Positions 1 through 64,000 of a stretch of 64,000 bases of DNA are shown in pieces (within the stretch, counting starts at the first letter, position 1; each line of letters begins with the position of its first letter). The DNA is from Heptranchias perlo (lineage: Eukaryota). The notes beneath the pieces were generated by a model. The model made no database searches. It had not been told where the DNA came from and saw only the letters and a program-made list of their open reading frames with translations. The DNA lies in the NCBI RefSeq assembly GCF_035084215.1, contig NW_027139559.1, positions 2,418,001-2,482,000 on the forward strand, given 5' to 3'. A program made the position numbers and the translations under genes.

Positions 1-40
1 GAGATTAGACAAGCGTGTAAGAATGGCATAGTGGTCTTAA

Positions 41-1898
41 TTTTTTTTTTATTCGTTCACGGGATGTGGGCGTCGCTGGCGAGGCCAGCATTTATTGCCC
101 ATCCCTAATTGCCCTCGAGAAGGTGGTGGTGAGCCGCCTTCATGAACCGCTGCAGTCCGTGTGGTGAAGGTTCTCCCACAGTGCTGTTAGGAAGGGAGTT
201 CCAGGATTTTGACCCAGCGACAATGAAGGAACGGCGATATATTTCCAGGTCGGAATGGTGTGTGACTTGGAGGGGGACGTGCAGGTGGTGTTGTTCCCAT
301 GCGCCTGCTGCTCTTGTCCTTCTAGGTGGTAGAGGTCGCGGGTTTGGGAGGTGCTGTCGAAGAAGCCTTGGCGAGTTGCTGCAGTGCATCCTGTGGATGG
401 TGCACACTGCAGCCACAGTGCGCCGGTGGTGAAGGGAGTGAATGTTTAGGGTGGTGGATGGGGTGCCAATCAAGCGGGCTGCTTTATCTTGGATGGTGTC
501 GAGCTTCTTGAGTGTTGTTGGAGCTGCACTCATCCAGGCAAGTGGAGAGTATTCCATCACACTCCTGACTTGTGCCTTGTAGATGGTGGAAAGGCTTTGG
601 GGAGTCAGGAGGTGAGTCACTCGCCGCAGAATACCCAGCCTCTGACCTGCTCTTGTAGCCACAGTATTTATATGGCTGGTCCAGTTAAGTTTATGGTCAA
701 TGGTGACCCCCAGGAAGTTGATGGTGGGAGATTCGGCGATGGTAATGCCGTTGAATGTTAAGGGGAGGTGGTTAGACTCTCTCTTGTTGGAGATGGTCAT
801 TGCCTGGCACTTATCTGGCGCGAATGTTACTTGCCACTTATGAGCCCAAGCCTGGATGTTGTCCAGGCCTTGCTGCATGCGGGCTCGGACTGCTTCATTA
901 TCTGAGGGGTTGCGAATGGAACTTAACACTGTGCAGTCATCAGCAAACATCCCCATTTCCGACCTTATGATGGACGGAAGGTCATTGATGAAGCAGCTGA
1001 AGATGGTTGGGCCTCGGACACTGCCCTGAGGAACTCCTGCAGCAATGCCCTGGGGCTGAGATGATTGGCCTCCAACAACCACTAACATCTTCCTTTGTGC
1101 TAGGTATGACTCCAGCCACTGGAGAGTTTTCCCCCTGATTCCCATTGACTTCAATTTTACTAGGGCTCCTTGGTGCCACACTCGGTCAAATGCTGCCTTG
1201 ATGTCAAGGGCAGTCACTCTCACCTCACCTCTGGAATTCAGCTCTTTTGTCCATGTTTGGACCAAGGCTGTAATGAGGTCTGGAGCCGAGTGGTCCTGGC
1301 GGAACCCAAACTGAGCATCGGTGAGCAGGTTATTGGTGAGTAAGTGCCGCTTGATAGCACTGTCGACGACACCTTCCATCACTTTGCTGATGATTGTGAG
1401 TAGACTGATGGGGCGGTTATTGGCCGGATTGGATTTGTCCTGCTTTTTGAGGACAGGACATACCTGGGCAATTTTCCACATTGTCGGGTAGATGCCAGTG
1501 TTGTAGCTGTACTGGAACAGCTTGGCTAGAGGCGCAGCTATTTCTGGCGCACAAGTCTTCAGCACTACAGCTGGGATGTTGTCGTGGCCCATAGCCTTTG
1601 CTGTATCCAGTGCACTCAGCCGTTTCTTGATATCACGTGGAGTGAATCGAATTGGCCGAAGACTGGCTTCCGTGATGGTGGGGTTATCGGGAGGAGGCAG
1701 AGATGGATCATCCACTCGGCACTTCTGGCTGAAGATGGTTGCAAACGCTTCAGCCTTGTCTTTTGCACTCACGTGCTGGACTCCGCCATCATTGAGAATG
1801 GGGATGTTTGCAGAGCCTACTCGTCCCGTTAGTTGTTTAATTGTCCACCACCATTCACGACTGGATGTGGCTGGACTGCAGAGCTTTGATCTGATCTG
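41..1898 (-). mobile_element. Young 5'-truncated poly(A)-tailed non-LTR retrotransposon (CR1/Jockey-group LINE); RT and C-terminus open
   Basis: ORF 105..2027(-) has RT motifs (RPISLL, QFGFR, LDIKAAFDRV, GVPQGS, FADD). Poly(T) at ~41-50 is the 3' poly(A) tail. It interrupts an older CR1 endonuclease region that resumes at ~1899 (MGDFNLHIDW). The first ~43 aa of the listed ORF are read-through into flanking DNA. Confidence 0.9.
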
Positions 1899-3237
1899 AT
1901 GGGGGACTTCAACCTTCACATAGATTGGGAAAAGCAGATTGGCAACTGTCAGAAAGGTAGTGAATTTCTTGAGTGTGTCCGGGATAGTTTTCTGCAGCAG
2001 TATGTTCGAGAGGCAACAAGGGGGCAAGCCATACTCGATTTAGTAATGAGCAATGAACCAGATTTAGTAAACGGCTGAACTGTGCGTGAACATCTATCCA
2101 GTTTTAATCATAACATGATCGAGTTCAATGTCATGTTTGAAAGAGAAAAAAGTGAATCCGCTGCTATGATTCTAGACTTGGGCAAGGCCGACTTCAATGG
2201 GATGAGACAGAGACTGTCCACAGTAAACTGGGCAAATCTGTTAATGGGTAAAACGACCGATGATCAGTGGGAAATGTTTAAAGAAACATTAAACATGATA
2301 CAGAACCGTTTTATACCCCTGAGGGGCAAGAACTCTACTTGCCAAAAAAAAAGCCATGGACAACTAAAGAGGTAAGGGACAGTATAAGACATAAGGAAAG
2401 GGCATACAAAAAGGCAAAAAATTCCACAGATCCAGGCGAATGGGAAAGATACAAAGATCAACAAAGGGTCACAAAACAGATAGTAAGAGCTACAAAAAGA
2501 GTGTATGAAAAGAAACTCGCAAGGGATATCAAAACCAATACGAAGAACTTTTATAGTTATATTCGGAAAAAAGAGGGTGGTCAGGAGCAGTGTTGGCCCC
2601 TTAAATACTGAAAGTGGGGATGTTGTCATTGACAATGGAGAAATGTTGAACATTTACTTTGCGTCAGCATTTGCAGTCGAAAAATAGGATAGCATGCCGG
2701 AAATCCCAAGAAAACTTATATTGAATCGGGGACAGGGACTCGATAAAATTAACATAAGTATAGCAACAGTAATGAAGAAAATAATAGCACTAAAGAGTAA
2801 CAAATCCCCAGAACAAGATGGTTTCCATCCCAGGGTTTTAAAGGAAGTTGGTGAGCACATTGCGGATGCCCTAACTATAATCTTTCAAAGTTCTCTAGAT
2901 TCAGGAACTGTCCCTCTCGATTGGAAAATTGCACATGTCACTCCGCTTTTTAAGAAAGGAGAGAGATGGAAACCGGGGAATTATGGACCAGTTTGCATAA
3001 CATCTGTTGTGGGGAAAATGCTGGAGTCTTTAATTTAGGATAGGGTGACTGAACACCTCGAGAATTTTCAGTTAATCAGAAAGAGCCAGCATGGATTTGT
3101 AAAAGGTAGGTCGTGCCTGATAAACCCGATTGAATTTTTTGAAGAGGTGACTAAAGTAGTGGACAGGTGAATGTCAATGGATATTATTTATATGGACTTC
3201 CAGAAGGCATTTGATAAGGTCCCACATAAGAGACTGT
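1899..3237 (+). mobile_element. Degenerate CR1 LINE ORF2 fragment (endonuclease end to RT start)
   Basis: Broken ORFs with GDFN, HNMIEF, KSP..DG.HPRVLKE, DWKIAHVTPLFKKG and MDFQKAFDKVPH; several stops and frameshifts. Confidence 0.9.
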
Positions 3238-3245
3238 AAGGTAAA

Positions 3246-3490
3246 ACTGGATATTCGTGTTTCTGCACTGCCCCATATCTAACAATACGATAGTGTAACC
3301 CAGGGATGTAGCAATAGTTTCCCTTTATAATCTGAACTGGGTGTTCATGTTTCTGCACTGCTCCAATTCTAACAATACGACAGTGTAATCCAGGGATGTA
3401 AGAATAGTTCCCGCTTATAATCTGAACTGGATTTTCGTTTCTCTTCACTGCCCCAATATCTATCAATATGACAGTGTAAATCAGGGATGG
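3246..3490. repeat. ~90-bp tandem repeat (about 3 units), with further copies at ~4986-5112 and ~5712-5800
   Basis: Recurring unit ACTGGAT..TCGTGTTTCTGCACTGCCCCA.ATCTAACAATACGA.AGTGTAA..CAGGGATG..AATAGTTCCC..TTATAATCTGA. Confidence 0.75.
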
Positions 3491-3499
3491 AACAATAAA

Positions 3500-6360
3500 C
3501 AGATTTAACATAGATTCTACAAAGCATTTACAGTACAGACACATGCCGTTTACCCCAGCTGGTCTGTGCCAGTGTTCATGCCCCACACAAGATTCCTCCC
3601 ACCTTTTCTAATCTCACCCTATCATCATACCTTCCGATTCCTTTCTCCCTCGTGTACTTACCTACCTTCCCCTTAATTGAATCGATGCTATTCGCACCAC
3701 GAGATGCGAATCTTTCCTATTAAGTTTCCCTTCCCTGGCCTCATTCGAGTGAATCTACAAAGTACCCTCAATGGCTCTAATGTTGTTTCTAAATTGGGGG
3801 CACCAAAACTGCACAACATATTCTGGAACTACCAGCTGTAATCAAAGCGAATAGCTTAAAAACCTTCATCCGAGTCACCGTCCCAGAGTCCAGTAAGAAG
3901 TGAAAAGCGTAAAATAAAGTTAAAGCTTCATCTTCGTCTCTGTAGCCGGTTTCATTTTTGATAGAGGCCCTGCAGAAGGCGCAGGAGGAAATACCATTCT
4001 ATGAAATAGCAAGTTCCACATTCTCACCACTCCCTGGGTAAAGAAGTTTCTCTTGAATTCCTTGTTGGATTAATTAGTGACTATCTTATATTAATGACCC
4101 CAAGTTTTGGTCTCCCCCACAAGTGGAAACATCTTCTCTAACTCTTCCCTGTCAAACCCCTTCATAATTGTAAAGGCCTATATTAGTTCACCCCTCAGAC
4201 TTTACTTTGCTATAGAAAAGAGCCCCAGCCTGTTCAGTTTTTGCTGATATATATAACCTTTCAGTTCTGGTATCATTCTGGTGAATCGTGTTTGCACCTT
4301 CTGCGGTGTCTCTGTCTAAGAGGAGACCGGTTACAGAGACTAATATGAAGATTTATTAGTTACTTGTGTTTTTTTCCCTTTGGTTATAACCCGTTGTACT
4401 GGTCTCTGGGACTGGTGACTGGGATGAAAGTTTATTATTATTCTCTTTGGTTACAGCCCGTACTTCCAGGGTACAGTGTCCAGTTTTGGTGCCCCATTAT
4501 AGAAACGTTATTAAAGTCATTTAGGGCACTTGGTAGATTCACTCGAATGAGGACGGGGAAAGGAAAATTATCAGGAAAGATTTGAAATACCGAGATTGTT
4601 TCAACGGGTATAGAGAAGAGGCGACTTACATTTTAATTGATGAAGGTGTTTGACAGAGTAATAGAGAATTACTGTATCCTGTATTTGCGAGGATGAGTGA
4701 CAAGGGGACATCAATTTCAGCTCATCATGAAAGAATTTAAATGTAAATTCTTCACTCAGAGGTTTTTTGGAGCATGGAATGTTTTACCACAGGGAATGGA
4801 AAAAACAGAATAGGGACAATTGCATTTTTTACCATTGCATTGATTAAGAGAAAATTGAATAAATATTTGAAATTGATGAACATAAAGGGCATTTGGAAGA
4901 AAGTTTGCCGCGGCATAGGTTTTGCAAATGCTTTGATCATGAACTGGCACTGACATGATGGGCTAAATGGATATACCTGTTTCTCCACTACCCCGTATCT
5001 ATACGTTAGTTTAACCCTGAGATCTAACTATAGTTCCCCTTACGCTCTGAACTGGATATTCATCTTTCTGCGCTGTCCAATATCTAAAAATACGACTGTG
5101 CAACCTTGGGATGAAATAATACATAGATTCTACATAGAATTTACAGAAACAGGCCATTCGGCCCAACTGGTCTGTGCTGGTGTTTATGCTCCGCACACGA
5201 TTCCTCATACCCTCCTCACGTATCCCTATCTGCATGCTTTTCTGATCCTTTCTCCATCATGTACTCATCCAACTTCCCCTTAAATTCGTCTAAGATATTC
5301 ACCTCAACTAATCCACTAAGTTCCACATTGTCACCACTCTCTGAGTAAAGATGTTTCTCCTGAATTCCTTATTGCATGTAATATGAGCCCCAGTGCTTTG
5401 TTTGCATTTTTGTGGTCTTGTTAATGTGTGTTGCTTCTTTTAATGATTTGTGAATCTGTACCCAAGATCATTCTGCTCCTCTAGTCCATTTACACTTTTA
5501 TTTTCCACAGTATGTGGCCTCTTTATTCCGAATATCAAAATGTACTACATCACACTTAACTGTATTGAAATTGAGTTGCGATTTACACGCTCATTTTGCA
5601 TGTTTATTAACATCTTCTTGCATTTGTCGCAGTCCTCCTCATGATTATCTGTACCCCTCAATTTGGTATCACCCGCAAATTTTGTATTTGTACTTCCAAT
5701 TCCTGAGTCCAGTAGTTCCCGCTGAAAATCTGAACTGGATTTTCAGTTTTCTGCACTGCCCCACATCTAACAATACGATCATGTAACTCCGGGATATAAA
5801 AATACATGGATTTCACATAGAACCTAAATAGAATGTACCGCATAGAAACAGGCCATTCGGCCCATTAGTTTGTGCAGGTGCTTATACTCAACACGAGATT
5901 CCTTCCACCCCGCTTCAACTAACCCTATTAGTGCATCTTTTTATTCCTTTCTCCCTCATGTAATTATTTAGCTTCCCCTTAAATGCATCTATGCTGTTCC
6001 CCTCAACCAATCCATGTCGTATCAAGTTGTACAATTTAACCCATCTCTGGGTAAAGACGTTTCTCCTGCATCTCTTATTGTATTTATTAGTCACTATTTT
6101 AGATTGATCACGCCAAGTTGTGGACTCTCTACAGGTGGAAACATCTTCTCTACCTCTACCCTATAAAACATCTTCATAATTGTAAAGACTTCATAATTAG
6201 GTCACCCCTCAGTCTTCTCTTTTATAGAGGGATGAGCCCGAGCCTGTTCAACCTTTCCTGATAAGGATATCCTCTCAGTTATGTTATCATTCTTGGGAAT
6301 CATTTCGCACCTTCTCCAGTGCCTCTATCTCTTTTTTACACAATGGAGATCAGAACTCTA
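3500..6360. mobile_element. Patchwork of old CR1 3'-end fragments in both orientations
   Basis: Repeated CR1 3' ORF2/3'UTR motifs (antisense GTTCCACATTCTCACCACTC..TGGGTAAAGAAGTTT; GGCCATTCGGCCC). Confidence 0.7.
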
Positions 6361-6399
6361 ATGGGCAGGGAGGATGGATGGGCTGTGTTGTGGGGGGTG

Positions 6400-8790
6400 T
6401 GTGAGCTCTGATGTTCGGAGTGGATGGGCGGGCTCTGTTGTGGTGGGCGAGGGACAGCTGGGCTCTGTCGTGAGGGGAGGGAGACAGCCGGGCGTGTTGT
6501 GGGGTGGCGGGGGTGAAAGCCGGGCTCTGTTGTTGCGGAGGGGGATAGGCGGGCTCCGTTGTGGGGGAGGGGGATAGGCAGGCCCTGTTGTGGGGGGATT
6601 TGGGATAGGCGGGCTCTGTTGTTGCGGAGGGGGATAGGCGGTCTCCGTTGTGGGGGGAGGGGGAAAGGCAGGCCCTGTTGTGGGGGGATTTGGGATAGGC
6701 GGGCTCTGTTGTGGGGGGATTTGGGATAGGCGGGCTCTGTTGTTGCAGAGGGGGATACGCGGGCTCGGTTGTGTGGGGAGGGGGATAAGCGGGTCCTGTT
6801 GTGGGGGGAGAGGGATAGGCGGGCTCTGTTGTGGGGGAGGGGGATAGGCGGGCTCTGTTGTGGGGGAGTGGGATAGGCGGGCTCTGTTGTGGGGGAGGGG
6901 GATAGGCGGGCACTGTTGTGGGGGAGGGGGATAGGCGGGCTCTGTTGTGGGGGGGGGGGAATAGACGGGCTCTGTTGTGGGCGGAGGGGGATAGGCGGGC
7001 TCTGTTGCGGGTGAGGGGGATATGCTGGCTCTGTTGTGGGGAAGGGGGATAGGCGGGCTCTGTTGTGGGTGAGGGGGATTGGCGGGCTCTATTGTGGGTG
7101 AGGGGGATAGGCGGGCTCTGTTGTGGGTGAGGGGGATAGGCGGGCTCTGTTGCGGGTGAGGGGGATAGTCTGGCTCTGTTGTGGGGAAGGGGGATAGGCT
7201 GGCCCTGTTGTGGGGAAGGGGGAATGGCTGGCTCTGTTGTGGGGAAGGGGGATAGGTGGGCTCTGTTGTGGGTGAGGGGGATAGGCGGGCTCTGTTGTGG
7301 GTGAGGGGTTATGCGGGCTCTGTTGTGGGGAATGGGGATAGGCTGGCTCTGTTGTGGGGAAGGGGGATAGGCGGGTTCTGTTGTTGGTGAGGGGTTATGC
7401 GGGCTCTGTTGTGGGGAATGGGGATTGGCGGGCTCTGTTGTGGGGAAGGGGGATTGGCGGGCTCTGTTGTGGGCGAGGGGATAGACTGGCTCTGTTGTGG
7501 GGAATGGGGATAGGCGGGCTCTGTTGTGTGGGGAGGAGGATAGGCGGGTTCTGTTGTGGTGTGTGGGCGATAGGCGGGCTCTGTTTTAGGGGAGGGAATA
7601 CGCCGGATATGCTGTGGGGGAGGGGGAAAGGCTGGCTCTAATGTGGGTGAGGGGGATAGGCGTTCTCTCTTGTGGTGTGTGGGGTAGAGGCGGGCTCTGT
7701 TTTAGGGGAGGAGGATAGGCGGGCTCTGTTGTGGTGTGTGGGGTGTAGGCGGGCTCTGTTTTAGAGGAGTGGGATTGGCGGGCTCTGTTGTGGGTGAGGG
7801 GGATAAGCGGGCTCCGTTGTGGGGGAGGGTGATAGACCGGCTCTGTTGTGGGTGAGGGTGATAGGCGTGCTCTGTTTTGGGAGAGTGGGATAGGCGAGCT
7901 CTGTTGTGGTTGAGGGGTTAGGCGTTCTCTGTTGTGGTTTGTGGGGGATATGCGGGCTGTGTTTTAGGGGAGGGGAATAGGCGGGCTCTGCTGTGGGTGA
8001 GGGGCATAGGCGGCTCTGTTTGGGTGGAGGGGGGATAGGCGGGCTCTGTTGTGGGGGAGGGGGTTAGGAGGGCTCTTTTGTTGTGGAGGGGTATAGACGG
8101 GCTCTGTTGTGGGAGGAGTTTGAAAGCCGGGCTCTATTGCGGGGGGAGTGGGTACAGTCGGGATCTGTTGTGGGTGAGGGTGTTAGGCGGGCTCTGTTGT
8201 GGGGCGACGGAGGATAGGCGGGCTCTGTTGTGGCAGAGGGGGCTAGGCGGGCTCTGTTGTTGCGGAGGCGGATAGGCGGGCTCTGTTGTGGGGCGACGGA
8301 GGATAGACGGGCTCAGTTGTAGCAGAGGGGGCTAGGCGGGCTCTGTTGTGGCGGAGGTGGTTAGGCGGGCTCTGTTGCGGTGAGGGGGTAGGCGGACTGG
8401 TCTGTGGGGGAGGGGCGATAGGCGGGCTCTGTTGTGGGCGGAGGGTAGGTAGGTGGGCATTTTGCGTGGGTGGGGGAGAGACGGACTCTGTCGTGAGGAT
8501 TGGGAATAGGCGGGCCCTGTTGTGCGAGGAGGGAGGTGAGGCGGTTTCTGTTGCGGGGAGAGGGAGGTTATTTGGGCTCTTTTGCTGGGAGAGGGTGGAT
8601 AGACGGGCTCTGTTCTGGGGGCAGAGGTGTAGGCGGGCTCTGTTGTAGGGGGAGGGGTATAGGCGGGCTCTGTTCTGGGGGCAGGGGTGTTGGCGGGCTC
8701 TGTTGTGGGGGAGGGGGATAGGCGGGCTCTGTTGTGGGGGAGGGTGATAGGCGGGCTCTGTTTTTGGGGGTGGGGGTAGATGGGCTTTGT
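6400..8790 (+). repeat. G-rich minisatellite, ~29-31-bp unit (GGGGATAGGCGGGCTCTGTTGTGGGGGA), ~2.4 kb
   Basis: Directly visible tandem unit with strong G-strand skew; the Pro-rich and Gly-rich ORFs here are translation artefacts. Confidence 0.95.
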
Positions 8791-9448
8791 TGCTGGGAAT
8801 GAGATTAACCGGGCTCTTTTATTGGCCGGCCTGTGGTGTATGTTAACATGTTTCTTGTACAGAATCCAACTCTCTTGTTTCATTTCAGAATTTTTGCTGT
8901 GACTGAAGACGGATTTGTTTAAAGATTTTGACAATTCGCATGTACAGACCTTGAAAGATCCGGGTTTAATCCATATTCTGTGCTGAGTTAATGGAAACCA
9001 GTTGGAACAATACAACTGGGCTGAGTGCCGCTGGGGTAAGTCAGGGGGAAACTCCATCAGGGCTCCTGCTCTCGACGGCGATCCAGTGACCCCGGTATCG
9101 GGTGAGAACACCATCAGTGAACTCCACACACTCAAACTCAAGGCTCAGACACGTGGCCAGCAAACTGGTGACTGTGGAACTGAACCACAGTCTGAGTTTG
9201 CACTTTAAGGGGAGGAATAAAGAATACTTGGAGAGGAGAAAATAAATAATAAGAGACCAAGCGATGATTCTCAAGCAATGACCACAGAGAGGGGAAGGAT
9301 TGTGTGAGACGCGGATTTACAGCTTTGGGGGAACAGGAGAGGAAAGAATGTTCCACAGATACTAGAATTATCTGTTCTGAGTTTCGATCCTTTATTTACA
9401 TTGATGAATTTTATAAACTCCTTTTGCAGGGTATTAGAAGGGAAGGAT

Positions 9449-11309
9449 TATAAATAAATAAAGGAAAATAAAGGAAAATCCTAAGATGTTTTATAAGTAT
9501 ATTAAGGGTAAGAGGATGACTCGGGAAAAAATAGGGCCCATTAGGGACAAAAATGGCAATCTGTGTGTGGAGCCGGCAGATGTAGGAGGGGTTCGAAATG
9601 AATTTTTTGCATCTGTTTTCACTTTGGAGAAGGACGATGTAGACATAGAAATACGGCAGGGGGACTGTGATATACTCGAACATATTAACATCGAGCGGGA
9701 GGAGGTATTGGCGGTTTCAGCAGGCCTAAAAATCGATCAATCCCCAGGCCCGGACGAAATGTATCCCAGGCTACTGTGTGAGACAAAGGAAGAGATTGCG
9801 GGGGCTCGAACACATATATTCAGAACCTCTCTGGCCACAGGGGATGTGCCAGAGGACTGGAGAACCGCTAATGTAGTACCATTATTCAAGAAGGGGAGTA
9901 GGGAAAAACCAGGGAACTACAGGCCAGTGAGCCTAACATCAGTGCTAGGAAAATTATTGGAAAAAATTCTGAAGGACAAAATTAGTCTCCACTTGGAGAA
10001 GCAAGGATTAATCAAGGATAGTCAACATGGCTTTGTCAAGGGAAGATCATGTCTGACTAATTTGATTGAATTTTTTGAGGGGTGACTCGGCGTGTGGATG
10101 AGTGTAACGCAGTGGATGTGATAGACATGGATTTCAGTAAGGCCTTCGATAAAGTCCCCCACAGGAGACTGGTCAAGAAGGTACGAGCCCATGGAATCCA
10201 GGGTGCCTTGGCACTTTGGATACAAAACTGGCTTAGTGGCAGAAGGCAGAGGGTGATGGTCGAAGGTTGTTTTTGTGACTGGAAGCCTGTGGCCAGTGGG
10301 GTACCACAGGGATCGGTGCGGGGTCCCTTGCTGTTTGTGGTCTACATTAATGATTTGGATATAAATGTAAAAGGTATGATCAGTAAGTTCGCTGATGATA
10401 CAAAAATTGGTAGGGTGGTAAATAGCGAGGAGGATAGCCTCAGTCTGCAGGACGATATAGATGGGTTGGTCAGATGGGCGGAACAGTGGCAAATGGAATT
10501 TAACCCGGAAAAGTGCGAGGTGATGCACTTTGGAGGGACTAACAAGGCAAGGGAATACACAATGAATGGGAGGACCGTAGGCAAGACAGAGGGTCAGAGG
10601 GATCTTGGTGTGCAAGTTCACAGATCCCTGAAGGCGGCGGAACAGGTAGATAAGGTGGTAAAGAAGGCATATGGGATACTTGCCTTTATTAGCCGAGGCA
10701 TAGAATATAAGAGCAAGGAGGTTATGATGGAGCTGTATAAAACACTGGTTAGGCCACAGCTGGAGTACTGTGTGCAGTTCTGGTCGCCACACTACAGGAA
10801 TGATGTGATCGCTTTGGAGAGGGTGCAGAGGAGATTCACCAGGATATTACCAGGGCTGGAGCGCTTCAGCTATGAAGAGAGACTGGGAAGATTGGGTTTG
10901 TTTTCCTTGGAGCAGAGGAGGCTGAGGGGGGACATGATTGAGGTGTACAAAATTATGATGGGCAGAGATAGGATGGATACTAAGGAGCTTTTTCCCTTCG
11001 TTTTGGGTTCTATCACAAGAGGACATAGATTCAATGTAAAAGGCGGGAGGTTTAGAGTGGATTTGAGAAATAACTTTTTCACCCAGAGGGTGGTTGGAGT
11101 CGGTAACTCACTGCCTGAGAGGGTTGTGGAGGCGGGAACCCTCACAACATTCAAGAAGCATTTGGATGAGCACTTGAAATGCCATAGCATACAAGGCTAC
11201 GGACCAAATGCTGGAATATGGGATTAGAGTGGACAGGGCTTGATGGCCGGCGCGGACACGATGGGCCGAATGGCCTCTATCCGTGCTGTATAACTCTATG
11301 ACTCTATGA
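9449..11309 (+). mobile_element. Young 5'-truncated CR1 LINE (RT to 3'UTR) with (ACTCTATG)n tail
   Basis: ORFs 9486..10085 and 10082..11227 together form ORF2 with one frameshift near 10080 (SPGPD, YRPVSLTS, DFSKAFDKV, GVPQGS, SKFADD, LEYCVQFWSP). 3' microsatellite tail at ~11293-11309. Confidence 0.95.
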
Positions 11310-11840
11310 TTTGCAGACGGGAAACTCAAACGAAGTATCACATAAAGCTCTGACAGTCACTCCATTCATCATGTGGAAGGAGAAATGTTTGTCCGTTCTG
11401 TCTGTGGGAAAAGATTTCAAACAACAGTGTGACTGGAAAAGCACCGAGACACACACAACTGAGTGAGAGTGTTCCAGTGCACTGACTGTGGAAAGAGCTT
11501 TAACCAGTTACAAAGCCTGAAAAAACATCGCACCATTCACAGCGGGGAGAACCCGTACACGTGTTCTGTGTGTGGACGAGGCTTCAACTGATCGTCCAAC
11601 CAGAAGGGTCACAGGACACCCGCACCACGGAGAAACCGTGGAAATGTCGAGACTGTGGGACGGGATTGAATTCCCAGTCCCAGCTGGAAACTCATCGACG
11701 CATTCACACTGGGGGAGACCGTTCACATGTTCCATGCGTTGGAAGGCATTCACTCTGTCATCCCATCTGCTGACACACCAGCGAGTTCACACTGAGGATA
11801 GACCGTTCGTCCGCTCCGTGTGGGAAGGAATTCACTAATT

Positions 11841-12591
11841 CACAGAATCATAGAGTTAAGCAGCACGGATAGAGGCCCATCGGCCCATCGTGTCCGCGCC
11901 GGCCATCAAGCCCAGTCTAATCTACTCCCATATTCCAGCATTTGGTTCGTAGCCTTGTATGCTATGGCATTTCAAGTGCTCATCCAAATGATTCTTGAAT
12001 GTTGTGAGGGTTCCTACCTCCACAACCCTCTCAGGCAGTGAGTACCAGACTCCAACCACCCTCTGGGTGAAAAAGTTCTTTCTCAAATCCCCTCTAAACC
12101 TCCCGCCTTTTACCTTGAATCTATGCCCCCTTGTTATAGAACCCTCAACGAAGGGAAAAAGTTCCTTAGTATCCATCCTATCTATGCCCCTCATAATTTT
12201 GTACACCTCAATCATGTCCCCCCTCAGCCTCCTCTGCTCCAAGGAAAACAAACCCAATCTTCCCAGTCTCTCTTCACAGCTGAAGCACTCCAGCCCTGGT
12301 AACATCCTGGTGAATCTCCTCTGCACCCTCTCAAAAGCGATCACATCATTCCTGTAGTGCGGCGACCAGAACTGCACACAGTACACCAGCTGTGGCCTAA
12401 CCAGTGTTTTATACAGCTCCATCATAACCTCCTTGTTCTTATATTCTATGCCTCGGCTAATAAAGGCAAGTATCCCATATGCCTTCTTTACCACCTTATC
12501 TACCTGTTCCGCCGCCTTCAGGGATCTGTGAACTTGCACACCAAGATCCCTCTGACCCTCTGTCTTGCCTAGGGTCTTCCCATTCATTGTG
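11841..12591 (-). mobile_element. Young CR1 3' fragment, same family as 9449-11309
   Basis: ORF 11922..12596(-) is nearly identical to the C-terminus of 10082..11227. TTCA flanks both junctions (possible TSD). Confidence 0.95.
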
Positions 12592-13346
12592 TTCATCCAA
12601 ACTGCTGAAACACCAGCGAATTCAGACTGAGGATGGACCGTTCGTCCACTCCGTGTGGGAAGGAATTCACAAATTCATCCAAACTGCTGAAAGACCAGCG
12701 AATTCACTTCTGACTGCAGGGGTTGGATTCTGCTGTTATTGCTGCAAACAATCACCTCCAGGGCTGAACCATGTTCATTCCGATAGTTGGAGTTTGTTTC
12801 TGCGAATGTTGAGAAGCCCAATAACTGGTCTGGGGTTTAATATTCTGAATAAATGTAAAATAAATCAACTTTGCTTTAAACACATTGTTGTATATTTTGG
12901 TCGTTCCCACCTGAGTGTTCAGCATCCCCTGACTGGAGCTCAGAAAGGACAATCTTGGAGAAGGATTGCACGGTGGGTACAGAGCTTCACCTTGGACACA
13001 GTCCGTCAGGGCCAGACTGAGAGGGGCAAACGGCATTTTGGTCTTTCTCGTCTCTCTTTACTGACAACAAAATCGTCGTGCGTCAATCTTGATGCGTATA
13101 AGAAGTGTGTGCAAGCTGCTCTCTCCCGTGGTTCAGAGCTCCTGGACACGGAACAGAAGACTTCTTTACACCTGTGTTTACAGTCGGGAAGAACAACGGT
13201 GAATGCTGCAAACATGTTCTCAGATCAGAGATTGGTGTTTCCGTGATCTGTTTCACTGAAACGGCAGGCTTAAGTTTCGAGTCTGAAGATGACTGGTTCT
13301 TTAAATAGTAATAATTATTTTTGCTTTGAATACAACCACTGCACCC

Positions 13347-13482
13347 TGCAGTGTCCACCAGCGGAGGGCGACATTTCCTCCTTACTGGAACCACTGAATC
13401 GTGCAGTATCCACCAGTGGAGGGCGACATTTCCACCTTATTGGAACCATTGCACCGTGCAGTATCCACCAGCGGAGGGCGAG
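13347..13482 (+). promoter_or_regulatory. Three tandem CTCF-like sites (upstream TGCAG motif plus core), 55-bp period
   Basis: TGCAGTRTCCA-CCAGYGGAGGGCGA at 13347, 13402 and 13457. The core matches CCASYAGRKGGCRS at 12/14, and the upstream TGCAG motif has typical spacing. Confidence 0.6.
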
Positions 13483-13699
13483 ATTTGTCTATAATTGTAA
13501 CCCTCGCATCAGTGAGCAACTTGGACCTTTAAAGTTAAAAAAACAAGCAAAACAGCATCCTGTGGAATTATTGTCACTGGGATATATGCCATCAGTTTTC
13601 TATACTATCATTTCTTGTATTTTGTAAAAGATTGACTGCAATCTGTAGTTTTTGGTCATTATACAAATATGCTTGAATAAAGTATACACTTTAGCGAAT

Positions 13700-14260
13700 A
13701 TCGTCAACACAGTTTAATAATGCCCTGATTTATCAAGTGTATCAGACGACACAGAGTGGATTCTCGGGGGATGGGACAGAATATGGGAAGAATTGAAATA
13801 TGACGATGGATCATGAGGGATACAAGGAAGTAGTGGAGATGGCTTATCTGTGATCGAGACAATGGGAATAGAGATGCCACATAAGATGACAAGTTCAAGC
13901 ATGTTGCCGTGATTATGGGCAGCAGAATTTATATGGAGGGAGAGGTTAAGGGAGGATAGGACCACAGTGAATTCAGAGGAGACAGTGCAAGGTCAGTGAT
14001 TGAAATTTCCTCCTGAACTTATAGCCTGGTTGTAAATTGAAGAAAATGAAGGAGACAGTCTGAGAGAGTCCAAAGTGGATGTCTGAGTCCTGTGGTGAGA
14101 AGAATTTAAGCTGTAGACCAGGTGGAGACAGCTTGAAACATCGATATTGAATGTCCCGCTTCGGGACAGTATGGGATAGGAAGTGATCGCAGGGAGTGTT
14201 CGACGGGCAGAATATCATTGGGCGTACAGCTGGAAGTTAGCAGGAAAGGTAAAAGTGTCT
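13700..14260 (-). mobile_element. Old L2-type LINE endonuclease-region fragment
   Basis: Antisense translation LSSLNLSLHINS..HNHGNMLELVI resembles the APE domain THxxGxxLDLV motif; heavily decayed. Confidence 0.5.
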
Positions 14261-14801
14261 GTTCCTTTAACTGGCGACCGCACAGTAACAGAGGACGCAC
14301 GATCCCTTTAAGAGCCGACCCTGCCTCGCTTCATTTTCTTGTGTCAAAAGTTAATAATAAAACTCTTGAAAATCCAACACATTTACTGATAAATGCTAAA
14401 ATATTCCTGCTCACCACATAGTTGTCTTTTTCATTTGATTTTAAATACTTCGTTCTTGTTTAATAAATAATATTTTGAAATATAATCCTTCATTAAACGA
14501 TAAATCAATAAACATCCCCGGCCCGCCTCCTTCAGTGTTTAAGACAAAGAGGCACTGGGTTTGGAACTGCCGCACTGTCCAGCAAAAGTCCCGCCCCCTC
14601 CCGACTGCTAGTGGACGATGAACAGGCTATCGGCCTCCAGCTCAACTCCGCGATTATTATTGGTGATGAAATAATGTCAATCATCTACACCCGCCAAGTT
14701 TGATTGATAGGCGGTCTGGGGGGAACTGTACGTCCAGAACAAAATTCCGGCCAGGTAACAGAATCGGAAACAATTGAAGTTTCACATTATCGGTTGAAAT
14801 A

Positions 14802-15258
14802 AAAGGCTCAGGGCGGTGCGTCGCTCCGGGCCTCAGGTTTCTGAAAGGGCTCAGGGCGGGGGTCGCTCCGGGCCTCAGGTTTCTGAAAGGGCTCAGGGCG
14901 GTGCGTCGCTCCGGGCCTCAGTTTTCTGAAAGGGCTCAGGGCGGTGCGTCGCTCCGGGTCTCAGGTTTCTGAAAGGGCTCAGGGCGGTGCGTCGCTCCGG
15001 GTCTTAGGTTTCTGAAAGGGCTCAGAGCGGGGGTCGCTCCGGGTCTTAGGTTTCTGAAAGGGCTCAGGGCGGCGGGTCGCTCCGGGCCTCAGATTTCTCA
15101 AAGGGCTCAGGGCGGTGCGTCGCTCCGGGCCTCAGGTTTCTGAAAGGGCTCAGGGCGGTGCGTCGCTCCGGGCCTCCGGTTTCTGAAAGGGCTCAGGGCG
15201 GCGGGTCGCTCCGGGTCTTAGGTTTCTGAAAGGGGACAGGGCAGCGGTTTGGCTCCGG
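14802..15258. repeat. CpG-rich 42-43-bp minisatellite (~10 units)
   Basis: Unit GGCTCAGGGCGGTGCGTCGCTCCGGGCCTCAGGTTTCTGAAAG repeated in tandem. Confidence 0.95.
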
Positions 15259-15459
15259 AAATCCGTTTAATTTTTAGTGTTAAATAAAAACAGAAAACTC
15301 TGCAAACACTCAGCAGGTATGTTTAGTGACGCCTCATCACTCGGCGCTGAAAGCCAGCTTCTCTCCACCGTAAATTTCAAATCATCATTGGGGATCTCAA
15401 TGGCGGGTGCTAGTCCCCAGAGTGATCGGGAGAAGGAATACGGCCGATTCACAGCAGTG

Positions 15460-15875
15460 GATCCTAGCGCGCATGCGCGGTAGAGGTTTGCTTTCGGGTG
15501 CATTGTTGCAACTGGGGTGGGGGGCGGGGGGTGAAGAGACAGAGCGGGGACGGAGATCGATACAAACTACGGAGAGTGGACGCAGAGAGCGAGAGTCGTG
15601 GATCAATGCACACCCCGGAGGGTGGAGATCGAGAGCGAGGGCCGGGTATAAATGCAAACCCCGGTGCGGAGTGGAAACAGAGGCTTCGGAAACCCGACAG
15701 TGGGTCTGAGGACCCAGAGCGCACGGAACCTGTGCGTGTCCAGAGGGCGGCATCTGCGAGGATCTCTCCCCAGTGATGCCTCCGGTTCACCAGCGGACCA
15801 GCCGCCATCTTGGAAGAGGAAGTTGGGAAAGATTCAGCGAACAGCACGGCGCATGCGAGGCCATCTTGTGACAGG
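15460..15875 (+). promoter_or_regulatory. CpG-island promoter / first-exon region of zinc-finger copy 2, with NRF1- and YY1-type motifs
   Basis: GCGCATGCGC (NRF1) at 15469-15478 and GCCGCCATCTTG (YY1) at 15801-15812; a second GCGCATGCG/GCCATCTTG pair at ~15849-15870. CpG-dense and upstream of the ZNF exon. Confidence 0.55.
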
Positions 15876-16400
15876 AAAAAGTAGTGGGCGCGGCTTCAGG
15901 GTCCCAGTGACGCGGCACAAAGAGTGGGCGGGGATTCAGGGTCCCCATGATAGGGCACAAAGAGTGAGCGTGACTGTGGAGTCCCAGTGACCGGGAAGAA
16001 AGCGTGGGCGTTGGTTCAGTGTCCGAATGATTAGGAACAAATAATAGGCGGGGCTTGAGGGTCCCATGTAAGAGGAACAAAGAGTGGGCGAAGCCTCAGG
16101 TTCCCAGTGAACTGGAACAACGAATGGACGAGGCTTCAGGGTTTCAGTGACCGGCAACAAATTGTGGGCGGGGCTTCAGGGTTCCAGTGAGCAGGAAAAA
16201 AATGGTGCGCGGGGCTTCTGGGTCCAAGTGAACAGGAACAAATAGTGGGCGTGGCTTCAGGATCCCAGGGACCTGGATCAAAGAGTGGTCGAGGCTGCAG
16301 GGTCTCAGTGACCAGGAACAACGAGTGGGCGGGGTTTCAAGGTCCCCGTGACCAGGAACAAATAGTGGGCGGGGCTTCAGGCTTCCAGTAACCTGGAAAG
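15870..16400. repeat. ~40-bp minisatellite (~13 units)
   Basis: Unit ACAAAGAGTGGGCGGGGCTTCAGGGTCCCAGTGACCAGGA, degenerate tandem copies containing GC-box-like GGGCGG. Confidence 0.85.
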
Positions 16401-16666
16401 AACACCATTCACCCATTTATTTTGTTCTCACTCTGCACACAGTGGGTGTAGAACTGAACCCAACCAGAGTAGAGGGAGGGAGGAAACTGGGAGTGGAGGA
16501 AATGAATGTTGGAGATGTTGCAATAGGTTTGGGTTTTAACACAGGGAGGGGGAAGGAGTGTGTGCGACGGGGATTTACAGCTTCAGGGGAGAAGGAGAGG
16601 AAAAATGTTCCATAAAAACTAGAATTCTGTGTTCTGAATTCCTATCTTGTATTTAGAGTGATGACA

Positions 16667-17236
16667 GGGTATTAGAAGGGAACGATTTGCAGACGGGAAA
16701 CTTAAACCAAACATCACCTCAAGATCTGACAGAGCCGCTCGATTCATCAGGACCTGAATATCAGCGGCCTTTCAATATGGAAGGATAAATGTTTGTCTGT
16801 TCTGTCTGTGGGAAAAGATTTCGAACATCAGTGTGACTGGAAAATCGAGAAACACAGACACAGCCTGGAAAAAAGCATCGCACCATTCACAGCGGGGAGA
16901 AACCGTACACGTGTTCCATGTGTGGACAAGGCTTCAACTGATCATCCAACCTGGAGAGACACAGGGACACTCGGACTACGGAGAAACCGTGGAAATATGA
17001 GGTCTGCGGGAAGGGATTCAATTAATCATGTGAGCTGGAAACTCATCATCAGCCGACTTCAAACTGGGGAGATGCTGCTCACCTGCTCCGTGTATGAGAA
17101 GCGATTCACTCAGTCATCCCACCTGGTGAAACACCAGCGAGTTCAAACTGGGGAGAGGGTGCTCACCTGCTCCGTGTGTGGGAAGAGATTTACTCAGTCA
17201 TCCCACCTCACTGCACACCGGCGAGTTCACATGTGA
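16667..17236 (+). pseudogene. C2H2 zinc-finger pseudogene, copy 2
   Basis: Paralogous to copy 1 (same GGTATTAGAAGGG...TTTGCAGACGGGAAAC exon start and upstream intron). Terminal fingers [27 protein letters not shown] and [23 protein letters not shown]. Stops at 16834 and 16939 plus frameshifts. Confidence 0.85.
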
Positions 17237-17799
17237 CTGCAGGGGTTGGATTCTAATGTTATTGTTGCTGTCAATCACATCTCGGATTGAATCATGTGCT
17301 TTTTCGCAGTTGGGCTTTGTATCTCCTGATGTTAATAAAACCAGTAACTGGGCTAGAGTTTAATATTTTGTTATCTGTCAAATAAATCAGCTTTGCGTCA
17401 AACACACAGTGTGCCGAGTCATTAATCTCTCCGGGATAAGAGGAGAATATTTGATGTCCTGTTACTCATTTCTTTATATTGAGAAGTGCAATAGTTCCAA
17501 CACCACTCTCTGTTTTCTGGCCTTTACCCAACTTCCTATCCATGTTGTTGTGACCTGGAATGCACTCCCTGAAAGGTGGTGGAAGCAGATTCAATAGTTA
17601 CTTTCAATATGGAATTGGATAGGCTGAATTTGCAGGGTAATGTGGTAAGTGCAGGAAAGTGGGACTAATTTGCTCGCTCTTTCAATGAGCCAGCACAGAC
17701 ACGATGGGCTGAATGTCCTCCTTCCGTGCTGCAACGTTTCTATGATATTTTCTATGATTCTATGATTCTATCTGCGATCTTTCTTCTCGTGCCTCTGTG

Positions 17800-20700
17800 T
17801 TGTACCTTGGCACTTTTCACTCGAGTGCCTCTGGTTGCTCAAGTTCGAGCTTAGTGTCACTGTGGGGATACGGGGGGCTGAGAATTTCCTGGATCGCACG
17901 TTCCAGGAGGTGGTCACCCCACAGCCACAGAGAGTTCAGGAGAATAGTAAGTGGGTGGCCATCTGACAGGGTAGTAAGAGGCAGACTGTTCAGGCGCTCA
18001 CTAACCGGTTTCAGTGCTCAATACCAGTGAGGATGACGCTAGCTCGGGGGAATGCAATGGAGAGCACATCCACCGGACCGCGGAGCAAAGGACTACACAG
18101 GGTGTCACAACCAAATATAGAAATGCACACAAATGATAGGTGCTTGATAGTCAGGGGGATAGTCAGGCTTGTCTGCAACCGCCGGCGTGAGTCCCGCATG
18201 GTGTGCTGTCTCCCTGGTCCCAGGATAAAGGACATCACGGAGAGGGGGCAGTAGATTTTGCGTGGGGGATGGGGTAAAGCCAGAAGTCGTGGTCCATTTT
18301 GGAACCAATGATATAGGAAAGAAAAGGGTTGAATTCAAACAGACAGAGTTTCTGGAGCTAGGGAGGAAGTTAAAGAGCAGGACCTCAAATGTGATAATCC
18401 CTGGATTGTTCCCACGTGCTGATAAGCATAGGAATAGTAGGATAAGACAGGTTAATGTATGACTTGAACAATGGTGAAGCAGGGAAGGCTTCAGATTCCT
18501 GGGGCATTGGGACCAGTTCTGGGACAAGGGAGATCTGTTCAAGATGGACGTGTTGCACCTCAACAGAGCTCGGACCAATGTCCTCGCGGAGAGTTTAACT
18601 GGTGCTGTGGGTGAGAATTTAAACTAAATTGGCAGGAGGAGGGGTACAACGATAAAAGAATTAGAGAGGAGAAACAATGTGCACAGAGGACTGGGAAAGA
18701 CAAACAGCATTAGCATAAAGAGTAGTTCAGAAATTGGAGGGACGATACAGGGAGTAATGTGAGGCCGACTAAGATGAGTTTGGAGTGCATGTGCGTAAAT
18801 GCACGGAGCATGGTAAATGCGGTTCGGAAGCTGCAGACACATATTACCACGTGGGATTATGATATATTTGCAATAACGGAGACCTGGCTCATACATATCA
18901 ACTTAATATTCCTGGCTAAAGGGTATTCAGGACAGGTAGGGAAGGAAGATTAGGAGAGGGGGTGAGCGGGGCATGATTGATAGAAGATACTGTTACAGAA
19001 CTGGAAATGGATGATATAGCAGAGGGTTCAAAGACAGAATCTACTTGGTTAAAATTAAGGAACAATAGAGAAGCCATTATGATCCTCGGTGAACACTACA
19101 GGCCATCAAATAGTGGGAAGGAGATAGAGGAGCAAATTTGCAGGCAAATTACAGAAAGGTGCAAGATGTATAGAGTAGTAATAATGGGAGACTTCAATTA
19201 TCCCAATATAGATTTGGAAAATAAGAGTGTAAAGGGAAAAATGGGGGAGCAATTTCTGAAATGTGCACAATAGAACTTTCTTGATTAGTATGAAGCAGTG
19301 CTGGATCTAGTTCTGGGGAAGGAATTGGGGCAAATGGCGCATGTTTCAGTTTGGGAGGATTTGGGAAACAGTGATCATAATATTATTTGGTACTTATGGA
19401 AAAGGACAACGAACAAATGTGAAAATACTCAACTGGAGGAGAACTCATTTAAGCGAGTTGAAAGGGGACTAGACACGTTCCCACTAGGGGGAATGGGACA
19501 GCATCTGAAGCTAGAAATAGATGATTAAGGATATAGTGACTAAAACGAAACAGAAAATGGTGGCTGATGATAAATGTTAGGCTCATAATAAAGTAGAGAA
19601 TCAAGCTGAATACAAGAAGTACAGAGGAGAACTGAAAAAGGAAATCAGACGGCCAAAGAGTGTGTATGAGAATAGATCAGCGGGTAACATAAAAGGGAAC
19701 CCAAACGTTTATTGTAAACATGTAATTAGTAAATGGATAGTCAAAGGAAGGGTGGTGGCGATTAGGGACGAAGAAGGAGATTTTCTTGAGCAGGATAAAA
19801 ATAGATAATGAGGAGGTGCTTAAAAGGTTGGCAGCGCTCAAAGTAGAAAAGTCACCCGGTCCAGATGGGATGCATCCTAAGTTGCTGAGGGAAGTAAGGG
19901 TGCGAGTTGCGGATGCTCTGGCCGCAATCTTCCAATCCTCCATAGTTATGAAGGCGGTGCAAGTGGATTTAAGGATTGCAAATGTTACACCTCTGTTCAA
20001 AAAAGGGGAGATGGATAAATCTGACAACGACAGACCAGTCAGCCGAACGTCGGTAGTGGGGAAACTTTCAGAGACAATAATTGGAGAAAAAATTAATTGT
20101 CATTTGGAAAAACTATGGGCGAATAAATGACGGCCACTATGGATTAGTTGAAGGAAAATCGTATTTGACTAACTTGATGGAGTTCTTTGATGAATTAACG
20201 GAAAGGGATGAGGAAGGTCGTACAGTTTATGTTTTCTATATGAACTTTCAAAAGACATTTGATAAAGTGCCACGTTATAGACCTGTTAGCAAAATTAAAC
20301 CCATTGGATCAGAAGGGCAGTGGCAGCATGGATACGAAATTGGCCAAGGGACAGAAAGCAGAGAGTAGTGGTTAACGATAGTTTTTCAGACTGCAGGGAA
20401 ATATACAGTGGTGTTCCCCATCGGTCAGTATTATGATTATTGCAGATTTGATATATATTGATGACCTGCACTTGGGTATAAAGGATATAATTTCAAAGTT
20501 TGCAGATGACACAAAACTAGGAAATGAAGTAAACAGTGAGGAGGATAGTACAGACTTCAAGAGGACATTGATAAAAAGGGTTAAATGGGCAGACACATGG
20601 CAGATGAAATCTAACACAGAGAAATGTGAGGTGATGCATTTTGGTAGGAAGAATGAGAAGAGTTAATATATATTTTTTTATTCGTTCATGGAATGTGGGC

Positions 20701-20995
20701 ATCGCTGACAAGGCCAGCATTGATTGCCCATCCCTAATTGCCCTCGAGAAGGTGGTGGTGACCCGCCTTCTTGAACTGCTGCAGTCCATGTGGTGAAGGT
20801 TCTCCCACAGTGCTGTTAGGTAGGGTGTTCCAGGATTTTGGCCCAGCGACGATGAAGGAACGGTGATATATTTCCAAGTCGGGATGGTGTGTGACTTGCT
20901 ACAAATTGTGCAATTTTAAAGGGGGTGCAGGAACATCGAGACCTGGGGTGTACGTATACAAATATTTGAAGGTGACAGGGCAAGTTGAAAAGGAT
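17800..20995 (+). mobile_element. Old, long CR1 LINE with ORF1 esterase remnant and ORF2 EN/RT remnants
   Basis: SGNH-esterase-like VVVHFGTND and MDVLHLN (~18290-18565), then NARS, AITETWL, YRPSNS, MGDFNYP, KSPGPDGMHP and SKFADDTKLG. Many stops. Interrupted at ~20672-20898 by a poly(A) LINE 3' end. Confidence 0.85.
20672..20898 (-). mobile_element. Short 3' end of the poly(A) LINE family seen at 41-1898
   Basis: Near-identical to positions ~41-270 (TTTTTTATTCGTTCA...GCCCATCCCTAATTGCCCTCGAGAAGGTGGTGGTG). Confidence 0.9.
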
Positions 20996-22484
20996 GCGCA
21001 GTCAATGGGTCTCCGCATCCCTGCCATATTACCATTCCAGCTCCCCAATGCAAAGCAGTCACAGAGCAATGTGGCCCAAGAACCATCCAAACATTCTAAA
21101 CTCATATTTATTAGAGACACCAACCTGTTCCTGCGGCGTTAGTATGTTTAAATCTTGAAAGAAGCGGTGTTGAAGTGCAAACTCCTGGCGAGACATCTGA
21201 AGGCTGCGTTTTGACAAACCAAGGCCAGACCGTGTAGGAGTTGGCCGGTTCCGATCTCTGAAGGGAAATAGTGAATCAATTGGATTTTAGTTATAATACA
21301 GTAGTAGGACGGGCCTGAATCTCCTCAATTTAAAACATCAATTAATTTATCTCAAAGCTCGTCTGACTCTGTAATATGAGGTTGTGATATTACTGTCATA
21401 GTATATTGTTAACGTGGGCAACTTTAACTTTCAGTTAACATCCTGCTCCAATTCCTAGGCCTGTTTTCCCACAGACGAAATTCTCTGTTTTTTTTCCGAA
21501 CGTTGACTCCATCAGTTCTGAAAGCGAGTCTGCCCCGCACGGCTCCAACGGCGACATGTATTCTGTCTATTCTCAGTGTGAGTGAGTTAAGCATTGGCAC
21601 TCGGGAGTCTAAATCCATTAGTTCACATCACCCTTCTTTACCAGTTACATTGAGTCAAATGTCAGGAACCCTTGCTTGTATGACGCATGAGACCAATTAT
21701 ATTCTCAGGCCTCAGCAACCGTACCAACGCCACCTCATTAATCCAGTCCGGTATGGTATTGTTCCGTTGCATTTTATGAGCAGTTAGGAAATGTCCCCTT
21801 TCATGAGAAGGTCTTCGTGTTTCCGAAAAGCTCTTTTATCTTCCAATGAAGACTGGTTGTGACCAGTCAGTAGAACTCGAACATTCAAGTGAGAAACTAC
21901 GGAGGATCAAGGCACTTTATGAAATTGGACACTTAATCTAACTGGACACACTGGCGCAGTACTGAGAAAGTGCTGCATTGCCACAGCGCTTTGTGATCAG
22001 ACGTTAAACCGAGGCCCAGTAAAAGGTGGAGAGACAATTTCCCATGGGAGAAGATTAGAGATTTATCCACACGACTGAAACAGAACAGTTGGTCATTCCT
22101 CTTAAAGTCTACTTCATTAAAGCAACAGATAATATAGAAATTTATAAAGTGGTCACATGGAAGTGTCCGTGTGTCGCCCTCAGTGATACGGGGGCCAGTT
22201 CCCCAAGGGAACAAAGTACTCACATGATTCTCTGAGGAGCTTATAACATCTGTAACAATTCTATCCTAATCCTAATACATTCTCAGTGATACTTTTCGTG
22301 CTGATCTATAGCCTGGAGATTACAGTTAGCTATATATTTACATAGACTATATCATTCAAAAGTTTTCAGTTGAAGGACATCGTTTCATACAGAAAATATG
22401 CAATCCTATATGGCCCATAATATTTGCAGGTAGATGCAGTGGGATTGGATTGATATATAGTTAAAGAGTTCGAAATATTAGAGT

Positions 22485-22950
22485 GAGAGGCGCTCGGTGA
22501 AGGGCTGGGAGTGTACTGAAGAGTTAATTGTTTCTGGGAAGGGGGATGTGAGTGATTGGGACAAATTTGTTCAGTAGCATGACCTGATGAATGTGCTGCG
22601 GGGCGCTCGGTGATGGGCTGGGAGTGTACTGATATGTTAAGGGTTGTTTGGAGGTGGGATGTGAGGAGCTGGAACATATTGGGTGAGCGGCAGGACCTAA
22701 GCAATGTCCTACAGGGCGCTCGGTGATGGGCTGGGAGTGTACCGATATGTTAAGGGTTGTTTGGAGGTGGGATGTGAGGAGCTGGAACATATTGGGTGAG
22801 CGGCAGGACCTAAGCAATGTCCTACAGGGCGCTCGGTGATGGGCTGGGAGTGTACCGATAAGTTAAGGGTTGGATGGAGGTTGGATGTGAGGGGCTGGAT
22901 CAGATTGGGTCAGCAGCGGGAACTGATCAATGTCCTACAGGGCGCCGAGC
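22485..22950. repeat. ~113-bp tandem repeat (~4 units)
   Basis: GGGCGCTCGGTGATGGGCTGGGAGTGTAC...GGACCTAAGCAATGTCCTACA recurs at ~22489, 22602, 22714 and 22827. Confidence 0.9.
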
Positions 22951-23384
22951 AAATACAACGATATTACTGCCAAAAACACCACCATCACTCCGAATGCCAT
23001 TTCCTTCATTCTCAACATTCTGTGAAATATAAACAGCCCATTTATTGAATAAAGTGTCTCTTCCCCGGTAGCTCTCATTTGTTTATTACCAGGTAGCCTT
23101 TTCAGTTCTCATAACCCTGTACCAGTGGACATTTTGTCCTTTTCAAACAACACTATACGCTGCCACCAGCAATGATTTGATTGTCGAAAACAAATATTTC
23201 AGTTAATCAGTAATGTTTCCACACTTGAAAAGGGACACTGAGGCTTTAAAGCATTGATCATTTGTGAAAGTCCTTCATAGAACAGCTCGGTACACAAAGG
23301 AAGCAAGCCAGTTTCTTCAAACAGCGACTCCATGGTGGATATTACTGACTGTTAACACTCGACACCAAGTACTGGCAGCAAAGT

Positions 23385-23836
23385 GTCAGCCGTGACTCTC
23401 TCACCCCTGGGGCAGAAGGTCATGGGTTTACTCCCTACTCCAGAGACTTGAGCTAAATCCCCAGGCTCACCCTACCATGCAGTACTGAGGGAGCGCTGCA
23501 CCGTCAGACGTGCCGCCTTTCAAATGTGACGTTAAATCGAGGCCCCATCTGCCCTCTCAGGTGGACGTCAAAGATCCCAAAGCATTATTTCGAAGAAGAG
23601 CAGTGGAGCTCCCCGCCGTGTCCTGACAAATATTTTTCCCTCAACCAGCATCACTAACACAGATGACCTGGTCATTATCACATTGCTGTTTGTGGGATCT
23701 TGCTGTGCGCAAGTTAGCTGCCGCATTTCCGACATTACAACAGTGGCTACACTTGAAAAGAAGTATTTCATTGTCTGTAAAACGCTTTGGGTCGCCCTGA
23801 GGTCGTGAACAGCGCTATATAAATGCAAATCTTTCC
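23385..23836 (+). mobile_element. tRNA-derived Deu-domain SINE (SacSINE1-like)
   Basis: Decayed tRNA-like head, CAGTACTGAGGGAG.GCTGCA body, Deu-like core CATTGCTGTTTGTGGGATCTTGCTGTGCGC, and L2-like tail GCGCTATATAAATGCAA. Fragments also at ~21940-22110 and ~25595-25700(-). Confidence 0.7.
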
Positions 23837-25837
23837 TTAGACGCTTTTCAATAATCTTTAGCACATGCCTGACAGCATTGATATCATACCAATAGCATTT
23901 GCATTATTGTCAAAACCAATCACCGCACCAATAAGCATTCATTTTCATACCCTTTAGAATTTAACCCTTTTAGAGAGCACTAATCTATCCCTGAGATCAA
24001 TGCAATAAAAGCAAAGACTGTAATCCATATGAATCAGGATTAATCCCATTCATAACTTTCCTGGCGCATTCCATTCATGCCTGCTCCTAACATTGCCGAT
24101 ATTTATACCAACATTCTCTAAACTATCTCCTCAGTCTCTCACAATATTGTTTGTTCCATTTATCGATTTTGCCATTATTAGCCATATGGACCTTCCTGCA
24201 GATTTCAGACTTGATATCATTATATTGCACCTTTCGCTGTTTCCTGATCATCTCAATCCACCCCCTTCAAGTTTACATGGTTCAGAAGAAATACGACCAG
24301 GTCTGTCAATGTTGGTTGCAGCTGTTCAACACGGGCGGGTTCGCCCCGAATTTACATAATGACTTATGTTTTCATGTCGGTAGGAAATCAGAACTAAGAA
24401 GTCTGTCACAAGTGTTGCCTCACCTAAAAAGGCCATTTACTGATTCAATTTGTAAACTAATCGATTAAGCTGAAGTGAGATCACTCGATGGACAGACAGC
24501 AGGAGTTGTTAATATGTGACCTCACCTGTGTGCCGTTAAGTACAAACCCTTATTTCGGATCGAACCTTTAGGCTGTAAACCTTGTAATTTTGGTGCACAA
24601 CAGCACACAGCTCGCAGAATGCAGGTCACTGGCCCATAACTGAGCACAGGTCCCATACTATTCATCTGTAGCGTCTCGGTAGCTTGTGATCTACAACCGA
24701 ATAAAACAAGAACTGGTGCCAAGAAGCATTTCAAATGTTGGGTCGTGGCTCTGCTGTGCGATTTGTTGGCAATGTTTTGACCTATTTTCCAAGGTGACAA
24801 ATATTTTATCAATCATCAGTCTGTGCTTCCCATCAATAAAACTGATCGATCCACTTTTAGACAATTGCTGAATAACATCGAATCGGTTTAGCTCCGAAAT
24901 ATATGATGCACTTTTCTCAATCATTCTCCACGAAGTAATTGCAGACCCGAGCTGTTTAACAGACGGTTATACGAACTTATCGCTGAAATTATTTGCTCTT
25001 AAACATCTACTCGCTTTAAGAACAAATCCTGGTTGAAAAGTTTTGAGAGGAACTGAAACAGCAGGATTTGGGCCCGGATCTCGCCGTCTCAGCCATAACT
25101 TGGAATGTATATCTTCCAAACAGCTTAAAGCCCACTTACTTTAAACCTCGTGATAAGGAGAGAGAATGGAATAGCTTTAGATAAATGACATAATCTTATT
25201 CCGTGTGTATCGCAAGCCGATTGTAATTTAATAAGTTGAGGAGTTTGAAATGGACGGTGATTGATGCGAGGAACAGATTATTAATTGATGATGTGAAAGT
25301 GGGGACGTAATGGTGATAACACACGACGAACGAGTCAGTTCCTTGTTTTAGTTCCCTTACGATACGAAAAATACAGGTTATAAGTGGCACCGGGGCGAAC
25401 CCCGCCTGTGTGTTGCGGTGAAAGCCGTCAAAATTAATTGGCTGAAATGAAGTCAGTATTTACTTATTAAAACCATTAGGATTGAACGTACATCGATACT
25501 ATTGATGGATTGATTTGTTTTATTGTGTTATATTATAAAAATATAAATGCATTAGCACATGTGTGAATGGAGAAATAAACCTCACTGTCCGGAGAAGAAG
25601 GAACATGCATTTCTATAGCGCCTTTCACGGCCACATGTCTTCCCAAAGTGATTCACAGCCAATGAAGTACTTTCTGAAATGTAGTCATTGTTGTGTAAGG
25701 AACATGTGGATGTTTATACTGCTCAAATCTCAACATTCCGGTTAAGAGACTACGTGGTGATTCAGTTGGACAGGCATTCCTTGATTTACATTGACGGAGG
25801 AACATTCAGATATCAAAAGTGTTCAGTGCAACTTAGA

Positions 25838-27508
25838 TTCACAGAATCATAGAATGCTTACAGCACAGAAGGAGGCCATTCGGCTCGTCGAGCCCGTGCC
25901 TGTTCTCTGCAAGAGCAATCCAGCTCGTCCCAATCCCCCGCCATTTCCCCGTAGTCCTGAAAATGTGTTCCCTTCAAGTACTTATCAAATTCCCTTTTGA
26001 AAACCACGATTGAATCTGCCTCGACCTCCCCCTCAGGCAGTGCATTCCACATCACAACCACTCGCTGTGTAAAAAAGTTATTCCTCCTGTCGCCTTTGTT
26101 TCTTTTGCCAATTATCTGAAATCTGTGTCCGCTGGTTCTCAAACCTTCCACCAATGGGATCAGTTTCTCTTTATCGACTCCGTCGAGACCTCACATGATT
26201 TTGAACACCGCAATGAAATATCCAATCAACCTTCTCTGCTCTAAGGTGAACAACCCCAGCTTCTCCAGTGCATACAAGTAACTGAAGTCCATCATCCATG
26301 GAACCATTCTTGTAATTCTTTTCTGCACCGCCTCCAAGGCATTGACATCCTTCGTAAATTGCGGTCCCCAGAATTGGACACACTACTCCTGTTGTGGCCG
26401 AACTAGTGTTTTGTAAAGGTTCATCATAACTTCAATGAAGTTTAGAGATTCCCGTAGCTGTGGATAGGATAACACCGGGGTAAACAGAGACAGAGCTAGA
26501 TACCCAAAATATTACGCATATTGTAGAGTCAAGGAAGCCATGTGACCAGGAAACAGAAAATGAGCGGGAACATTGATAATGACGTATGTAGATTTTCATG
26601 GACAGGCCACACTGACCTGCTGGCAGGTTGCCAAATTGGCTGCTGAGGCAGAAAAAAATAAGCAAACTAGCAGAGGCAAATACAGTCTATGTAAACCAAA
26701 TTATACAGCAAATCTCACCAAAATATTAACGTCTACAGTTGGGTAAAGAAAGTAGAAGACTGCATAGACAACCAAATCATAGAATCGTTACAGCACAGAA
26801 GGAGGCCATTCGGCCCTTCGAGCCTGTGCTGGCTCCTTGTAAGAGCAATCCAGTTAGTATCCCCAGCTCTTTTCCTGTAGCCCTGCAATTTTTTTCTCTT
26901 CAAATATTTATCCAATTCCTTTTTGAAAGTCGCGATTGAATCCGTCTCCACCATCCTTTCAGGCAGTGCATTCCTTATCATAACCACTCGCTGTGTAAAG
27001 AAGTTTTTCCTCACTTCATCTTTGGTTCTTTTGCCAATCACCTTAAATCTCTTTCCTCTGTTTCCCGACCCTTCTGCCAATGGGAACAGTTTCTCTGTAT
27101 TTACTTTATCTAAACCGGTCTTAAATTTAAACACTTCTATCAAATCTCGTGTCAACCTTCTCTTGTCTAATGAAAACAACCCCAGCTTCTCCAGTCTATC
27201 CACGTAACTGTAGTCCCTCCGCCCTGGGAACAATAGAGTAAATCTTTTCTGAACCCTATCTGAGGCCGTCACATCCGTCCTAAAGTGCGATGCCCAGAAT
27301 TGGGCACAATACTCCAGTTGTCACCGAACCAGTACTTGGTAAAGGCTCATCATAACCGGTTTGATGTTGTACTTTATGCCTGTATTTAAAAAGCCCTGAA
27401 TTCGTATGCTTTTTAACCGCTTTCTCAACCTGTCCTGCCACCTTCAAAGATTTGAGTACTCATAACTCCAGGCATTTCTGTTCCTGCGCCACCATTAGAA
27501 TTGTACCA
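25838..27508 (-). mobile_element. Two CR1 3'-end fragments (~25838-26430 and ~26775-27508)
   Basis: Antisense ORFs FFTQRVV.MWNALP and RLEKLGLFSL.KRRL..DLIEVFK; CATAGAAT tails. Confidence 0.85.
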
Positions 27509-27664
27509 CTGGGCAGTGAATCATTATTCCTAATTAACTTTAGCCATGGGACCGAATGCCATTGCACTCGATTCCCTGCTTGTTTCACACAGCAGAAATT
27601 ATTATTTGGATTGTGCATCCACGAACTAGGAATTCCACGGAACGGGCATCCAGAGTTAGCAAAC

Positions 27665-28111
27665 TCTTTAAATCATAAAAGAAGCAGTTGGGATTTCTAA
27701 GGAAGGGTGAGTGAGGAGAGTCGAAAATAGGGGTTAGGGTTAGGGTTAGGGTTAGGGTTAGGGTTAACCCTAACCCTAACCCTAACCCTAACCCTAACCC
27801 TAACCCTAATGCAACATTCTGCATAAATATTCCTTTGGATTGATGTGTTTGTTGACATTGGTGTTAGGGGTAAGCGTTGCAGGGGATGTCCCGAATTATG
27901 GTGCTAAAACAGGTAAGTTTAGCGTTAGTGCCAATATGAACAGAATACTGAGCAGGCACCTGCGGAGTGTGTCAGTGTTGCTGCCACTGGGTCTAGTAAT
28001 GACAAGGCTGATGTCAGTGAGAGAGAGTTCAGATATAAGTGAGACAGGAATTCGAATCTCCTAACTCACCCTTCCTTCGAAATCCCAACTGCTTCTTCTA
28101 TGATTTCAAGA
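27665..28111. repeat. Interstitial head-to-head telomeric palindrome (GGGTTA)6(ACCCTA)7 at 27731-27808, bracketed by ~60-bp inverted repeats
   Basis: Perfect telomere hexamers switch polarity at GGGTTAACCC (centre 27765/27766). 27665-27725 is the reverse complement of 28051-28111 with only a few mismatches. Confidence 0.9.
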
Positions 28112-28114
28112 TCT

Positions 28115-31100
28115 TTCTTCCACTGCCCCACCGGTAGACCATTCCCGTGAGTGGTCATTCTTTGTGGATAGAAGTGCTTTCGTACATCAGTCCTGAACTT
28201 GCCTTTTACCCGTTTCTACCTGTTTCTCATTGACCTGCAGTCGTGGTTTAACTTGAAGTCGAGCTCCGATTTAACCTTTCTTAGTCCACTAATACACCCG
28301 CCTCCTTTATAGACCAAATAATTCACCCTTTACGGGTCTTTGCTCATAACCCGGTCCTTGACAGTAGAGATGACCTCAGTGGCCCTTCTTTGCACGGTTC
28401 ACAGGGCTTGGACCATTCTGCTGCGCCCCAATAACCCGAACTGAAATCTGTATCCAAGGCGTGACTTGACCGGCTCACTATATAGAGTCAACGTGACAGT
28501 CTTTCAACTGTGCCTTGCTGAGATGGCAATGTAGCCCAGCATTCGGTTTCCTTCATAAATATGGTTCTGTTCTCTACTATATTTCAATGGGCCATTGTTC
28601 AGCTTTAGCACATGGCTGTAAACAATCGGCTGGGTACAGAGCAGAAAGGAAAATCAGGTAGGGATAATCACACACTGTTATTCTAGTCGGAGGAAAGTCG
28701 GACGGGTTCCTTTACCAAGGGACGATTCTTTCCGCCTGATTTTCCTCATTCCAACAGTGATACCGTAGGCCCAGACCCTGAAGACACAAACCTGCCGCCG
28801 ACCACCCCCATCTCTCTCAGCTTCTCCCTCACTGAGTTGTGCACCATCAAGTAAGCATGTTCTGCATTTTCCTTCCAATGTTAATTAGCTGAATTATATT
28901 TCATCTGTCGTAGTCCCGCCCACATTAAAATATTATTGAGGTTTTCCTGTAACTCACCGGATTTTTCTATTAGTCTCTACACCCCTTCTTTTTTCTGTGA
29001 TTTGGACCAACATACATTACTTTTTGAATTGGTGCCACTTATAAAGCTCAGGAAATGTAGAAATCTTGACTACCATCCCTGGGGCACTGCGCTAATCTTC
29101 TAACCCCTAAATCAGTCCCCAAACTACTATCTGCTGCTTACCCTCATCAAGACAATGGCTTACCCATCTCCAGGTTTTATCGATGATAAAAATGGAGAAG
29201 AAAACCGAGCCATGTGTAAAACAGGTTGTCGATTTGTTATAACCCGTCTTTCGCCCGGCAGTGAGTAAATATTGCTCGCCTCCAGTGAAGTTACTACAGA
29301 TTGTCATTAGGGAGAGGATGACTGAGCACGTGAACAAATATCACCTGTTCAGAGAGGGCCAGCACGGCTTTGTTAATGTAAGTCATGTCGGCCTAATCAA
29401 GTTGAATTTTGTGAGGAGGTCACTAATAAGGTAGACGTGGGAGTTTCTATCGATATTTTCTGTTTGGACTTCCAGAAGGCGTTCGATCAGGTTCCACACA
29501 GGAGATTATGAGAAAAAATAGGGGCGGACGGAATTGAAGGGAGCTCTTTGACATAGGTTGGAAATTGGATGGGAGATCGGAGACAGAGAGTGGGGCTAAA
29601 GGGTACGTATTTGAATTGACAGGGTCTGAGATGTGGTCTTCTCCAATGATCTATCTGTTTCTAGCTTCAACTTTTCACCATTGTTATTAATGGTGACGGA
29701 ATAGAAAGTTGTAAATCCATGTTTGCAGATGACACTAATTAGGAGGAACAGTAAGTAGTGCAGATGGGAGCAGGGCGTTGAAAAGCGACATAGGCAGAAT
29801 AAGTGAGTGGGAAAACTGTGACAGATGGAGTTCAATGTGAGCAAGTGGACACAAGAAAGATAAATCGTAGAATTGTCTAAATCGTGGGAAACTAGGAACT
29901 GTAGAAGCGCATAGAGATTTGAGATTTCAAGTACACCAATCATTAAATGCTGGGGGAGAGTTACAAGAAATAATCGAAACGGTTTATGAGTTTTGGCTAT
30001 TTCTCAAGGAGGCTGGAATACAGAGGGGAGCAAGTTACGCCTCAATTATACAGACCCGTGATGTCAGTATCGGTGTACCAGGCAGAATAACCATAGTAAG
30101 ATTTTATAATATATGCCCACATATTAGTACACATTCTGCAATGGCTATATAAGGTCAGGACTGGAGTATTCCAGACAATACCTCATGAACCGTCCATGAG
30201 AAAAGGTAAGAAATATACTGCAGAAAGTATATAGTAGATAAAATACACTGGAGCTCACGGGGACCTTCAACCCTGAAGGAGTCATTGGTCTGTGAGCATT
30301 GGCACCGGTATCTCACATGCACTGCGTTTAAGGGCTAGTGATTTATTATCTGATTGAGTTGATTTAATAACAGTTATTAACCAGACGTTTCCGTGTTTCT
30401 TAGTCCTCTAAAACATCTCGACTTGTGGGGGAGTCTAAAACTAGGGGTCGTAAATATAATCGTAAATATAATAGTAAATCCAACAAGGAATTCGGGAGAA
30501 AGTTCTTACTCAAGCAGTGGTGAGAATGTGGAACTCGCTACCACCGGGAGTGGTTGAGGTGAACAGCATAGATGCATTTAAGGGGAACCTAGATAAGGAT
30601 ATGAGGGAGTCAGGAATATATTGATTGGGTGAGATCAAGAGAGGTGCAAGGATGCTCCTGTGGAGCATAAATACCGGCCGAGACCAATTGGGTCGAATGG
30701 CTTGTTTCTGAACTGTACATTCTATGTAATTCTATGTAATAAAGTTCAATATTCCATTCGCCTTTTGGTTGATTTTTGTACCCGTTAACTAGGTTTAAAT
30801 GATTGGTATACTTGGATTCCCAAATCTCTTTGATCCTCTACAGTTCCTAATCTCTCAATATTTAGAAAATGTTCCGATTTATCTTTCTTGGTAAACTCCC
30901 ACTCGCCAACATTGAAATCCACCTGCCATAGTTTTGCCCACTTATTAATCTGTCGTCGTCGCCATGTAACTTTCTGTTCTCACCCACACAACTTCCTGTC
31001 CCTCATCATTAATGTCATCTGCAGATTTGGATATACAACTCCTATTCCTTCATCCAAGTCATTAATAAAGGTGGTGAAACGTTGAGGCCCCAGAAAAGAT

Positions 31101-34100
31101 CCCTGAGCCACATCACTTATCAGATCCTGTCAATCTGATCACATGCCTTGGTGAGGTACCGCATTGTAAACTCATGGCTAAGGTCAGAGCATGTGGAGTC
31201 AGGGGGCAGGTAGCAGAACGGATTGCAAGTTGGCTACAAAACGGGAAACATAGAATAGGGGTTTAATGTTTACCCCTCAGGCTGGCAAACGGTGGGAAGT
31301 GGTGTTCCACAGGTATCAGTACTGGGACAACTGTTGTTCACAATTTGAATTAATGCTTCGAATCCAGGAATCGGGAGCACAATTTCAAAATTTACGGACG
31401 ACATCAAATTGGGGGGTTGTGGATAACACAAATGAAGAATGCGTCAAAATTCAAAAGGACATTAATAAACTCGCGAAAGGGTGTGTAATTGGCAAATCAA
31501 TTTCAATATTGATAAGTGTGAGGCGATGCATATTGGCAGGAAGAATAAGGAGGCCACATACTGCTTGGACAGTAAGGGTTTAAATGGGGTAGAGGAGCAA
31601 AGGGTTGTAGGGGTACAGATACACATATTACTAAATGTAGCGACACAACTTGACAAGGCCATAAAAAGGCAAATAAAGCACGAGGGTTTATTCGAGAGGG
31701 ATAGAATTGTAAAGCAGAGACGTTATGTTAAACTTGTATCGAACCTTGATTAGAACTTGGAGCATTGTGCACATTTCTGGTCTCCATATTATAAAAAGGA
31801 TATAGAGGCATTGGAGAAGGTGCAAAAAAGATTCACAAGAACTATACAAGAACTGAACAGATATCCTTATCAGGAAAGGCTGAACAGACCCTCTACAGAA
31901 AAAAGGCTGAGGGGTGAACTGATACAAGTCTTTAAGATAATGATGGGGTTTGAAAGAATTGAACAGTAGAAAATGTTTACTCTTGTCGGGGAGTCCAAAA
32001 CTAGAAAACATAAATGTAAAATTGTCATTAATAAATCCAATAGGGAATTCAGGAGAAACTTATTTACCTAAAGAGTAGTAAGAATGTGGAACGCGCTACC
32101 ACAAGGAGGAGTTGAGGCATCGAAGCATTTAAGGTTAAGCTAGATAAGCACATGAGCAGTAATGGAATAGAAGGGTATCCAGAAAAACTTAGATGGATTC
32201 GGGAGGGAGGAAGCTCATGTGGAGACTAAGCACCAGCCCAGTTGGACCGAATGGCCTGTTTCTTTGCTGTAATGTCCATTTAACTCAACTGTACTTGATC
32301 AGCGACCGCATGAAAAAAATTATGTCGATTATCCAAATGGGGATTACCCTTAACAAAGCCACGCTTGTTCGCCCTGAACGTCTGATATTTGTTCACGTGC
32401 TCATTCATTCTATCCCTAATGAGAGACTCTGGTAACTTTCGCCGTTCCTTCATTGTCGCTGGGTCAAAATCCTGGAACTCCCTTCCTAACAGCACTGTGG
32501 GAGAACCGTCACCACACGGACTGCAGCGGTTCAAGAAGGCGGCTCACCACCACCTTCTCAAGGGCAATTCGGGATGGGCAATAAATGCCGGCCTTGCCAG
32601 CGACGCCCACATCCCGTGAACGAATAAAAAAAAACTTCTTCACAACTGATGTTAAACTGCAAGCTTTGCAGTTTCCTGGTTTCTCTCTCTCAGCCCTCTG
32701 AAATAATGAATTGACATCAGCAATTTCCAATCTATCTGCACAATTACCGAACCAAGAGAGCTTTGAAAGATTATGACTAACGCTTCTGCATTCTCCTCAC
32801 CTACTTATTATAATTCCCTGGGCAGGAAACTATCGGGTCCAGGTGATTTATCTGTCCTAAATCCCATTATTTCCTGCATACCTTTTTTTTTACCAATATT
32901 GAATATAATAAGATGCACCTCTTGAATTTTTTTTAGTTTTCCTTCTATCACTGATATTTTATTCTCTTCCTGTACTGTGAACACGGACACAAAGTGCTCG
33001 TTTAATAAATCTGCCATTAACTTGTAACCTATTACAATATTAGTTCCATCTGTCTTTAATGGCTTACATCTCCATTAGTCACATTTTTACTCTGAATATG
33101 TTCATACAATCATTTACTATTAGCCTTCATATTACTTGCAAGTTTTTCTATATACCTTTTAACCAGATCTTCATATTTTCTTTGTGTCCTTTTGTTTTTT
33201 TTCCTGTATTGCTCCCAGTCTGCTGGATTACAACCTTTCTGGGCATTGATGTAAGGTTAATATCCTACAACCGTGTTAGCAGTGAAACGTGCTTCATTAA
33301 TTGTACAGACCAGCTCAGTCAAGGCAATAAGGAAACATTGAGTTGAAAAGGGGGGGAGGGGTCAGGTGAGAGGGAATTTAGAAATCTAAATAGATAAGTC
33401 AAGGCAATGGAGCAGTGGGGTGATTTGGGTAAAGATAAGCAGAGTGTGACATGAAGGGATGGAGAGTTTAACGGTAATAGCGCGACAGCGAATAATGTCA
33501 AAGCAGGGAAAATGGTAAAATCTTAAAATTAAAGGCGCTTTATCAGAATACATGAAACATTCGTAACAAGACAGAGGCTGAGGGGGGACATGATTGAGTT
33601 GTACAAAATTATGAGGGGCACAGATAGGATGGATACTAAGGAGCTTTTTCCCTTCGTTGAGGGTTCTATAACAAGGGGACATAGATTCAAGGTAAAAGGC
33701 GGGAGGTTTAGAGGGGATTTGAGAAAGAACTTTTTCACCCAGAGGGTGGTTGGAGTCTGGAACTCACTGCCTGAAAGGGTTGTGGAGGCAGGAACCCTCA
33801 CAACATTCAAGAAGCATTTGGATGAGCACTTGAAATGCCATAGCATACAAGGCTACGGACCAAATGCTGGAATATGGGATTAGAGTAGACAGGGCTGATG
33901 GCCGGCGCGGACACGATGGGCCGAAGGGCCTCTATCCGTGCTGTACAACTCTATGACTCTATGACTCTATGAATTAGTGCCGCAAAAAGGGATAAATGGA
34001 TTTGATCTAATAGCTATTACAGAGACGTGGTTGCAAGGTGTCCAGGGTTGGGAACAAAATTTTCCAGTGGACTTGACGTTTCGAAAAGACAGACAGAATG

Positions 34101-37100
34101 GAAACGGAGGGGTGGGTGTAGCCCTGATAATAATGGATGACATAAGGAGAGTGGTGAGAAAGGATCTTGGCTCAGGAGATCGGGAATTTGAAACAGTATG
34201 GGTGGAAATATGAAATAACAAGGGGCAGAAAACATTGTTGGGTATAGTTTATAGGCCCACTAATAGTAGCTATACGTTTGACAGAGGATTAATCAACAAA
34301 TAAGAGGAACTTGAAACAAAGGGAATGCAATAATCGTGGGGGACTTTAATCTTCATATAGACTGGAGAAATCAAATTGGCAAAGGTAGTCTGGAGGATGA
34401 GTTCATGGAATGTATTCGAGGCAGTTTGTTAGAACAATACATCATGGAACCAACCAGGGAACAGACTACTTCATTACATTCAGATGCGCAGTGGTGTGAA
34501 GTGTTTCGGGCTTTGCATTAGTTGTGAAAGGGCCAGTGCAATGTTGGGGGTTAATGTGAAGAGTGCCCTCCGGGAGGGAGTATGTTTGCAGCGGGTGAGA
34601 TTGTCAATACATTAAATTACAGTGGCTAAACCAGCTCCAAATGGCAGCACCAGTCACAGTATAACTACAGCTCAATGAGGAGCACGGTTTAAAGATGCCC
34701 AATTGTAGAACTCCTGCCCGCTTTATTCTAAAATTACAAAGTATCTACCAGAGGCCAGGAGCTCACGCAGTATCCTTTTGTCCATGATTATTGAGCAAGA
34801 TCCAAGCGGCTGTGTCTCTCACTCAGCGAGCTGTAAATCACCCCACACATGGTGATCTGACACTGCTGCCTGTCGTATCATTGTACTCAGTGACTCCTCC
34901 TAGTTTTACTTCCTAAAAGTTATATGAAAACCTCAGTCTATATGTAGCACGGGGCAGACCCGATCTTTGATGTTGCGGCTCCCTCAAGCACAACAGGTGT
35001 TTAATAATTGAGACTGGAACTGAAGAAAATGAGCGGAGCAAACGCCTCCCTGTAACATTGCTCCACTACTTAACTGGGGAGACACACGTTTAAAATAAAC
35101 TAATCAACATTTGTGCTAAAATAGCGAACAAAAGAAACGCTTCCCAGTGCTCAAAATGCTGATTCGCAAAAGACAACAACACCAAAATCAAGGCCGTGAT
35201 GTCAGGTGGAATTAATGCTCATGATATCAGCTATCAGAACTCGGACTGAGTTGATCTTAGTAATAATCAAAGAGAGCCAGCATGCAGTTGTAAAGTGTAG
35301 TTCACGCATGAGGAATCTGATTGAATTTGTTGAAGAAGTGTCTAAAATAGTGGACAGCGGAATATCTCTATGACGGTTGTTGATATCGACTTCCAGAAGA
35401 CATTCGACAAAATCCCTCATAAGAGACTGTTAGCTGAAGTTGAAGCTCAGGGAATTGAGGGAAAATTATTGACCTGGTTAGGAATTTTTCTGAGGGGCAG
35501 GAGACAGACAGTTGGTATAATGGGCAGGTACTCAAATTGGCAGGATGTGACTCGTGGCCTCCCACAGGGATTTGTGTTGGGGCCTCAGCTATTCACTGTA
35601 ATTATTAACGGCTCAGATGACGGGATAGAGAGCCACATATCCAAATTTGTCGACGGAAAAAAAGATAGGCAAGATAGCAGTATCGATGGAAGCATAAAAT
35701 TACAGAGAGTTATTGATGTATTAAGTGAATGGGCAAAACTGTGGCACATGGATTTCGTTATAAGCAATTGTGAGGTCATCCACTTTGGACCCAAAAAGAA
35801 TGGATCAGAGTACTTTCTAAATAGTTAAAAGCTCGAAATAGTGGAGCTCCAAAGAGACTTACGGATACATATGCAGAAATCATTAAAATACAGGAAATAA
35901 TCAAAAAGTTTAATGGAGTTCTGGCCCTTATATCTTGACGATTGAATACCAGGCCGGTAGAAGTTATGATGCAGTTGTACTTAGTTCTGGGTGAGACCAC
36001 GCCTGAACTATTGTGTTCGGTTCTGGTCAGCGCACCTTCGGCAGGATATATTGGCCAAGGTGGGAGTGCAGCGTAGATTGACTAGAACGATACCTGGACT
36101 CCAAGGGTTAAATTTCGATGAGAGGTTACACAAACTAGGGTTGTATTACCTGAAATTTAGAATGCTAAGGGGTGATTTGATCGAAGATTTCAAGATATTT
36201 TGGGGATTTGATAGGATAGATAAAGAGGAATTATGTCCGCTGGTTGGCGAGCTTAGGATTAGGGGCATAACATAAAAACTGGACTTTCAGGAATGAAGAT
36301 AGGAAACGCTTCTACACGCAAAGGGTGGTTTAAGTTTGGAACTCTCTGCCGCAAACGGCAGTTGATGATTGCTCAATTGTGAATTTTGAATCTGAGATTG
36401 ACAGATTTTTGTTAACCAAAGTGATTCAGTGATTTGGGACTAAGGCAGCTCTATGGGGTTACGTCACAGATCAGCCATGATTTCTTTGAATGGCTGAACA
36501 GGCTGGACGGCCGAAATGGCCTACTCCTGTTCCTCGGTTCCTATTTTCCTAATTAGATCCTAAATAATTGTCATGCTGTGAATACTGCTTTGGTCCAGTA
36601 ATACTTTCATGTTGCCAGGCCAATAAGCTCTAGTCGATGACCCATATTTTGATGACAAAGGTTATGAGTGATAATCTCCAGTCGATGACCCATATTTTGA
36701 TGATATGGTTCATGACTGTGGAGTGAATCGAATAACTGGACCCTCGTTCCAGCGATTATCGATCACAAACAATTTGGATGGTGAAGTCTGGGGAGATCAT
36801 CGGGGAATTTTCCCGCTCCGGGAGCACGTATCGAAACATTTCCAGTCAGTGAAGTAATTAAATTCATAGATGACAGCAAGCTCGGAGAGTTATGGAATTA
36901 GCTTATGCAGCCAAAATATTACATTGAATGCGCTCCGCGGTCTGCACATAATATATAGAAATATATAAAAGTTGCAACATGGAAACAGACCGTTAGACCC
37001 AGCCAGACTGTGTCGCCGATTGCCCTCCAAGCAAACAATTAGTTCTTATCACATTTACCCACCCGGTTTCCACCTCGCTAAAACCGCATTCCTGCCTCCA

Positions 37101-37955
37101 CCTGTCCAATCTAATCGTGAATGTTGACATAGAAGATCCTGGCTCAACCACGAACCCTGGAAGTGAATTCCACAGCCTGCTGTGTGATGGAGTTTCTCCT
37201 GCCCTCTGTTCCAAATCTCTTACTTTTAATCCTTTATCTGTGGGTACTCGTCTTGATTGCTCAACCATGTAAACAATCTGTTTCTGTCTACCCTGTCCCA
37301 TTATTCCATCAATGTAAACACTTCTATTATATCGCCCCATAATCGAAGATGTTCGAACGAAAAAAAAAAAAATTTCAAACTTTGTTAAAATTTATATTTC
37401 CTCATACAAAGCAGCATCCCAGTCAGTCTGTGTTGTAATATTCTTCCTATAGTGTGGAGCCCAATACTGCACACAGTATCCTAACTGAGGTCTTATTTAG
37501 ATTTTATAGGCTCATCATCACCTATTGGCTTTCATATTATCTACATCTTATAATAAACCTAGAATTCCATTAGCTTTTCTCTAGCCTGATCAACATGAGG
37601 TGCTGCCATTAATGTCCTGTGAACCCGTGTCCCCAAATCCCTCTTCTTCCACAGCACTGAGCCTGCTTCCATTCAGAGTATAATTGCGACTGTTTTTCTT
37701 TACAAAAAATTATCAACTCACACTTGCTGATAATGAATTCCATCTGCCACCATTCGGCCCATTCTCCCATTTTATTAATATCCCTTTGAAGCTTCTTTTG
37801 GTCTCCGAAATAATTATCTGTACTCCTATTTTGGTCTCATGCTCCAATTTCGACACCACTTTCTCCAGGCCTAGATCCCGATCATTGGTATACGTGGTGA
37901 ATGGAAGTGTCCCCAGAACCGAATCCTGTGGGATATCACTACCAACTTCCAACCC
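28115..37955. mobile_element. Nested field of mostly old CR1 fragments in both orientations, including a young CR1 3' end (~33574-33970, +) and a poly(A) LINE 3' end (~32436-32633, +)
   Basis: ORF fragments with DFQKTFDKIPH, GLPQGFVLGP, CAHFWSPYYKKDI, AITETWL and MGDFNLHIDW. ORF 33590..33883 matches the C-terminus of the 9449-11309 family. Confidence 0.8.
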
Positions 37956-39527
37956 TTCTGAATATAGTGAGCTCTCTGTGGGACATCGCTACCCACATCC
38001 AATCACTCTAACTATAGTGAGCTCTCTGAAACGAATTCTGTGGGATATCACCACCCACTTCCAACCACTTTAACTATAGTGAGCTCTCTGAACTGAATTC
38101 TGTGGGATATCACTACACACTCCCTACCACTCTGCATACATTCAGCTCTCTGTGGGATATCACTACTCACTTCCAACTACTCTGAATATAGTGAGGTCTG
38201 TGTGGGATATCACTACCAACTTCCAACCACGCTGAATATAGTTAGCTCTGTGAACCGAATTCTGTGGGATATCACGACCCACTTCCAAACCCTCCGAATA
38301 TAGTGAGCTCTCCGAACCGAATCCTTTGGGGTATCACAACCCACTTCCAAACCCTCTGAATATGGTGAGCTCTCTGTGGGACATTGCTACCCACTTCTAA
38401 CCACTCTGAATATAGTGCGCTCTCTGAACCGAATCCTGTGGGTTATCACCATCCACTTCCAATCCCTCTGAATATATTGAGCTCTCTGTGGGATATCACT
38501 ACCCACTTCCTACTACTCTGAATATAGTGAGCTCTCTGTGGGACATCGCTACCCACATCCAACCACTCTAAATATACTGAGCTCTGTGAACTGAATTCTG
38601 TGAGATATCACTACCCACTCCCTACCACTCTGCATATATTGAGCTCTCTGTGGGATATCACTACCCACTTCCTACTACTCTGAATATAGTGAGCTCTCTG
38701 TGGGATATCACTACCCACTTCCAATCCCTCTGAATATAGTGAGCTCTCTGTGGGACATCGCTACCCACATCCAACCACTCTGAACATACTGAGCTCTCTG
38801 AACTGAATTCTGTGGGATATCACCACCCACTCCCTACCACTTCTGCATATATTGAGCTCTCTGTGGGACATCACTACCCACTTCCAACCACTCTGAATAT
38901 AGTGAGCTCTCCGAACCGAATCCTTTGGGATATCACTACACACTTCCAACCCCTCTGAATATGGTGAGCTCTCTGTGGGACATTGCTACCCACCTCTAAC
39001 CACTCTGAATATAGTGCGCTCTCTGAACCGAATCCTGTGGGTTATCACCATCCACTTCCAACCCCTCTGAATATAGTGAGCTCTCTGTGGGACATTGCTA
39101 CCCACCTCTAACCATCTGAATATAGTGCGCTCTCTGAACCGAATCCTGTGGGTTATCACCATCCACTTCCAACCCCTCTGAATATAGTGAGCTCTCTGTG
39201 GGACATTGCTACCCACATCCAACCACTCTAAATATATTGAGCTCTGTGAACTGAATTCTGTGAGATATCACGACCCACTCCCTACCACTCTGCATATATT
39301 GAGCTCTCTGTGGGATATCACTACCCACTTCCAACCCCTCTGAATATAGTGAGCTCTCCGAACCGAATCCTTTGGGATATCACTACCCACTTCCAACCCC
39401 TCTGAATATTGTGAGCTCTCTGTGGGACATCGCTCCCCACTTCCAACCACCCTGAATATAGTGAGCTCTCTTAACTGAATTCTGTGGGATGTCACCACCC
39501 ACTTCCAACCCCTCTGAATATGGTGAG
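37955..39527. repeat. GAGCT-containing minisatellite (50/61-bp units) derived from an antisense CR1 RT segment
   Basis: Unit TCTGAATATAGTGAGCTCTCTG(AACCGAATCCTG)TGGGATATCACTACCCACTTCCAACCAC. It continues directly from the CR1 fragment ending ~37955, and the minus strand reads LEVGSDIPQDS. Confidence 0.9.
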
Positions 39528-40075
39528 TTCCCTTATTCCTATCTTCTAATCGTTTTTATTCCCGTTTGCTCTCCTCTCCTTATATCTATACTTCTTATCT
39601 TTACATAATTTCCAATGTATTAACTTGTTGAATGCTTCCTTAAAGCCCATGTACATTGCAAACTGGATTACTAAATGTCAAGAGACCACATCGCAAACCA
39701 AACTGCAGGTCTCGTTCTATTAATGCGGCTGATGCGAAGTTTGTCACCGTAAAATATTATAGTGATAATTATTTGAGTGTGCGCTTGTTTTCTGCTTTCG
39801 CTGTGTTAAACTGCCATTTCAGCGCGGATATTATTATTAATACAGCATTAAAGTGTCACCCAATTATTACACTGGGAGAAGTCTGGAAGCACAATTCACA
39901 TGGATGCGAAAATCCCAACAAAGTTCCCATGAAGCGTGTGCTCCATAACTCTACTGATCTCTTCATGTTAATTGGATGAAGATTCCTCTAGTGTGACTAT
40001 GAATATAGGGGACACGATGCAACACATCACAAACCGCGAGCTATACTCACTGCGAATGGTCTCTCACTCTGCCCT

Positions 40076-40108
40076 ATGCAAATAAGCTCACGCTCTCGCG
40101 ATTTAAAA
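40076..40108 (+). promoter_or_regulatory. IgNAR V promoter: octamer plus TATA-like box
   Basis: Perfect ATGCAAAT at 40076-40083 (IgH orientation) and ATTTAAAA at 40101-40108, ~95-125 bp upstream of the leader ATG. Confidence 0.75.
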
Positions 40109-40202
40109 GGACGGTGCTCAGATACACACGGTTACACAGCACAGTCGGTGTTGAGGTCTGTAGTTGACCCTGTTTAAAGTATTCACTGCTGGTGAAGAAA
40201 CA

Positions 40203-40245
40203 ATGAATATTTTCTGGGTTTCGGTCCTTTTAGCCTGGTTACCGA
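40203..40245 (+). CDS. IgNAR: IgNAR leader exon (MNIFWVSVLLAWLP)
   Basis: Typical IgNAR signal peptide; phase-1 donor A|GTAAG at 40246. Confidence 0.95.
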
Positions 40246-40386
40246 GTAAGTGCAGTATTTTTAAAGAGATTAAATGTTCATTGGATAAAACTGAGCGGCT
40301 GCGTCTAAATTGTGGAAATGTCCTTGATTTTAACTCTTGTATTGTTTCAGAGACGTGATGTATTAAATATATTTTTCTTCATTCAG

Positions 40387-40658
40387 ATGCCTTCGGTATA
40401 AGAGTGGACCAAACACCAAGAACTGCCACAAAAGAGGCAGGCGAATCCCTGAACATCAACTGCGTCTTAACTGATACTAACTGTGGGTTGCACAGCACAT
40501 GATGGTTCCGGCAATATCCGGGTACAAAAGATTGGGTTCGCATATCCATTGGCGGACGATTTGTCGAATCAGTCAACAAGGGAGCAAAGTCTTTTTCTCT
40601 GCGAATCAACGATCTGACAGCTGAAGACAGCGCCACTTATTACTGCAAAGCTGAGATC
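40387..40658 (+). pseudogene. IgNAR: IgNAR V (VNAR) exon, type-II-like (CDR1 Cys), with one in-frame stop
   Basis: After acceptor TTCAG it reads (N)[89 protein letters not shown]. Canonical Cys at 40461 and 40644, extra Cys at 40482, no CDR2 strands, TGA at 40500-40502. Confidence 0.95.
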
Positions 40659-40696
40659 CACAGCAATGAGTCTGAGCTTTCACCAATACAAAAACA
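40659..40696 (+). other. V 3' RSS (23-class, 22-bp spacer)
   Basis: CACAGCA, 22 bp, ACAAAAACA. Confidence 0.9.
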
Positions 40697-40893
40697 CCTT
40701 CTAACCTCCCGTGGAAGAAAATACGGATCGTTCCGCTTTTTTCACCGAACCTTTCACTGCGCAGCCGCTGATTCCTGTCTGAGACTGGGGGAGGTTTGTA
40801 AATAACTGGTGACAATGTCCGCAGCAGAGAACCCGGCACGGAACAGTTGGATATGCAGCGCGGCTGTTCTCCTTACAGTTACGCAGGTGAACC

Positions 40894-40972
40894 TTTTTTT
40901 GCACTGGGTTGTACCACTGTGTAGTATGGGAGCCACAGCAATCGAGGAGACGGTTCCTGTAATGCACAAACT
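40894..40972 (+). other. IgNAR D1 (TAGTATGGGAGC, 40922-40933) with 12-RSS and 23-RSS
   Basis: TTTTTTTGC-12-CACTGTG | D | CACAGCA-23-GCACAAACT. Confidence 0.9.
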
Positions 40973-41160
40973 ATCAGCATACTTTGTTACGGGAACAAGA
41001 GCATTATTTATCTGTTGCTTAATTAGGAAGCGTAGATACTCAATATTTTAGATGGACAACGCTCCTGGTTATAAAAATCGCTGACATGAAGTATTGTGGC
41101 AGGGATGTGGTTTGCAGTATGGGTCTTGACCTGAGGCTCTTGCATTAATTCACATGGCAC

Positions 41161-41239
41161 CTTTTTTGCACTGGTCTCTATGACTGTGTGACTTGGTGTA
41201 CCACAGCAATGAATCTTGGATTCCCGTCACACATAAACT
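41161..41239 (+). other. IgNAR D2 (TGACTTGGTGTAC, 41189-41201) with 12-RSS and 22-RSS
   Basis: CTTTTTTGC-12-GACTGTG | D | CACAGCA-22-ACATAAACT. Confidence 0.9.
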
Positions 41240-41554
41240 GTACCCAAACCTCTTAATACAAAATTAATACAGGTTATTCTCCAGATGGCTGAAAACTTCA
41301 CGGTCAAATACTCACTGTCTCTGTCAGACACTGGCCGATATATTAAAACCTTCTGTCCATTAATTTAGGTAATTGTTGTAGAAATGTTTTAATCATACTC
41401 ATAATGGAACATTGATATTTTTCCAGGATTGGTATTAAGTGACTGAGGATTCTATATGTCTACTGGGATCCCAATGTAAAGGCAATGATTTGAATTACTT
41501 TCAATCAATATCTTGGACTATCTGAAGGGATTTCTGTGATGTTTTTAACAATGG

Positions 41555-41622
41555 ATTTCTTGTGCTGATCTGAAACGATGTGTTGCTGGAGTGACACAGA
41601 GACTCGGGCCACGGCACAAACC
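41555..41622 (+). other. IgNAR D3 (TTGCTGGAGTGA, 41583-41594) with 12-RSS on both sides
   Basis: ATTTCTTGT-12-CGATGTG | D | CACAGAG-12-GCACAAACC. Confidence 0.85.
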
Positions 41623-41935
41623 TCTCCAACAGTTATTTGTTTTACAACTCGTGAAGGTGGCTGCATAATGTGCTTTCTACCTTATGGTTGTTACTGCTAT
41701 GAGTTTGAAATCAATTCCAATTCGACCTTTGGTTATAATCGAGCTGAATTCCATGACATTAAATCAATGTCTTGTCTTTTTCAGTGCTACAGGAGTTCGC
41801 ATTGCACATAGTAAATATCTGGATGGACAAAAACTGACGGAAAATGAAGATGGATTAATGGCTGCAGTGGATGGGAAAGGTCCTTGGAGCCGTGTTGTTT
41901 TGGTGTATTTATTACCGCACCAAAGTTTCAATGAC

Positions 41936-42025
41936 CCTTTTTGAACGAGGCTGACTGGGAGCTGAATGACTGTGGCTATTACTATTACTATGATGGAGCT
42001 GGCACCGTGCTGACTATCAACTCTG
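41936..42025 (+). CDS. IgNAR: IgNAR J segment (41975-42025; YYYYYDGAGTVLTINS) with 5' 23-RSS
   Basis: CCTTTTTGA-23-GACTGTG followed by the IgNAR-type DGAGTVLT motif; donor G|GTAAG at 42026. Confidence 0.95.
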
Positions 42026-42764
42026 GTAAGTGACATCTCTTGCTACTTTATCACTAAGATTTTTTCATAGAAGATATGTAGAATTAGCATTCTCGTTAAA
42101 TTTCTCTTAAGCGCACAGGGCAATAGCCGAAGCTGTTTTTGGAGGTTCGCTTAGGTTCGCTGTCAGTTTATTTGGTTTAAACTTAAAATTATTTTTCAAA
42201 AGAGATTTTGCTCGAGAATGAAACGAGCCTATGTTTAAATACATAACGAACCTCAAAACGAACATATATTTAAATAAATAACAAACCTATATTTAAATAT
42301 ATAATAAACCTATGTTTAAATATATAACGAACCTGTAAACAAGCCTGTATTTAAATATATAACTTACCAACTATGGATCATTTAAGATGCTGATTTGAAT
42401 AGTTATGAATCTCACCGGTGTGATAGTTTAAATAGTTAAAACGCAACCAGCCTAGTGCCGTTACTCTCCTTACTGAGGCGGCCCAGCATATTCATGATAT
42501 ACAGTATTTCTCATTCAAAGAATTTATACAATTCTGGGGCGAGGACAGTTTGCTGCAAACAAGGAATTAATTCAACGTGTGATTAATAAAATACTGAGAA
42601 CGAATTCCTTTCCCCCTCTAAAATCAGCCCTTATTCAATAAAAAAACTGATAAATTAATTCCGGTACCGAACCTTTAAATATATTGTCTATTCGTATCTT
42701 GACATCTGTGACTCTCGTTTAATGCGCATGTGTCACAGTGACCTGGAAAGAAAAGGAAATGATT

Positions 42765-43048
42765 GGGGGTGAAATTGATCTGATCGAGCAGCGCGGAACG
42801 GGCGATAGCAAATCGGCCGCCGGTATACACTGCGTCAGATTTACCTTGACATTGACTTGGAGAATATTGCGAATATTCCGAAGATCAAACCAAGTAAAAC
42901 GGACAGTGAAACTACCCGAATCTCCAAAAAGAGCTCGAACTATCGTTCTGTGAAATTGAGTGGAAAGAAGGTCGAGCGCGGTGTAAAACAGGCCGGCGAT
43001 TCGCTCGGAGCCCATGTCGCGTTTCTGGCGGAGACCAATTTCACCCCC
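42765..43048. mobile_element. MITE-like element with ~17-bp terminal inverted repeats (possibly PIF/Harbinger-type)
   Basis: GGGGGTGAAATTGATCT at the left end and AGACCAATTTCACCCCC at the right end; AT-rich flanks; no clean TSD. Confidence 0.55.
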
Positions 43049-43729
43049 TATACTGTAGGTCTGTGGGAGGCCTGTTTCCATGGAAGCCAGTCTCCTGGAC
43101 ACTCGTATTTCAGACAACAGAAACGCTCTGTGTTTAAGATTGTGCCGAGTAGCAGAGAACATTGAAACTGCGGTAGGTTTGAGTGTGATAATTGAAATTC
43201 TCTTTTAATATCCATGTATAGAAATAAAGTAAACGGTCACTTCATTATTTTATGCCTCGGGGAGAATCGTGAAGTCTTTGACTCACTGTTTATACATTTT
43301 ACTGTCAGTTTACTTATTTTAATTCAAGAAACAATGTGTTTGTTTGGAACCTGAGTGTTGGTCTGATAGACTGGATATTCAGTCAGCATTTCGAAGAGAG
43401 GAGAATCCCAGAGCTGATGTGCAGAGTAAGGGGGATGTTTTTGCCATCCCATGGTCTGGATATCGCTTGCCTGGAGATTGTACAGGTTAAGCCTCGGTGC
43501 AGATGATGGGAGGGGCGGGTCCTCATACATGAGTACCAAGCGACACTGAATCCGAGAAAATATTTACCTTAAAGATCCTGAAACGTTAAACTCGATCGAC
43601 ACAATCCCACCAAATATTCCCTGGTCAGGTAGAATATAGGTAGAAAAGAGGAATGAACTTGCGTTTATAAACGCATCTTTATTGCAAAGCGCTTTATTGC
43701 CGATGAATTTATCGAGTTAACCCCCCTCG

Positions 43730-44130
43730 ACACTGTATCATGTAACACTCCCAGTTCAGGAGCAGTGGGGGTCAGATAGAGGGTACAGCTCCCTCCATAC
43801 TGTCCCACAAAACACTCCCAGTGCAAGTACAGCACAGGATAGATAAACAGTAAAGCTCCCTCTACGCTGTTAAAACCAATGGTCCGAGGGCAGGTACCGC
43901 ACAGGTTTAGATACAGAGTAAACCTCCCTCTCCATTGACCCATAAAACACTCCCACCGCTGGTACAGAGTTAGATACAGAGCAAGGCTCCCGCTACACTG
44001 TCATATCAAACACTTCCATGGCAGTTACAGCACGGGTTAGATACGGAGTTGCGCTCCCTCTACACTCTCCCATTAAATACTCCCAGGGCAGGTACAGCTC
44101 TGGTTAGATAGAGGGTAAAGCTGCTCTACA
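43730..44130. repeat. ~65-bp tandem repeat in the J-C intron (~6 units)
   Basis: Unit ACACTCCCAGGGCAGGTACAGCACGGGTTAGATACAGAGTAAAGCTCCCTCTACACTGTCCCATCAA, degenerate. Confidence 0.8.
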
Positions 44131-45539
44131 CTCTATCCGCAGGAGAAGGTAGATTTCCAACCTTACCGGATACCAGAGCAGCTCACCAGAATGACCCCTG
44201 ACATGGAACCTTAGAAAATATCCAGCATAAAGCTCCCAAAATGTGGCAGCCAGTAACATTAGAGAATACTGTTTATGAACGGGAGCAATGAGATGCAGAT
44301 TGTACTAGAAACAGTGGTGAATAGAAGGGTTTCATCGCAGACATAGAACACCGCACTTATCGAAAGGAAAAACCTTCTCAGAAAAGAAGAATGTGCGCGG
44401 GCAGAAACTCCGATTGGTTCCTTTACACAGATCCATGCAAATTGTTCTCCCATGAATTCCCTCCCAAAACAACTGCTACTCCCCAGTTTAAATAATCCTA
44501 AATCTTATACCTTTCTCCACCGAAATCGCAGGACCATCCACTTAATCTGTCCGTTGCACTAAACCAGATGTTAACTGGTTTATTAAAAACGGGCCCTGTA
44601 GTAGGAGAGTGAACTGAGGAAACTCAAACGTTAATCGTGGTGCCCTGAGACGGCCCACAATGATGTTTAAGGTTAATATCCTTCCTTGCCTCCTCTGAGT
44701 GAAAAAAAGGAATAAAGCAATGGTATTAATATCTCTGTCAGTGGTATTCACTCTCCCACTATCATCGGGAGATATTTATATATAATCTGCCAATTTACAC
44801 AAGGATGGCGCATTTAGTACTTGCATTCTGTCGTCGTTGTCCCGATAAATAACTTGTTCACTTCCACCTCGTAGTCTCGTTAAATCATGTTTCATTGTTT
44901 CAAAGATGTGTATCATTGTTTTTCACTTTTGTAAAGCATCTGAAGTTGTCCTTTGAGATTTCTCTCTTTCTCTCTGACTTATTCACTTTTTCAGCAGCTA
45001 TTATTTTCAAGGCTCTTATCGGAATCCAGCCCAACCCTGCCTATCATAGAATCATAGAATGATACAGCACAAAAGGAGGCCATTCGGCCCATCGGGCCTC
45101 TGCCGGATCTTTAAAGCCAGCCAATTCGTCCCACTCCCCTACTCTTTCCACATAGCACTGCAAATGCTTTCACTGCAATTAATGATCAAATTCCCTTATG
45201 AAAGTTATTGTTGAATCTGCTTCAACCACCTGTTCAAGCAGTGAATTCCAGATCATTACAATTAGCTGCTTAAAAAAATCTCCTCATCTCGCCTCCGGTT
45301 GTTTTGCCAATGACCTTAAATCTGTGTCCTCTGGTTACCGATCCGCCTGCCACTGGAAACAGTGTTTCCTTATTTACCCTTTCGAAACCTTTCATGATTT
45401 TCAACACCTCGATTAAATCTCCCCTTAACCTTTTCTGCTTTAAGGAGAACATGGTGTGGAGATGCCGGTGATGGACTGGGGTTGACAATTGCAAACAATT
45501 TTACAACACCAAGTTATAGTCCAACAAATTTATTTTAAA

Positions 45540-45580
45540 TTCCACAAGCTTTCGGAGGCTTCCTCCTTCCTCAGGTGAAT
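45540..45580 (-). ncRNA. Minimal hammerhead ribozyme motif (antisense arm copy)
   Basis: Minus strand TTCAC-CTGAGGA-A-GGAGG-AAG-CCTCC-GAAA-GCTT-GTGGA. Confidence 0.65.
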
Positions 45581-45815
45581 GGTGAATTGTGGCTGCCAAG
45601 ATAGGAAATTGGCTAAGGGACAGAAAGCTGAGAGCTACGGTAAACGGTTGATTTACAGACTGGAGGGATGTTCACAGTGGTGTTCTCCAGGGGTCGGTAT
45701 TAGGAGCACTGCTCTTTTTGATATATATTAATGACCTGGATGGGTATAACAGACATAATTTCAAAATTTGCAGATGACACGAAGCTCGGAAATGTAGTTA
45801 TCAATGGTCCACACC

Positions 45816-45856
45816 ATTCACCTGATGAAGGAGGAAGCCTCCGAAAGCTTGTGGAA
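45816..45856 (+). ncRNA. Minimal type-I hammerhead ribozyme motif (Penelope-type)
   Basis: TTCAC-CTGATGA-A-GGAGG-AAG-CCTCC-GAAA-GCTT-GTGGA: core CUGANGA/GAAA, 5-bp stem II, palindromic AAGCTT stem III, stem I CAC/GTG. Confidence 0.7.
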
Positions 45857-47099
45857 TTTAAAATAAATTTGTTGGACTATAACTTGGTGTTGTAAAATTG
45901 GTTACAATTAAGGAGAACAACCCGAGCTTCTCTCGTTTCTCCAGGTAACTTAAATCCCGCATTCCTGGTACCTGGTAAATCTCCTCTGCACCCTCTCTAA
46001 GGCCTTGATATCCATCTTAAAGTGTGGTTCCCAGAAATCGACACAATACTCCAGCTGTGGCCCAACCAGTGATTTCTGAAGGTTTAGCATAACTTCCTTG
46101 CTTTTGTACTCTGTGCTTCTATTAAAAAAAGCCTGGGATCCCATCTGCTTGTTTGACAACCTTCTTAACTTGGCGTGCTACCTTCGAAGATTTGTGTACA
46201 TATACCTCGAGGTCTCTCTGGTCCTGCACCCCCGTTAACATTGTACCAGTTTGTATATGTTGTCTGTCCTTATTCTTCCGATCAAAATGCATCACTTCCA
46301 ACTCACTGAGCGAAATTTAATTTGCCACGTGTTTGCCCATTTCATCAGTCTGTCTATGTCCTCCTAAAGTCTGTGAATATCCTCCACATTGATTACCCAT
46401 CCAGGTCATTAATATATATCAAAAAGAGCAGTGCTCCTAATACCGACCCCTGGAGAACACCACTGTATACTTCCCTCCAGTCTGAAAATCAACCGTTTAA
46501 CGTAGCTCTCTGCTATCTGTCCCTTAGCCAATTTCCTATCTTGGCAGCTACAATTCCTTTGATGCGATGGGCTTCAATTGTCTTATGCTATGTTCCTTTC
46601 ATACTTAAAGTATATCTATTTGATTGTCTTTCTCACGATAAGACATTCAGAGCGCGAAACCTCTCTGGCCCACAGCACATATTGCGAATTTGGGTAGATG
46701 CTTCAGAATGATTCATCATCTATTCATTTTAGCCATTGGCAAATTTTGAGGAGCACATTCCCGAAAGGCTGGAGCCTGATTTTAATAGATTAGACCCAGC
46801 CTTCTGATCTTCCCTGAAAACAATGTGCTCTGCATCTCACTGTGCTTCTTTCTAACCAACGTGAAACGGCGCTCTCCCAGCGGCTGGTTTTCAGTCCATT
46901 GAAATTTGGATTCAGGGATTTTGGAAATGTTATTCAGGAAGGTGTGGAGAGTATTTCTCGGAAGTTCCTTGGATAAGTATAAATACTAAGAGTAAAGTTA
47001 ACAAGTGGAAACAACTAACCTAAAGATGGGATTAGGTTCGAGATGTGAAAGGAAATCTTCTCCAGCAAGATGAAAGAATCGCAGAGATATGAGACAAGG

Positions 47100-49650
47100 A
47101 TTTAGTCTCGGCTTCTACAGAAAAGTGTGACGGTGAGGTGCAATTAGATTGAATAATTAGAGATAAGTAAGGAGTGCTGAGAAAATTGGCGGAACTCATT
47201 CTATCCTAGAATGTTGAGGACAGACAAAAAGCAAATAGCAGATGCTCGGCCCTCAACCAATCAAACATCCTAGGATGTGGAACTTGTTTCAGAGGACCGA
47301 GGTAATATCTTTATCAAAGAAGAGAGAAAGGTTTACACAGGGTAAACGTGGGGCCGCCGGCTTACTGTCAGTGGTGGACCATCTTCTTTAGTCATATTAC
47401 TGGAGAAAATTAACATTCACTTGCAGAGACATCGTTTCATTAAAGAAAGCTAGCATGGATATGTAAACGGCAAGTTCTCTCAGACAAATTTAGTTCGACA
47501 GTTCTTCGAAGAACTCTACACATTTCCAGGTTCAGTTTTGGGCACTGCACCCAAGGAAGGATAGATTGGCCTTGGAGGGGGTGCAGCGCAGATTCACCAG
47601 AATAATACCGGGGCTAAAAGGGTTAAAATATGAGGCAATATTGCATGGACTAGGCTTGTATTCCCTTGATTAAAGAAGATTAATGGGTGATCGAATTAAT
47701 GTGTTGAATGTGATTAATAGATTTAATAGGGTAGATAGAGAGAAACTATTGTCTTTGTTGGGGGAATGCAGAACAAGAGGCATGACCTTAAAATTAATGC
47801 TAGGCCGTGTCAGGAGGTTGATACGATACCACATAATGGGTTTGTTAATCAAATAAAGTTGTTCATTTTCAATATTCGCAAAGGACTTTGCAGCGGAACC
47901 ACAACATTAAATTATCAAGGAATAAAAAAAAAGGAACAGTAGAGTATTCTACAGAACGATTAATAACGAAAGGACAGGGTTAGGGCCACAAAGGGAAACA
48001 TAAGATAAACTCATAGGTAATGGGCAGCGAAATGGCAGAAATATTGAATATTTATTTTGCCTCATTATTTACCAGGGAGATAAAAAGATAAAACAAAATA
48101 AGACATTTAAAATAGAAAGGGGGAGATAATTGATCAACTAATCAAGCATAGAGAGGATCAAACCCCCGGTCCGTATGGATTTCATCTGCTCATAATAAAA
48201 TAAGTTAGGGAAGAGGTAGCAGACGCACTATTACATGTACATAAAATTCATTAGAAAAGGGAATAGTGCCAGAAGACTGGTGGACGGCTAATGTGAAAAC
48301 TATATTTAAAAAAAGGAGATTAGAACAAGTCCAGGGAATTATAGACCAGTTAGCATAACGTCGGTGATAGGAAAGATAATGAAATCTTTGCTCAAAGATG
48401 TAATAGAAAAACATCTAGGAAACGAAAATATAATGAAGAATAGTCAGAAAGCAAAGACATGCTTGACCAACCTTACTGAATTGTTTGAAGAAGTAACAGG
48501 AAGGTTAGACAAGGGGTAATTTAGTAGATGGAATATGTTTGGATTTTCAAAAGGCATTCGATACTGTAGTGCATTGTAGATTCATCTGATGTCATAACAT
48601 GTGGAGTCAGGGAACAGGTAGCAGAATGGATAGCAAGCTGGCTACAAATTAGAAAACAGAGAGATTGGTTTAAGGGTAGCTGCTCAGAATGGCAGACGTT
48701 GGGAAGTGGCTTTTCACATGGATCAGTGCTCGGGCCACAGTTGCTGACAATTTCTATTAACAATTTGGACCGGGAATCAGGGGGTGTAGTTAATTCGAAG
48801 GAAGAATACGTCAGGTTGCAAGAAGACATTACTAAACTTGCAGAATGGGCGTGTAATTGGCAAATGAATTTCAATATATTTAATTGTGAAGTGGTGCATT
48901 TTGTTTGGGAGAATAAGCAGGACATATACTGCCTGGATAGAAAGAGTTAAAATGGGGTAGACGAGCAACGGGATCTCGGGGTACAGGTATACAAATCAGC
49001 AAAAGAGGCGACGCATGTTTATAAGCCCATAAAAAAGGCAAACCAAGCACTGGGTTCATTTCTAGAGGAATAGAATTGAAAAGGAGTGACGTTTAGTTAA
49101 ACTTTGCTTTTACCACACTTTGAGTACTGTGGACAGTTATGGTCTCCATATTATAAAAATATATAGAGGCATTGAAGAAGGTGTATCAAAAGATTCAGAA
49201 GGATGATTCCAGAACTGAGAGAACATACCTGTCAAGAAAGATTGAACAGGCTGGGGCTGTTTTTTTCTGGAAATTGAAAGGTTCAGGGTGACCTGATTGA
49301 GATCTTTTAGGTAATGAAAGTATTTGAAAGATTAATCGTAGAGAAAATGTTTCCATTTGTGGGGGAGTCCAAAATCAGACATCATAAATATAAGATTATC
49401 ACTAATAAATCCAATGGGTAATTCAGGAGAAACTTCATTCCCCAATGAGTGATAAGAATGTGGAACGCGCTACCACAAGGAGTATTTGAGCTAAATAGCA
49501 CAGATGCATTTGAATGGAAGCGAGATAAATACAGGAGGGAGAAAGGAATAGAAGGATATGCTGATGGGGTGAGATGAAGAAGGGAGGGGGGAGGCTCGTG
49601 TGAAGCATAAATTCAGACATAGACATGTTGGGCTGAATGGCCTGTTTCTC
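47100..49650 (+). mobile_element. Old CR1 ORF2/3'UTR remnants in the J-C intron
   Basis: NYRPVSITS, DFQKAFD, GSVLGPQL, WQMNFNI..CEVVHF and CR1 3'UTR; many stops. Confidence 0.8.
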
Positions 49651-49914
49651 TGCTGTAGTCACAATATTCCTCGATGATTTCAGCAACCTCAGACAGTTTA
49701 GTTGATTGGGCATGTAACACGCCACATGAACACAAAGAAAAGAGGTAACGCTAAATTTTAAAAATCATTGCTTTGGCCAAAGGTGAAGATTGTGTACAGT
49801 TTCGGTGCCTTAATTTACCTAGGATATCAAGGCCACGGAGAGGGTGCAGAAGAGAATCACCGAGATTATGCAAAGGATGAAAGGCTTCAGCTATGAGAAC
49901 AAAATAACAAATAC

Positions 49915-50690
49915 AACATGTATTTAGATAGCGTCTTTAACGGAGTAAAACGTCCCAAGGCGCTTCACAGGGACGTTAACAAACAAAATTTGTCATCGAG
50001 TCGCATAAGGGATATTGGGACAAATGAACAAAAGCCTTCTCAAAGAGAAAGATTTTAAGGAGCGTCTTAAAAATGAGAGAGGTAGAGAGGCGGAGAGGTT
50101 TAGCGAGACAATTCCAGAAATTAAGGCCTGGGCTGCTGAATGCACGGCCACCAATTGTGGGGCGATGGAAATCGGGGATGCGCAAGAGGCCAGAATTCAA
50201 GGATCGCAAAGATTTCGGAGGGTTGTCGGGCTGGAGACGGTTAAATAGATAGGGAGGGGCGAGGCTATGTAAGGATTTGACCACAAGGATGAGCATTTTA
50301 AGTTCGAGGTGTTGCTGGACTGGGAGACAATGTAGGTCAGTGAGCACAGGGTGACGGGTGAACGGGAGTTGGGGCGAGTTAGGATCCGATCAGCAGAGTT
50401 CTGTATGAGCTCATGTTGACGGAGAGTGGAAGGTGGGAGGCCGGCCAGGAGAGCATTGGAATTGTCGATGCAGAGGTAACAAAAACATGGATGAAGGTTT
50501 CAGCAGCAGATGGGCCGAGGCAGGGGCGGAGACTGGCGACGTGATGGACGTGGAAGTGGGCAGTCTGGTGATGGATTGGATACGGGGTCGGAAGCTCAGC
50601 TCAGTGTGAAATGGGACGTGGAGGTTTCGAGCGGTCTGGTTCAGTCCCAGACGGTGGCCAGGGAGGGTGATAGAGTCGGTGGGAAGGGAA
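49915..50690 (-). mobile_element. L2 LINE 3' fragment
   Basis: ORF 49976..50347(-): LH.LPV..., LAPPYL, GGRAFS..G...WN.L, FKTLLK..LF, typical of the L2 C-terminus. Confidence 0.8.
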
Positions 50691-50767
50691 TGGAGAGAAA
50701 CGTGGGCTATTTTCTTGAGAACCAGAAAGTGAAGAGGCAGTAAAATTGTAACTGTCTTTGATAAGCC

Positions 50768-51116
50768 AAATGGAGAGAAACTATTTACTGTGGTCGATAA
50801 CTAGCGGGTATGAATTTAAATGGAAATAAACTATTTGCCGTGGGCGGTAACTCGTGGGTATAAGTTTAAATGGAGGGAAACTATTTACCATGATCGATAA
50901 CTAATGGGTATAAGTTTAAATGGAGGGAAACTATTTGCCGTGGTCGATAACTAGTGGATATATGTTTAAATGGAGGGAAACTATTTACCGTGCGTTATAA
51001 CTAGTGGGTATAAGTTTAAAGGGAGAAAAACTATTTACCGTGGTTGAAAACTAGTGGGTATAAGTTTAAATGGAGGGCAACTATTTACCGTGGGCTATAA
51101 CTAGTGGGTATAAGTT
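50768..51116. repeat. 50-bp minisatellite (7 units) derived from CR1 3' ORF2 sequence
   Basis: Unit AAATGGAGGGAAACTATTTACCGTGGTCGATAACTAGTGGGTATAAGTTT, embedded in a decayed CR1 3' end. Confidence 0.85.
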
Positions 51117-52185
51117 TCAGATCATCAGCCAATGATGAATGGAGATATTAGGAGATTTATTTTTATTATGGAGATGGTTGTCAGGACACGGAACCTCCAA
51201 CCATAAACAATGCTGTTTGAAGAATCATGGTATCATAGTAGGTTAAGCACAGGGGAAGACATTCTGCCCACTGTGTCTCTGCTGGGTCTTTGAAAGAGCT
51301 ATCCAATTAGTCCCATTCCTCTGCTCTTCCCCGTCGCCCTGGAAATTAGGTTAAAAGGAAGAAGGCAAATATTGAGAAAGAATGTACCGGGAAAGAAGAG
51401 GAGAATCGGACTGCGCACATCCAGCCCTGATTATCGCTCCCTTAAGGTGAATAGATATCAAATCACAGGCCGGGAATCTACAATTTCCCCATGTACTCTC
51501 CCGCCGTGAGCCATGGGCGGGTCCAGCGGAATTTCCACTGCGAAGCGGTTAGCTCTTCCACAGAGCCCGTAGTGGCGCGATGGGCCGAATGAATCCTTCT
51601 GTGCTGCAAAATATTTTAATTCTATCGCTCCTTCACCTAACATTACCAAAACCATTGCTGTCTCTGACCTCTGATGTTACAAACTCGTTGCTGCAATCGT
51701 CCAGAAATCCAAACAATTCCTTCCTTAAGAAACGCCTATTGCAAAATATTTCCCGGTAAAGTGACGACATGAAACTGCTCCATCCCCAGGAAAATTAAAG
51801 CATGTTACTGGTAACAATAATCGATGTACATTTAAAATCTGACTGTCACTACACACCACTGGACAGTATCGATATTTTTCGTAAAATACATTGATCATTA
51901 TTCACTCCGAAATGAACAAGTGATAAGAACATTATTTGAATGCTCGTTCATGACCGGAACTCATTTATCCCAACACGCTCACTGTAATATCAGCACATTC
52001 AAATCCAGCTTCAGTGCATCCATGTGTTTTTAATTTGGCGGTGTCCGTGGCTGCGAGCAACGTGATACTGACTAGATAATCTGTTTTTAGGTGTTGTTTG
52101 AGGAATAAGTATTGGTCAGGACTCTATATAAACGGTTTAATTGTCATTATGGAAGGGAGTAAGTCTTTCGTTGTAATTTTCTCAG

Positions 52186-52503
52186 TACAACTAACTCCAC
52201 CGATCATCAGTCTCCTCTACTCTGCAAGTGACGAACTGACAGCAAAAGGTTTTGTGCAACTGGTTTGCCTCATCAGCGAATATCAGCCAGAAAGCATTGC
52301 AGTGAGTTGGCAGAAGAACGGAAACGCTGTACAATCGGGCTTTACAACAACATCCCCAGTTAAAAATTCGAATGGTGATTTTAGCTCCACGAGTCTCCTT
52401 AAAGTCACCCTGCAGGAATGGAACAGCGGGTCTCTTTACAGCTGCCAAGTATCCCATTCTGCAACCAACAGTAACCAGCGGAAAGACACTAGAAAAACAT
52501 CAG
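52186..52503 (+). CDS. IgNAR: IgNAR C1 exon
   Basis: CTCAG|...|GTGAG, 318 nt, phase 1: VQLTPPIISLLYSASDELTAKGFVQLVCLISEYQPESIAVSWQKNG...YSCQVSHSATNSNQRKDTRKTS. Confidence 0.95.
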
Positions 52504-53254
52504 GTGAGAAAATGTAACCAATTCACAAGCTTGCACAGCTGAAACATGTTGACTTTCTTTCTCAGTATTGGATTAGTTGGGATGTTATTGTGATAATTTA
52601 TCTGTGCCAGTTTATGGTGCAGTGAGACAGTAAAGTTAGTTGGGGATGTTTCAGCAGCAATGGCTGAGGTTCCTGAAGGTGCTCGCTGCCAGGCGGATGT
52701 TGCAAAAGGCATGACTATGAGATCTTGACAAATACGTGAATATTATTCTATGGTCAGCGTAACACATTGATCAAACTCTTTTATGATATTGCAAGAAATT
52801 TACAAATAATTGTGATACATTCTATTTAATTAATTCACCAGATCAATCCAGGTGAAACAGAAAGGAAACAGAGCAGAAATGTATGTTTTACACACAAGGG
52901 ATCCAACTTTAACAATGCGGTTCTGTTACTTTTTACATTTGTGAGAATTTATTGTGTGTGATACTGGATATCAGTACAAAAATGTGTTTAAAAAAATGAA
53001 ACGGGTGAAAGACGGACGGAGAAAGAAACGAGAAAGGCAGAAAGAGAGAGATAGACAGAGAGGTGGTGCTGTATAAAGATTGAACCTACAGATACGGTCA
53101 CAAAACCCGCAACAATAAGCTGTTCTTCCTTTTAAACAAAAATGTTTAAAAGACACGGGTAAGGGCCGGGGAATACGACTAAGTGGATAGCACATTCAGA
53201 GAGCCAGCAGACACGATGAACCGAATGGCCCTCTGAGCTGTGGAATTCATTCAA

Positions 53255-53850
53255 TCTTTCTCTCTTTCTTTGCCTCCCTCTCTCTCTCTCTCTCTCTGTC
53301 ATGATGTGGAGATGCCGGTGATGGACACGGCTGGACAAATGCAAGGACTTGCACAACACCAGGTTATAGTCCACCAGTTTTATTTTAAATCACAAGCTTT
53401 CGGACCTTACCTCCTTCGTCAGGTGACGAAAATAAAACTGTTGGACTTTCACCTGGTGTTGTGCAAGTCCTTACATCTCTCTCTGTCTGTCTCTCTCTCT
53501 GCCTCTCTATCTCTGTCCCTCTCTCTCTGTGTCTGTATCTGTCTCTCGCTCTGCTCTCTCTCTATATCTGTCTCTCTCAATTTGTCTCTCTCTGTCCCTT
53601 TCTCTCTCTCTGTGTCCCCGTTTCTCCGTCTCTATCTGTCTTTCTCTCTGTCCCTATTCCTCTTTCTATATATACATATATATATATATATCTTTCTCTC
53701 TCACCCTGTTTCTCTCCAACTGTTCGCCTTCTCTATCTTATTCTCTCTATCAGTCCATTTCCCTGCCTCTCTCCCTATCTGTCTGTCACACTCTACCTCT
53801 CTATGTCCCTCTCTCTCTGTCTCTTGTTTTTCTCTCTCCCTCTCTTAGCT
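53255..53850. repeat. Degenerate (CT)n/(CTGT)n microsatellite
   Basis: Directly visible; source of the Ser/Leu-rich spurious ORFs. Confidence 0.9.
53301..53476. mobile_element. Second Penelope-like mini-element with a minus-strand hammerhead (53390-53426) and a short inverted arm
   Basis: Same 5' sequence TGTGGAGATGCCGGTGATGGAC as the 45452 element. Minus strand TCAC-CTGACGA-A-GGA...TCC-GAAA-GCTT-GTGA. 53429-53476 is an inverted copy of 53339-53386 (44/48). Confidence 0.75.
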
Positions 53851-54057
53851 TCGTTGAGTTGTATATAGTTTTGATTCGACTCAACATACGCGCAAACACC
53901 AAATTATTTTTTAAGATTCAATAATAATCAGTAAGAGACATGGTCACATCTTGGCGTATAACGGATTATCAATGAAATTAAAATCCTTGTTAAATTTCCT
54001 AAATCATCAACACTAAATCATCGCCCCGATTCTGAATCTCTCGTTTCTCACTGACAG

Positions 54058-54360
54058 AGCTCGCGGTATTTCTCAGAGATCCTTCCGTTGTAGATGTTTG
54101 GATCAATAAAACTGCCACCCTGGTGTGTGAAGTGGTCTCTACGGTTCCCACTGAGGTTACCATCTCTTGGACAGTGGGTGGAAAGATAAAGAATGAAGGA
54201 GTTCAAACTGAACCAGCTAAAAAGGATGGAAACCAATACCTGACCATCAGCCACTTGACCAGCAGCGTGGAAGAGTGGGATAGCGGGGTTGAATACTCAT
54301 GCTCTGCACAAGAGAATCAATCATCTCCTCCGGTATTAAAACGAACCGGAAAGACAAGAG
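54058..54360 (+). CDS. IgNAR: IgNAR C2 exon
   Basis: GACAG|...|GTGGGT, 303 nt: ELAVFLRDPSVVDVWINKTATLVCEVVST...WDSGVEYSCSAQENQSSPPVLKRTGKTR. Confidence 0.95.
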
Positions 54361-54436
54361 GTGGGTAAAATATCTATAGACATGTTTTCGAATGGCAATG
54401 GATGGAAGACTAACACTTGTTGAACTTCCGTTACAG

Positions 54437-54754
54437 TCGAGCCAGTCAAGCCAAAGCTCCGCCTCCTTCCTCCATCACCAGAGGAGAGTCAAAGTAGGAG
54501 CGCCCCGACTCTCACATGCCTGATAACAGGATTCTACCCTGACAACATAATCGTTTCCTGGGAGAAGGACGGAGCTGCTTTAAGCACGAACGTTACCAGT
54601 TTCCCCAGTGCTCTTGAACAGGACCTAACCTTCAGCACAAGGAGCAACCTCATTTTGCCTTCAGAGGAATGGAAGAAAGGATCAAGATACACCTGTACCG
54701 CCTCACATCCCGCTTCACAATCCGACGTGAAGGCGACCATCCGCAATATGGAAG
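54437..54754 (+). CDS. IgNAR: IgNAR C3 exon
   Basis: After a 76-nt intron, TACAG|...|GTACGG, 318 nt: VEPVKPKLRLLPPSPEE...LTCLITGFYPDNIIVSWEKD...ALEQDLTFSTRS...YTCTASHPASQSDVKATIRNME. Confidence 0.95.
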
Positions 54755-57715
54755 GTACGGACCGTTTTTCAAAATACTTTCACACAATAATGATTTTTAC
54801 TTAAATCTTAGGCCAAACCCGAACCACACACGCACTAGCGATCAGATCCCTCTAGGTTACAGATATAACAACATATATGGCTGTCAATTAATGCGCCATT
54901 AATTCACAGGCAGCAATTAGACGATAAAATGATCAGCACTCTGAATGTGTTCGCCGCCACAAGCTATGTGAGGACCCAATAGTAAGAAGGGGCAGGATAA
55001 GGATCTATTTAACCTCACTGCACGGTACCCTGGTGATTGTGGGCTTTCTTTAAACAACAATATGCAGTATCTGAAGACACTAAATCCACTTTTCACCGGG
55101 CAGAGTGTTCCATACTATGTGGGGAGAAGACTTTGAGTGGCGTTTACTTCACTCTGCACTGCCTTGTTTCGGTTTAGCTGGACACTGAGTGGTTGCCAGC
55201 AGCGAAATTCAAGACAAAAAAAACAGCCATTTCACAGGGCACCCAACCAATTGATGTGAGGAACATTGTACATTTCAAGTGTTCAAATCTTCTGAACCGC
55301 CAGCGCTATACGTTAGAGGAGGAGACAAATAACGTGTTAATTGACTGAACCCAATGATGTGACCTTTTGTTTTGATGAGTGTAAACTCCGCTCGTGTGAT
55401 TAGTTTGTTTCAATTCGAATTGTTTTTGTTCAATCAAATTGACGCATTTGCTCAATAACTGGCCCAGCACCACCGTGCTCTGGGTGGGGAAACTTTTAAA
55501 CTTCTCTAGATCTTTGGTTGGATCCCCGATTACTGCTGAGTTCGTTGATCTCACCTGGTGGCGTTCGGGACCTTATAATCAGACTTAGTGTCCCTAGATT
55601 TGTGAAGTGGCAATAGCGCATTGTTCTGCTCCTGGTCTATGGTAAGTGCGTGTATGGTCACTCTGGGAACAACAAGATAGGTGTTGCCTGCGATGCCCTC
55701 ACTGTACAATGGCCTACTGATACTGCATAGGAGGACTCAGGAAGTATAGACCATTGGATGAGGTATCGGAGGGCAACCTATAGTTCTCATACACCAGTGA
55801 GGAAAAGAGGGGATATAATACCAAACACTGTTATTAGACTCAAACTCAGGCTCCTCCGATTGGTAAGCAGCTGTACACTATAATGGCCCTGTACACTAAG
55901 AAAGTCCTGTGTTTCACCTCCCGATCTTCACTGAGTTAACTGATCTCAACTGGTAGATTTTTGGAAGTTCCGGTGGACTACGCACATCGTGGTAACTGTG
56001 CAGACACCCGTTCTTGTTTCTTCCTCCAATTGGGGGAGACCTCGTTGAAGTCGGGGTGTTTGCACCTCTGCTGACGGCAGGATTGGACGGGGCTCTGCTG
56101 CTTTCACCGTAGAGTAGGCTGTTGATATGCAGTCTTTCTGCTGATTCACGAAGAATGGCCACTTGAGAGATACCCAAGGTGACCTTCCTCAGTGAAGCCT
56201 GTACCGGATTAGCAATAAAACACAGTCATTTATTTCCCACCTTTAAGCGCCTCATACCGTTTCACAGAGTTTTAAGGAAAACATAACCAAGTTAAATAAG
56301 GGGAGATTATGAGGTGTGACCAAAATCTTGTTGGGTTTGGAGGAGGGTCTGAAAGTGGGAGCAGGAGGGGGAGAGGCGGAGAGGATTAGGGAGGAAAGTT
56401 CAGCGCGGGACCTGGGACCTAATCAAGGTTTCACCACCTTCCGTATGTATGAGAATAGTCTTGTCCGTTTTGTTATTTCTAGTCCTATTCCCGTATCATT
56501 AGATTTCCACAGAATGTTCAGCGGCCTGAAGTTCACCCAACACCTACACGGTTTATTTCAGCAAATCAGATGAATGTGAGTCAGAGTAAAAGAACATCGT
56601 TACAACGAAAATCGACGCACTTGTTGCTGCTATAAGAACTTCTGAACGTTTTCACTCAATCTTTGGCTCCCTCAGATATCAAGGTTAAGTCCCTGAATTA
56701 TGCCTTTTGGTTGACGCTCAATTCTGACCACTCCAAAAGCAGTCTTTGACAAATGTGAAAATGTCAGTTGACTTTTCCGTGATTTTTAACATGAAGCAGC
56801 AGCGGATCGACGCTACAATGTTGTGGAGAAGTACAAATAATTATCCTCCTGGAAAGCCGGCACCATTAACCTATGGTGCGAAGGCCATTTTCCAGCGGTT
56901 GCCCAATTTATTATTAGGTCTTTGATAATTCGTGCTCTGCACAGACCCAGAAAGTTGATAATTTAATGATGTCTCTTCTGAAAATCGAAGTGCATTTAGG
57001 TGTCTTCTCAAATAGCCCAGTGGCGGCATAAAACCTAACGCGTACTTCCCAGAACAATAGTTTGTACCAATTTCACTCCACTGTCACGGTGATTGTGAGA
57101 CGATCATTAATAATATCCTGTAAAACGTACCTCAGACTTTTCCTCCAGTTCTGCTGCTCCATAATCTGTTACATGATTCTCACTGTTCGGGTTTGTTTCC
57201 AATTTTCCAATGTGGCATCGTACTGCCCTCAGGTGCAAGCTATGCATTAGCAGACTTTTAAACTACCAGGAGGAGACTGGGATGCTTCCTTACTACGTTC
57301 GTTGGGAATCCAGGAAAATATCCCAATTAGTACATAAAAAATTAAAACTAAACCGAGCATGTTGTAAATCGGAAATTAGAATAGAAAGTGCGAGAAAAAC
57401 AGAGCAGGCCCGTCAGAATCTGTAAAGATCGATGGTGTTGTAAGATCCTGACTGAGAACTCAAACCAACTCTCTGGAACTGTCTGACCTCCTAATCCCCA
57501 CGCTATCCTTTCTGTGTAGAGATGCCTCAGAGCTACTGAGTATTTGCAGCATTTTCTGTTGTTATTAACGATATTATCGCGTCTGGTCTGCTCATCCAAT
57601 GTGAATCAAAGGCTTTGACTTCCTTTGTAGCACACACTTTTTTCTCCCCTTAGTATATTACAGATCCCAGGTCACTCTTCCCCGAAACTAAAGTCGACAA
57701 TTGTCTTCATTTTAG

Positions 57716-58815
57716 AAGATTGGCTTGACGACAGAAGACAGAGGGTGGTTGTAGAGGGTTGTTTTTCAAACTGGATGCCTGTGTCCAGTGGTGTGCCTCG
57801 GGGATCGGTGCTGGGTCCGCTGTTATTTGTTATTTATATTAATGATTTGGATGAGAATTTAGGAGGCATGGTTAGTAAGTTTGCAGATGACACCAAGATT
57901 GGTGGCATTGTGGACAGTGAAGAAGGTTATCTAAGATTGCAACGGGATCTTGATAAATTGGGCCAGTGGGCCGATGAATGGTAGATGGAGTTTAATTTAG
58001 ATAAATGTGAGGTGATGCATTTTGTTAGATCGAATCGGGCCAGGACCTACTCCGTTAATGGTAGGGCGTTGGGGAGAGTTATAGAACAAAGAGATCTAGG
58101 AGTACAGATTCATAGCTCCTTGAAAGTGGAGTCACAGGTGGATAGGGTGGTGAAGAAGGCATTCGGCATGCTTGGTTTCATTGGTCAGAACATTGAATGC
58201 AGGAGTTGGGATGTCTTGTTGAAGTTGTACAGGGCATTGGTGAGGCCACACTTGGAGTACTGTGTACAGTTCTGGTCACCCTATTATAGAAAGGATATTA
58301 TTAAACTAGAAAGAGTGCAGAAAAGATTTACTAGGATGCTACCGGGACTTGATGGTTTGACTTACAGGGAGAGGTTAGACAGACTGGGACTTTTTTCCCT
58401 GGAGAGTAGGAGGTTAAGGGGTGATCTTATAGAAGTCTATAAAATAATGAGGGGCATAGATAAGGTCGATAGTCAAAATCTTTTCCCAAAGGTAGGGGAG
58501 TCTTTCACGAGGGGGCATAGATATAAGGTGAGAGGGGAGAGATACAAAAGGGTCCAGAGGGCCAATTTTTTCACTCAAAGGGTGGTGAGTGTCTGGAACG
58601 AGCTGCCAGAGGCAGTAGTAGAGGCGGGTACAATTTTGTCTTTTAAAAAGCATTTGGACAGTTACATGGGTAAGATGGGTACAGAGAGATATGGGCCAAG
58701 TGGAGGCAATTGGGACGAGCTTAGTGGTATAAACTGGGCGACATGGACATGTTGGGCCGAAGGGCCTGTTTCCAAGTTGTAACTTCTATGATTCTATGAT
58801 TCTATGATTCTATGA
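57716..58815 (+). mobile_element. Relatively young 5'-truncated CR1 LINE in the C3-C4 intron
   Basis: ORFs 57745..57984 and 57985..58782 are in the same frame with one TAG; GVP.GSVLGP, SKFADDTKIG, LEYCVQFWSP; (ATTCTATG)n tail. Confidence 0.92.
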
Positions 58816-59296
58816 AGATCTCATTGCTGCAATCACAGCATTTCCTTCAGGTGAAATTTCTGCTGCTTGTTCCTTCCAAATACCTTTGTGTTGTAACTCA
58901 GTTTACTGCTAGAACTTATGGAGATGATTCCCCTTGTTCCAACCAATCATCTGTTTTCTTCTTTCCCTCCTATCATTTCGTTTTATTGCTAAAGGATGGT
59001 CATTTTTGGAAATGAGGATATTGCACAAACCCCTTCAGATAAGAGTGACCTTGTAACACACACTGTGAAATAAACCCCACTCATTTTATGGAAGGATGAT
59101 AATCTAATGTGTTTAAATCAGAGATCACTGTAGACAAGTATATGGTCATATCTGAGAAGCTGGAAGGAGAGAGAATGGAAGTGATTACAATCAGTCCGGT
59201 AACAGGTTTTATAACACTCCCCTCTGGAGCATTGGCATCATTGAGAGAAACGGAGCAATTTTAGTGTAAGGTTAAAAAACAAAGTTATAATATTGG

Positions 59297-59369
59297 ACAC
59301 CCGCACAGTGGACCAAAGTGACGTGCCCATTGCCAATGGGCCCGTCACTTTGGTCCACTGTGGGGGTGT
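59297..59369. repeat. 73-bp near-perfect palindrome/hairpin containing inward-facing CACAGTG heptamers
   Basis: 36-bp arms matching at 34/36 with a 1-nt spacer; CACAGTG at 59304-59310 and CACTGTG at 59356-59362. Confidence 0.85.
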
Positions 59370-60270
59370 TGGAAAGTTCAGAGTTGACATCCCAGTTGAA
59401 TATAATGAAGGCGGCGTTTATAATTTTCAGAGTAATACATTAAGCTTTAAGCGGGAACGCGGTGGGAGGATTCTTTGAGATTGTATCTCATGCATGAAGT
59501 AACGATCTCGACGGTCAGAGTGACTCTTTCACTTTAAAACTGGGGGCATGTTTTCCCACTTTCTGGCAGTATTTCCGTTCCTGCTCTCAAGGTGTAGATA
59601 TCGAGCAAGTGTGGACAAGGTATATCATCGATAGGTCATGGACTTCCTCACTTTACACTCTTCAAACAATGCGTCTTAATGCTCAACCTTCCAAAAGCGC
59701 TCTTTCCTCGGCCTGAGTGGCAGTTTGTATTTCTCGACACTGTCTACCTTCTCGAAGTGAAAGAGCAAAATCGGTGCCAAATGGTGCAGAACATCTGCAG
59801 ATTGGTGCTGAGGGCACGTTTGCTTTCGCCGTCGATTTGATTGGTCGGACCGAGGCAATCTCATTTCAGACCCAAGCTTTAGAGCTGGAAAAGAGAGGAC
59901 TTTTATATGAGGTTTATTGGAACTCACCACATACAGGCCACAGGGCAGCGTTTGACCTCCAGCATCAGTCAGTCTGATTGGTGAAGGTTTGTATCACCAG
60001 AGCGGGCAACATGAGGTCCACATTTAAAACCAGCCAGTTCTCGAATAGTGGAATGGTCGGATATATTGTGGAGCACATCATCCAAAGAAGCCAGAGGGAA
60101 GAAAGCAACGAGCCCAGATGGGCTCTGTCCTATTAGCTCAGCAGAAATAAGCTGAGAAAACTCATAACAGCCGACAGTAAGTATGATTTGTTTTTTTGAG
60201 TCTATTGCAGTAGTTATTACCCGTGGTTTCAACATGACACTTTGAAATGACCATTCCCTCTACTTTCCAG

Positions 60271-60591
60271 GTGTATGTCATGAGACAGATATTTCTGTCA
60301 CCATACTGAACCCTTCTTTTGAAGAGATTTGGACCAAACGAACAGCGACCATTGTTTGTGAAGTCGTTTATAGCGATTTAGAAAACGTCAGCGTGTCCTG
60401 GCAAGTGGATGGGAGTCGGAGAACGGAAGGAGTGGAGACTCAGGCTCCTGAGTGGAATGGAAGTAAATCCACAATCGTTAGTAAACTGAAAGTCAACACG
60501 ACTGAATGGGGCAGTGGGGTTGAATATTTGTGCTTCGTGGAAGACATTGAATTGCCAACACCAGTGAAAATCTCCACCAGAAAAGTAAAGG
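60271..60591 (+). CDS. IgNAR: IgNAR C4 exon
   Basis: TCCAG|...|GTAAGC, 321 nt: GVCHETDISVTILNPSFEEIWTKRTATIVCEVVYSDLENV...EYLCFVEDIELPTPVKISTRKVK. Retains the extra N-terminal Cys used for the interchain bond. Confidence 0.95.
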
Positions 60592-60669
60592 GTAAGCACA
60601 GATAATATTCGTTCTGAGACTGACCCTACTCCATCAATGGTCGTCAAAGATCATTCATTTTCTACATTA

Positions 60670-61370
60670 AGGATAGTGATAGACTTCAAGATGATATCGA
60701 CAGGCTGGTGGAATGGACGGACACATCGCAGATGAAATTCAACGCAGAAAAGTGTGAATTGATACCTTTAGGAAGGAAGAACGAGAAGAGGCAATATAAA
60801 CTAAAGGGTACATTTCTGAAAGGGGAGCAGGAACAGAAAGACCTGGGGGTATATGTGCCTAAACCGTTGAAGGTGGCAGGGCAGGTTGAGAAAGCGATTA
60901 AGAAAGCTTAGGGGAACCTGGGCTTTATAAATAGAGGCAGAGAGTGCAAAAGCAAGGTGGTTATGATGAATCTTTATAAAACAGTGGTTCGATTGCAACT
61001 GGAGTATTGTGACCAGTTCTGGGCACCGCGCTGTTGGGAGGATGTGAATGCCTTGGGGAGAGTGCAGAAGAGTTTTAATGGAATGGTTCCAGGGATGAAG
61101 GACTTCGGTACGTGGTTAGACTGGAGAAGATGGGGCTGTTTTCCTTAGAACAGAGAAGTTTACAAGAACATTTGATCGAGGTATTCAAAATCATGAAGGG
61201 TCGAAACTGTGTAGACAGAGAGAGACTGCTCCCATTGGATGAAGGGTTAAGAAACAGAGGGCATAATTTTGCAGGGATACGGGAATCGGGCAGGGGAGTG
61301 GGGCGAGCTGGATTGCTCTTGCAGAGAAACGGCACGTACTCGACGGGCCGTAACAATTCTATGATATCAT
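60670..61370 (+). mobile_element. Degenerate CR1 3' fragment in the C4-C5 intron
   Basis: QMKFNAEKCE, LQLEYCDQFWAP, GLFSLEQR..LIEVFKIMKG. Confidence 0.85.
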
Positions 61371-61718
61371 GAAATGCTCTTATAATCAGTGAAACATAGT
61401 CCGGGATCCTGCCATTCACCCCACGGGTAAAGAATAGCGAGAAAAATGTAAGCGGTTTGAAACTGTTGCGTCACAACAGTATCATCGTTATCCAAATATG
61501 GGATTGACCCCAACTCTTAGCAAAATAACATCAGGCCACAATGAAAACTCCCAAAAGAAAGAACATTAAAGAAATCCATGGCCCCGCAGAGAAATGTGTA
61601 AACTCTCTCAGATAACAATTCCAATTGTCCAAAGACGCAAATTACCAGCAGACGGGAATGGGAAGTGAAGGACGGACAAGAGACAGACTCAGTTTAACAA
61701 ATATTGTTCTCTTTCCAG

Positions 61719-62101
61719 TTGACGGAATGTATCCTCCGAAAGTCTACGTCCTGCCTCCATCAGCGGTCGAGATTGACACTGAGAAGACGGCAACCCTGCT
61801 GTGTTTAGCAACCGGCTTTTACCCTGCCGAGATTTACGTCGCGTGGATGGCCAATGACACCCTTTTGGATTCAGGTTACACCACCCAACCGGACACGGAG
61901 AAGAAAAGTGGTTCCAGCTCCATTGTCAGCAGACTGAGAGTCACCGCAGCGGAGTGGAACGGCGGGACCACTTACTCCTGTTTAGTGGGACACCCGTCTC
62001 TCACAATGAATTTACACAGAAGTATAAATAAATCTTACGGTAAACCTACTTTAGTTAATGTTTCACTAGTTCTAACCGACAGTTTTCAATCGTGTACATA
62101 A
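61719..62101 (+). CDS. IgNAR: IgNAR C5 exon plus secretory tailpiece
   Basis: TCCAG| VDGMYPPKVYVLPPS...LLCLATGFYPAEIYVAW...YSCLVGHPSL...SINKSY-GKPTLVNVSLVLTDSFQSCT*. NVS sequon and penultimate Cys. Internal donor G|GTAAAC at 62039/62040 for splicing to TM exons. Confidence 0.95.
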
Positions 62102-62386
62102 CCCCCCGTGGTTCAATAGCTGTTTTCTATAGAAGTGTTAGACCTGTTATGTTCGGGCATCTGAGTCAGCCTCCAGATCAGCTAACGATTGTTTAGATAT
62201 TTCGCAAATCTATGAGACTATATCAGTGAATGAAGGATAATTACGGTTATAATCCGATAATGGTGAATAACCTTAATACCGCTTGATACAAGTTGCAATA
62301 TTTTTGAAGATTCTTTGAAGGGTTCAGTGACGTTATTGGATAAACAGGAAATGATGCTTTAGACTGTATGTGGCTCCGCAAATCGC

Positions 62387-62440
62387 AATAAATGCAGAAT
62401 GAAAACCTCCTGACTTCCCGATTCGTTGTTTGTGTGCGTT
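62387..62440 (+). terminator. Poly(A) signal of secretory IgNAR mRNA
   Basis: AATAAA at 62387-62392 followed by a GT-rich element TCGTTGTTTGTGTGCGTTTT (~62421-62441). Confidence 0.7.
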
Positions 62441-62739
62441 TTATCTTGGTGATGATGGTTTAAACCTTGATCCAGAAATCTATGGTGTCCATTGTCTGAT
62501 ATTCCACCTGTGCAACACGTTTCAATTCCCCAATTTTTTACAAACACTCGTGATGCTTTTAATCTGGTTACATTCATTCTCTGGTTTAAATTGACCCATA
62601 AGTTATCGACCTGTGAACGGAATTAATAATGGTCGACTAACATCCGGTCACCCTTTCGAATGACAATTATTGACCAAGGCTGTTGATTGCCTGGTTCGAT
62701 TCTTATCCATCCAGTCGTTGCTTGGGCATCTCCCGCAAT

Positions 62740-63775
62740 GACTTCTTTTCCCGCTCCCACACCGTTACCTCTGGAGTCCCCCCACCGATCTATATTTGGA
62801 TCCTCCTATTTCTCATCTTCGTGCTGCCCGTTGGCTACGTCATCTGAAAACAAAATGTCAGATTCTGCATGTATGCTGCCGACACCCAATTGTAACCCAC
62901 TAGCACCACTCTCGATCCCTCCACTCTCTCTGATTTGTCACACTGCTTATCCGACATCCAGTATTAGATGAGCAGACATTTCCTCAAATTAAATATTGCG
63001 AAGACCAAAGCCATTATCTTTGGTCCCCACCACCAACTCTGTTCCCTCGTCACCGACTCCATCTCTCCACCTGCCCACTGTCTGAGGCTGAATCCCACTG
63101 TTCGCAGCCTCGAGTTCCTTATTGACCCTGAGCTGAGTTTCTGACCCCAGATACTCTCCATCACCATGACCGTCTACTTCCACCTCCAGAACGTCGCCCG
63201 TCTCTGCGGCTGCCTCAACCCATCTGCTGCTGAAACTCTCATCCATGCATTTGTTACCTCCAGACTTGACTATTCCAATGGTATCCTGGCCAGCCTCCCA
63301 GCTTCTATCCTCCGTAAACTTGACTCTGCTGTCCGTATTCTAACTCACAACAATTTCAGTTCATCCATCACCCCTGTGTTCGGTGAGCTAAATTGGCTCC
63401 CGGTCTGGCAATTCCTCATTTTTAAAATTCTCATCCTCTTGTCCAAATCCCTCCATAGCCCTCGTCCCCTCTCTATCTCTGTAACCTCCTCCAGCCCTAC
63501 AACGCTCCGAGATCTCTGCGTTCCTCCAGTTCTGGCCTCTTGTCCATCCCTGGTTTTCATCTCTCCACTTCTGGCGGCCGTGCCTTCAACTGCCTTGGCT
63601 CTAACCTCTGAAATTCTCTCCATCAACATCATGCTACTCTCCAACCTCTTTACCAAAGCATTTGGTCATCTGTCCTAATATCTCCTTATGTGGCTCGGTA
63701 TCAAATATTGTCTGTGAAGCGCCTTGGGACGTTTTACTACGTTAAAGGCGCTGTGTAAATGAAAGTATTATTGTT
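62740..63775 (+). mobile_element. L2 LINE RT-to-3' fragment
   Basis: GVP.(G)S..G...F, YAADTQL, LIHAFVTSRLDYSN, L.WLPV; L2-like 3' tail GTGAAGCGCCTTGGGACG...GGCGCT.T.TAAATG. Confidence 0.85.
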
Positions 63776-63849
63776 CTTATGTTGAGCTATCAATCCATGC
63801 CATTGTAAAAGGTTTCATTGAGTTTGGAACTATCCTCTTATCAGTTTCG

Positions 63850-64000
63850 TGTCATCTTGGCTCATTGACAGCTCTCTCGGTTCTGAATTCGAAGATTCTG
63901 GGTTCAAGCTCCTCTCCAGGACTTCGGCCCATAATCTAGGCTAACACTCCAGCACAATAATCATGGGGGTGCTGCTTTGTCGAAGGTGTGGCGTTTCAGA
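63850..64000 (+). mobile_element. 5' part of a second Deu-type SINE (cut by the window end)
   Basis: tRNA-like A/B boxes (TGGCTCATTG; GGTTCAAGC) and similarity to 23385-23525. Confidence 0.55.

What the first reader, a model, noticed from the sequence alone, without database searches (positions are those of the whole stretch)
40076..62392. Complete germline IgNAR V-D-D-D-J-C1-5 cluster, largely missed by the ORF track
Seen: leader, V, three D, J and five C exons with consistent phase-1 GT-AG junctions, plus a secretory tail and poly(A) site. RSS spacers are 22 / 12-23 / 12-22 / 12-12 / 23. Known: this is the shark cluster organisation of the light-chain-free IgNAR antibody, whose four joins build a long CDR3. 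Inference: the spacers also allow V to skip to D2 or D3, and D3 (12/12) could join by inversion.
Basis: partly seen in the sequence, partly recalled or inferred. Interest (0 to 1): 0.7.

Follow-up and report, generated by a model that had tools for sequence, protein, structure and literature searches.

The report
Shark IgNAR cluster with broken V
This is one full gene cluster for the shark's light-chain-free antibody (IgNAR) in the already known layout, but the assembled sequence has a stop codon inside its antigen-binding exon, so this copy is likely dead while sister copies supply the antibody.

Summary
It is IgNAR, not IgW or NAR-TCR: C region 66-75% identical to IgNARs versus at most 53% to the other hits, clade support 100/100, VNAR-type Cys-Cys spacing of 61. 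Contigs from one shark sample read G there (Gly) and show rearranged, spliced transcripts, apparently from sister clusters. The window copy also differs from those contigs at the TATA box, a D3 heptamer and a conserved FR1 Thr. J-C1...tail stays open (563 aa) with no excess decay. Best reading: a recently inactivated copy or null allele (about 0.72); an assembly error is not excluded (about 0.15), as no raw reads were available. D skipping and D3 inversion are allowed by the spacers but not shown. The layout is published; silent or incomplete IgNAR clusters are known. The scan earlier noted another damaged IgNAR copy 747 kb upstream (e1-9141212). Ordinary.

The parts
40076..40083 (+). Octamer motif ATGCAAAT upstream of the leader (putative promoter element)
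   Evidence: sequence; motif recalled, function untested
40101..40108 (+). TATA-like box, degenerate in this copy (TAAAA; the DNA contig laid here reads TATAA)
40203..40245 (+). Leader coding exon (MNIFWVSVLLAWLP), phase-1 GT donor
   Evidence: joint 40245/40387 GT..AG in 7 contigs of run X5
40387..40658 (+). VNAR exon, type II-like (Cys in CDR1), interrupted by a stop
40500..40502 (+). In-frame TGA directly before the conserved FR2 Trp
   Evidence: contigs laid read G at 40500
40659..40696 (+). V 3' RSS, 22-bp spacer
40894..40972 (+). D1 (40922-40933) with 12-bp 5' RSS and 23-bp 3' RSS
41161..41239 (+). D2 (41189-41201; one frame gives Cys) with 12-bp 5' RSS and 22-bp 3' RSS
41555..41622 (+). 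D3 (41583-41594; one frame gives Cys) with 12/12 RSS; 3' heptamer CACAGAG where all contigs laid read consensus CACAGTG
41936..42025 (+). 23-bp RSS and J segment (41975-42025, YYYYYDGAGTVLTINS), phase-1 donor
52186..52503 (+). C1 exon, open
   Evidence: best single-domain PDB match 4q97 (IgNAR)
54058..54360 (+). C2 exon, open
   Evidence: best PDB match 4q9b (IgNAR)
54437..54754 (+). C3 exon, open
60271..60591 (+). C4 exon, open
   Evidence: only PDB match at E below 1e-25 is 2mkl (IgNAR)
61719..62101 (+). C5 exon with secretory tail (N-glycan sequon and penultimate Cys kept) and stop
62387..62392 (+). AATAAA poly(A) signal, 286 bases after the stop

Best explanation
This is an unrearranged IgNAR heavy-chain cluster whose V exon, as assembled, has an in-frame stop codon, so it is likely a recently inactivated copy or a null allele among several sister clusters. 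In an intact cluster RAG makes four deletional joins (V-D1-D2-D3-J) that build CDR3, and the product is spliced leader-VDJ-C1...C5-tail (established for the family; here seen only for related clusters). This copy could probably still rearrange (inferred: all eight RSS are recognisable), but every product would stop after about 53 codons and give no receptor (follows from the sequence). The hit is probably recent, because the C exons are open and not more diverged than those of functional IgNARs (inferred).
For: Stop read directly. None of 7 aligned VNAR relatives has a stop there (S, T/S, Y or D). At 40500 the one covering DNA contig in each of X1 and X2 reads G, X5 reads G at depth 74339.7 of 74373.6 and X6 at all of 3051.7, giving Gly. 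Three more letters of this copy depart from the conserved state that the laid contigs keep: TATA box 40106, FR1 Thr to Asn at 40453 (Thr in 7 of 7 relatives), D3 3' heptamer 41600 (4 of 4 contigs in X1 and X2). Several related clusters exist in sample S1 (2-4 differing DNA contigs at many places). Silent or incomplete IgNAR clusters are normal: 3 of 7 incomplete in bamboo shark (PMC8692893, passages), 1 of 3 unexpressed in nurse shark (PMC11641339, first quarter of the text).
Against: The T at 40500 was not seen in any listed contig, so the stop rests on the assembly alone; all 7 runs laid were contigs of one sample, which drop variants, and it is not shown that this sample is the window's individual or species (best share of words 0.32). 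A rearranged contig in X9 matches the window V over 40493-40655 with one unlisted difference, so a nearly identical V is expressed. C exons show no excess private changes (24 of 276 conserved columns, against 18 of 270, 18 of 270, 27 of 279 and 47 of 299 in four relatives), which also fits a live gene with one wrong base. The other private letters could be species or paralogue differences.
Confidence: 0.72

Rival explanations
1. The stop is a consensus error of the assembly (or a mis-collapse of near-identical clusters), and the cluster is a normal functional type II IgNAR gene.
For: One substitution is the only frame-breaking lesion in about 2 kb of coding sequence; no listed contig shows the T; an expressed V differs from the window at only 1 of 163 bases over 40493-40655.
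Against: The copy also has non-consensus letters at TATA, FR1 and a D3 heptamer; contigs cannot show absence; a 299-base contig identical to the window at 40960-41258 (depth 4.9 and 5.9) suggests the window's version exists but is mostly dropped from these contigs; depth 33.9 in X5 is not G at 40500 (letter not listed).
Confidence: 0.15
2. The V is dead but the C region is kept in use, either as an acceptor for a VDJ rearranged in another cluster (shark cluster-to-cluster switching) or through leader-to-C1 splicing that gives a V-less secreted chain.
For: J-C1...tail and leader-C1...tail are both open (563 and 561 aa). V regions expressed with another cluster's C, and a V-less IgW form, are described in nurse shark (PMC4279169, passages).
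Against: Open C exons are equally expected soon after a V lesion; in-frame exon skipping is a trivial result of all-phase-1 exons; the J-C1 junction contigs differ from the window's C1 start by one letter, so they come from another copy; the passages read describe switching for IgM and IgW, not IgNAR. No reads were laid on the C exons.
Confidence: 0.07
3. The stop is real but is repaired somatically (hypermutation or gene conversion from a sister V) or read through, so the cluster adds a minor part of the repertoire.
For: Seven of nine single-base changes of TGA give sense codons, including Gly and Ser; non-productive VDJ are transcribed and mutated in shark B cells (PMC2435157, passage); the X9 contig is nearly identical to this V.
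Against: The cell would need another receptor to survive until repair; no transcript is tied to this copy; readthrough or selenocysteine use was not tested and has no support here.
Confidence: 0.04
4. The cluster is IgW, IgM or NAR-TCR rather than IgNAR.
For: The last C domains are homologous to IgW (58-62% over C4-C5), as known for IgNAR.
Against: Tree of C4-C5 puts the window with five IgNAR-type rows at 100/100, apart from eight IgW-type rows; V Cys-Cys spacing 61 against 70-71 in IgW; five C exons; no second V exon in the window; J splices to an Ig C1 in RNA contigs. No protein named plainly as shark IgM was in the tree.
Confidence: 0.01

Closest known systems
IgNAR clusters of white-spotted bamboo shark (PMC8692893) and nurse shark (PMC4622739, PMC11641339)
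   Same: One V, three D, one J, five C exons, secretory tail; 12-, 22- and 23-bp RSS spacers (figure legend); segments 255-381 bp apart; several clusters per genome, some silent or incomplete.
   Different: This copy is fully split and complete in parts but has a nonsense codon in V; the TM exon is not inside the window. The exact 22/23 pattern could not be compared, as the figure is not held.
Heterodontus francisci IgNAR secretory form (P0004) and Triakis scyllium IgNAR (P0007)
   Same: Colinear over leader, V, C1-C5 and tail; 76% and 68% in leader+V, 75% and 71% in C; CDR1 Cys as in type II.
   Different: They are open proteins with Ser at the position of the stop.
Squalus acanthias VNARs 3B4 and 2C02 (PDB 7spo, 7spp)
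   Same: Best solved-structure matches to the V after the stop; 75% and 69% identity.
   Different: Rearranged, selected binders; the window is germline and interrupted.
Shark IgW (P0026, P0029, P0030, P0037)
   Same: Cluster organisation; homologous C-terminal C domains and tail.
   Different: V has CDR2 (Cys-Cys 70-71), V identity 24-30%, C identity 45-50%.

Membership tests
IgNAR heavy-chain cluster | VNAR-type V lacking the CDR2 region (short Cys-Cys spacing) | tested here: met
   Spacing 61 as in P0001, P0004, P0007; 70-71 in four IgW; top PDB matches are VNARs
IgNAR heavy-chain cluster | One V, three D, one J with 12/23-compatible RSS | tested here: met
   Eight RSS, three D cassettes, 0 in 30 shuffles
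IgNAR heavy-chain cluster | Five C1-set exons orthologous to IgNAR C1-C5 and a secretory tail with Cys | tested here: met
   Pfam C1-set in 5 of 5; PDB 4q97, 4q9b, 2mkl; tree 100/100
IgNAR heavy-chain cluster | Transmembrane exon downstream of the secretory tail | tested here: inconclusive
IgNAR heavy-chain cluster | Homodimer without light chain | not testable with these tools
   Follows from family knowledge only
Functional IgNAR gene | Open V reading frame | tested here: not met
   TGA at 40500-40502 in the assembly; not confirmed by independent reads
Functional IgNAR gene | Rearranged, spliced transcripts from this copy | tested here: inconclusive
   Junctions are used in RNA-like contigs, but those carry other letters than the window; the X9 contig has one unplaced difference
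Type II VNAR | Non-canonical Cys in CDR1, partner Cys from CDR3, no type I framework Cys, no CDR1 Trp of type III | tested here: met
   CDR1 reads TNCGLHST; D2 and D3 each give Cys in one frame; definition from PMC4622739 passages
IgW | VH-type V with CDR2, C domains in the IgW clade | tested here: not met
NAR-TCR | NAR VDJ spliced to a supporting TCR-delta V | tested here: not met
   No second V exon in the window; J joins Ig C1 in RNA contigs
IgM | VH with CDR2, two D, four C-mu exons | tested here: not met
   Three D, five C, short V; no named shark IgM protein was compared directly

The most novel reading that the evidence does not exclude
A V-dead IgNAR cluster is kept as a constant-region donor: VDJ exons rearranged in sister clusters switch onto its intact C1-C5, or its leader splices straight to C1 to secrete a V-less IgNAR chain. 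That would extend shark cluster-to-cluster switching to IgNAR and give 'pseudogene' clusters a job.
Probability: 0.07. Interest if true: 0.55.

Novelty: new member of a known kind. Interest (0 to 1): 0.15.

Why it matters
The layout itself is textbook. The practical value is modest: a clean germline map (leader, D cores, J, RSS, exon borders) for VNAR repertoire work in this shark, and a warning that this copy should not be counted as functional. It would matter more only if the C region of the V-dead copy proved to be used by other clusters.

Tried and rejected
No listed run is on record as RNA and none is kept as raw reads; X5, X6, X7 and X9 are guessed RNA. Seven of 9 listed runs were laid (X3 and X8 were not), all one sample; lack of a contig with T at 40500 is no evidence of absence. 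The lay at 99% likeness did not settle the stop: the one listed piece over 40500 ends 7 bases from it and its single difference is unplaced; 217 pieces were not shown. TM-tail tblastn with three tail queries gave nothing better than E 0.1. No other Ig exon lies in the 64 kb. Rescue by a later acceptor inside V was rejected: the in-frame AG sites at 40573 and 40621 lack a pyrimidine tract and would drop the first Cys; no in-frame ATG follows the stop. The exon upstream of J used by the spliced germline transcript is closed in the J frame. D3 inversion: 0 of 12 shown junctions. Searches on the octamer in IgNAR promoters listed 2 papers, neither read. No structure or complex prediction was run, as it could not change the verdict.
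Full report
Observation. The leader coding exon is 40203-40245, V 40387-40658, D1 40922-40933, D2 41189-41201, D3 41583-41594, J 41975-42025, C1 52186-52503, C2 54058-54360, C3 54437-54754, C4 60271-60591, C5 with secretory tail 61719-62101, AATAAA 62387. All junctions are GT-AG and phase 1, and J to tail is one open frame of 563 aa (my first splice had the J end one base off and was corrected). The RSS spacers are 22 / 12-23 / 12-22 / 12-12 / 23. A cassette scan finds these three D segments only, and none in 30 shuffles of the window. Segments lie 255-381 bp apart; J-C1 is 10,160 bp.

Leader+V translates to ...NCGLHST*WFRQ...: TGA at 40500-40502 sits directly before the FR2 Trp. It lies upstream of every recombination joint, so no V(D)J product can avoid it. 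There is no in-frame ATG after it and no credible later acceptor.

Identity. The V half after the stop matches VNAR structures best (7spo E 6.6e-22, 7spp). C1, C2 and C4 match the solved IgNAR domains 4q97, 4q9b and 2mkl (in one search a multi-domain IgA chain ranks first by summed score, 4q97 is the best single stretch). The C region is 66-75% identical to five IgNAR-type proteins and 40-53% to the other 30 hits, which include four named IgW or IgNARC proteins. A C4-C5 tree of 14 rows (13 chosen from the 38 proteins fetched, plus the window) puts it with the IgNARs at 100/100. V Cys-Cys spacing is 61, against 70-71 in IgW. No second V lies in the window, which rules out NAR-TCR. The CDR1 Cys and Cys-coding frames in D2 and D3 make it type II-like (definition in PMC4622739).

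Reads. Nine runs hold part of the V-J region, best share 0.32, none on record as RNA, all kept as contigs. I laid seven, all from one sample S1. Its DNA contigs show several related clusters, mostly 4-10% different from the window, plus one 299-base contig identical to it at low depth. RNA-like contigs use the leader-V joint (7 contigs in X5), many V-J junctions with D cores, and J-C1 (12 loose ends in X5, one letter off the window's C1), so the architecture works in this family. At 40500 the DNA contig in X1 and X2 reads G, as do 74339.7 of 74373.6 depth in X5 and all of X6, giving Gly. The window also departs from the contigs at 40106 (TATAA to TAAAA), 40453 (Thr to Asn; Thr in 7 of 7 relatives) and 41600 (D3 heptamer off consensus). 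Against my reading: no listed contig shows the T; at 99% likeness a rearranged X9 contig matches 162 of 163 bases over 40493-40655 and the odd base is not placed; and it is not shown that S1 is the window's individual or species.

Age of the lesion. At columns invariant in the other four sequences, the window differs at 5 of 45 in V and 24 of 276 in C; four relatives treated alike differ at 18 of 270, 18 of 270, 27 of 279 and 47 of 299 in C. There is no broad decay, so the lesion is recent, polymorphic, or an error.

Mechanism. Shown: the parts, the stop, the open C frame, use of the same junctions by related clusters. Established for the family: four RAG joins within a cluster (PMC4622739, PMC5192425). 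Inferred: this copy can rearrange but yields no receptor, and sister clusters carry the repertoire. I put this at 0.72, an assembly error at 0.15, use of the C region by other clusters or as a V-less chain at 0.07 (precedents for IgM and IgW in PMC4279169), somatic repair at 0.04.

V-to-D2, V-to-D3 and D3 inversion obey the 12/23 rule. Among the 12 junctions shown (of 20; related clusters; read by eye), 9 hold a forward D core of 6 or more bases, the two with two such cores have them in germline order, and none holds a reversed D3 core. One has D1 followed closely by a 5-base D3-like stretch, which fits skipping or trimming equally. A review describes shark clusters as rearranging by deletion (PMC5192425, section 17). 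So the inference is possible but unsupported.

Known or new. One V, three D, one J, five C, Sec and Tm, with 12/22/23 spacers, is described for bamboo shark, where 3 of 7 clusters are incomplete (PMC8692893); nurse shark has unexpressed clusters (PMC11641339, PMC4622739) and IgM pseudogene clusters (PMC2435157). This is a new member of a known kind, probably a dead one. Seen of each paper: PMC11641339 part 1 of 4; PMC5192425 passages and section 17; PMC2435157 passages and section 10; PMC8692893, PMC4622739, PMC4279169, PMC12227049 passages only. No supplements or figures were seen; the bamboo shark figure would show whether the 22/23 pattern is the same. The RSS, octamer and TATA consensus motifs are recalled, not from a call. 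Earlier scan notes hold nothing on this cluster; one describes another damaged IgNAR copy 747 kb upstream, unchecked here.

Verdict: real, correctly named, already understood, and probably non-functional. Interest 0.15.

Noticed in passing
runs X1, X2, X4 laid on window 40652 and 41190; not in the window itself: Three DNA runs of sample S1 each hold a contig (depth 26.5, 27.8, 32.6, like other single-locus contigs) in which the V end is joined through a few bases to D2, with D2's 3' heptamer intact in X4: likely a germline-joined V-(D1)-D2 IgNAR cluster elsewhere in that genome. The passages read describe D1-D2 fusion in nurse shark type III and pre-joined D in bamboo shark, and VD-J joining for shark clusters in general, not V-inclusive joining in IgNAR; not searched exhaustively.
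   Followed up: partly
window 40886/40887 to 41784/41785: RNA-like contigs in X5 and X6 skip D1-D3 through a GT..AG joint, and contigs cover the stretch upstream of J: likely a spliced sterile germline transcript. The window keeps both splice sites; the exon is closed in the J frame.
   Followed up: partly
window 40076-40083: Perfect octamer 127 bases before the ATG, 25 bases before the TATA-like box; from recall, shark IgM promoters are said to lack it. Two papers listed by a search, not read.
   Followed up: partly
window 54361-54436: C2-C3 intron of only 76 bp, against 1.1-10 kb for the other introns.
   Followed up: no
window about 57700-58800, 47500-49650, 60600-61350, 9400-13300, 100-2040: LINE reverse-transcriptase-like remnants (family judged from recalled motifs) fill the J-C1, C3-C4 and C4-C5 introns and the upstream region; the C3-C4 copy has a 265-codon open frame and ends in a short tandem repeat.
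   Followed up: no
window about 6350-8830, 39000-39530, 50760-51120: Tandem repeat arrays of moderately diverged units.
   Followed up: no
window 16730-17233: Open frame ending in C2H2 zinc-finger-like repeats, possibly a fragment of a zinc-finger gene.
   Followed up: no
window 1-40000: No other immunoglobulin exon in 40 kb upstream, in line with widely spaced clusters.
   Followed up: yes

Follow-up and report, generated by a model that had tools for sequence, protein, structure and literature searches.

The analysed window, a 64,000-nt (64-kb) stretch of a Heptranchias perlo contig, contains a J-like segment with a splice donor near 41995 and, from 52.1 kb, five C1-set exons; for the first of them, the best counterpart among single-domain PDB chains is IgNAR C1 (4q97). 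Because the J-like segment precedes and the C1-set exons follow, the small insertion described here lies in a J-C intron, in agreement with the antibody location proposed in the initial annotation. In addition to the splice donor, the J-like segment (41950-42030) carries a run of five Tyr codons, and motif scans found neither a V exon motif nor a close RSS match in front of it. Elsewhere in the window are an open frame of 644 aa with an RVT_1 domain (108-2039, minus strand; E 2e-37), a C2H2 zinc-finger match within 16730-17233 (plus strand), and tandem-repeat arrays detected by self-comparison at 6360-8830, 14801-15258, 22489-22945, 37916-39533 and 50768-51117. Two LINE copies (10557-11312 and 11837-12592) form a tail-to-tail pair, 756 bp long at 95% and 524 bp apart. 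A third copy (33574-33975) is 94-95% alike to them, so the pair probably represents a young family, not a local duplication.

The insertion lies within another, decayed LINE. Its parts, the tract that its middle resembles and a second copy serving as a control are as follows.

45043 to 46581, minus strand: host element, a decayed, 5'-truncated LINE that we take to be of the CR1 type, with its 3' end at 45043 and an RT-like translation with stops; it holds both the target and the donor
45440 to 45449, plus strand: left target-site duplication, 10 bp, repeated at 45908-45917 and present as a single copy in other CR1 copies
45450 to 45584, minus strand: long arm, 135 nt, a Penelope-like element (PLE) terminal-repeat stretch with a minimal hammerhead and a 39-nt tail (45450-45488), 83% like 53300-53426 by self-comparison
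45585 to 45806, plus strand: filler, 222 bp, an inverted copy of the donor as it was before a 53-bp loss, with 8 mismatches in 169 and a common stop, frameshift and rare substitutions
45747 to 45799, plus strand: 53 bp kept in the filler, including the RT FADD codons, and absent from the donor
45807 to 45811, plus strand: five junction bases without an assigned source, four of which fit the PLE tail and the opposite strand of the donor alike
45812 to 45907, plus strand: short arm, 96 nt, with a minimal hammerhead and without the tail
45908 to 45917, plus strand: right target-site duplication, 10 bp, identical to the left 10-mer
46387 to 46555, minus strand: donor tract within the host CR1, with the 53-bp deletion between 46393 and 46394
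53300 to 53476, no strand assigned: second PLE fold-back (control), sharing both outer ends with the first, with a 39-nt tail and a 10-bp target-site duplication, and lacking filler

The 458-bp insertion (45450-45907) is bounded by two identical 10-mers, TTAAGGAGAA. When the insert and one 10-mer are omitted, 11 other LINE copies of the window run colinear with the host CR1 through the site, so the target-site duplication is real. The arms are complementary at 97% over 98 nt in the inverted-repeat comparison. Read in sense orientation, they have a common first base and 3 mismatches in 96, and the long arm extends 39 nt further; their outer ends thus lie 39 nt apart, while their inner ends fall on the same base. 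The short sequence 45808-45817 recurs at 45451 on the minus strand, and 45808-45813 recurs at 46383 on the plus strand. Microhomology amounts to 1 nt at the left junction of the filler and to 0-1 nt at the right one. The initial annotation's outline of a 458-bp insertion with a 10-bp duplication and inverted arms of about 100 bp is therefore upheld by the identity of the 10-mers, the colinear host and the arm alignment.

This layout resembles the insertion unit of EN+ PLEs, which is described as an inverted 5'-truncated copy with a one-sided tail of 30-40 bp and a target-site duplication (PMC8557442, PMC3846280). Like that unit, the insertion has a head-to-head repeat containing an inverted 5'-truncated copy, a hammerhead borne on the repeat and a 39-nt tail on one arm only; the tail and the 10-bp target-site duplication occur in both PLE copies of the window, and this length fits the approximately 8-10 bp expected of an EN+ PLE insertion. 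Unlike that unit, it has no ORF, and its centre is an inverted copy of DNA adjoining the landing site. Both accounts, as consulted, speak of junctions that are palindromic and of pLTRs with host DNA between them, not of a centre made of adjoining DNA. The Penelope-like origin suggested earlier is thus supported by arms that correspond to a PLE terminal-repeat stretch in the published inverted-copy-plus-tail layout, and a truncated Penelope-like insertion is the best interpretation. It is dead and intronic, without sign of function. As for a partner ORF, a scan of 34 frames, out of the 49 in the window that reach 120 aa, gave no GIY-YIG match, and the arm pattern had no match in viral contigs and none in metagenome contigs.

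Over its first 162 bp the filler differs at 8 positions from 46394-46555 taken in reverse complement; it continues through the 53 bp that the donor lacks and ends with 7 bp identical to 46387-46393. The alignment thus reproduces what had been counted by eye, including the FADD codons retained only in the inserted copy. Within the window, BLAST relates filler and donor at an E value of 1e-71, and the next CR1 copies reach only 78%, 69% and 68%. Six substitutions, among them an in-frame stop, are common to filler and donor and were unseen in the other window CR1s covering each site (up to six); a 2-bp frameshift in both is absent from all three aligned copies. The two lesions named as private in the initial annotation appear in both copies. 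Public contigs were matched at 85% or more in four of the 13 listed runs, of which X5 and X10 show the repeats only, and in run X1 a different letter occupies 46434, 46454 and 46489 in 96%, 95% and 98% of the contig depth, respectively. Since the best other CR1 of the window is only 78% alike and the private lesions are common to filler and donor, the copy is local: as compared within the window, the filler source is the inverted donor at 46387-46555. Moreover, the 7 bp that follow the 53 bp agree with the donor and differ from both the family majority (a contig loose end) and the nearest window copy, indicating that one continuous tract was copied before the donor suffered its deletion.

Beyond the copied tract, contigs of runs X1 and X2 matching 46556-46799 look like a paralogue, with 26 differences in 244 letters and a depth of about 28-30, compared with about 8 where pieces match exactly. 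These contigs lose their match at 46556, where the copied tract has its distal end, and 33 of their letters are unaligned there. Near this position the donor bears a cluster of unusual bases that is also present in the filler.

The same lesions bear on the view that the insertion is a non-autonomous element complete in itself, with a middle that is either a constant CR1 piece or an acquisition from a distant CR1 copy. Such an origin might be considered because CR1 copies are very abundant in the public contigs and because host DNA between pLTRs is described as movable in trans (PMC3846280). It is contradicted by the stop, the frameshift and the rare substitutions held in common with the neighbouring tract rather than with the next window copy at 78%, and by the insertions that lack the middle. 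The second copy (53300-53476), which is diverged (83%) and sits in a CT microsatellite of the C1-C2 intron, has a direct inversion junction. In the public contigs, nine of the 15 listed joints, out of 484, run from arm to arm, some with 1-3 letters between the arms; several of the listed joints fall within a few bases of the inner ends of the insertion, and none of them joins an arm to the 222-bp middle. The direct joints, some with 1-3 letters between, indicate that the centre varies from insertion to insertion, and in the second copy and the listed joints the middle does not recur, as it would in a discrete MITE-like element. A fixed or distant middle, the alternative under which the local origin of the middle would fail, is therefore very improbable and appears largely refuted by these comparisons. 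In both fold-back copies the arms differ, in sense orientation, at a site 4 nt short of where the short arm ends, with G in the long arm and A in the short one (45492 versus 45904, and 53342 versus 53473); this could reflect chance, RNA editing or a mark of priming at the inner RT start.

An assembly artefact produced by nested repeats is extremely unlikely. None of the listed contigs spans the junctions or the donor deletion, although these contigs report presence only and constitute no evidence either way. The target-site duplication is perfect and the tail geometry is that of the second copy; an artefact would copy exactly, whereas eight substitutions are spread over both filler and donor and 53 bp occur solely in the filler.

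One hammerhead core lies in each arm, at 45822-45846 (plus strand) and 45574-45550 (minus strand). A core-plus-stem-II scan of both strands of the 64 kb returned three matches, two of which are the arms, so the cores recognized in the initial annotation stand as sequence features. In the Rfam search of the window no match passed the gathering threshold, and at E ≤ 10 there was no hammerhead and one chance snoRNA match (E 2.4). With the minimal hammerheads of metazoan PLEs described in PMC4209133, the arms have in common the CUGANGA core, an extra base between positions 9 and 10.1, the G10.1-C11.1 pair and the palindromic AGCU (15.2-16.2) that replaces helix III. Such minimal hammerheads are thought to require a tandem dimer (PMC4209133); by contrast, the two motifs of the insertion lie on opposite strands and form no dimer in cis. 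Non-LTR retrozymes resemble the insertion in being short, non-coding, PLE-derived sequences with a type I hammerhead. They are described as tandem direct repeats in which two or more hammerhead-bearing units follow one another (10.64898/2026.07.22.740005), while the insertion is an inverted pair with one motif per strand.

For the short-arm hammerhead, cleavage is predicted after 45850, 39 nt inside the arm start. With each arm beginning 39 nt ahead of this site, ribozyme cleavage was rejected as the process that set the arm ends. In isolation, the arms fold no more stably than shuffled sequences (z −0.6 to +0.3), and in a transcript of the unit the arms fold as a 96-bp duplex (z −17). The hammerhead thus neither tips nor processes the unit, given that the predicted cut is internal, the motifs lie on opposite strands and the transcript holds them in that duplex. 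The description of the insertion as a ribozyme-tipped non-autonomous element is consequently unsupported, since the arms end at two fixed points 39 nt apart and the hammerheads are internal, and the hammerhead would have been a passenger in the integration event.

A guide to that event may be Poseidon of the green anole, whose PLE protein nicks and extends both strands in vitro; two internal RT start sites bound the tail, and hammerhead cleavage is unneeded, the uncut RNA serving as template (PMC11167929). The Poseidon ORF begins at the hammerhead (PMC11167929), whereas the equivalent ATG frame of the insertion stops after 13 codons and was rejected as an ORF. Joints at the centre are not a subject of the Poseidon account as consulted.

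Taken together, two head-to-head arms around a locally copied middle are probably explained by cDNAs primed from both cut strands, whose ends were joined by repair synthesis that copied 222 bp. The target would have received a 10-nt staggered cut, and both cut strands would have primed short cDNAs on the element RNA, from two internal start sites. Reverse transcription from both starts would have run off the common 5' end of the RNA. The resulting cDNA ends, being identical and non-complementary, could not anneal, and a repair joint would have been needed. With the right flank resected, one cDNA end may have folded back onto DNA 480-650 bp away, followed by synthesis on the flank, release and end-joining with 0-1 nt of microhomology. 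Two-strand priming is supported by the equal outer ends, the equal 39-nt tail and the 10-bp target-site duplication in both window copies. Because junction microhomology is only 0-1 nt, the annealing is not directly visible and the direction of copying is not fixed by the sequence.

Alternatively, on reaching the RNA 5' end the element's own RT may have switched to local DNA, as the initial annotation proposed, or to a nascent transcript of the locus, and copied the filler there. Both arms stop at one inner base, where the filler begins with a 1-nt overlap, as after run-off, and the orientation of the filler would suit an IgNAR pre-mRNA or host CR1 RNA as template. Template jumps have also been proposed for PLE captures (PMC3846280). 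On the other hand, PLE RT activity on DNA templates was not found in the PLE literature consulted, germline transcription of this intron is putative, and for L1 such a product is attributed to end remodelling in which RT takes no part (10.1101/2024.12.14.628481). The sequence reads alike for an element RT and a host repair polymerase, and we regard a jump by the element RT as unlikely, though deserving of consideration.

The divergences bear on the timing of the copying. Arms differ at 3 of 96 positions and filler and donor at 8 of 169, which are alike at a Fisher p of 0.75, a comparison of little power. Derived changes occur on both sides, two in the filler and three in the donor, with three more without an assignable side. 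Arm and filler-donor divergence may thus weakly fit a single event, a clock that runs alike for integration itself and for a time soon after. These two counts would also suit a plain 96-bp palindrome that landed first, its fragile centre breaking later through cruciform or hairpin cleavage and being repaired with a templated patch. Perfect palindromes are unstable, and direct arm-to-arm joints are the common form. However, both inner ends of the insertion are kept to the same base and lie at or beyond the ends in other copies (45574-45581 and 45815-45827), indicating that nothing was lost at the centre, and the filler is no younger than the arms. A later patch is therefore rather improbable.

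The favoured explanation, two separately primed cDNAs bridged by repair synthesis, can be compared with L1, for which templated insertions use genomic templates of less than 250 bp near the site, typically within 15 bp (10.1101/2024.08.27.596794), and inverted duplications are attributed to self-annealing of a resected end (10.1101/2024.12.14.628481). As in these L1 templated insertions and local inverted duplications, a genomic template of less than 250 bp near the site was copied into a retrotransposon insertion: the filler is 222 bp long and carries the private lesions of its neighbourhood. Unlike in the L1 cases, the enzyme is of another class, the filler sits between two cDNAs, and the insertion is germline and has been fixed long enough for about 5% divergence. 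The donor, which lies in the right-hand flank 480-650 bp from the insertion site, is also well beyond the 15 bp typical of L1 templates, and this distance counts against the favoured explanation.

The 53-bp deletion of the donor is blunt in the present sequences; with the family base at one donor position, it would have a 3-nt repeat on either side. Only 7 bp separate it from the proximal end of the copied tract, and 45 of 1081 random placements came as close to a tract end (a post hoc comparison); no other large gap was seen in the host CR1. Its position and its being the sole large gap give a mild hint of coupling with the copying event, but such coupling is doubtful, albeit a real possibility. 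Most likely, the deletion arose later in the donor by slippage or end-joining; as derived changes lie on filler and donor both, enough time had passed for the loss to be a separate, later event. A hairpin within the missing 53 bp was rejected as the cause of the deletion (DNA fold z +0.4 to +0.9). In the broadest form of the argument, a Penelope RT would bridge two cDNAs via a resected chromosome hundreds of bases off, the 53-bp deletion would belong to the same event, and PLE integration would routinely duplicate, invert and delete distant host DNA, here in an antibody locus; we consider this whole chain quite unlikely.

In a literature search covering the main texts of openly accessible papers, no publication on local filler inside PLE inverted repeats was found. 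The PLE inverted layout and local templated insertions (of L1) are each already published, and their combination is the variant here. For the formation of PLE head-to-head repeats, self-priming on an antisense template has been proposed (PMC3846280) and two-strand priming has been seen in vitro (PMC11167929). Filler from the landing site at the centre of the repeat implies that the centre would have been an open DNA joint at the locus. This speaks for two cDNAs primed separately and is difficult to reconcile with self-priming. What makes the case a clean one is that its donor, a decayed repeat, carries private lesions and that the earlier state of this donor survives in the filler. The underlying repair outcome is already known from L1, and the value of the insertion lies in what may be a clean footprint, at the landing site, of a PLE inversion with an open joint in its centre.
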